64,000 bases of DNA from Amoebidium appalachense (taxonomy: Eukaryota > Protista > Ichthyosporea): NCBI GenBank assembly GCA_963693365.1, contig CAVNZM010000006.1, forward strand, positions 3,806,267-3,870,266. The letters run 5' to 3'. Position 1 is the first letter of the stretch, and each line of letters begins with the position of its first letter. The translations under genes and the position numbers were made by a program. The notes beneath the pieces were generated by a model. It was not told the DNA's origin. It saw only the letters and a program-made list of their open reading frames with translations, and ran no database searches. Positions 1-64,000 of this stretch are shown here, one piece after another.

Positions 1-1
1 G

Positions 2-775
2 CGCATTGAAGTTCCCACCCACATGCTTTTTGTTTGTCACTGACACGTAGTAGTCGCGCCCGATGATATCACCCAGGACGTCAAAGAACACGTTTTTGCC
101 CACACCTTGGACTGAGCGAAAAACAAGTGCAACTCCAGGTTTGATGTCGGGGTACTGAAAGAGCTGTGCCAGCCAGCGACGTGTGTAGAGGTAGGCTGCC
201 TCGTCGTAGTTGCACAACATGCGAAGATGGTCAAAAAACATGCTGGTTGCCGATTGGACAAGACGTCGTGCAGGGTCGTGCGCTATCTTGAGTCCACGGA
301 AAATGTTGAAAGGACGGCCTTGCCTCATGACGTTTCGTGCACGACGCTTCCCGGTCCGTGGATCTGGGTCTGCCGGGTCAAACACGAAGCGCGAGTACTG
401 CAAAATGTGGTCGCTCTCCATGAACCAGGTGCCCTTGCAGACGCGTGTGATGGGTCGGTTGCGCTCGAAAAACTCCATTCTGAAGAGGTACTTAGAGAGG
501 CATTCTCGCGCGCTCTTGGGTGAGTGCAGCTCGATGACGTGCCGCTCAGTCCTGTGGTCGTAGTTCTTGAGAAGGTATTGTGATCCGCATTCGACAAAGG
601 CCACGTTGCTCTGCAAAAAGCGAATGCAGTTCTCATAAGTCCATGAAATGCTCTGACACGTGCGTGGCTTGAAGCTCAGCCCAAACTGCGGTTCTGGGCT
701 GCAGTCCTCGAATCGCTGAAACAAAGTCTCCTCGGACATGGGAGGGACCTCCAACAGGTGAAATATGGATGACAT
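2..775 (-). CDS. D5-like superfamily 3 helicase (DUF5906/NrS-1 helicase type), 3' end outside window; not in the ORF track
   Basis: Hand translation from ATG at 775 is open to the window edge: MSSIFHLLEV...FNIFRGL...WLAQLFQYPDIKPGVALVFRSVQGVGKNVFFDVLGDIIGRDYY...GGNFNA. Walker A (QGVGKN) in the characteristic SF3/D5 context. Confidence 0.85.
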   Translation of the reverse strand, partial: MSSIFHLLEVPPMSEETLFQRFEDCSPEPQFGLSFKPRTCQSISWTYENCIRFLQSNVAFVECGSQYLLKNYDHRTERHVIELHSPKSARECLSKYLFRMEFFERNRPITRVCKGTWFMESDHILQYSRFVFDPADPDPRTGKRRARNVMRQGRPFNIFRGLKIAHDPARRLVQSATSMFFDHLRMLCNYDEAAYLYTRRWLAQLFQYPDIKPGVALVFRSVQGVGKNVFFDVLGDIIGRDYYVSVTNKKHVGGNFNA

Positions 776-1015
776 CGCTACTGGTGGCTTAGATAATATT
801 TTTTGCCGGCCAGGGGCAGACTGAGCCATTTTTGCATGCACGAGATTTTATATACCTTGCACCCCGGGGTCGCGCGGGGGCTTGGGCCCGGGGGGCACGC
901 CAGGCATGCACGACCGGTGAGGGATGGAAGGCACGGCGGGCTCGCAGGGCCCAGAGCCTCGTGGGCCACCCAAGCCCCCAACCGTGTCCCACCACCTAAG
1001 ACCACCCTCAAGCCG

Positions 1016-1324
1016 ATGGAGCTGCAGTTCCTGCGGGACCTGCTGAAGCGCGAGAACGGGTTTGAGGGTGCGCCCGCGTTCGAAGACGGCGCGAGGGTTA
1101 CTCCTGCTGCCCTCTTCCGACTCTACCAGTCCTGGTGGGAACACAACACACCCGACAAGTCCAAGCGGCCCACCCAGCGCGACTTTGGGATTGCAGTTAC
1201 GGCCATCCTGGGAAAAATTAAGAGCACCCGCGTCAATACAATAGCCTACGGCGCTGAAGGTTGTGAGGCCGCTTCAGGCTTTACACGCTGCTATGGTTTC
1301 GATCGCAAACTTATCGGAGTGTAG
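1016..1324 (+). CDS. Small protein resembling a stand-alone D5 C-terminal winged-helix domain
   Basis: MELQFLRDLL...VTPAALFRLYQSWWEHN...PTQRDFGIAV...RCYGF resembles the LY..Y..W...s...Fg..l pattern of D5/primase C-terminal domains. Divergent from the helicase gene. Confidence 0.5.
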   Translation: MELQFLRDLLKRENGFEGAPAFEDGARVTPAALFRLYQSWWEHNTPDKSKRPTQRDFGIAVTAILGKIKSTRVNTIAYGAEGCEAASGFTRCYGFDRKLIGV

Positions 1325-2016
1325 CGTGCTTGTGTGGCGTGTTGTGTGGCTAGTGGCTAGAACGTGGCCAGATCCGAGAGCCAATCAAATCGCGCCATTG
1401 GGTCCTCTGTGGCTACTGTGGCTACTTTTTCTCTTTGTGGCTACTGTGGCTAGAGAACTAAATCGGTGGCGGGGGTTGTGTTTGGCGGCTTTTGATTGGC
1501 TGTTGCTAGGGAGATCTCTGGTTTGGGTGTGAGTCGGAAAGAAGTGAACACAGTAGCCACAATAGCCACGCGGTTGGGGTAGCTGGGTAGGCAGGTCGTA
1601 GGTAATTTTTACACTGGAAATATTTTTGCCCTTTTTATTTTTTTCTAAAAGTAAGTTACTACTCTTTCGACCTTACTACCACTAAGTAAACGAACAACCC
1701 AAGCAAATAATTTATACTAAAACCCATTTTGGTGTGTGTTGGGGTCGCTACTTGTCGTAAGATCCCCATGGCTATGCAAGTGAACCGAGAAGGTCTTGCC
1801 AGGACACAGGAGCTCCCCGCAGCGTGGCCGGGAGGGGCTGGGCGGGCCTGCGCAGGGCCCGGGTGGCCGGGAGGGGCACGGCAGGCACGGTGGTCTCGCC
1901 GGCGGCACGAGCCTCGCGTGCCACGCATGCCACCCCCCGCCACCCAGCCCCCAGGCCCCCAGGCGGCGCGGATGGGTGACCGAGGACGACCGATATGGAC
2001 TCGACTCGGGTTGGGT

Positions 2017-2892
2017 TTATTGACGTGCCGCGGCGGCCCAGGCAGCAAACGCCGCGCGGCCATCCGCAAGCGCCTGCGCGACCTTCCCGGGGTCGACGTC
2101 CATGGGCGACGCAAACAGCCTCCGCTCCGGAGCGACCACCACGAGGCGATCTCCGAGGCGGGTGCGGAGGTTGGCGAACTCGGTGGCCGCTAGCTCGGTG
2201 CTCGAGTCACGCTGCAGCGCATAGCAGAGCTCCATGCCCGTTTTTGGCACGGATTCTGCGGGACAGTGCGCCAGCGAGTCGCACAGCACCGTGACGTAGA
2301 TGCCGTCGAACCCATCTGCGGCATCCTCGAGTGCTTTGGTGAGGGGCACCAGCTCAGAGACGCCGCCGTCCAGAAACACGGTGCCGCCGTACTCGACGGG
2401 GGGGACCGCGAGTGGAAGGGCCGAAGACGCGCGCATGCCGACCTGGTACTCGGGCCCTGTGAACCACCGCTCCTTCTTGTTGAGGAAGTCCCAGGCGACG
2501 CAGTGGCAGCGCGTGTAGATGTCCGCGTCGATGCCCTCCAGAAGCGCCGCCGCACGCTCCTGCAGGGTGAAGCGGCTGTACGCCGCCCCGTACAGCATTG
2601 ACCCCACAACCGTCCTCCAGGTTTTCGGAAGCAGCGCCATTGCGCCACCCCACGGTTCCACAATGTCCTCCACGCACTTCAGCTTCCCCAGCTCGCGCGC
2701 CAGGTCGTCCAGGCGGTCGGCAACCACGAACGGCGCCACCAGCGCGCCGACGGACGTGCCGTACACCCTGTCGACCCGGTACAGCCCCGACGCGAGCATC
2801 CCCTGCATGAACCCGACTTGGAAGCAGCCCTTGACGCCGCCCCCGGGCAGCAGGACCCGCACACGTGTCCTGGCTTGGGAGGGTGTGTCCAT
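2017..2892 (-). CDS. Patatin-like phospholipase
   Basis: GGGVKG glycine loop, GTSVG nucleophile motif, RASSALP and DGG catalytic Asp motif. Intronless; start taken at MDTPSQ. Confidence 0.92.
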   Translation of the reverse strand: MDTPSQARTRVRVLLPGGGVKGCFQVGFMQGMLASGLYRVDRVYGTSVGALVAPFVVADRLDDLARELGKLKCVEDIVEPWGGAMALLPKTWRTVVGSMLYGAAYSRFTLQERAAALLEGIDADIYTRCHCVAWDFLNKKERWFTGPEYQVGMRASSALPLAVPPVEYGGTVFLDGGVSELVPLTKALEDAADGFDGIYVTVLCDSLAHCPAESVPKTGMELCYALQRDSSTELAATEFANLRTRLGDRLVVVAPERRLFASPMDVDPGKVAQALADGRAAFAAWAAAARQ

Positions 2893-3388
2893 GTTGATGT
2901 AGCCGAGAGAGAAAACAGACATGTGCAACATGTTTCAATATTTGAAATTCCCACGACCCGGGCATGCACGGCCGGCCGGGAGGGGCGGGGCGGGGCGGGG
3001 CACACAGGCCCGGCCCGGGAGGCAGGCGTGGCGCGTGCGCTGGGGAGAAACGCGGGCCACCCCCAGCCACCCCAGCCCCCCACCGGGAACCAGTCAACAC
3101 GGGGTTGGTTTGGGGTGTGTTGATTGGCCATTATGAATGCAGCGCCTGCTCCCTCCACAGCCAATGAACGTCGAGTGCCATCGATCAGTTGTGTCCGATT
3201 GGAGAACATGTACAGCGGGCCGAATTGGGAATTTTGATTGGCGTCGCGTGAGAGCCCGGGACCGCCACAGCCAATGGGCGACGGCGGGGCCTCCCAACGG
3301 CTCGGCACAAGGGTACATAAGCACAGACGGTGTTGTCAAAAGCACACTCTTACTGCAGCGTGACAAGTGGGCTTTTGGAATTGCCAAC

Positions 3389-4414
3389 ATGACGCACATT
3401 GAGCGTATTCACATTCTCGGTGAGGACCGCGAGCCCCGGTTCGCCTACCAACCGGAGCTGTTCTACACGCTGCACCTGCACCCCGAGGCGCCTGGCTCGA
3501 TCCGCATGGGCACCGCCGCGATCTTCAGCACGAAGACAGGGGAGGAGAGGGTGTGGCCGGTCGACGTAATCCTCTCCGGGCCGGTACCGCGGCAGTTTGT
3601 CGACGAGGAGGGGCGGTGGACCCAGCGGGACAGTTCCACAGCCTGCGACGACCCCCGCTTCGTCGGGCGTGGCAGCGCGGTGTGGCGTGCACTGTACGAC
3701 GAGCTCCAGGCGCCGGCGCTGCGCAGCCTCATCCCCGACGACACGGGCCTCGGGTTTCTCCTCCGCAAGTGCCCCCACCCCGACTTCAACGATGTGGACA
3801 ACGACGAGGTGATCACCGTCGAGGAGACGGAGCACGTCTGGGGTGTGAGGCTTGGGCAGGCGATGGCGGCTCCCACCGTGGTTCGGCCGCTCCACCAGGT
3901 CGTCGAGAGCGCGACGGTCCGCGCGGCACCGGTGCCGGACGAGCAGTGTTCCGTGTACGCATTGAACACGTTGGCCAGCGACGAGGTGGCCAGGACGGTA
4001 GAAATGTTTGAGGTCTGGCCGGTGCTTCATTGTGGGCAGCCCGCGCTGCGCCTGGGTCTCTACTACCTGCTGGCCGAGGGGGCGCTGGCCGAGCGCTTTG
4101 TGCCCCTGGACGTCATCGTCCAAGGCGACTGGGTCGAGGCCAAGATCGACGAGCACGGGAAGTGGAGGGCCGGAGCGGTGGTTGGGCGAAGGGCGGTGGG
4201 CAGCGAGGATGCGTTCCACCTCCAGATTGACATTGCGCTCGACCAGCACATGGAGTTGGGGGTGATGTCGCGGCAGATGCTGGGAATGGATGCTACCAGG
4301 GAGGAGGTGCTTGAAGTTGCACCACGCAGAATGTACGAGGAGGATTGTGACGTGCGCACCGTGGAGTCCAAATTCCCGTTCGAGGCCCACGCGTTTAAGC
4401 ATCTATTTTCGTGA
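3389..4414 (+). CDS. Hypothetical viral protein with a two-fold internal domain repeat
   Basis: GC3-rich ORF from MTHIERIH. ERVWPVDVILSG..FVDEEGRW recurs as ERFVPLDVIVQG..KIDEHGKW. Confidence 0.65.
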   Translation: MTHIERIHILGEDREPRFAYQPELFYTLHLHPEAPGSIRMGTAAIFSTKTGEERVWPVDVILSGPVPRQFVDEEGRWTQRDSSTACDDPRFVGRGSAVWRALYDELQAPALRSLIPDDTGLGFLLRKCPHPDFNDVDNDEVITVEETEHVWGVRLGQAMAAPTVVRPLHQVVESATVRAAPVPDEQCSVYALNTLASDEVARTVEMFEVWPVLHCGQPALRLGLYYLLAEGALAERFVPLDVIVQGDWVEAKIDEHGKWRAGAVVGRRAVGSEDAFHLQIDIALDQHMELGVMSRQMLGMDATREEVLEVAPRRMYEEDCDVRTVESKFPFEAHAFKHLFS

Positions 4415-4444
4415 CAGACGGGTGAACCTGGCGAACTTGGTGAT

Positions 4445-4582
4445 TGCGCATATGTGAGCCTAAACCCTAAGGGTTGTGTGGGGGGTGGGGGGTGGGTGTG
4501 TATTTGTGTTGGTTGCGCATATGTGAGCCTAAACCCTAACGGTTGTGTGGGGGGTGGGGGGTGGGTGTGTATTTGTGTTGGT
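4445..4582 (+). repeat. Two ~69-bp direct repeats containing CCTAAACCCTAA
   Basis: tgcgcatatgtgagcctaaaccctaa(g/c)ggttgtgtggggg...tatttgtgttggt occurs twice in tandem. Confidence 0.85.
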
Positions 4583-4855
4583 CATTTGCCCCCAGGATGG
4601 GTCAAAACGCGCAGCGCGCAAATAAACCACAAAAACACACGAGCGCGCCCCCCCCGAGAGGCGCGCGAGGCGCGCGAGGCCTGGGAGGCCCGCCCGCCCG
4701 GCGAGCCACGCGTGCCACGCATGCCACGCATGCCCCCAGGCCCCGCCCTGGGTCGGGAATTTGGCGAGCAATTGGTCAATGTGACCATTTGCCGTTTTGC
4801 TTGCAACTTGGTTGTGAATGCAATCGATCGGTCAATGTGACCGGTTGCCATTTTG

Positions 4856-4919
4856 GTTGTGTGTGTGTGTGTGGGTGTGGGTGTGTATGGGTCGGGCTGT
4901 GTGTGTGTGTGTGTGTGTG

Positions 4920-4973
<54 letters not shown>
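4856..4973. repeat. (GT)n microsatellite inside the viral block
   Basis: Direct observation; same type as the host intron microsatellites. Confidence 0.9.
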
Positions 4974-4976
<3 letters not shown>

Positions 4977-5124
4977 ACTAGAACATGTTAGCCAAACGCC
5001 TCGCGATTTGAGGCTTTTGAAATGCTTGTCCGTGACCACCCGCTCCAGTTGTGTGCTGCACCCTCCCGCTGGTCGGGTACAAAAGGCGCCGCGCACAAAA
5101 TAAAATCGCAGTCTAACACTGAAG

Positions 5125-6471
5125 ATGTCTTCAAACATATCTCCTCCTCCGTACACGCCCATCGGCCCCACCTGGAAGCCCGCTCCCGACCACGAGTCGC
5201 GCGTGGACACGTCTTCGGTTCCCGCGTGGCCCGGCGTGCGCCCATTCTTCGCGCCGGACGGGGAGAAGGTGCTGACGTACCTCACGAAGTTCGACGGGCA
5301 CGTGTTCTTTAACGCGGGATACTCCGCGTCCCTCGGGAGCAAGGAGGCGGGTGTGCGGAAGAACCCGGTTGTGTGGAAGAGTAACAATCCGGTCGTTCTT
5401 TCGAAGACTTCTGAGTTGATGAGGACCATTCTGACCCCAGAACTGTCCTCTGATTGGTTGGTTAGATCGGCCTATGCAAACATCAAGAAACTACCCGCCG
5501 TGGGCAATCCAGATGGTTCTGTTGCCTACGCCTATGCGACTCACAACCTGGAGCCCAGCATCGAGATGTACCGCGGGACCTGGTTTGGATTCGAGCTGAC
5601 AGCGCCATTTCTACGCTACTGCTTCCCCGCGCTGGGCGACTTCTGGGACAACGTGATGGTCAAGTCGCACCTGGGCCAGATGAACTACTTCGCGGATCTG
5701 GTGCGCATCGCCGACCAGGGTCGCGGCGACGGTGCAAAGACCAAGTCCGTGCACATCGACATGGAGGCCGCGGACGCGGAGGGCCCGCGCGCGGTAAAGC
5801 GTGAGCGCAAGGACGACGGGGAGCAGCAGGTGGCCAAGCGCAACCCGCTGGATGCCATGCTGGAACCGAGCAACTGGTTCAAGCCGGGAGTGGACTTCGA
5901 CACCGCGCTCGAGCAACTCAACAAGTTCATAACCACCGCGCACCGCGACATCTGTACCAACTACTGCCCCGAGGCGCTCGCGGCGGTCAAGCGCGCGGAG
6001 GAGGTGGAGCGACAGGAGCGGGCCAAACAAGACACAATCCAGCGGGGCATCGACTCGACAATGGCCATGGTGAAGGCCGTGCGCGAGATGAAGGCGGAGC
6101 TCAAGGGACTGGACGTGCACTTTGTGGCGTGGCGGCAGCTGAATTTCGAGTGGTCGCTCAAGGCCGCGGGCGGAGCGTGCGTGTACGCGCTGCACATCGA
6201 CGGATACGTCAAGATTGGGCACACGGGCAACTCACTCTTCCAGCGCTACAAGCACGATCTGTGGTCCCATGACATGAAGGAGTTGATCGTGGTCTGTATG
6301 CCCCATCGAAACAAGAACGAGGCGGAGCAGTTCGAGAAGCTGGTGCAGAACCAGCTCAAGCAGGTTCGGGTGATGGTGGGCAACAAGCGCGAGATGTTCG
6401 CGGCGGACTACGTGCGCGTGTCAAACGCGTTCAGGGAGGTGTACGGGGACGACGACATCCGCTTTGTGTAG
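5125..6471 (+). CDS. KilA-N-like plus C-terminal T5orf172 (GIY-YIG-like) domain protein
   Basis: N-terminal DGHVFFNAG...YRGTWFGFELTAPFLRYCFP is KilA-N-like. Central coiled coil. C-terminal VYAL..GYVKIGHT...RY...EKLV...KREMF is T5orf172-like. Confidence 0.75.
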   Translation: MSSNISPPPYTPIGPTWKPAPDHESRVDTSSVPAWPGVRPFFAPDGEKVLTYLTKFDGHVFFNAGYSASLGSKEAGVRKNPVVWKSNNPVVLSKTSELMRTILTPELSSDWLVRSAYANIKKLPAVGNPDGSVAYAYATHNLEPSIEMYRGTWFGFELTAPFLRYCFPALGDFWDNVMVKSHLGQMNYFADLVRIADQGRGDGAKTKSVHIDMEAADAEGPRAVKRERKDDGEQQVAKRNPLDAMLEPSNWFKPGVDFDTALEQLNKFITTAHRDICTNYCPEALAAVKRAEEVERQERAKQDTIQRGIDSTMAMVKAVREMKAELKGLDVHFVAWRQLNFEWSLKAAGGACVYALHIDGYVKIGHTGNSLFQRYKHDLWSHDMKELIVVCMPHRNKNEAEQFEKLVQNQLKQVRVMVGNKREMFAADYVRVSNAFREVYGDDDIRFV

Positions 6472-6632
6472 AACTATCTGTGTCGCACATTTGAAGATGG
6501 ATTACTCAAGCAATCACTCAAGCAATCACTCAAGATGAGTGATTGCCAGTTTCGTTTGCATCCAGGAGCACGAGATCCCCAACCCCCAGTCCTGCACCAA
6601 ACATTTATTACACAAAACCCGCTCCAGGCGAG

Positions 6633-8027
6633 CTACATAAAGTGAACCTTCAAGTTGTCCGCCGTGTGGTGTTTTACGTGGAATGGGGCCAATAGCTTCT
6701 CTGTGTCTTCAATCGAAACCAGCCTGCAGTACAGAACACCCAAGTCGTTCGTCGCCTCGTACCAGTCGTAAAACATGTATATCACTCGGATGCGTCCTTC
6801 GTTGAAAAGGACTTTGTAGTCCAGGTCTCGGGCGTGGTTGATCACCTGAGTCAGCGCATCGAGCCTCTGCTTCATGTTTGTCCGCTGTGAGGTGCCGTTG
6901 ACCTTGAATCCGTGTGGGTTGAAGCGAATAAACAGAGTCGACGCTTCGTGTGAAGACGCCTGGTTGAACATGCGGGCTACCTCACAGGTTGCATCGTAGG
7001 CGCGGTGTTGGTCCTCGTCAACCTCTATGACCAGCAGAAATGTGCCAAAATCGTAGTACAGATCTGGTCGAGTGCGTTCTCCGCATTCGTTGGGTACCAC
7101 TCTGTCGTGGCTCGTTGGGGGTCCAATGGCTTTGGAGACGTGGCGCAGCACCTTGATCTCAGGGCGCGCCTCTGACCATTTGGTTCGCAGCGTGGACTGC
7201 GGATCGCACATGGCGCATAGGTTGCCCTTTCTGTATACCCTTGTCAATTGGCATGCTGAACAAAAGCGACGCGTGTCACAGAGCCTGCATGACGCCTTCT
7301 GTTTGCCATGTCCACAGATTCCCAAGCCGCCACACGACCTGCAGTGCCTCTTTCGCCTCCCATGCTGGCACACTGAAGAACCGTGGCATTGCTTGCATAT
7401 GTGCTTCAGTTTATCGTGCACGCAGATGCCCGAGCCGCCACACGGCCTGCAGTACCTCTTCTGGGTCCCGTGCTCGCAGAATGCTGAACCGCCGCACGGT
7501 CTGCATTCTCTCCTCATCCTGTCGTGTTCGCATATGGCGGAGCCACCACATGGCTTGCAGCGACCCCTCTGTCTACCATGTTCACAGATTGTCTTACCGC
7601 CGCATGGTTTGCAACTGGCCTTTTGCCTGTCATGCTCGCAGATGGCTGAACCACGACAAGGCTTGATTTCTGCCTTTAACCTGTCGTGCTCGCAGAACGC
7701 TGAGCCTTTACATGGTCTGCAGCGAGCCTTCACCCTGTTATGCTCGCACAACGCAGAGCCGCCACACGACCTGCATGTTGCCTTCCGCTTGCCGTGTTCG
7801 CAGATCGCCGAGCCACCACACATCTTGCATGTTGTCTTCTCTCTGTTATGCTCGCAAAATGCGGAACCGCCACATGGCCGGCATCTTGTCTTTCGCTTTC
7901 CATGTTCGCAAACCCCTGAACCGCCACATGGCTTGCAGTATCTTTTTTGACAGCCGTGTGCACATTTGCGGGAGACAGCATGCGCAACAGAGGATGCCAC
8001 AAAATCTCCTTGGTCAGGTGGAGTCAT
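6633..8027 (-). CDS. Cys/His (CEHxxxKxxCxxCGGS) repeat protein with C-terminal PD-(D/E)xK-like endonuclease
   Basis: About 13 tandem 18-aa Cys/His repeats followed by RPDL...LVIEVDEDQH..Y..CE..RM...IRFNP, an architecture common in NCLDV genomes. Confidence 0.85.
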   Translation of the reverse strand: MTPPDQGDFVASSVAHAVSRKCAHGCQKRYCKPCGGSGVCEHGKRKTRCRPCGGSAFCEHNREKTTCKMCGGSAICEHGKRKATCRSCGGSALCEHNRVKARCRPCKGSAFCEHDRLKAEIKPCRGSAICEHDRQKASCKPCGGKTICEHGRQRGRCKPCGGSAICEHDRMRRECRPCGGSAFCEHGTQKRYCRPCGGSGICVHDKLKHICKQCHGSSVCQHGRRKRHCRSCGGLGICGHGKQKASCRLCDTRRFCSACQLTRVYRKGNLCAMCDPQSTLRTKWSEARPEIKVLRHVSKAIGPPTSHDRVVPNECGERTRPDLYYDFGTFLLVIEVDEDQHRAYDATCEVARMFNQASSHEASTLFIRFNPHGFKVNGTSQRTNMKQRLDALTQVINHARDLDYKVLFNEGRIRVIYMFYDWYEATNDLGVLYCRLVSIEDTEKLLAPFHVKHHTADNLKVHFM

Positions 8028-8153
8028 ATTTTCAGATTCACAGCTGGCTCTTGTGAGTAGGCACTGATATTATTGCGCGCGTGTAGCAGTGTGTTGTGCA
8101 TCAACAACAGCCGCGTCTATAAAAACCCTATTCACCACGCAAACACCTCCACA

Positions 8154-8930
8154 ATGGATCTTCTCACTAGAATCCAGGAACACGAAGTGCCCTTCACACA
8201 GGGAAGTGCGCAGTGGCTTAAGGCCCGGGCATCCATGCTCACCGCGAGCGACGTGGGCGCGGCGCTGGGTGTGAATCCCTATCAGACCAGGAAACATCTC
8301 ATCGAATGCAAATCTGGTCTGCAAAGACGAATCGTCGACCCCGTGTTCGTGGCATTCGGACACAAGCACGAGGCCAACGCGGCGGACGCGTACATGCGCG
8401 CGACGGGGCGCTCGTGCATCGAGCTGGGGCTGATCCGGCACGCGGAGCACCGGTGGCTGGGGGCGAGCCCGGACCGGGTGACGCTGTGCGGGCGCGCGGT
8501 GGAGATCAAGGTGCCGTACAAGCGCAATTTCATGGACGGACAGCCGATCCCCGAGCACTATGTGGCGCAGGTGCAGACACAGCTGTTTGTGCTGGGGCTG
8601 GAGGTCGCGGACTTTGTGCAGTTCGACCCGCGCGACGGGTCGCTGCGCATCGACGAGATCCCGCGGGACAAGGAGTGGTGGGCCAAGCACGGCAAGACAT
8701 TAATGAGTTTCCAGGCCAAAGTGTTAGACATACGTGCAGATCACGAGCTGCAGGGATGGGAGACAGAGGACCAAGACACAGCGATTGTCACATTCCCGAT
8801 TTTATATAAACTCGCAGGGCAATGTGTGTATAGATGGACACAATCCACCGACTACACCCCGGCCCCGGCCATCAGCCGCAGTAGCGGCATCGGCAGTATA
8901 TATACGACAAAGGGATGTACGGTAAGATAG
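8154..8930 (+). CDS. YqaJ-like viral recombinase / lambda-exonuclease family
   Basis: QGSAQWLKAR..LTASD, G.KHE, LGASPDRV, EIKVP and Y.AQVQTQL motifs. TATAAAA at ~8118 upstream. Confidence 0.92.
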   Translation: MDLLTRIQEHEVPFTQGSAQWLKARASMLTASDVGAALGVNPYQTRKHLIECKSGLQRRIVDPVFVAFGHKHEANAADAYMRATGRSCIELGLIRHAEHRWLGASPDRVTLCGRAVEIKVPYKRNFMDGQPIPEHYVAQVQTQLFVLGLEVADFVQFDPRDGSLRIDEIPRDKEWWAKHGKTLMSFQAKVLDIRADHELQGWETEDQDTAIVTFPILYKLAGQCVYRWTQSTDYTPAPAISRSSGIGSIYTTKGCTVR

Positions 8931-9065
8931 AGCATCAACAGGTACCGCTTTATCAAATTTTGTTTTTTTGTGTAAGTGTGCTGGTCCGGGAGGCCAGGTG
9001 CCTGTATGGTGGGTGAAAATGGATCCTGTGACACCATGACTGCTTTATGGTTAATATATTATGCA

Positions 9066-9302
9066 ATGAAGCCCAAGTATGTCAAGGGACGGTACTGTAG
9101 AAGAGGCAAACGGATCTACCGCCGAAAGCTCCGAAACGCACGAAAAAAGTACAAAGTCCAAAAGAAACATCTAAAACGCATATGGGAACCATCCTATCGT
9201 GTACTTGACTATGTGACCGGCATACCGACCATGACAACCAACAACGGGTGGGACATCACAAGCTACGAGTACCCCCTACACTACAACATTTCCCGTATGT
9301 AA
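9066..9302 (+). CDS. Small basic hypothetical protein
   Basis: K/R-rich 78-aa ORF (MKPKYVKGRYCRRGKRIYRRK...) abutting the stop of the convergent gene. Confidence 0.4.
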   Translation: MKPKYVKGRYCRRGKRIYRRKLRNARKKYKVQKKHLKRIWEPSYRVLDYVTGIPTMTTNNGWDITSYEYPLHYNISRM

Positions 9303-9304
9303 GT

Positions 9305-11067
9305 CTACAAGGCCGCGGCCGCGTTGGAGGGGGGCTCGTCGTTGCCGGGGCCGTCGGCGCGATGGCGTCTGCGAGGTGTTTCTTCGTCCCGCCCGTCGCC
9401 ATCGTCCGCCTCCGACCTCCGCCTTTTCTGGGCGGATTGCGACTCGAACACTTCCATTAAACCCTTCAACCGGGCGCCGACCCCGGCCTCGATGCGAGAT
9501 TCTATGTCTTTTTCCAGGTCTTCTTTTTCCTTGGCCAGTCCGGTAATCCTCGCATCCTTCGATTCCAATTTCGTTGCGAATTTCTGGTTCCTGTTACGTT
9601 CCAACTCATAGGACCGTGTGATCTTTGACACCTCCCGTGTGAGGTTGGCCACCTTCCCTATCTCGTCAGCGAGTTCCGTCTTGAGTTCTTTAAGTTCCCG
9701 CTCGAGGCGTTTTCGCTCCGTTTCCTTGGTCTCCTTCCATTTCGTATTTTCGGCTTCGAGTTTGCGAACTTTCTCTTCGAGGCCGTTGATCTTTGTCGAG
9801 TCCGCGTTGTTACGACGTGTGAGCTCCTCGATCTTCGCTTCCTTCTCCGCGCTAAGCTTCTCTAAGGTTTCCCTCGTCTCTTTTCCTCCCACGACTGCGA
9901 TCTTCAAATTTTGCTTCAGCGTCGCGCTTTCCTGCTCGAGCTTAACGATCTGCGCGCGGTACCGCCCCGAAACCATGCCGATGAGGCGCGTGATGGTGGA
10001 AACAACCTCCATAGTGGCCACGGAGTCGCCGTCGAGTAGACCGGATAGGTCGCTCAAGGGGTCGGCTGAGGGTGGGAGTGCGAGGCGCGCGGGCCGTCTA
10101 ACGTCTTGCTCCTGCTCCTCCTTCTCAGTCTCTCGTTCGATCTCTCGCTCCGCTCCCTTGTTCTCTTCACGCTCATCTCGCTCCGTTCCCTCGTTCTGTG
10201 GATCTCGTTCCAAATCTCGCTCCTCTCGCACTTGCTCCTCTCTCTCCTTCTCTCGTTCCTCCGCTCGCTCCATCTCTCGTTCCTTCTCTCGCACTCGCTC
10301 CTCCGCTTGCTCCTTCTCTCGCTCCCTCCGCCCGCTCCTTCTTCTCTCGCTCCTTCTCTCGCACTCGCTCCTCCGCTTGCTCCTTCTCTCGCTCCTCTGC
10401 TCGCTCCTTCTTCTCTCGCTCCTTCTCTCGCTCCTTCTCTCGCACTCGCTCCTCCGCTTGCTCCTTCTCTCGTTCCTCCGCTCGCTCCTTCTCTCGCTCC
10501 TTCTTCTCTCGCTCCATCTCTCGCTCCTTCTTCTCTCGCTCTATCTCTCGCTCCTTCTCTCGCTCCTTCTTCTCTCGCTCCATCTCTCGCTCCTTCTTCT
10601 CTCGCTCTATCTCTCGCTCCTTCTCTCGCTCCATCTCTCGCTCCTTCTCTCGTTCCATCTCTCGCTCCTTCTCTCTCTTGTTGTCCTCTCGCTCCTTTCG
10701 CTTCTTTCGCTCCATTTCTCGATCTCTCTCTCGACCTTGCTCTCTCTCTCGGTTAATTCGCGCCCCCCCTCGCCGCTGACTCTGCAGCTGTTTCTGTTGC
10801 TGGGCCCCAGCAGGCGAATGGAACAGTCCGGTCGTGGAAAATGGTTGGTTTTGCCCCGTGTGTGCCCCAGGAGAGAAGAGTCGTGGCTGTGCAAATGGTA
10901 TAGGCTGTGGAGAGGCCTGCAGAGGCCGTGTCATTAGGGGTTGTGGCTGAAACCCGAATTGCCGAGGGTCGAGAGTGTTGGGTAGAATTGGTCTGTTTTT
11001 GGTGCCGCCGGTCGTGGTTTGGGGTCCCGTAGTGGGAGCTGCCGGGGATGCAGAGGACGGTGCTGTC
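9305..11067 (-). pseudogene. 3' part of a viral E/R/K-repeat coiled-coil gene split by the Copia array (5' part at 22908-23532)
   Basis: Removing the array and one TSD copy gives a continuous frame ...DLPPLT-APSSASPAAPT...QPLMTRPLQ. One extra base in the EREK repeat (~10325) separates ORF 10173-10934 from ORF 9305-10294. Confidence 0.8.
10106..10750 (-). repeat. Coding low-complexity repeat (EREKEREME/EREKKER), charged single-alpha-helix-like
   Basis: Degenerate ctctcgctcctt tandem units. Confidence 0.85.
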
Positions 11068-11832
11068 TGTTGGACATTGTGTTCATAGAAGCTAGTTCTA
11101 GTGCACGTTTTTCCTTCTGTAAGTCAGAAATGATTGCATCTTGTGAGGCCAACCTCTGCTCCAGTAGTTGGACTAGTTGCTGCAACTGTAAGTTGTCAGA
11201 CATAGTGTCGTGTATGATGGGTAACTAGTCTATGTGTTTTGTGCACTGGAAACGACAGTAGAAAAGTGTAAATCAAACGTTCTGCTTCCCATGTTTGTGA
11301 CATGGGAGGCACTGCTTTATATAGTCGTTGGCCACCTCATGGTGGCCTCGTGTGCACCCTGGTGGTGGGCCATGTACAGCATGGCCGAAAAGAGAGCACA
11401 ATGAAAACAAGTCGTTAAAGATATAAAAGTTAACTGTGCACGTTGAGTGGCTAGTTAACTTGCACTAAAGCACACAAATAAACGTGTTTAACACACCAAT
11501 TGCAGTTAAACGTAAATCTTGCTTCACACAACTAAAAATATTCTGAGAATATCCGGGAATAAAGCACACTACCACTCTAAGAATAGAATCCTGTGGCAAA
11601 TATAGACATGACATCATCTGAACCGGGAATATTAATTAATGAGCACAATTAGCACGTTGCTAGTGAAGCTCGTCATTGGTACAGTTTTGGCTCAAACATA
11701 TAACTACCATATATGAATATGACCGTAAACAAAAGCTCTATGCACTCGAGTGAGTGTTGAAACAGTTATTCAATTGCTCAGAAACTTTCTCTAACAGACA
11801 TTGCTAGCCGGGAGTACCAGTGTACTCCAACA
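11068..11832 (-). repeat. LTR 1 (3'-most), 765 bp
   Basis: Minus strand TGTTGGA...TCCAACA terminal inverted repeat. One noticed substitution versus the other LTRs (KEKR vs KEQR in the gag leader). Purine tract GAGTAGGGG immediately upstream. Confidence 0.95.
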
Positions 11833-12018
11833 CCCCTACTCAATTGGATAATTGTGGTATGAATTAATGCAACTGAGCTCGAGTGCTTCAGGTGCACAAA
11901 ATACAGACAATAAAGATTCCCCTACTCAATTTTAGTATGGTACACGTAGTTGCACAGTCGGATGCAACTCTCTCCCCCCCCCTGAAGTATGAGGGCGCAG
12001 TTGGTTGATGACGGGTGC

Positions 12019-15000
12019 TCAGCACATGTTGAGCATCCCCACGGCCTTGGTGAAGAAAGAGGCAGACAGGGCCTTGGTGAACATGTCGGCCTTGTTGTCA
12101 GCAGAAGCCACCGGGACCACAGTGATGTTGCCCAGCAGGTGATGTTCCTTGACGGAGCAGTAGCGGACGTCGATGTGCTTGGTCTTGGGCTTAACCCCCA
12201 GGGTGTCCAGCAGGGCCCGGGCAGACTCATTGTCCCCATGGATGGGCACCGGGGTGGGCTCATTGATAGGATTAAGGCCCAGGTCGTCCATCACATAGTT
12301 GAGCCATAGGGCCTCGTTCGTAGCAGCAGACATGGCCACAAATTCAGCCTCAGTGGAGCTGTGGGTGGTGATGGACTGGAGCCGAGACACCCAGGACACA
12401 GGGGAGGAGTTTATGAAGAAGACATAGCCCGTGGTGGAGCGCCGGGTGTCGCGGTCCTCGGCGTAGTCGGAGTCGGAGTAGCCAACAAGGTTGGGGGGGC
12501 CGGGACGGTAGACAATACCCAGGTCGATGGTGGCCAGCAGGTAGCTTACAACTCTGGTAGCCATAGTCCAGTGGGTGACGGTGGGCGCATGAATGTGTCG
12601 AGTAAGGACTCCCAGAGCCTGGGAAATGTCGGGGCGGGTGGTACGCGCAATCCACAGCAGGGCACCGACCAGGCTGGCATAGTCCTCCTTCTTGCTGTAG
12701 GCTGGGGTCTTGTTGCTTTCACTGGCCTGGCCCGGGACGATGGGGGTCTTGGTGCCGGACATGTGGGTGAGACGAAAACGGGCAGCCAAGTCGATGATGT
12801 GTTGACGATGGCCCAGACGCAGAGACCCGTCCTCCAGCCAGGTAAGAGTGTGCCCGATGAGCAGGGTAGGACGACCCAGGTCCTTGGCAGAGAAACGAGC
12901 ATCCAGCTTGGTGAAAAAATCGTCGATGAGCGCATCAGTGGCGGCCGTCACGGTGAAGTCATCCACGTAGGCAGCAAGGGCAATAAATGTTGGGGTCCCG
13001 GCATTCTTGATGAACAGGCACGGGTCAGCAGCACTCACAATGAAGCCTTGGTCGAGGAGATGGTCACGGAGGGCCTCATACCACTGGCGCGGTGCCTGTT
13101 TTAGGCCGTAGAGCGCCTTGTGGAGCAAGCCGACAGCATGGGGGGCCGAGGGGTTGACGAAGCCAGGGGGCTGCTCAATGTAGATGGTCTCGTTGACGGT
13201 GCCGTTGAGGAATGCTGTGTTGACGTCGATGTGGCGCAGAGGCAGACCTTGGGCCACGGAGGTAGCCAAAACCAGCCGGATGGTAGCCAGCGCAGCCACA
13301 GGTGACTCGGTGACGAAATAGTCCTGGCCAGGCTGCTGGTAGTTGCCCCGGGCCACAAGCCGGGCCTTGAAAGCAGTGACGTTGCCGACGTTGTCCTGCT
13401 TGACCGTAAAGACCCAGCCGACCGGAATGACAGTGGAGCCATCCTCTGGACGGGGCACAAGGGTGAAGGTGCCGTTGTCTTCCAGGGCCTTGAGCTCACG
13501 GTGTGCAGCCTCCTCCCATTTCAGACGCTGGGGACTCTTGGGTGCAGCCCGGACAGTCTTGGGGACAACAATGGTGGAAGCCTTGATGGGTGTTGATGCA
13601 GGAGCCGTAGCCTGGGGGGCAAGGGGGGCCGTAGCAGCAGCCACGTTGGCAGTCGGGCCTCGACGTTGGTCGTTGTACACAGCGCCACTACGGGTCGTCC
13701 GGGGGAGCCGATGTGCAGGCTCGGGCAGGATCGGAATGTCCAATTGATCACTCGGCGCTATCCCATTGGCTGACAGACGAGACGAATCAGATTGCTGATC
13801 ATTCCGGACGATGTGATTGGCTGGCTGATTTGACGAATCAGATGACTCCAAAAAATGATGAATTGCCGGTGCGGTCGACCAATCAGATGGGACATCACGG
13901 AGGGGGTGCAGAATAGCAGCCTCGTCGAACTGCACGTCACGGCTGACGGTCATCTTGTGTGCTGCTGGAATCCAGACCTTGTAGCCCTTGATGTTAGGAG
14001 GGTAGCCCACGAAGATGCCCTTGACGGCACGAGGCGCCAGTTTCGGTGTATCCTGTTGATGGACGTAGCAGGGAGAGCCCCAGACACGGAGCCGGCTGTA
14101 GTCGGGAGGAATGCCGGTCCACAGCAGGGCGGGAGACGATTGGCTGCCGGTGGCTCGCGACGGGAGCATGTTGCGTATAAAAGCCGCGGTCACAGCTGCC
14201 TCGGCCCAGAATCCCACCGGAAGGCCGGACTGCTGCAGGAGTGCCCGAACCATGTCGAGGAGGGTCCGGTTCAGTCGTTCGGCAGTCCCATTCTGTTGAG
14301 GAGAGCCGGTGGTAGTGATCTGATGGCGAATGCCATGCTCACGGTTGTAGTCCCCGAAGGCCGTGCCCATGTACTCGCCCCCCCGTCGGACTGAAACACC
14401 TGCATGGGAACACCGTGTTGGGTAACCGCCGCCTTGTGGTACGTCACATATGCAGCCAGTGTGTCCGACTTCTTGACGAGGGGCACGGCCGTGGTGTGGC
14501 CGGTGAATTCGTCGTGGAACGTCGCCAAGTACTGAGCACCACCGATCGCGGGAGGGAAGGGGCCGCTGATGTCGCTGTGAACCTTGGCTAGGACCCGGGG
14601 AGCTTGGCTAGTTGATTCGGAGAAGGCAACACGGTGGGCTTTGCCGAGGGCACAGGGCTCACACACACCCGGAGACTTGGCACCGCCACCCACCAACAGG
14701 CCTGCAGACTTGATGACCGAGCGTACAGCGTCAATGCCAGCATGGCCCAGACGGTAGTGCCACGTGTTGAGGTCGGCAGTAACCTTGAGGATACGCGGAG
14801 CAGTGGTGGTTTGGGCGTCCGGGGTTGTGTCCGCGCGCAGAAGAGACACCGCCATGTGGTACAGCTTGGTGCCGACAGCCGAGCCGGTGGCCAGAATTTG
14901 ATCGCCGTAGCACAACTTAACGCCGCCGCGGGTGTCAAAGCGGGGTAAAACACCGTTGGTAGTTGCCGTGAACACACTGATGAGAGTGTCGGGGATGGAG

Positions 15001-16316
15001 GGCACGTAGAGTACATCCGTCAGCTGATGCACCGCAGTAACGCCGTCGATGGTGCTGGAAAAGAACACGTCGCCCACCCCAAGCACTGCACATGCACCCT
15101 TGTCGGCTACTTGGACCGTGGAGTAAGGCGCCGCACGCATGTTGATGAACACATCGGGCCGGGGGCACACATGGTCAGTGGCTCCAGAGTCGAGGAGCAC
15201 CTTGTTGGTGCCACAGTCGTTGCTAGACATGAGGAAAGCCCGGGGAGCGGCAGCCCCCCCCTTGCACTGTGCCGTAGTGTGGGTAGTAGAGGCAGGGTGG
15301 TTGATGCAGGACCCAGGCGGGAGGGGACCACCCTTAGGTTTGCGGCCGTTGGCACGGTTGCCCCCCTTGCACATGGCGGTAGTGTGACTGGTAGACAGTG
15401 GGTGGTTGACGCAGGAACCCTTGGGGTAGGTGCTGGCACGGTTGTTGCCAGAGTTGCTGTGTTGGCCGTTGCCGTTGGGGCACTGAGACTTGATGTGGCC
15501 TGGTTTGCCGCAGCCGTGGCAGATGACAGGTTGAGGAGCCCGTGTGGTGAAGGCGGCCGGCCCGGAGCTGGTAGTCACACGTGCACGTGGGTGGCTGGTC
15601 TCATATGCCCGTAGCTGTTGGAGGAGGCCCATCACGGTAGGCTTGGGTGTCATCTTGTAGGCAATTACAGGCATTTCGTAGTAAGGCACCTTGCCGAGGT
15701 CGTTGGTGAGCTTGGTCAGCACTTGAGCATCACCAATTTGTGTGCCGTAATCGGCCAGGCGCCGCACGTAGCCGCGGAGTTTCATGGCGTATTTCGTCGC
15801 GGTGTCCGTAGGTTCAGGCGTAGAATTCATGTACAGCCCGATAAGGTCGTACTGATTGGCCTCAGATTGCTCCAGGTAGTGGGCAGATAGGGCCGACCAT
15901 ATCTCCGCAGGTGTGGTGGTGCGTGTTAACCCTAGGATACAACGCACGTCAACCGAGAGTGCTTGCCACAGGTAGGAACGGGCAGTGTCGACCTGTTCAC
16001 GGGTAGCCGGGTGCTCCGTACTGGGCGCGATGGTGTGGAGAAGACCAGCACCAGAAAGCTGGACATACATGGTTTCGGCCCATGTGTGGTAGTCCGTGCC
16101 TGAATCATTATCAATGCCAGTGAAGAGAGGGATGTCGACCTTGAACTTGATGGAATCATTACGTGAGGGGCCCATAACCCTGTTGGACATTGTGTTCATA
16201 GAAGCTAGTTCTAGTGCACGTTGTTCCTTCTGTAAGTCAGAAATGATTGCATCTTGTGAGGCCAACCTCTGCTCCAGTAGTTGGACTAGTTGCTGCAACT
16301 GTAAGTTGTCAGACAT
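12019..16316 (-). CDS. Copia Gag-Pol of the full-length unit (~1430 aa if a 1-nt frameshift at 14378-14384 is corrected)
   Basis: CCHC knuckle CHGCGKPGHIKSQC; protease LLDSGAT; WHYRLGH..CEPC; integrase VHSDISGP, SDGG[G]EY and QQNGTAERLNRTL; RT YVDD; RNase H YSDSD, STEAE and ADMFTK. A G7 run would need to be G8 to keep frame. Confidence 0.93.
16162..16180 (-). promoter_or_regulatory. Primer binding site complementary to the internal (anticodon-arm) half of initiator tRNA-Met, 2 mismatches
   Basis: Minus strand GGGTTATGGGCCC directly after the LTR, the Drosophila copia/Ty5 (hemivirus)-type PBS. Confidence 0.9.
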
Positions 16317-16945
16317 AGTGTCGTGTATGATGGGTAACTAGTCTATGTGTTTTGTGCACTGGAAACGACAGTAGAAAAGTGTAAATCAAACGTTCTGCTT
16401 CCCATGTTTGTGACATGGGAGGCACTGCTTTATATAGTCGTTGGCCACCTCATGGTGGCCTCGTGTGCACCCTGGTGGTGGGCCATGTACAGCATGGCCG
16501 AAAAGAGAGCACAATGAAAACAAGTCGTTAAAGATATAAAAGTTAACTGTGCACGTTGAGTGGCTAGTTAACTTGCACTAAAGCACACAAATAAACGTGT
16601 TTAACACACCAATTGCAGTTAAACGTAAATCTTGCTTCACACAACTAAAAATATTCTGAGAATATCCGGGAATAAAGCACACTACCACTCTAAGAATAGA
16701 ATCCTGTGGCAAATATAGACATGACATCATCTGAACCGGGAATATTAATTAATGAGCACAATTAGCACGTTGCTAGTGAAGCTCGTCATTGGTACAGTTT
16801 TGGCTCAAACATATAACTACCATATATGAATATGACCGTAAACAAAAGCTCTATGCACTCGAGTGAGTGTTGAAACAGTTATTCAATTGCTCAGAAACTT
16901 TCTCTAACAGACATTGCTAGCCGGGAGTACCAGTGTACTCCAACA
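16181..16945 (-). repeat. LTR 2, 765 bp
   Basis: Same sequence and termini as the other LTRs. Contains TATATAAAG on the minus strand and the gag ATG (16316). Confidence 0.95.
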
Positions 16946-17131
16946 CCCCTACTCAATTGGATAATTGTGGTATGAATTAATGCAACTGAGCTCGAGTGCT
17001 TCAGGTGCACAAAATACAGACAATAAAGATTCCCCTACTCAATTTTAGTATGGTACACGTAGTTGCACAGTCGGATGCAACTCTCTCCCCCCCCCTGAAG
17101 TATGAGGGCGCAGTTGGTTGATGACGGGTGC

Positions 17132-19297
17132 TCAGCACATGTTGAGCATCCCCACGGCCTTGGTGAAGAAAGAGGCAGACAGGGCCTTGGTGAACATGTC
17201 GGCCTTGTTGTCAGCAGAAGCCACCGGGACCACAGTGATGTTGCCCAGCAGGTGATGTTCCTTGACGGAGCAGTAGCGGACGTCGATGTGCTTGGTCTTG
17301 GGCTTAACCCCCAGGGTGTCCAGCAGGGCCCGGGCAGACTCATTGTCCCCATGGATGGGCACCGGGGTGGGCTCATTGATAGGATTAAGGCCCAGGTCGT
17401 CCATCACATAGTTGAGCCATAGGGCCTCGTTCGTAGCAGCAGACATGGCCACAAATTCAGCCTCAGTGGAGCTGTGGGTGGTGATGGACTGGAGCCGAGA
17501 CACCCAGGACACAGGGGAGGAGTTTATGAAGAAGACATAGCCCGTGGTGGAGCGCCGGGTGTCGCGGTCCTCGGCGTAGTCGGAGTCGGAGTAGCCAACA
17601 AGGTTGGGGGGGCCGGGACGGTAGACAATACCCAGGTCGATGGTGGCCAGCAGGTAGCTTACAACTCTGGTAGCCATAGTCCAGTGGGTGACGGTGGGCG
17701 CATGAATGTGTCGAGTAAGGACTCCCAGAGCCTGGGAAATGTCGGGGCGGGTGGTACGCGCAATCCACAGCAGGGCACCGACCAGGCTGGCATAGTCCTC
17801 CTTCTTGCTGTAGGCTGGGGTCTTGTTGCTTTCACTGGCCTGGCCCGGGACGATGGGGGTCTTGGTGCCGGACATGTGGGTGAGACGAAAACGGGCAGCC
17901 AAGTCGATGATGTGTTGACGATGGCCCAGACGCAGAGACCCGTCCTCCAGCCAGGTAAGAGTGTGCCCGATGAGCAGGGTAGGACGACCCAGGTCCTTGG
18001 CAGAGAAACGAGCATCCAGCTTGGTGAAAAAATCGTCGATGAGCGCATCAGTGGCGGCCGTCACGGTGAAGTCATCCACGTAGGCAGCAAGGGCAATAAA
18101 TGTTGGGGTCCCGGCATTCTTGATGAACAGGCACGGGTCAGCAGCACTCACAATGAAGCCTTGGTCGAGGAGATGGTCACGGAGGGCCTCATACCACTGG
18201 CGCGGTGCCTGTTTTAGGCCGTAGAGCGCCTTGTGGAGCAAGCCGACAGCATGGGGGGCCGAGGGGTTGACGAAGCCAGGGGGCTGCTCAATGTAGATGG
18301 TCTCGTTGACGGTGCCGTTGAGGAATGCTGTGTTGACGTCGATGTGGCGCAGAGGCAGACCTTGGGCCACGGAGGTAGCCAAAACCAGCCGGATGGTAGC
18401 CAGCGCAGCCACAGGTGACTCGGTGACGAAATAGTCCTGGCCAGGCTGCTGGTAGTTGCCCCGGGCCACAAGCCGGGCCTTGAAAGCAGTGACGTTGCCG
18501 ACGTTGTCCTGCTTGACCGTAAAGACCCAGCCGACCGGAATGACAGTGGAGCCATCCTCTGGACGGGGCACAAGGGTGAAGGTGCCGTTGTCTTCCAGGG
18601 CCTTGAGCTCACGGTGTGCAGCCTCCTCCCATTTCAGACGCTGGGGACTCTTGAGTGCAGCCCGGACAGTCTTGGGGACAACAATGGTGGAAGCCTTGAT
18701 GGGTGTTGATGCAGGAGCCGTAGCCTGGGGGGCAAGGGGGGCCGTAGCAGCAGCCACGTTGGCAGTCGGGCCTCGACGTTGGTCGTTGTACACAGCGCCA
18801 CTACGGGTCGTCCGGGGGAGCCGATGTGCAGGCTCGGGCAGGATCGGAATGTCCAATTGATCACTCGGCGCTGTCCCATTGGCTGACAGACGAGACGAAT
18901 CAGATTGCTGATCATTCCGGACGATGTGATTGGCTGGCTGATTTGACGAATCAGATGACTCCAAAAAATGATGAATTGCCGGTGCGGTCGACCAATCAGA
19001 TGGGACATCACGGAGGGGGTGCAGAATAGCAGCCTCGTCGAACTGCACGTCACGGCTGACGGTCATCTTGTGTGCTGCTGGAATCCAGACCTTGTAGCCC
19101 TTGATGTTAGGAGGGTAGCCCACGAAGATGCCCTTGACGGCACGTGCTGGGCCCATAACCCTGTTGGACATTGTGTTCATAGAAGCTAGTTCTAGTGCAC
19201 GTTGTTCCTTCTGTAAGTCAGAAATGATTGCATCTTGTGAGGCCAACCTCTGCTCCAGTAGTTGGACTAGTTGCTGCAACTGTAAGTTGTCAGACAT
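17132..19297 (-). CDS. Internally deleted Copia ORF: Gag leader fused in frame to the integrase C-terminal tail, RT and RNase H (721 aa)
   Basis: MSDNL...NRVMGP joins directly to ARAVKGIFVGY. 2132 bp (14032-16163 of the full unit) are missing. Confidence 0.92.
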   Translation of the reverse strand: MSDNLQLQQLVQLLEQRLASQDAIISDLQKEQRALELASMNTMSNRVMGPARAVKGIFVGYPPNIKGYKVWIPAAHKMTVSRDVQFDEAAILHPLRDVPSDWSTAPAIHHFLESSDSSNQPANHIVRNDQQSDSSRLSANGTAPSDQLDIPILPEPAHRLPRTTRSGAVYNDQRRGPTANVAAATAPLAPQATAPASTPIKASTIVVPKTVRAALKSPQRLKWEEAAHRELKALEDNGTFTLVPRPEDGSTVIPVGWVFTVKQDNVGNVTAFKARLVARGNYQQPGQDYFVTESPVAALATIRLVLATSVAQGLPLRHIDVNTAFLNGTVNETIYIEQPPGFVNPSAPHAVGLLHKALYGLKQAPRQWYEALRDHLLDQGFIVSAADPCLFIKNAGTPTFIALAAYVDDFTVTAATDALIDDFFTKLDARFSAKDLGRPTLLIGHTLTWLEDGSLRLGHRQHIIDLAARFRLTHMSGTKTPIVPGQASESNKTPAYSKKEDYASLVGALLWIARTTRPDISQALGVLTRHIHAPTVTHWTMATRVVSYLLATIDLGIVYRPGPPNLVGYSDSDYAEDRDTRRSTTGYVFFINSSPVSWVSRLQSITTHSSTEAEFVAMSAATNEALWLNYVMDDLGLNPINEPTPVPIHGDNESARALLDTLGVKPKTKHIDVRYCSVKEHHLLGNITVVPVASADNKADMFTKALSASFFTKAVGMLNMC

Positions 19298-19926
19298 AGT
19301 GTCGTGTATGATGGGTAACTAGTCTATGTGTTTTGTGCACTGGAAACGACAGTAGAAAAGTGTAAATCAAACGTTCTGCTTCCCATGTTTGTGACATGGG
19401 AGGCACTGCTTTATATAGTCGTTGGCCACCTCATGGTGGCCTCGTGTGCACCCTGGTGGTGGGCCATGTACAGCATGGCCGAAAAGAGAGCACAATGAAA
19501 ACAAGTCGTTAAAGATATAAAAGTTAACTGTGCACGTTGAGTGGCTAGTTAACTTGCACTAAAGCACACAAATAAACGTGTTTAACACACCAATTGCAGT
19601 TAAACGTAAATCTTGCTTCACACAACTAAAAATATTCTGAGAATATCCGGGAATAAAGCACACTACCACTCTAAGAATAGAATCCTGTGGCAAATATAGA
19701 CATGACATCATCTGAACCGGGAATATTAATTAATGAGCACAATTAGCACGTTGCTAGTGAAGCTCGTCATTGGTACAGTTTTGGCTCAAACATATAACTA
19801 CCATATATGAATATGACCGTAAACAAAAGCTCTATGCACTCGAGTGAGTGTTGAAACAGTTATTCAATTGCTCAGAAACTTTCTCTAACAGACATTGCTA
19901 GCCGGGAGTACCAGTGTACTCCAACA
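19162..19926 (-). repeat. LTR 3, 765 bp
   Basis: Same sequence and termini. PBS at 19143-19161. Confidence 0.95.
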
Positions 19927-20112
19927 CCCCTACTCAATTGGATAATTGTGGTATGAATTAATGCAACTGAGCTCGAGTGCTTCAGGTGCACAAAATACAG
20001 ACAATAAAGATTCCCCTACTCAATTTTAGTATGGTACACGTAGTTGCACAGTCGGATGCAACTCTCTCCCCCCCCCTGAAGTATGAGGGCGCAGTTGGTT
20101 GATGACGGGTGC

Positions 20113-22278
20113 TCAGCACATGTTGAGCATCCCCACGGCCTTGGTGAAGAAAGAGGCAGACAGGGCCTTGGTGAACATGTCGGCCTTGTTGTCAGCAGAA
20201 GCCACCGGGACCACAGTGATGTTGCCCAGCAGGTGATGTTCCTTGACGGAGCAGTAGCGGACGTCGATGTGCTTGGTCTTGGGCTTAACCCCCAGGGTGT
20301 CCAGCAGGGCCCGGGCAGACTCATTGTCCCCATGGATGGGCACCGGGGTGGGCTCATTGATAGGATTAAGGCCCAGGTCGTCCATCACATAGTTGAGCCA
20401 TAGGGCCTCGTTCGTAGCAGCAGACATGGCCACAAATTCAGCCTCAGTGGAGCTGTGGGTGGTGATGGACTGGAGCCGAGACACCCAGGACACAGGGGAG
20501 GAGTTTATGAAGAAGACATAGCCCGTGGTGGAGCGCCGGGTGTCGCGGTCCTCGGCGTAGTCGGAGTCGGAGTAGCCAACAAGGTTGGGGGGGCCGGGAC
20601 GGTAGACAATACCCAGGTCGATGGTGGCCAGCAGGTAGCTTACAACTCTGGTAGCCATAGTCCAGTGGGTGACGGTGGGCGCATGAATGTGTCGAGTAAG
20701 GACTCCCAGAGCCTGGGAAATGTCGGGGCGGGTGGTACGCGCAATCCACAGCAGGGCACCGACCAGGCTGGCATAGTCCTCCTTCTTGCTGTAGGCTGGG
20801 GTCTTGTTGCTTTCACTGGCCTGGCCCGGGACGATGGGGGTCTTGGTGCCGGACATGTGGGTGAGACGAAAACGGGCAGCCAAGTCGATGATGTGTTGAC
20901 GATGGCCCAGACGCAGAGACCCGTCCTCCAGCCAGGTAAGAGTGTGCCCGATGAGCAGGGTAGGACGACCCAGGTCCTTGGCAGAGAAACGAGCATCCAG
21001 CTTGGTGAAAAAATCGTCGATGAGCGCATCAGTGGCGGCCGTCACGGTGAAGTCATCCACGTAGGCAGCAAGGGCAATAAATGTTGGGGTCCCGGCATTC
21101 TTGATGAACAGGCACGGGTCAGCAGCACTCACAATGAAGCCTTGGTCGAGGAGATGGTCACGGAGGGCCTCATACCACTGGCGCGGTGCCTGTTTTAGGC
21201 CGTAGAGCGCCTTGTGGAGCAAGCCGACAGCATGGGGGGCCGAGGGGTTGACGAAGCCAGGGGGCTGCTCAATGTAGATGGTCTCGTTGACGGTGCCGTT
21301 GAGGAATGCTGTGTTGACGTCGATGTGGCGCAGAGGCAGACCTTGGGCCACGGAGGTAGCCAAAACCAGCCGGATGGTAGCCAGCGCAGCCACAGGTGAC
21401 TCGGTGACGAAATAGTCCTGGCCAGGCTGCTGGTAGTTGCCCCGGGCCACAAGCCGGGCCTTGAAAGCAGTGACGTTGCCGACGTTGTCCTGCTTGACCG
21501 TAAAGACCCAGCCGACCGGAATGACAGTGGAGCCATCCTCTGGACGGGGCACAAGGGTGAAGGTGCCGTTGTCTTCCAGGGCCTTGAGCTCACGGTGTGC
21601 AGCCTCCTCCCATTTCAGACGCTGGGGACTCTTGAGTGCAGCCCGGACAGTCTTGGGGACAACAATGGTGGAAGCCTTGATGGGTGTTGATGCAGGAGCC
21701 GTAGCCTGGGGGGCAAGGGGGGCCGTAGCAGCAGCCACGTTGGCAGTCGGGCCTCGACGTTGGTCGTTGTACACAGCGCCACTACGGGTCGTCCGGGGGA
21801 GCCGATGTGCAGGCTCGGGCAGGATCGGAATGTCCAATTGATCACTCGGCGCTGTCCCATTGGCTGACAGACGAGACGAATCAGATTGCTGATCATTCCG
21901 GACGATGTGATTGGCTGGCTGATTTGACGAATCAGATGACTCCAAAAAATGATGAATTGCCGGTGCGGTCGACCAATCAGATGGGACATCACGGAGGGGG
22001 TGCAGAATAGCAGCCTCGTCGAACTGCACGTCACGGCTGACGGTCATCTTGTGTGCTGCTGGAATCCAGACCTTGTAGCCCTTGATGTTAGGAGGGTAGC
22101 CCACGAAGATGCCCTTGACGGCACGTGCTGGGCCCATAACCCTGTTGGACATTGTGTTCATAGAAGCTAGTTCTAGTGCACGTTGTTCCTTCTGTAAGTC
22201 AGAAATGATTGCATCTTGTGAGGCCAACCTCTGCTCCAGTAGTTGGACTAGTTGCTGCAACTGTAAGTTGTCAGACAT
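20113..22278 (-). CDS. Second copy of the internally deleted Copia ORF (721 aa)
   Basis: Translation identical to 17132-19297. Confidence 0.92.
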   Translation of the reverse strand: MSDNLQLQQLVQLLEQRLASQDAIISDLQKEQRALELASMNTMSNRVMGPARAVKGIFVGYPPNIKGYKVWIPAAHKMTVSRDVQFDEAAILHPLRDVPSDWSTAPAIHHFLESSDSSNQPANHIVRNDQQSDSSRLSANGTAPSDQLDIPILPEPAHRLPRTTRSGAVYNDQRRGPTANVAAATAPLAPQATAPASTPIKASTIVVPKTVRAALKSPQRLKWEEAAHRELKALEDNGTFTLVPRPEDGSTVIPVGWVFTVKQDNVGNVTAFKARLVARGNYQQPGQDYFVTESPVAALATIRLVLATSVAQGLPLRHIDVNTAFLNGTVNETIYIEQPPGFVNPSAPHAVGLLHKALYGLKQAPRQWYEALRDHLLDQGFIVSAADPCLFIKNAGTPTFIALAAYVDDFTVTAATDALIDDFFTKLDARFSAKDLGRPTLLIGHTLTWLEDGSLRLGHRQHIIDLAARFRLTHMSGTKTPIVPGQASESNKTPAYSKKEDYASLVGALLWIARTTRPDISQALGVLTRHIHAPTVTHWTMATRVVSYLLATIDLGIVYRPGPPNLVGYSDSDYAEDRDTRRSTTGYVFFINSSPVSWVSRLQSITTHSSTEAEFVAMSAATNEALWLNYVMDDLGLNPINEPTPVPIHGDNESARALLDTLGVKPKTKHIDVRYCSVKEHHLLGNITVVPVASADNKADMFTKALSASFFTKAVGMLNMC

Positions 22279-22907
22279 AGTGTCGTGTATGATGGGTAAC
22301 TAGTCTATGTGTTTTGTGCACTGGAAACGACAGTAGAAAAGTGTAAATCAAACGTTCTGCTTCCCATGTTTGTGACATGGGAGGCACTGCTTTATATAGT
22401 CGTTGGCCACCTCATGGTGGCCTCGTGTGCACCCTGGTGGTGGGCCATGTACAGCATGGCCGAAAAGAGAGCACAATGAAAACAAGTCGTTAAAGATATA
22501 AAAGTTAACTGTGCACGTTGAGTGGCTAGTTAACTTGCACTAAAGCACACAAATAAACGTGTTTAACACACCAATTGCAGTTAAACGTAAATCTTGCTTC
22601 ACACAACTAAAAATATTCTGAGAATATCCGGGAATAAAGCACACTACCACTCTAAGAATAGAATCCTGTGGCAAATATAGACATGACATCATCTGAACCG
22701 GGAATATTAATTAATGAGCACAATTAGCACGTTGCTAGTGAAGCTCGTCATTGGTACAGTTTTGGCTCAAACATATAACTACCATATATGAATATGACCG
22801 TAAACAAAAGCTCTATGCACTCGAGTGAGTGTTGAAACAGTTATTCAATTGCTCAGAAACTTTCTCTAACAGACATTGCTAGCCGGGAGTACCAGTGTAC
22901 TCCAACA
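22143..22907 (-). repeat. LTR 4 (5'-most), 765 bp
   Basis: Same sequence and termini; followed by TSD CTGTC. Confidence 0.95.
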
Positions 22908-23532
22908 CTGTCAGGGGTGGAAGATCGAAGTCGAGAAACCAATCTACAGTGGTGTGAAAACCAATCTCTTCCTCTTGTGGGTTCGCGTTCACGTCCAAAC
23001 ACGCGAAATTTTCAATCGCCAACCAATCTATGTCCTGGGGCGGAATTGTCATCGAAGGGCGGAAAGTCTTTCCGGGTGTAAAATGTTGCAAAAATGTTGC
23101 CAATGAACACGGATAAACCAACGCGTTCACACTGGTCAAACATGTAGCCGTTAAAGGGTCAACATAGAGGACTTTCAACTCATCGGCTACATGCCTTAGT
23201 ATCCCGGCTGCTTTTCTCAGGCGGAGGAATTCAGAAAGCGAAGGTGTCGTGATGTGTTCATTTGGCTGTGTGCGCGATAAACAATGTGAAGCAACGTGCA
23301 TGAAATGGTGGAACGGCGTATTTGGTCCTGTTTTTGTAAAAGGTACACAAACGTGGTTGTGGTCATCTATGCACTCGCCCAACGCGCACGATTTATCTAT
23401 AGTCACATCCAAAAACACATCATCTCCCCTCGTCACTAACGCTGCCTCAAAATATCGATCTTCACCAACTCTGACTCCAATAGTGCCTGGGGCGTACAGG
23501 CGCAATAAGCATGCAAACTGTGCTATGTCCAT
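22908..23532 (-). pseudogene. 5' part of the viral gene interrupted by the Copia array
   Basis: ORF MDIAQFACLL...FDLPPLT reads into LTR4 and stops after VLEYTGTPG, which is LTR-derived. Confidence 0.8.
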
Positions 23533-23982
23533 ATCTCGTGGAGTCTACGGATTCTTACGCATTTTCGGCCTAGCGATTTAGTACATTGTGGCAGCTCATT
23601 TGGCAAGGGCTGGTTTTTGTGCGTTTTTTTTTATCAAAGAGTCGCGCAGCCAATCGTTCACTTCCGATGAACCAACAACCAATCGTTAATTCGATAGGAA
23701 ATCGGTGATTTGATGACATTCAGCCAACAAATGGGTTGTTGCCATGTGTAAATAATGATTGGTTTGTCGAAATGTCTCGCATTTTTCTTGACTTGTTGGA
23801 TCGCTGATCTTCAACCAAACATATATCTACAATTTGCTTTTCTGTTATTTTAATTGGCTAGACGTCATGCAAGTGTTTTGGGCTAAAAGATTCCCGTGCT
23901 GTGATTGGTTGCTCAATCGTATCACGTTGGAAGATGCATCGGTATGTTGTTTTGCTTTATTGAGCCCCTCGGGTCGGACGTT

Positions 23983-24408
23983 CTACTCCGAGTCGCCGTC
24001 GTCGAGGATGGAATCTGTTTCTATATAGTTGTCCTTGTCGACGTGTTTGAGTGATTGCTTTGTGGCGAGGTCTTTGTCCGGTATGGCAGTCAGGAAGGAT
24101 ACCAGGTCGTTGGCCTTTTTCGTGTCCTTGAAGTACGTTTCGAGCTGACGGCGGAGATACTTTTCGCTTAGTTGTGGCTTTTTGATTGATTCTTGAAGAA
24201 TCAGAAGGTCTTTCGTGGGAAGCTCGAGTGACCTGACATTTCCAGACGACATGTACTTCAGAATGGCCTTCTTTATAGTATTCATTTTCTTGGTCACAGG
24301 TTTTGTCTGTGCCGCGTGCTCCTTGATCTGTGCGTGGAGGGTTGCATAGTCACGCAAAACGCCCTTCAAGCTCTCTACATTGGAGATCTCGGTGTTTGGT
24401 TTTCCCAT
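23983..24408 (-). CDS. DUF5760-like conserved NCLDV protein
   Basis: L...LRDY..L..QIK......V.KKM..IKK.IL.YM...NV..L.L....L.L.ES.KK..LS.KYL...L..YF pattern recalled for this giant-virus family. Confidence 0.7.
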   Translation of the reverse strand: MGKPNTEISNVESLKGVLRDYATLHAQIKEHAAQTKPVTKKMNTIKKAILKYMSSGNVRSLELPTKDLLILQESIKKPQLSEKYLRRQLETYFKDTKKANDLVSFLTAIPDKDLATKQSLKHVDKDNYIETDSILDDGDSE

Positions 24409-24531
24409 TTGCTATTACACACACATAATATTTTGTGGTGTTTTCGGCGAAGTCGTGGTGCTAACGTCATCGAGTCTTGGTTCTGCTTGCGTCATCGAGT
24501 CTTGTTCTGCTTGCGTCATCGACGATTATAA

Positions 24532-25842
24532 ATGACGATGTCATCGACCGCGAGCTCGACGTTTCGATCATTGGTTGGATTTGTCCGTGTGAACCCCAAG
24601 ATGCGTTTTGCGACGACCGGGGCGAGTTGTGTGCCGTTGTGCTTTTTCAACCATCCTGTCGAAGGAGCCTCCGTGTTCCTAGCCCGACCCCGTGCCTACA
24701 ATCCATTTGGGGGTGTCGAGAGGTGGAGCCTTGAGACGGGCCCCGTTGGCTTCCCAAGCGCTGGTCTGGCGCGGTTTTGCGAGTTGACCACGGCGTACGT
24801 CGTGCTGGTAGTCGATTATCCGACGTTTGTTGTGTGGGGCAAATGTACAATCTCGTTGGTTAATCGCCATCGCGCGGAACCTGGCGTTGGCCAATCAGCG
24901 TTGCTGCGCGCGTCACCGGGCAGTGCAAACGCGGATAGGCGGGTTGGGGCCGCGTCGGCTGACATACTCGCGCTGGACGTCTTGCTGCCGTTCGATGTAA
25001 CCGGTGCGCGTCTCGTGGGATACAGCGGTCGCCACGGGGTCGTGGTATTTTTGATCCACAGCAGCCCAGATCTGGGTGACTGGGCCTGTCCGCAGCTCCG
25101 GGGATATGGGACCGGTACTGCCGGGGCTGGGAAAGGACCCGGGTTGCCGCTTTGGTCGATGGACCGACATGTGGTCTCCGAGCATCCGTGTTCTGTGGGC
25201 GACTCGCTTGTTGTGTTGTGTCGGGGAGAGCGAGGATCGACGTTTGTTGTGTCGGTTGATTGGGTCACGGGTGCACGGAACTGGAGTGTCTGTCTGGGTG
25301 GGTGGATGGGTGCGATGGGGGTGTTGTCGGTGTCGAGTGTCGATATCCGTGTTCTGTACCACAATCATGCGCCAGGTGAGGACGGGACGCTCGCGGTGGT
25401 GGACGCGATCGGTCTGCGGGACGGCCGACTTCTTGGGGAATGCAGAGTGGATATGCTGACGACATGTAGACCTCATTGGTGCGGTGATGAAGTCGGGTGT
25501 GCATTCTGTTCAAAGGCACCCCTCGAGCCCACACATCGATACTTTGCCAAGCGTGCGTTATGTACTTGTTGGGTGGATATGTACGAGAGGACGGTGTTGT
25601 GCCGCGGGGGCGACCGATTGTATGTTGGTCGCCTGGGTTTCAGTAGAGGGGATAGCGATGTGCTGATATACGAAGTCGGCGCTGACGATGTGGTGCGTCT
25701 TGTCAGCCAGCATCGCGTGTTTCTGGATGGTGTCGTGCACGCGCTGACCATGAGTGTCGCCAGTCGATTCGTTGTTTTGGGCGCACACGTGACCGCCGAT
25801 GGAGGGAGTATCTTTCAGGTTTTCCGGTGGAAGATCGAGTGA
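24532..25842 (+). CDS. Hypothetical protein, possible PQQ-like beta-propeller
   Basis: 436-aa beta-rich ORF with VSVDWVTGARNWSV and DAIGLRDGRLL blade-like segments. TATAAA just upstream. Confidence 0.55.
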   Translation: MTMSSTASSTFRSLVGFVRVNPKMRFATTGASCVPLCFFNHPVEGASVFLARPRAYNPFGGVERWSLETGPVGFPSAGLARFCELTTAYVVLVVDYPTFVVWGKCTISLVNRHRAEPGVGQSALLRASPGSANADRRVGAASADILALDVLLPFDVTGARLVGYSGRHGVVVFLIHSSPDLGDWACPQLRGYGTGTAGAGKGPGLPLWSMDRHVVSEHPCSVGDSLVVLCRGERGSTFVVSVDWVTGARNWSVCLGGWMGAMGVLSVSSVDIRVLYHNHAPGEDGTLAVVDAIGLRDGRLLGECRVDMLTTCRPHWCGDEVGCAFCSKAPLEPTHRYFAKRALCTCWVDMYERTVLCRGGDRLYVGRLGFSRGDSDVLIYEVGADDVVRLVSQHRVFLDGVVHALTMSVASRFVVLGAHVTADGGSIFQVFRWKIE

Positions 25843-26147
25843 TGTGTGGGCTACTATTGCCCGGTGTACTAACGATTTGAAGCTACACAGCTGGCTATTT
25901 TTGCTTTCGTGCTCGGTCATTAGTATTCAATATTACACACCATGTTCTGTCATTTGGTTTCGGTGTTGGCACTAAGATATGTAATTGCACACCGACATGT
26001 GTCGACGGTTCATAGTCTTTGCTTCTGTTTGCCAGCACTGCCAAAGTTTGTATCCATCAAACATTATATATAAACTGTATCTGTATCTGTGTGTTGTTCC
26101 CCGTTCCGTGCATGCTCGATAATAGCACGTAAAATAATGGGTTAGTC

Positions 26148-27128
26148 TCATATGACCACTGATTCGATGTATCCTCGGGTGGGTGCGGCGTCCCATGCAG
26201 GGCAGCCATGTGTGTGTTGCGTTTGTGCTGTGGATTGTGCGTACGGGTCGAGCTTGCGTTCGTGGCCGACAAAGAAGTTTGTCGTGAGAGTCGCGATTGT
26301 TCGGCTTGATGCGAGTGTCACTTGGTATGCCTTGAGGGATGCACATGCAAATGCTTTGTCGTCGAAGAAAGACTCGCATCTCGCCAGTGTTTTTGAGATT
26401 GTTGTCGAGCCGGATTTGACGGCCGTGACCGTTCCACAGTCGTGCAGTGGAAACGCAACATATGTGCCTTCAAAAGCACCCTTGATGGTCCAACAAGGAC
26501 TCTGTTTGTCTCCAGAGAAGTGGATCAGTCCTGAAGATATTGCCCCGTGAACTGTCTCGTCGTATGTCATCCACGGAGACGATCCGTGTGTGAATACGCG
26601 GCCGCCGTGTACATCCAGAAATGCAATTCTATGGATGTTTGGGTCCCTCGATGTGGCCGTTTTCTGTTGGGGTTCGTTATTTTCCTGGTAGAGTCTTTTG
26701 TAATTGGCGAGTTCGTGGTGAAGCCTAATGTTATCCTTTTCCGTCTCTTGTAATGAATTTATAAGCCTGTTCTGATTATTTAAGAGCTTGATCGCGTTGC
26801 TTATTTGCGACATGATACTTTCCAATCCCTTCTCGAGTGGATCGTCTTTGGTTTTTTCTGTTGTGCTAGGTTGCAAATGAGCAGCCATCGTCGTGAAATG
26901 ATTCAAAATTTTGAGTGTCTGTGTGGAGGTTCTGTTAAACATGTTTATTATATTTTTAATGTCGTCTATTTTGTTTGGGTCGTCGACATCAGTGCCACCC
27001 CCAACTGTTCCCGATCCAGCGGTGTCGCTTTCTTTTGGCATTTTCGATAACAATCTGACGATGTCATCGTGTGTGGCGCTCAGTGAATTCCGAATTCCGC
27101 TTAGAATTTCTTCGTTTACGGTTGACAT
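26148..27128 (-). CDS. Hypothetical protein with N-terminal coiled coil
   Basis: 326-aa intronless ORF with heptad-like segments. Confidence 0.65.
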   Translation of the reverse strand: MSTVNEEILSGIRNSLSATHDDIVRLLSKMPKESDTAGSGTVGGGTDVDDPNKIDDIKNIINMFNRTSTQTLKILNHFTTMAAHLQPSTTEKTKDDPLEKGLESIMSQISNAIKLLNNQNRLINSLQETEKDNIRLHHELANYKRLYQENNEPQQKTATSRDPNIHRIAFLDVHGGRVFTHGSSPWMTYDETVHGAISSGLIHFSGDKQSPCWTIKGAFEGTYVAFPLHDCGTVTAVKSGSTTISKTLARCESFFDDKAFACASLKAYQVTLASSRTIATLTTNFFVGHERKLDPYAQSTAQTQHTHGCPAWDAAPTRGYIESVVI

Positions 27129-27213
27129 TTCTGTTTATCATTGCTGTGAAAATATCGACACCGCCCGAGCGACAAATTATTGGTCTCGTAACGGACACGC
27201 CAATCGGCTAGTC

Positions 27214-28397
27214 TGGTGGGACGGAAGCAAGGGTTCTGTGTGGCGACCAATCGGAACGCGCGGTTGGGGCGTGGTCGTGGTGACGGGACTGCGGTCAAGG
27301 GTAGAAGCATCATCGAAGACCCTGTCGTGTCGGACGCGCAATCTGATTGGTGGGACGGAAGCAAGGGTTCTGTGTGGCGACCAATCGGAACGCGCGGTTG
27401 GGGCGTGGTCGTGGTGACGGGACTGCGGTCAAGGGTAGAAGCATCATCGAAGACCCTGTCGTGTCGGACGCGCAATCTGATTGGTGGGACGGAAGCAAGG
27501 GTTCTGTGTGGCGACCAATCGGAACGCGCGGTTGGGGCGTGGTCGTGGTGACGGGACTGCGGTCAAGGGTAGAAGCATCATCGAAGACCCTGTCGTGTCG
27601 GACGCGCAATCTGATTGGTGGGACGGAAGCAAGGGTTCTGTGTGGCGACCAATCGGAACGCGCGGTTGGGGCGTGGTCGTGGTGACGGGACTGCGGTCAA
27701 GGGTAGAAGCATCATCGAAGACCCTGTCGTGTCGGACGCGCAATCTGATTGGTGGGACGGAAGCAAGGGTTCTGTGTGGCGACCAATCGGAACGCGCGGT
27801 TGGAGCGTGGTCGTGGTGACGGGACTGCGGTCAAGGGTAGAAGCATCATCGAAGACCCTGTCGTGTCGGACGCGCAATCTGATTGGTGGGACGGAAGCAA
27901 GGGTTCTGTGTGGCGACCAATCGGAACGCGCGGTTGGGGCGTGGTCGTGGTGACGGGACTGCGGTCAAGGGTAGAAGCATCATCGAAGACCCTGTCGTGT
28001 CGGACGCGCAATCTGATTGGTGGGACGGAAGCAAGGGTTCTGTGTGGCGACCAATCGGAACGCGCGGTTGGGGCGTGGTCGTGGTGACGGGACTGCGGTC
28101 AAGGGTAGAAGCATCATCGAAGACCCTGTCGTGTCGGACGCGCAATCTGATTGGTGGGACGGAAGCAATGGTTCTGTGTGGCGACCAATCGGAACGCGCG
28201 GTTGGGGCATGGTCGTGGTGACGGGACTGCGGTCAAGGGTAGAAGCATCATCGAAGACCCTGTCGTGTCGGACGCGCAATCTGATTGGTGGGACGGAAGC
28301 AAGGGTTCTGTGTGGCGACCAATCGGAACGCGCGGTTGGGGCGTGGTCGTGTGGTCAAGAGTTCGAAGACCCTATCGTGTCGAACGCGCAATCTGAT
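27214..28397. repeat. 134-bp tandem repeat, 8 full copies plus 1 degenerate copy
   Basis: Units start at 27214, 27348, 27482, 27616, 27750, 27884, 28018, 28152 and 28286. Near-identical, with no variable spacers. Confidence 0.95.
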
Positions 28398-28631
28398 GTG
28401 TGATATTTCTGTTGTTTTTTTTTTTGTTATTTTATTCTCCTTCTGTGATTTGTTTACAACAATCTTAAACCGGGCGGTCCAATTGATGGATGTCTCTTGA
28501 TACTTTGTTTTTGTCGCTACGTTGTGTGTCTCCTGGCTATAAGAAGTGTTGTGTGTGTGTCAGTATGCTCATTCTACAGTCGCAGCTTTCTTTTCACATC
28601 TACTCTAGCTCTCAACGAGGCTGTTTTCAAC

Positions 28632-29825
28632 ATGTCTAACCTTAGCTCTCGAGACTACGACTTGGGGGTTGATGGTGCTGCAATCGAGGCGGCCCTTGCC
28701 ATTCCTAGGAATGTCAAAAACCTCGTGCGCGTTGCTGGGTTCGGATGTGTTGTCCGTGATCTGATGACTACTTTTGCCGACTATACCCACGACGAGAGGC
28801 TCAAGGAAATCCTTTCTGCTATCAAGTGTATGTTACCTGAAGGGATACCACAATACCCGAGGGGTTTCACTTCAGAAGACGAAGAGAGTCTGAGGACCGC
28901 CATCGTTTCTTACTGCAAGAGTAGCAACCGCAACGCCACGATTGCTCGGAATGTCGAGTCGTGTGCACGTGCCGGTGATCTCGCCCAGTCTATGGGTGCC
29001 GCCCCCATCGCCCCGCCTCAAGATGTCGCCCCCATCGCCCCGCCTCAAGATGTCGCCCCCATCGCCCCGCCTCAAGATGTCGACATCGAGATGGCTGAGC
29101 AAGACCCAGATGATACTAAGATGGGTGATCACAATTCGGAAAGGAGCTCCAGTAGTAGGTCTGATACCGAATCGTCGTCGTCTTCGTCTTCATCTGATGA
29201 CGATGACAACGATGACAACGATGACAACGATGACAACAAGGGGGCTATCTGTCTCAGTGACTTCTACAGTCTTATGCAGAAGAATCGTGAGAGCCAGGAC
29301 AATGTGGTTATCGATGTGCCAGCCTCGCGGTTTGCTATGTTCGATAAACTGGGCAATCCGATCTTTGTCGAGTCACGCCATCGAATCGCCGAACCCCAAA
29401 CCGCTCCGATCGAGGTTTCCTCTGACGATGACACCACTCAAGATCGTCCGCCTGTCGCTCAGCCCGTCGTCTCTAATGGGATCAGTAAGACCATTGGCCG
29501 CAAGTTGGCGATTCCATCGGTGGGCAAGACCCTCCCCGGGACTGCCGAGGCACTTCGGAAGATCGCGAATGCCGGTGTTCAAAAGCACTCCAAGCCCAAG
29601 AAGTCTAAGCCCAAGAAGTCTAAGTCGGAATCGCCCGTACCCAACAACATTGCCGACTGTAATAACCCAGAGAGTAGAAAACGTGCATTTTCTGAATATA
29701 TGGATACTTGCAAGAATATTTGTAAACTGGTAAAGAAGAATATATTGACAGAGGAGCAGGCTAAACAGGCTAAACTTGCGGCCTGGCAGAAGAGAATCAA
29801 AGACGAGTCAAAGCCTGATGAATAG
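28632..29825 (+). CDS. Hypothetical protein with APIAPPQDV x3, Ser/Asp tract and KPKKS basic motifs
   Basis: ORF from MSNLSSRD; TATAAG at ~28538 upstream; last clear gene of the viral block. Confidence 0.7.
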   Translation: MSNLSSRDYDLGVDGAAIEAALAIPRNVKNLVRVAGFGCVVRDLMTTFADYTHDERLKEILSAIKCMLPEGIPQYPRGFTSEDEESLRTAIVSYCKSSNRNATIARNVESCARAGDLAQSMGAAPIAPPQDVAPIAPPQDVAPIAPPQDVDIEMAEQDPDDTKMGDHNSERSSSSRSDTESSSSSSSSDDDDNDDNDDNDDNKGAICLSDFYSLMQKNRESQDNVVIDVPASRFAMFDKLGNPIFVESRHRIAEPQTAPIEVSSDDDTTQDRPPVAQPVVSNGISKTIGRKLAIPSVGKTLPGTAEALRKIANAGVQKHSKPKKSKPKKSKSESPVPNNIADCNNPESRKRAFSEYMDTCKNICKLVKKNILTEEQAKQAKLAAWQKRIKDESKPDE

Positions 29826-30214
29826 GTTTAAATCATGTCATTAGTGTCGATGTATGCGTGTTCTTAGTCTTAACAGTAGATTCGGCTTCTATTAGTATGC
29901 ATATGTGTTTCTGTGCTTGTTTCTTATATCGACTTGGCTTGTCAATAAAAGTTTCATTGTGTTGTTACTCGATATGTTTGGTGAATATTATACCCCCCCC
30001 CCCCCCCCCTGCCTCGCGTGCCCCACGTGCCCCACGTGCCTCGCGTGCCCCACGTGCCTCGCGTGCCTCACCTGCCTCACCTGCCTCACGTGCCCCCCCC
30101 CCCCCTGTCCCCCTGCCCCCCTGCCTCACCTGCCTCACGTGCCTGCCTCACCTGCCCCCCCTGCCCCCCTGCCTCACCTGCCTCACCTGCCTCACCTGCC
30201 CGGGTCAAGACTCA

Positions 30215-30525
30215 AGACTTAGACTTTTTGCTCTCTGTCTCGCGTGTAGACTTAGACTTTTTGCTCTCTGTCTCGCGTGTAGACTTAGACGTTTTGCTCT
30301 CTCTCTCTGTGTGCTTCGCGTGTAGACTTAGACGTTTTGCTCTCTCTCTCTCTGTGCCAGTGTCCATACTTAGACTTTTTGCTCTCTGTCTCGCGTGTAG
30401 ACTTAGACTTTTTGCTCTCTGTCTCGCGTGTAGACAGAGACTTTTTGCTCTCTGTCTCGCGTGTAGACTTAGACTTTTTGCTCTCTGTCTCTCTGTGCCA
30501 GTGTCCATACTTAGACGTTTTGCTT
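30215..30525. repeat. 33-bp minisatellite (agacttagactttttgctctctgtctcgcgtgt), ~9 variable copies
   Basis: Direct observation. Confidence 0.9.
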
Positions 30526-30799
30526 CCCGTCCCCCGTTCCCCGTTCCCCGGCCTGATCCTTAGTGTGACACTATGTTATCGCGTTTTAGGTTTAAATCGA
30601 TAAGTGTTTGTTGTCATTGGCCACTTTTCCACTTAAAAGTGGGTAATGCTGTATCGTTTGTTTTATCTCTTTTTTTTTTCTCTTTTTCGATTTTAAGTGA
30701 AAAAAAGTGGGAAGTGGGAAATAGATCGATCGCGATCGGATCGGAGGGTTTGGTGGGGGTGTGATCTCAAAGTTACCAGATCACATGACTAGTCCAATA

Positions 30800-31053
30800 T
30801 TGGATTGGGCGAGGGACTTGGTAAGGTTCGAATCGAATCGCGAAGGGCCGCCAGGCCCGGAGCACGGCGGCCGGAGGCCGGCCCGGCCCGAAGGGCCCGG
30901 CGAACGGGGCCCGGCGACCAGTCCGGCGCACCGGGGGTCTGGGGGGACGGGGGGTCTGGGGGGAGGGAGTGGGATCCACCGGCCGCCGTGCTCCGGGCCT
31001 GGCGGCCCTTCGCGATTCGATTCGAACCTTACCAAGTCCCTCGCCCAATCCAA
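30800..31053. repeat. Perfect inverted repeat, 75-bp arms with a 104-nt GC-rich spacer
   Basis: 30800-30874 is the exact reverse complement of 30979-31053. Confidence 0.93.
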
Positions 31054-31699
31054 AGCTGACAACGGAGGACGGTATAAAATTTTAAACTCTGCTACACTTG
31101 GCAGAACGATGCTACACGATATCCGATTGGTTGTAGCTTGAAGCCAAGAAACCAATCAAATAAGCCGGATATAACGCCCTTGGTCCCCCTAGTTGCTTTC
31201 AGGGTATAAACCAAAGAAAGCGAACCGTCTGCCACTCAGTCAGCTCAGTCTCCGTTTCTATCCTCCCAGAGAGATGGCCTTTGCCATGAAGCATCTCTAT
31301 TCCCTGTCCTGGCTTGCGCCAGAACCTTCTGAGGGTGAGTGAGTCGGCCCCGGGAACACCGACTTCCCAACTAACCGTCACGACGGCCCTCTTAAGGGCC
31401 GCAACATTGGCAGCCACGCCACAAGCACCCAAACATCACCACCGCCTCCGAGGTGAGCAGGGGCAGCGCCGTGAGCAGCTGGAGGAAGAGCGGTCAGACC
31501 AAGGAGACAGCTACTAGCATGGTAAGGGTTCAGTCACGTCCAGTCTGTTTGCTTGCGCACAACTTCCTGGCCGTCGCTGGCACCCAACCCCGGCCTAATC
31601 GTTCAGGGGGTGGGCCCTTCTTCAATCTGCAGCCTCCTCTCCTTGTCTTTGCAGTTGTTGTTATAAAAATTAGTTCCTTTTGCCCTATCTTGTTTCTCT

Positions 31700-32487
31700 G
31701 CCGGTAGCTCGTGTTTGGCGTACGGGCCTACGTGCATCCAACGGCTGCTTTTGCGGCTCTTGGAATACCGTGGGGTGCTGCCAGGCCACGCAAGTGCACA
31801 CGTGCATCACCTGGCGGCCCCATGTTTAGTCGGTCCAAAAGCCATTCACGGGCAGGCGGGGCATCGGCCATAAGTGGTCGGTGTCTGTTCGTTCCGTCAC
31901 TGGCACCCATTCTCGGCCTGATCGCTTAGGGAATGGGCCTACTTTTTTCTGCCTCTTCTCTGTTCCGTTTGACTTAGTTTCTCTCTTTCTATGCCGGCAG
32001 CTCGGGTTTTGCGTACGGGCCTACGAGGATCCAATGGCTGCTTTTGTGGCACTTGGAATACCGTGACTGCTTGGGTTTTGTGCTGCCGGGCCATGCACGT
32101 GCACACGTGCCTCGCCTGGCGGCCTCATGTTCAGTCGGTTCAAAAAGCAATTCACGGGCAGGCGGGGCAGCGGCCATTAGTGGTCGGTGTCTGTTCGTTC
32201 CGTCGCTAGCACCCATACTCGGCCTGATCGCTTAGGGAATGGGCCTTGTATCTACTTTCTTCTCCTCTTTCTCTGCTCCGTTTGAAACTGGTTTCTCTTT
32301 CCCGTCTCTGGTTTCTTTGTCGGCAGCTCGGGTTTTGCGTACGGGCCTACGAGCATCCCATGGCTGCTTTTGCGGCACTTGGAATACCGTGGCTGCTTGG
32401 GTTTGCTGCCAGGCCACGCACGTGCAAACGTGCTTCACCTGGCGGCCCCATGTTCAGTCGGTCCAAAAAGCAATTCACGGGCAGGCG
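31700..32487. repeat. Imperfect ~300-bp tandem repeat (two full copies plus one partial)
   Basis: gcgtacgggcctacg...cttggaataccgtg...ttcacgggcaggcggg recurs in units starting at ~31700, ~31993 and ~32320. Confidence 0.85.
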
Positions 32488-32519
32488 GGTGCGCGAAACA
32501 GACGTCGGTGGCTGACCCT

Positions 32520-32562
<43 letters not shown>

Positions 32563-33590
32563 TTCCCCCCCCCTCCCCAATAGGCACAGTCACGTGGGGC
32601 AGGTGTCGTGTGGAGGCCGCGGTGCTGCCTCTCCGGGACACCCACGCCAACACAATTACGACTAAATGCCTGGCACATGGCGCCGACTTCTGTTGTGAGT
32701 GCTCGACACTGGCAGGTTGCATGGCATGTCTGCATTGCGGTGTGCCGGGCAACTAAAACGAAGTGCTTGCAACGTGTCGCATCCGATCAACTACCGCTTT
32801 AAAGGTCACGGGAACACATGCAGCCACCAACACAGAAAATGACTGATGCTATATAGTGGCAGAAGTTTTTCACCTTTCCCCCCAAAATTTGGCTTCTCTT
32901 CTCAATGTGATGTTGATGGTGCCAAATGTTCTTGTTTGGCCGACCCATGCACCCCACAAGGAGAGGTATTAGTCTATGACGCAGTGGTAGCAGTGGGGTC
33001 GCCAGCAGCCGGTATCAAGATATGAATATCTATCAATATTCATGAATGTGTATGAAGAAATGAGATATGATGAGAATTCATCTACAGAATATATGTGAAT
33101 ACATATGAATATTGGTCTATGACGCAGTGGTAGCAGTTGCACAGTTGGCGGCTGTTTGCAAGCCCCCGTTCTGACAGGTGGTTTTATATTGGCGATGATG
33201 GCAAGGTTTCCCTCCTCCAAATGATGATGCCGAGAAAACGAAATAACGGGGAAGTTGTTTTAAGGACATGTGCAAGTCTTCGTGTATACTGCACATGCCC
33301 GGCATGAACACATCCACACACACACACGCTCACGAACGCACATGCACACACACTGCACATACAAGCACATGAACACAACAAGTGCGAGCGTGCACGAGTT
33401 AAACATACAGGTTATATACACCTCGTAGGCAACTTTAGCATGCACCCAGAAACCCCTTGTTTTACGAGAAGAGACCTCCCTGTCCCCCCCTCCCCTCTCC
33501 CCCCCCCAGTTTTTTTTCAATTCAAGGAATCCCTTGCAAGTGTGATTGTTTTATTTGTGTTTGTGTTTTGGCGGCAGGAAACCAGGGGGG

Positions 33591-33624
<34 letters not shown>

Positions 33625-34251
33625 GGAACGGAAGGGAGCAGTACACGATATTAGTCTCCATGGATATGTGCCCACTGGCTTACGTAGCGCTACCTTTCGT
33701 AAAAACGTAAGTGGCCGGGCATTACTACGCCACGGGACCTGCCATCAATACACAATCCTTTGAGACACACACACTCATAAGGGGTTCCTTGAACTTGAAG
33801 GGGGGGGGAAATGGGGGAAGGTGGGGAGAGGGGGGGGGGGAGTGAGGAAAGGGAGAGGGGGGAGGGGGTGGGGTGGGGAGAGGAGGCGAGAGAGAGCGAA
33901 AGACCCACCTGCCACATCCCCCCTCCCCCCCCCCCCCCCCCCCCCCTTTCCCTTCCCCCTGCACTCCATCAGCAGCACCTCTACTTTCTTCTTTATGCCC
34001 ACCCACCAACTTCTTTTTGATGTACCGCAGTTCGGAGATTCAAATTTCATGCAGGAAACGATATTGTCGCCCGTGTATGTGACAATGCGACTGGATCCGG
34101 ATGAGTGCCCTGTGTGTGCGATCACGTTGAGCGTAAAAATTGGGGAATGTGTGTGCGTAATTAAGCCCCATGTGTGCGTGTACGTGTACGTGTGCATGTG
34201 TGTGTTTGTGTGTGTGTGTATGCGCGCGCGCGTGTGTGTATGTTTGTGTGT

Positions 34252-34294
<43 letters not shown>

Positions 34295-34614
34295 CTCCCC
34301 CGGCCTCCCAACAAAAAAAGATCCATGGCCACCCACCCAACCCAGCGTTTTCCGAAACTGCGTCTACGGGCCAGGGACGTGGAGGGGAGCCTCCCGTGTG
34401 TGTGTGTGTGTGGGTGGGGGGGGGGGGAGGGGGGAAGGGGGAGAGGGGGAGAAGGGAACGAGGGAAAGAGGACTGAGAGAAATATGTGCATGGCCTGGCA
34501 TGTATGGTTGTACTGTACTAGATTGACATATTGGCTGTGGACAATTGTATGGTCGAAGGGTTGGTGTGATTGTGCAGAAAAGAAGTTTGTCCCCCTTCGT
34601 CTCCGAAGGAGTAG

Positions 34615-34650
<36 letters not shown>

Positions 34651-34680
34651 CCCCTTGGTGGGATGGGTGGTGGTGGATTG

Positions 34681-34711
<31 letters not shown>

Positions 34712-35020
34712 GGGTGGGGGGGGGGGGGGGGGGGGGGGGGGGGGATTGTGCAGCCGGATTTGTGGATTGGTATTGGTGTCACGGTGATTTTCTTATTCTT
34801 TTCAAAAGCCACAGTATCGGGGTGGGGGGGGGGGGGGAGGGGGGGGGGGGAGGGATGGGAAGGCAGGGGGAAAGACTGAGAGAGGGTATCCGCCGGGAGG
34901 TGGCAGAGAAACACGATTGCGGGCAAAAGAACAAAACACTCGACAAATAGGGTTTGCAGTAAGTGGAGAGATTGGCACCAGATGTTGGGCGGGTATTGTG
35001 AATGCGTGTATGTGGGCCTA

Positions 35021-35058
<38 letters not shown>

Positions 35059-35097
35059 CTCTCTATCTCTCTCCCTCCCTCTCTCTCTGTGTGTGTG

Positions 35098-35139
<42 letters not shown>

Positions 35140-35328
35140 GTGTGAGTTTGGGGGCGGAGAGTGTGGGGGGTGGGGGGAGGGGGGGACGAGGCCGAAGGGC
35201 TTGCAAAAGAAAGATATGATTGAGATATACTTCGGGGAATTTCAGTTGATTAGTGCTGCTAGTGCAAGTGGGGTCAGAGCAGGGATACATGGCGTGGGTC
35301 CTGACGTGATGGGGCTTTGCGGAGGCGG

Positions 35329-35365
<37 letters not shown>

Positions 35366-35613
35366 GGGCAGTAAGGGGTATGTGTTTGGGAAGAGGCAGG
35401 GAGGTGTGGAAGGCATGGGGGAGGCGTGAGGGGGAGAGGGGAGGGGATAAGAGAAAAGCAAATCGCATGTGTTCCTGGTAAGGGGGGGGGGGGGGGGGGG
35501 GGAGGAGAGAGAGAGAGAGGGGGGTGAAGGGGGGGGGGGGGGGGGGGGGGGAGGGAGGGGAGGCGGGGGGAGGAGGACGAGTAGCCACCGAGAAGTTAAT
35601 AGAAGTATATTTT

Positions 35614-36654
35614 TTATTTCTTTGTTGCTGCCTGCAAAACACCCTTCACCTCCCGCCACTCCCTTACCACCCACTCCTTCCAGCCCGCCAAATACTCTGG
35701 TCCATACGTCACATACACCCACCCACATAACACACCCCCAAGGTGTGCAGCGTGGTCTAAACCCTTCACACCAGCAAGCAACCCGACAAGATCTACAGCA
35801 ATTAGTGCTTGAAGGAACTCCCGCGCAGTCGCGCTAATGAAAAACATGAGAAGCAGTTTGTCATCTGGATGCATGAAACAGTATGTGGCCAACAAACCAG
35901 TAATGCATCCACTAGCCCCAAGAGATCCTGCAGGGCTACCACGCAAGAACTTATTCCAAAGACTTACATAGTTGGCAAGCACACCAGAAGACAGGAAAAG
36001 AGCAACGAATCTTTCCCTCCCAATGTCGGAGTAGACCTGTGGACCAAACGTATACAATGCAAACATGTTTGCAGCGAGATGCAGTGGCCCTATGTGGCTA
36101 AAGCAGGCACCCAAAAGCATCGGCCCCCCATCATTCTTTGTCTGTGTTAGGAAAAACCTTTCGAGCAACCTCTGCACACGCACGCTCCGCACCCTCCACA
36201 ACAGAAAAACAGGAATGTTCATAGCCATCAAAATAAAAACCGTCTGCTTTTCTTGCGATAGATTCATCCATTGTTTTTTCAACCCACCGAGAGAGAGGTC
36301 ATACTGCCACTGATCCACGGGTGTTGCATGCTCTCTCTGCCTCTTTTCAGAGTCGAAACCCCGTCTACCTCCAGGCTTTAGAACCGACCAGATTCGCGGC
36401 AAAAGGCTCCCTTGCCGTTGCTCACGGATTTCTTTTGGAGGGGGTTCATTCAAAAGCGCACAGCTCCATACGGCAGGAATAAAAAGTCCGGCGAAGAGGG
36501 TCGGCCTTATCATGTTTGGAAAACGTGTGGGAGGGGTAGGGAGGGGCGTATATGGTGGTGCTACGGGTGAAAATGTTCTTAGGTGAGGAGAGCATAGAGT
36601 GTTTGATTTGAAGAGCGCAGCGCCCCTTCTAAAACAACCCAGGCCGGAAAGCAT
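35614..36654 (-). CDS. PARL: Mitochondrial rhomboid protease, PARL/Pcp1 family
   Basis: FSHIGPLHLAANM, GASG catalytic Ser and DHAAHLGG catalytic His. Arg-rich presequence-like N terminus. Intronless. Confidence 0.88.
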   Translation of the reverse strand: MLSGLGCFRRGAALFKSNTLCSPHLRTFSPVAPPYTPLPTPPTRFPNMIRPTLFAGLFIPAVWSCALLNEPPPKEIREQRQGSLLPRIWSVLKPGGRRGFDSEKRQREHATPVDQWQYDLSLGGLKKQWMNLSQEKQTVFILMAMNIPVFLLWRVRSVRVQRLLERFFLTQTKNDGGPMLLGACFSHIGPLHLAANMFALYTFGPQVYSDIGRERFVALFLSSGVLANYVSLWNKFLRGSPAGSLGASGCITGLLATYCFMHPDDKLLLMFFISATAREFLQALIAVDLVGLLAGVKGLDHAAHLGGVLCGWVYVTYGPEYLAGWKEWVVREWREVKGVLQAATKK

Positions 36655-38075
36655 CTTCGTACGTACAGGCACTTGTCATGTGAGAGACACGCAACCTAGT
36701 CGAAAAAATACCTCTACTAGTTCTCGGGGTCCAGCTGTACAGTGCAAGAAAGGTACCACCCATATGCTCCTATTAGTCATTGTTTAATGTAAGTGAGAGG
36801 GTCCGTACACTTTATATTTGGGATTGGGGTCGGGGGGTTAGTATTTCTTGCAACCTTAGGGGGCAGTTTCATCAGGCATGTGTTGACAACGTGACAGCTC
36901 AGTGCTTGCAAACTGACAGGCTGAGCTCGAGGTGGCCCTTTGGGGAGTCGATTGCGCAAACACGCATCGCAGCTCTGGCTGTACATGCGCACGTGCACAG
37001 GTGCGGGTGCCGCAGCTAGGCCCGCAGCCCGCCTTGATTGACTCCGGCAACTGACCGCAACAAAAAAATACATAAACATGTTAAGTTCAAAGATGTGGTG
37101 TACATTAAAGCCATAAAATCGTGTTCAAGTATACCATGTTGACCGTATGCACAACAAAAGAAAACAGCAGAGGCCTATTGTAATTTGGCCGGCCCCTGTC
37201 CTTGCTTAGATCTCCGATCTGTGCATGCCTGAGTTTTTTAGGATCACACTGGTATGCACAAGTATGGAAATGGGCACAGTAGATTGGTCAGATTTAGCAT
37301 TGGAACGCTCGGTATTTCGCTTCTACATGACAGGCAATTGCCAAATACTGCAGGATTGTGACATGCGTCTATATGTGGAGAGTTCTGCAATACGTGAATA
37401 GGTTATAAGAAAAGTACACCATGTTGAAAAATACCAAAAAATCATCTGATGTACATGTACGCTCGGCCAAAGCGGCAGCGAGGGCGAGGGCCTGAGGCCT
37501 CACTTACCGGCCCCCAATTGGATTAAGATCAGGCGCTCCTTAGACAGGAATGCAGAGTGGCATCGCTCAGGAATTCAATGTTTGTCGGACTCAGGCATAG
37601 CCAGAGCCTCAGCCACCTGATGAGTCAGGTATGACCACCGTATGTACGCTTTTTTTGGAAGAACGCTCATATTCTTGCATAGTAATATTTTCTGAAGTAA
37701 AAGCTGACTATTAGGCTCTCTATGCTTATCCCAGTGCTGACCTATGCCAAGTTCGTGCCTATGAACCACAAACACATCCGTATGAAGGCCCCAACATAAC
37801 GTTTCCTTGGCCTGCCTGCTATGTATAGGTTAACACTAGCAAGTGTGGCAGGATGAAAGAACTTCACGGAATACTATTGCCATAGGTCAGGTGACCATCA
37901 GCTCACTTGTGCATGCTACACTCAGCGCGAAGAGCTGGAGTCCTACTCAAGGGCCTTCGTTCTAGATATTTAAAACACATTTACCACTTTTTTTTTATTG
38001 TCCACCTCAGAGTAGTGACCAAACATGACACGGATATGTTGTTGATGAGTTTACACCGAGACAACTCAAGCAGCC

Positions 38076-47868
<9,793 letters not shown>

Positions 47869-48166
47869 TTTTTTCCTTTCCGTTGCTATCTTTTTGTACG
47901 CATGCTGTGTTGAATGTAGGGGTTTTCTTAAATGGTATGACAGTCGAATAGCTTTCCGGATGGCAATATGTAAGTGAATCTACATTATACATATATACAT
48001 ACATAGTGCACACATACAAAGTAACACACGCTAGGTACACACGTACATTTACACAGACATAAGCACACACACATGTACACACAAACACACACACCACACG
48101 CACCACGTCAAGTGCATGGTATGCAGACCTCGGCACACACCGCGCGCGTGCGCAAGCGCGCGCGCG

Positions 48167-48223
<57 letters not shown>

Positions 48224-49200
48224 AAACACCCACACATACACGCACGCACACATGCTTCCCAAACTACTGAGTGAGTATCAGATCGATTCCTCAGAGATCC
48301 TTGTGCATGCGCACACACCATCTACATACGAATGTTCATTTTAATTGTATTTTTTCGAAGTAGCCTAGGCCTATCACTAAAATTATCATGATATATCCCA
48401 GGGCACTAATTAGCCACCTAACACACGCCTTGCCGGCTGTAATCTTTCCTACACTAACTAGTCCGGTAGAGCATAGGAATCGTAGACGATTTTTCATTTT
48501 AATTTCTTCAGAGCAAAATACCGGTCGGTCTGTACTTAGCACAACGAAGTTTAACTTAGTGATTGAGAATTATACCCGGCGCTCCTTATGAAGTAGTATT
48601 TGGAGAATAATAGCTGCGACCAAATTATATTCGGTACAGATGTCTATGCACATGAACTGGTGTCGTTGTCAGAGAGCATTGCCTGCGAATGAAACTCACG
48701 GGTGCATCTTTCTCTCTTCAGAGCTCTCTCTCTCTCTCTCTAGATCCCCCCCCCCTCCCCCTTCTTTTTTTTTAGAGCTCTCTCTCCTCCCCCCCCCCCC
48801 CCCCCCCCCCAACCACCCTCCCTTCCACCCTCTCTCTCACAGCCCCCCTCCCCCCTCCCCGTCCACTTGGCAAGTCTCGAGGTTCCCTCCGCACCCTTTC
48901 TCTCCTACGAGCCCTTTCTCCCGGCGAATTGTTCCCTCCTTCTCGTGCACCCCTCGTGCCCCCCCCCCCCCCTCCCCCTCACCCACCGATCACACTCTGT
49001 CCCCCACTCACTTTCTGTAGCTACCCTGTGTGTGTGTGTATGTGTGATTGTGTGTGTGTATATGACACAATGGTCTCCATATTTTTCTAGGTGTTTGTGC
49101 TGTTGAAGTGTGGGTTTTGGGCTGTGGATATTTTAGGGGTGAGAGAGAGAGAAAGAGTGTGTGTGTGTGTGTGTGTGAGTAAGTGTGTGTGTGTGTGTAT

Positions 49201-49270
<70 letters not shown>

Positions 49271-49418
49271 GCATTAATTTTGGGTGCGTGGGAGGGGTGA
49301 GGGCTTGGTTGGGTGAATGGGTGGGTGGATCGTGGTGCCGGTGTACGCGCGCGGGCGCGTGCGTGCGTGCTTGTGTGCGTGTGAGTGTGTGTGTGTGTGT
49401 GTGAGTCTGTGTGTGTTT

Positions 49419-49467
<49 letters not shown>

Positions 49468-49544
49468 CTGAGCAGGGGGTTGGGTGGGTGTGAGCTAGAT
49501 GGGGCGGGTGGGTGGTGGTGGTTGTGTTTGTGGTTGTGGTGTGT

Positions 49545-49663
<119 letters not shown>

Positions 49664-49807
49664 GGGGGGGGGGGGGGGGGGTTCAATGCCACGACGTGAT
49701 GCGGATGAATAGTAAAAAAAATGGCCGAATACATTTTTCAAATTTGACTGAAATCAATGCTTTTGCTTCAATCACCCACAGCTACCAGAGTTAAGGGAGT
49801 GTAGCCT

Positions 49808-49875
<68 letters not shown>

Positions 49876-50290
49876 CATAGAAGGATACTAATATTGCATT
49901 TACTGTCTAAACAGTCGAGTCTGATATATGCACTTGTGCTGATCAGCACTGGTCCGGCCCTCAATGTCTTACTACACTGACTTTCCTCTAACCCCACATC
50001 GCTCTGCTTTCAGGTAAAAATACAAGACAGAGCATAGGGAAGACAAACGGATTAATAAAATGCAAAAAGCCTTAAAAAGACCCCCCCCCGCCCCTCTCCC
50101 CCCGCCTGCCCCGGCGCCACACACACAAAAAGGGAATGTCAGCTACCCCCTCCCCCTCCCCCTCCCCTTAAAAAAAAAAGGCACCAAAACGCATGTCTAA
50201 CCCCCCCCCCCCCAAAAAACAAAACAAAAAAAACAAGAACAAAAAACAAACAAACACACGTCCCCTTCCCTCCCTCCCTACCACCCTTCC

Positions 50291-51398
50291 TTAAGGTATC
50301 TTCTTCTTTATCAACCCCCGGAAGAAGTCCAAGCTGTTAAAGTCGGGGTGTAGCTCAAACCTCTGCCCCGCTGCATCCACCGCCAAAAGGTAACCCGAGG
50401 GGGTCAATCCGTGCACCGTCACCTCCGTTTTTCCCTCGTCCAACATCAATCTCTCTCCCCCATGTAGCCAATAGGCAAGATACGGGTCTGTAAAAGGACC
50501 AAAACCATGTGTGATGAACTCATCAACCGCCGGCTCAAGCTCGTTAAAAAATTCGAAAAGGAGTTTTTCGCGTTGGAACTGCACGGAAGGAAAAAGATCC
50601 GCAAGGCACGTTGTGGGTTTGCTGTTGAGCACGTTTAGACCTATTCCACACACCACCTCATATCGTTTCGCTTCCATGTTGTAGATGGAATTACAAAGGA
50701 TCCCGCCGATTTTCAACCCGTTTGCGTAAATGTCGTTCGGCCACTTCATCCTCACCCCATCCCTGGTCTTGTTTCCTGCGGCGTGGAAGACCGGCGAGAA
50801 AAAAGATCGCATTTGGATGTATGGTTTTGTGGATCGCCTTCACAACATAAAGGGATATTAGATACTGGACAAATACGAGATTGTTTGCATTTGGAAGGCC
50901 AAATTTGAACGTGAATGCCAACTGGCCTTTGGGACACTCCCAAACATTAGCTCCCCTTCCTTTTGATTGGCTTTGTGCATCTGCCGTGACCACCGTTCCT
51001 AGAGGAAGGGATGGGAGGGAGTTAAGCATCACTAATTGGGTGGAATGACATAATGGTGCGTGGATGACTGCACGACCAAGCTGCCTAGTGGTCAATCCTT
51101 GGAGATATATATCAACGTTGAACGTGTGCTGGTCACGATTTTCGGGCGGAACTGAACCCTTAAGAACGTTGATCCTACAGTGGGTGTCTGATTGCTTCTG
51201 GACAAAAACGGTGTCATCCCATTCTCCAGAGCTAGTAACACTAGCATAGAGGTTGTATGTTACTGGTTCGGCTGCCATGTTAGAAAACCGTTTCACACTC
51301 ACACGACAAAGTGCATGTGTAGGGGGGAGAAGAGGCTTAGATGCAACGTGTTTCCAAACACGTGACACGGATGTGGACGCGTGCAAATTGCGAAACAT
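50291..51398 (-). CDS. BPL1: Biotin-protein ligase / holocarboxylase synthetase, with a frame break near 50800
   Basis: STQ, Q..GRG.N.W..P.G, KWPNDIY, KIGGILC, GIGLNV and LHPDFNSLDFFRGLI motifs spread over two overlapping ORFs. In-frame ATGs at 51398 and 51278. Confidence 0.88.
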
Positions 51399-52027
51399 GG
51401 GAAAGGCTAGTGCATGTGTATAAGTATGTGTGTATAGGCCGTAGGTTGTACCAGCGTTCTTTAACTTTAACTCCAGTTTTCTTTTACTAAACCACAAGAA
51501 AAATACACGTGGAAAAGTAAAACTTGACAGACCTCAGACAACTGCGGGTGGGGGTGTGGGAAAATGATCTGTGCGATCAAGCGATGAACCGTTTGCAAGT
51601 CTGACCCGGCTTGCTCAAATAAGAATGACCCGAATTGGAGCCAGCCCAAAATTTTTGAGACCGTCGGATCCGGATGATGAGTCACTGCGGGCGGGGGCGG
51701 CCAAAAAAAAAAAAAAAAAAAACCAAACTCAAAGGAGAGAGAGACAGAGAGGGAGAGGGAGGGAGGAACAGGGGGCTCTTTTGAAGAAAAAGCACAAGGA
51801 ACTGCGATTGTATTAAGTTAGTAACATTCATAGTATTAAGGGGGTGTAGGGGCTGCTTTTTGTTAGTTTTCTGCTCTCCTGAGCCGGGGCTATCAAGTGG
51901 TTCGTCGTTTGTGGAGTAGGGTCAAGGAGCCCTAGTCGATTTAAGCCCTGTCCAATTTCTCCAAGTTTCTATGAGAGAGCACGTGTTTTTTTCCTAGCCG
52001 AGTGGGTCTAGATAAACAGAAACGAAA

Positions 52028-64000
<11,973 letters not shown>

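Follow-up and report, generated by a model that had tools for sequence, protein, structure and literature searches.

When intronless, virus-like genes lie beside conserved host genes on a single contig, a question of origin has to be settled: is this the edge of a giant virus integrated in a chromosome and, if so, how recent is the integration? In the window (the whole stretch of 64,000 nucleotides analysed here), intron-free giant-virus-like genes amount to about 19 kb in total, in two arms that flank a 12-kb retrotransposon stack and adjoin host genes. Here we argue that the locus is probably where a young insertion of a giant virus of the Nucleocytoviricota (a GEVE) ends on its right side. 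The element is probably related to medusavirus and probably silenced by host methylation; it would now be decaying, carries a host Copia stack inside one of its genes, and lies in the chromosome of a host that is likely Amoebidium-like. The argument draws directly on gene content, on a Copia insert bounded by a target duplication, on a contrast in composition and on near-identical alleles in public sequencing runs.

Gene content and affinities of the virus-like arms

A sequence-only reading of this DNA had described positions 1-32,490 as one giant-virus-like block. The virus-like arms are real, but 11,840 bp of this interval (36%) belong to a Copia tandem that was absent from the claim. Both arms together hold 14 intronless ORFs of 88-464 aa, within 1-11,067 and 22,908-29,825 (the ORF split by Copia being counted once), which bears out the expected dozen or more intronless genes; thirteen of these ORFs account for 72% of the left arm and for 64% of 22,909-29,990. 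Simple repeats make up 0.3-0.8% of the arms versus 14% of the comparison DNA, a difference beyond chance.

The left arm (1-11,067, no strand) continues past the window edge, which truncates its first gene, a D5-type (SF3) primase-helicase on the minus strand (2-829), presumably just past the Walker A motif. The remaining N-terminal 276 aa match phrog_1156 (DNA primase, E 9.6e-12), six longer proteins that bear DUF5906 (36-41% identical, with 25-37% of the query aligned) and, weakly, a primase in the PDB (E 0.005). Further along lie an orphan ORF of 162 aa (836-1,324, plus strand; no Pfam, PHROG or NCBIfam match), a patatin-like phospholipase of 304 aa (2,017-2,931, minus; PF01734, E 5.1e-18, above the Pfam cut-off) and an orphan ORF of 425 aa (3,137-4,414, plus) that falls in no Pfam, PHROG or NCBIfam family; for the latter, a SET-domain lead from Atlas scored 0.77 (under 0.9, low recognition), and the single-sequence model, at pLDDT 33, is too poor for use. 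The T5orf172-domain protein of 448 aa (5,125-6,471, plus) matches PF10544 at E 3.6e-5, above the Pfam cut-off, and a Cys/His-repeat protein of 464 aa with 54-bp repeats occupies 6,633-8,027 (minus). PDB searches with this protein and with the 162-aa ORF returned nothing credible. The YqaJ-type exonuclease/recombinase of 258 aa (8,154-8,930, plus; PF09588, E 4.5e-23; model pLDDT 96) retains E73, D107, E117 and K119, which are invariant in an alignment of 92 sequences. Its description as intact needs qualifying: past about residue 207 the C-terminus diverges from that of its two closest relatives. The arm closes with a small basic ORF of 88 aa (9,036-9,302, plus; known from its translation, with no NCBIfam match), an ORF of 322 aa with sub-threshold coiled-coil matches only (9,305-10,273, minus) and the downstream part of the Copia-split ORF (10,173-11,062, minus), which includes a Glu/Arg/Lys repeat and whose frame stays open until the target duplication.

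Beyond the tandem, the right arm resumes with the upstream part of the split ORF, an orphan (22,908-23,532, minus). It is followed by a DUF5760-like ORF of 141 aa (23,983-24,408, minus; PF19064, E 8.8e-5, 23.1 bits versus a cut-off of 27, hence sub-threshold), for which none of 10 candidate homologs passed, by an orphan of 436 aa (24,532-25,842, plus) that is possibly a beta-propeller (Atlas leads of 0.87-0.88, including PQQ_2, with low recognition), and by an orphan of 326 aa with a coiled coil (26,148-27,128, minus). The arm's final ORF, of 397 aa with a low-complexity middle (28,632-29,825, plus), belongs to no Pfam, PHROG or NCBIfam family.

Thus, patatin, YqaJ and T5orf172 among the previously named families exceed their Pfam cut-offs and the D5-type gene is recognised by PHROG, but DUF5760 stays below threshold and the proposed KilA-N domain was not detected at the N-terminus of the T5orf172 protein with Pfam, PHROG or NCBIfam. 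The Cys/His-repeat protein is present and has relatives at viral loci, but its putative C-terminal nuclease-like domain matches no family. The expectation that several ORFs would resist assignment proved correct, orphans without a Pfam, PHROG or NCBIfam match being found in both arms. Most ORFs are open, as had been supposed, with the exception of the one that Copia splits; its downstream piece and the coiled-coil ORF share bases in different frames.

The Pfam scan of the window ORFs yielded no MCP, PolB, A32 or VLTF3, so that the D5-type fragment is the sole core hallmark among the arm ORFs scanned, and the phylum and order of the element therefore rest on accessory genes. Three of these, encoding YqaJ, patatin and the Cys/His protein, have relatives in giant-virus genomes; for most other ORFs the searches brought up none. 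At the IMG/VR loci that carry YqaJ relatives, giant-virus genes were present in all six whose ORFs were scanned (VLTF3 in two, minor capsid P11 in five, capping enzyme in one), these six being drawn from 80 returned and three of them having been chosen for already matching window proteins. In five of the six, patatin lies about 4-6 kb upstream of YqaJ on the opposite strand, as it does in the window. Among 82 viral loci, two (L080 and L082) have an ORF adjoining YqaJ with 36-48% identity to the Cys/His protein, and two give weak tblastn matches to patatin.

Searched with the YqaJ model, BFVD returned the YqaJ of Acanthamoeba castellanii medusavirus J1 as its top match (E 5e-18, 35% identity, TM 0.86); ranks 2-3 carry no organism names, and Clandestinovirus appears at rank 23. 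The closest sequence relatives are two Logan proteins (72% and 55% identity), which form a long branch of their own in a quick tree that contains no named virus. Single-protein scans with YqaJ gave two 29% matches in IMG/VR and one 28% match in JGI metagenomes; those of IMG/VR with the DUF5760, patatin, 425-aa and T5orf172 ORFs gave no relative. Giant-virus origin is supported by the Nucleocytoviricota-type loci and by a top named fold match to medusavirus. The likeness to Mamonoviridae amounts to the YqaJ fold of a single distant gene whose closest relatives lie elsewhere; as a proxy drawn from a structural model, it would agree with the placement of Amoebidium giant-virus insertions near Mamonoviridae (PMC11244446). 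The virus can be called undescribed only weakly: close relatives, whether named or in IMG/VR, did not turn up.

Phage contamination was considered and ruled out, the relatives sitting among eukaryote-virus genes and the block having received a Copia insertion. Cellular intron-containing orthologs, which the sequence-only reading had not expected as best matches, turned up for none of the arm genes in limited searches and were set aside as a source. The missing core structural genes also bear on a reading of the locus as a giant repeat of non-viral or small-virus origin (a Plavaka-type cluster, a polinton or an adintovirus) with a few giant-virus-like genes. D5-type helicases and T5orf172 domains are known from polinton-like elements as well. 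Plavaka and adintovirus types both occur in Amoebidium (PMC11244446), and the multi-allelic behaviour described below is that of a repeat. Against this, the arm ORFs have no match to a tyrosine recombinase, transposase, pPolB or capsid protein in Pfam, PHROG or NCBIfam, and YqaJ, patatin and the Cys/His protein are found together in giant-virus loci, so that we regard such a repeat as very unlikely.

A Copia tandem inside a virus-like gene

The insert between the arms (11,068-22,907, minus strand; 11.8 kb) comprises three tandem Ty1/Copia elements with RVT_2, rve, Copia gag and protease domains, alike at 99.7-99.9% in self-BLAST. Four shared LTRs of 765 bp start at 11,068, 16,181, 19,162 and 22,143 and differ by 0-1 mismatches; a single 5-bp target duplication, CTGTC (11,063-11,067 and 22,908-22,912), brackets the whole tandem. 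With its LTRs, 5-bp duplication, RVT_2 and an integrase ahead of the reverse transcriptase, the insert belongs to Ty1/Copia, and it resembles classic members in its TG...CA LTRs and gag-protease-integrase-RT order. Unlike them, it has three units, four shared LTRs and one duplication: one unit is full (5,113 bp), while the other two each lack the same 2,132 bp, yet keep an open frame of 721 aa. In all four public runs compared, the same LTR occurs with different flanks, which marks this Copia as a dispersed host element, and in two of the four (X1 and X2) the Copia-free form of the split ORF was recovered, with 0 differences over 131-132 nt. No join of LTR and viral gene was seen among the 29 of 910 contig pieces listed.

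Composition separates the arms from their surroundings. CpG observed/expected is 0.99 in the left arm and 1.17 in the right versus 0.69 in 33.4-64 kb, a difference greater than chance, and CGC o/e is 1.01-1.04 in the arms (1.04 in the left) versus 0.60 on the host side. In Copia, CGC o/e falls to 0.40 versus 0.95 for CGG and 0.96 for CGT, a depletion specific to CGC/GCG, and the LTR contains 0 CGC/GCG in 748 nt; adaptin exons of the host flank (CGC 0.63, CGG 0.58) show no clear CGC bias of the kind seen in Copia. Amoebidium 5mC is biased to CGC/GCG (PMC11244446), and, as far as base composition can tell, the depletion in Copia fits this methylation context.

The claim of a recent integration is thus borne out by arms without CpG decay and by a Copia with 0-1 LTR mismatches inside a viral ORF. 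The same insert bears on whether the junction is an assembly chimera, in which the repeats at 27-33 kb would have linked host DNA to a virus that was free or episomal, or to a copy belonging to a different locus. The arms are contiguous with host genes in the assembly and the element holds a host Copia; because this Copia is CGC-depleted and lies with a perfect target duplication in a viral ORF, the element appears to have resided in the host nucleus, which counters a free virus though not a misjoin of chromosomal copies. The junction does lie within tandem, low-complexity repeats, and the arm is multi-allelic with the window's alleles often minor ones; even so, a chimera seems the least probable of the explanations weighed here.

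For the young insertion that we favour, viral DNA would have reached the nucleus in a failed infection and then been joined to the chromosome; the host may have methylated it, too recently for CpG loss, whereupon host retrotransposons would insert and the viral genes break one after another. D5 primase-helicases and YqaJ proteins act in replication and recombination, and patatins in membrane remodelling; by analogy, the free virus might have used its own for the same ends.

The right edge, the host flank and the alleles

Past the 326-aa ORF, the right arm carries a satellite (27,214-28,351, no strand) whose 134-bp unit recurs 8.5 times with 99% similarity, and, beyond the final ORF, short-period tandem arrays of 9-bp and 33-bp units (29,990-30,524, no strand) and a near-perfect inverted repeat (30,800-31,053, no strand) with arms of 75-78 bp and a GC-rich loop of about 98 nt. 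The hairpin's DNA fold reaches -140 kcal/mol (z -18.4, 0 of 200 shuffles), and it has 0 exact matches in IMG/VR. The following buffer (31,061-32,515, no strand) contains a 2.7-copy repeat of about 295 bp and has a Copia-like pattern (CGC o/e 0.54, CGG 1.0, CGT 1.12), so that it is likely a host repeat. The right edge of the element likely lies near 31.1 kb, past the satellites and with the hairpin, whose stem measures 77 bp, at the edge. Context-specific change points fall at 31,012-31,795 (best 31,127), at odds with the all-CpG change point at 32,365-32,847.

Genuine host genes do follow on the right, but the abrupt switch that had been proposed is no single step: it falls at 31.0-32.8 kb depending on the statistic, across a buffer that is itself host-repeat-like. 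The nearest host gene, about 4.5 kb past the hairpin, encodes a mitochondrial rhomboid protease of PARL type (35,614-36,654, minus; PF01694, E 9e-26), its best named matches being animal PARL at 41% identity and below. A biotin ligase gene lies at 50.3-51.5 kb, and an intron-rich adaptin gene, which we take to be AP-2 alpha, at 52,055-64,000 (plus; 15 exon-like open stretches, with Adaptin_N in 7 of 28 frames scanned). Of the three, the nearest, PARL, is a single intronless ORF. Rfam gave 0 matches across the 64 kb.

In public runs, the right arm is represented by several alleles, about 0.4-2% apart. Three DNA runs, with three organism labels from two studies, contain 22.9-27.2 kb at about 98-99% identity, and within each of runs X1 and X2 two alleles occur together at many sites. 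Depth of contig pieces within one run varies several-fold (45-368 in X1), contig depth being no measure of copy number. Often the allele in the window is not the predominant one, and the highest share of the word content of 23,000-32,900 in any run is 0.64. The 38 allele-difference sites listed outside the LTR (2 LTR sites dropped, 70 further sites lying beyond the listing) comprise 15 nonsynonymous, 10 synonymous and 13 noncoding; listed sites go toward CpG decay in the window copy by 6 versus 1, too few to conclude. No RNA run appeared among the listed matches, and in run X19, guessed to be RNA, the LTR part alone of 22,500-27,200 is covered; neither observation bears on expression.

Could the right arm, then, be a defined viral terminus, for example a long TIR combined with a satellite and a hairpin at the end, from a lineage that, like punuiviruses and phaeoviruses, uses machinery of its own to integrate repeatedly, the window copy being one disabled member? 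The order of satellite, short arrays, near-perfect hairpin and host-like DNA points that way, as do the co-occurring alleles in X1 and X2, the several-fold spread of depth and the copies at about 98-99% in three DNA runs. The punuivirus of Chlamydomonas ends in TIRs of 10.8 and 14.8 kb with a satellite, and its relics recur in the genome (10.1101/2024.09.03.611062); phaeovirus left ends bear an inverted repeat (PMC13236599). The window shares with the latent punuivirus a near-end satellite and related copies elsewhere, but a TIR pair, a 6-bp TSD, a full hallmark set and virions have been demonstrated for the punuivirus and for none of these does the window give evidence; one of its genes is, besides, disrupted. 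Several alleles also arise from ploidy, mixed strains or segmental duplication, and the hairpin, with its 0 exact IMG/VR matches, could be a small host transposon. No TSD or terminal motif was found at the right end, the only one within the window (the left lies outside it), and Pfam detected no viral integrase in the ORFs of the arms. Moreover, PMC11244446 sets GEVEs apart from adintoviruses, in which terminal repeats are retained, and describes no core set that is complete. A latent, medusavirus-related lineage that re-integrates through satellite and hairpin ends, with this arm as its conserved terminus and with several near-identical young copies both per genome of a close relative of animals and across isolates, thus seems rather unlikely.

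Comparison with the Amoebidium insertions

The novelty implied by the sequence-only reading is not supported: Sarre et al. 2024 (PMC11244446) had already published GEVEs of this sort from Amoebidium, an animal-related protist that the host likely resembles, cataloguing 132 and describing insertions that carry secondary transposons and are akin to Mamonoviridae. The right-end insertion preferred here resembles them in being dense in genes and poor in introns among host genes rich in introns, in its D5-type primase, in a TE inserted secondarily, in a probable affinity to medusavirus, in a probable CGC/GCG-biased host depletion and in clades common to several isolates, and differs in that the part within the window lacks MCP, VLTF3, A32, JmjC and DNMT. 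Traits that would mark membership of the Amoebidium clade further include a position sister to Mamonoviridae by MCP and VLTF3, hypermethylation outside CGC/GCG and transcriptional silence. Its use is as an example of a very young GEVE, with no CpG decay, near-identical Copia LTRs and a recoverable empty site.

The significance would be larger if the satellite-and-hairpin end recurred at other copies, because integrations in Amoebidium have been treated as stochastic (PMC11244446, whose accessible text describes no defined GEVE ends) and latent self-integrating giant viruses have been shown in algae (10.1101/2024.09.03.611062 and PMC13236599). Were the terminus reading true, these insertions would reflect a latent giant-virus lineage in holozoans, not random capture.

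Composition and affiliation of the virus-like arms

The sequence-only reading placed a giant-virus-like block at 1-32490. The 14 intronless ORFs of a left arm (1-11067) and a right arm (22908 to ~31.1 kb) are in line with it, but the virus-like DNA comes to ~19 kb rather than 32.5 kb, because 11068-22907 is a Ty1/Copia tandem lying between the arms. The gene families then named were recovered in part: patatin, YqaJ (8154..8930, plus strand) and T5orf172 pass the Pfam cut-offs, whereas DUF5760 fails and profile searches found no KilA-N among the arm ORFs. The edge ORF (2..829, minus strand, open at the window edge), the proposed D5 helicase, matches primase families and aligns over its last third with six long DUF5906 proteins. 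No MCP, PolB, A32, VLTF3 or viral integrase was found among the arm ORFs visible in the window, and the searches run gave no credible relative or family assignment for 8 of the 14.

Cluster representatives include 6337 relatives of YqaJ, the nearest being two Logan proteins (72% and 55%), with ≤48% among the next matches; in a quick tree of 46 rows, named viruses absent, these two and the window protein form a separate branch (SH-aLRT 99). The YqaJ tail (8775-8930) diverges from both, and a short tail resembling theirs is present there in another frame, reflecting either an old frameshift or an assembly error. An alignment search with YqaJ returned 80 IMG/VR loci. Giant-virus genes were found among 107 ORFs scanned from 6 of these, 3 of them chosen as already matching window proteins: 5 loci have the minor capsid P11, 2 have VLTF3 and 1 has a capping enzyme. 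In 5 of the 6, a patatin lies upstream of YqaJ in opposite orientation, as in the window. The Cys/His-repeat protein (6633..8027, minus strand) matches an ORF adjoining YqaJ in 2 of 82 viral loci, and the confident YqaJ model (pLDDT 96) finds its best match among viral structures in medusavirus J1 YqaJ. Thus, locus content, the Cys/His neighbor and the structural match support assignment to Nucleocytoviricota and, weakly, a lineage related to Mamonoviridae; a polinton- or Plavaka-type element appears very unlikely.

A Copia tandem within a virus-like ORF

Self-BLAST and domain matches resolve 11068-22907 into three tandem units with four common 765-bp LTRs. The units are 99.7-99.9% identical (self-BLAST), the LTRs differ by 0-1 mismatches, and a profile scan matched RVT_2, integrase, protease and Copia gag. 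A single 5-bp target duplication, CTGTC, has one copy on each side of the whole tandem, which interrupts an ORF whose two parts (23532-22908 and 11062-10173) share one frame; the virus-like element is demonstrably eroding. Two units carry an identical 2132-bp deletion and retain a 721-aa open frame starting within the LTR. The sequence adjoining the LTR resembles the half-tRNA-Met primer site known from Drosophila copia and Ty5.

Part of 23000-32900 is present in 20 of 23 listed public runs from 4 named studies (maximum 0.64 of its words); one run may be the window's own source. All 30 bins of 22500-27200 are covered by three DNA runs, each with its own organism label, and long pieces from these runs differ from the window by ~0.4-2% (24/2324; 3/734; 59 plus 5 gaps/2811). 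Two sequencing runs, X1 and X2, show two alleles together at many sites of 22500-27200, and each yields a contig without Copia that connects the left flank to 22908. The LTR has different flanks in 4 of 4 runs compared, and none of 29 listed pieces, out of 910, joins it to the interrupted ORF. We infer several copies per genome, with ploidy or mixed strains as alternatives and contig depth not equivalent to copy number. A misassembly appears very unlikely.

The probable right end and the host flank

Rightward, a 134-bp satellite (8.5 copies, 27214-28351) is followed by short arrays and a near-perfect, GC-rich inverted repeat with 75-78-bp arms (30800-31053; DNA fold z -18.4), without exact matches in IMG/VR; this repeat could be either a viral terminus or a small host transposon. 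The right arm (22908-31060) is also rich in CCAATC/GATTGG hexamers (30 in 8.2 kb; the host DNA has 16 in 31.5 kb), a possible promoter motif, many of them coming from the satellite. Punuivirus ends are described, in the accessible text, as long TIRs with satellite (10.1101/2024.09.03.611062), and phaeovirus ends as bearing an inverted repeat (PMC13236599), features that the satellite and the hairpin of the window recall; the literature searched, including the accessible text of PMC12344493, contained no description of defined ends for Amoebidium giant endogenous viral elements. That the right arm is the defined terminus of a self-integrating viral lineage seems, on balance, unlikely.

The CpG change points differ by context (CGC/GCG, 31012-31795; CGA, best 31127, interval to 32788; all CpG, 32365-32847) and 31061-32515 shows a Copia-like CGC-depletion pattern, so that the element edge would fall within 31.0-32.8 kb, with a position just past the hairpin favored. 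The formerly proposed limit, 32490, is near the all-CpG change point. In the stretch 31270-32515, for which Pfam gave no match, an ATG precedes GT donor-like sites, and a ~295-bp repeat is present in 2.7 copies (84-85% identity); the stretch is perhaps a spliced repeat-derived transcript.

Host genes lie to the right of the element in the assembly, but the PARL-like gene (35614-36654; best named matches animal, ≤41%) is intronless although the genome is intron-rich. Further right lie a biotin ligase gene, its domain (50294-51533) split across two overlapping frames by a short intron, a frameshift or an error, and an adaptin gene in which 15 exon-like stretches are set among simple-repeat introns; one intron (53770-54340) by eye holds several degenerate copies of the next exon's start. 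Between the PARL-like and biotin ligase genes, 40200-47868 is a multi-exon membrane-protein-like gene without a Pfam match, its last exon Ser-rich (461 codons); inspection by eye also showed a long, AT-rich imperfect palindrome within an intron (42940-43335), possibly a MITE.

CpG context and the probable fate of the element

The two arms have CpG observed/expected ratios of 0.99 and 1.17, and host DNA has 0.69. In Copia, CGC/GCG stands at 0.40 vs 0.95 for CGG and 0.96 for CGT, a loss specific to CGC/GCG that is strong over 11068-16946 and complete in the LTR, which has none; in the adaptin exons the context bias is not clear. According to the accessible text of Sarre et al. (PMC11244446), Amoebidium 5mC is biased to CGC/GCG, and the giant-virus insertions (90 chromosomal and 42 unplaced), related to Mamonoviridae, are silenced and polymorphic between isolates, some with secondary TEs; the present locus is possibly one already catalogued. 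Because the arms lack CpG depletion and Copia is depleted in the very context of the 5mC bias, the host would be Amoebidium-like, the Copia family long resident in it and the virus a recent arrival.

Taken together, the earlier observation is partly confirmed and its interpretation partly supported. It appears probable that viral DNA was captured into the chromosome, where it would be kept silent by methylation while being eroded. The loss of CGC/GCG in Copia could also be used, from sequence alone, to mark the methylation system of this host.
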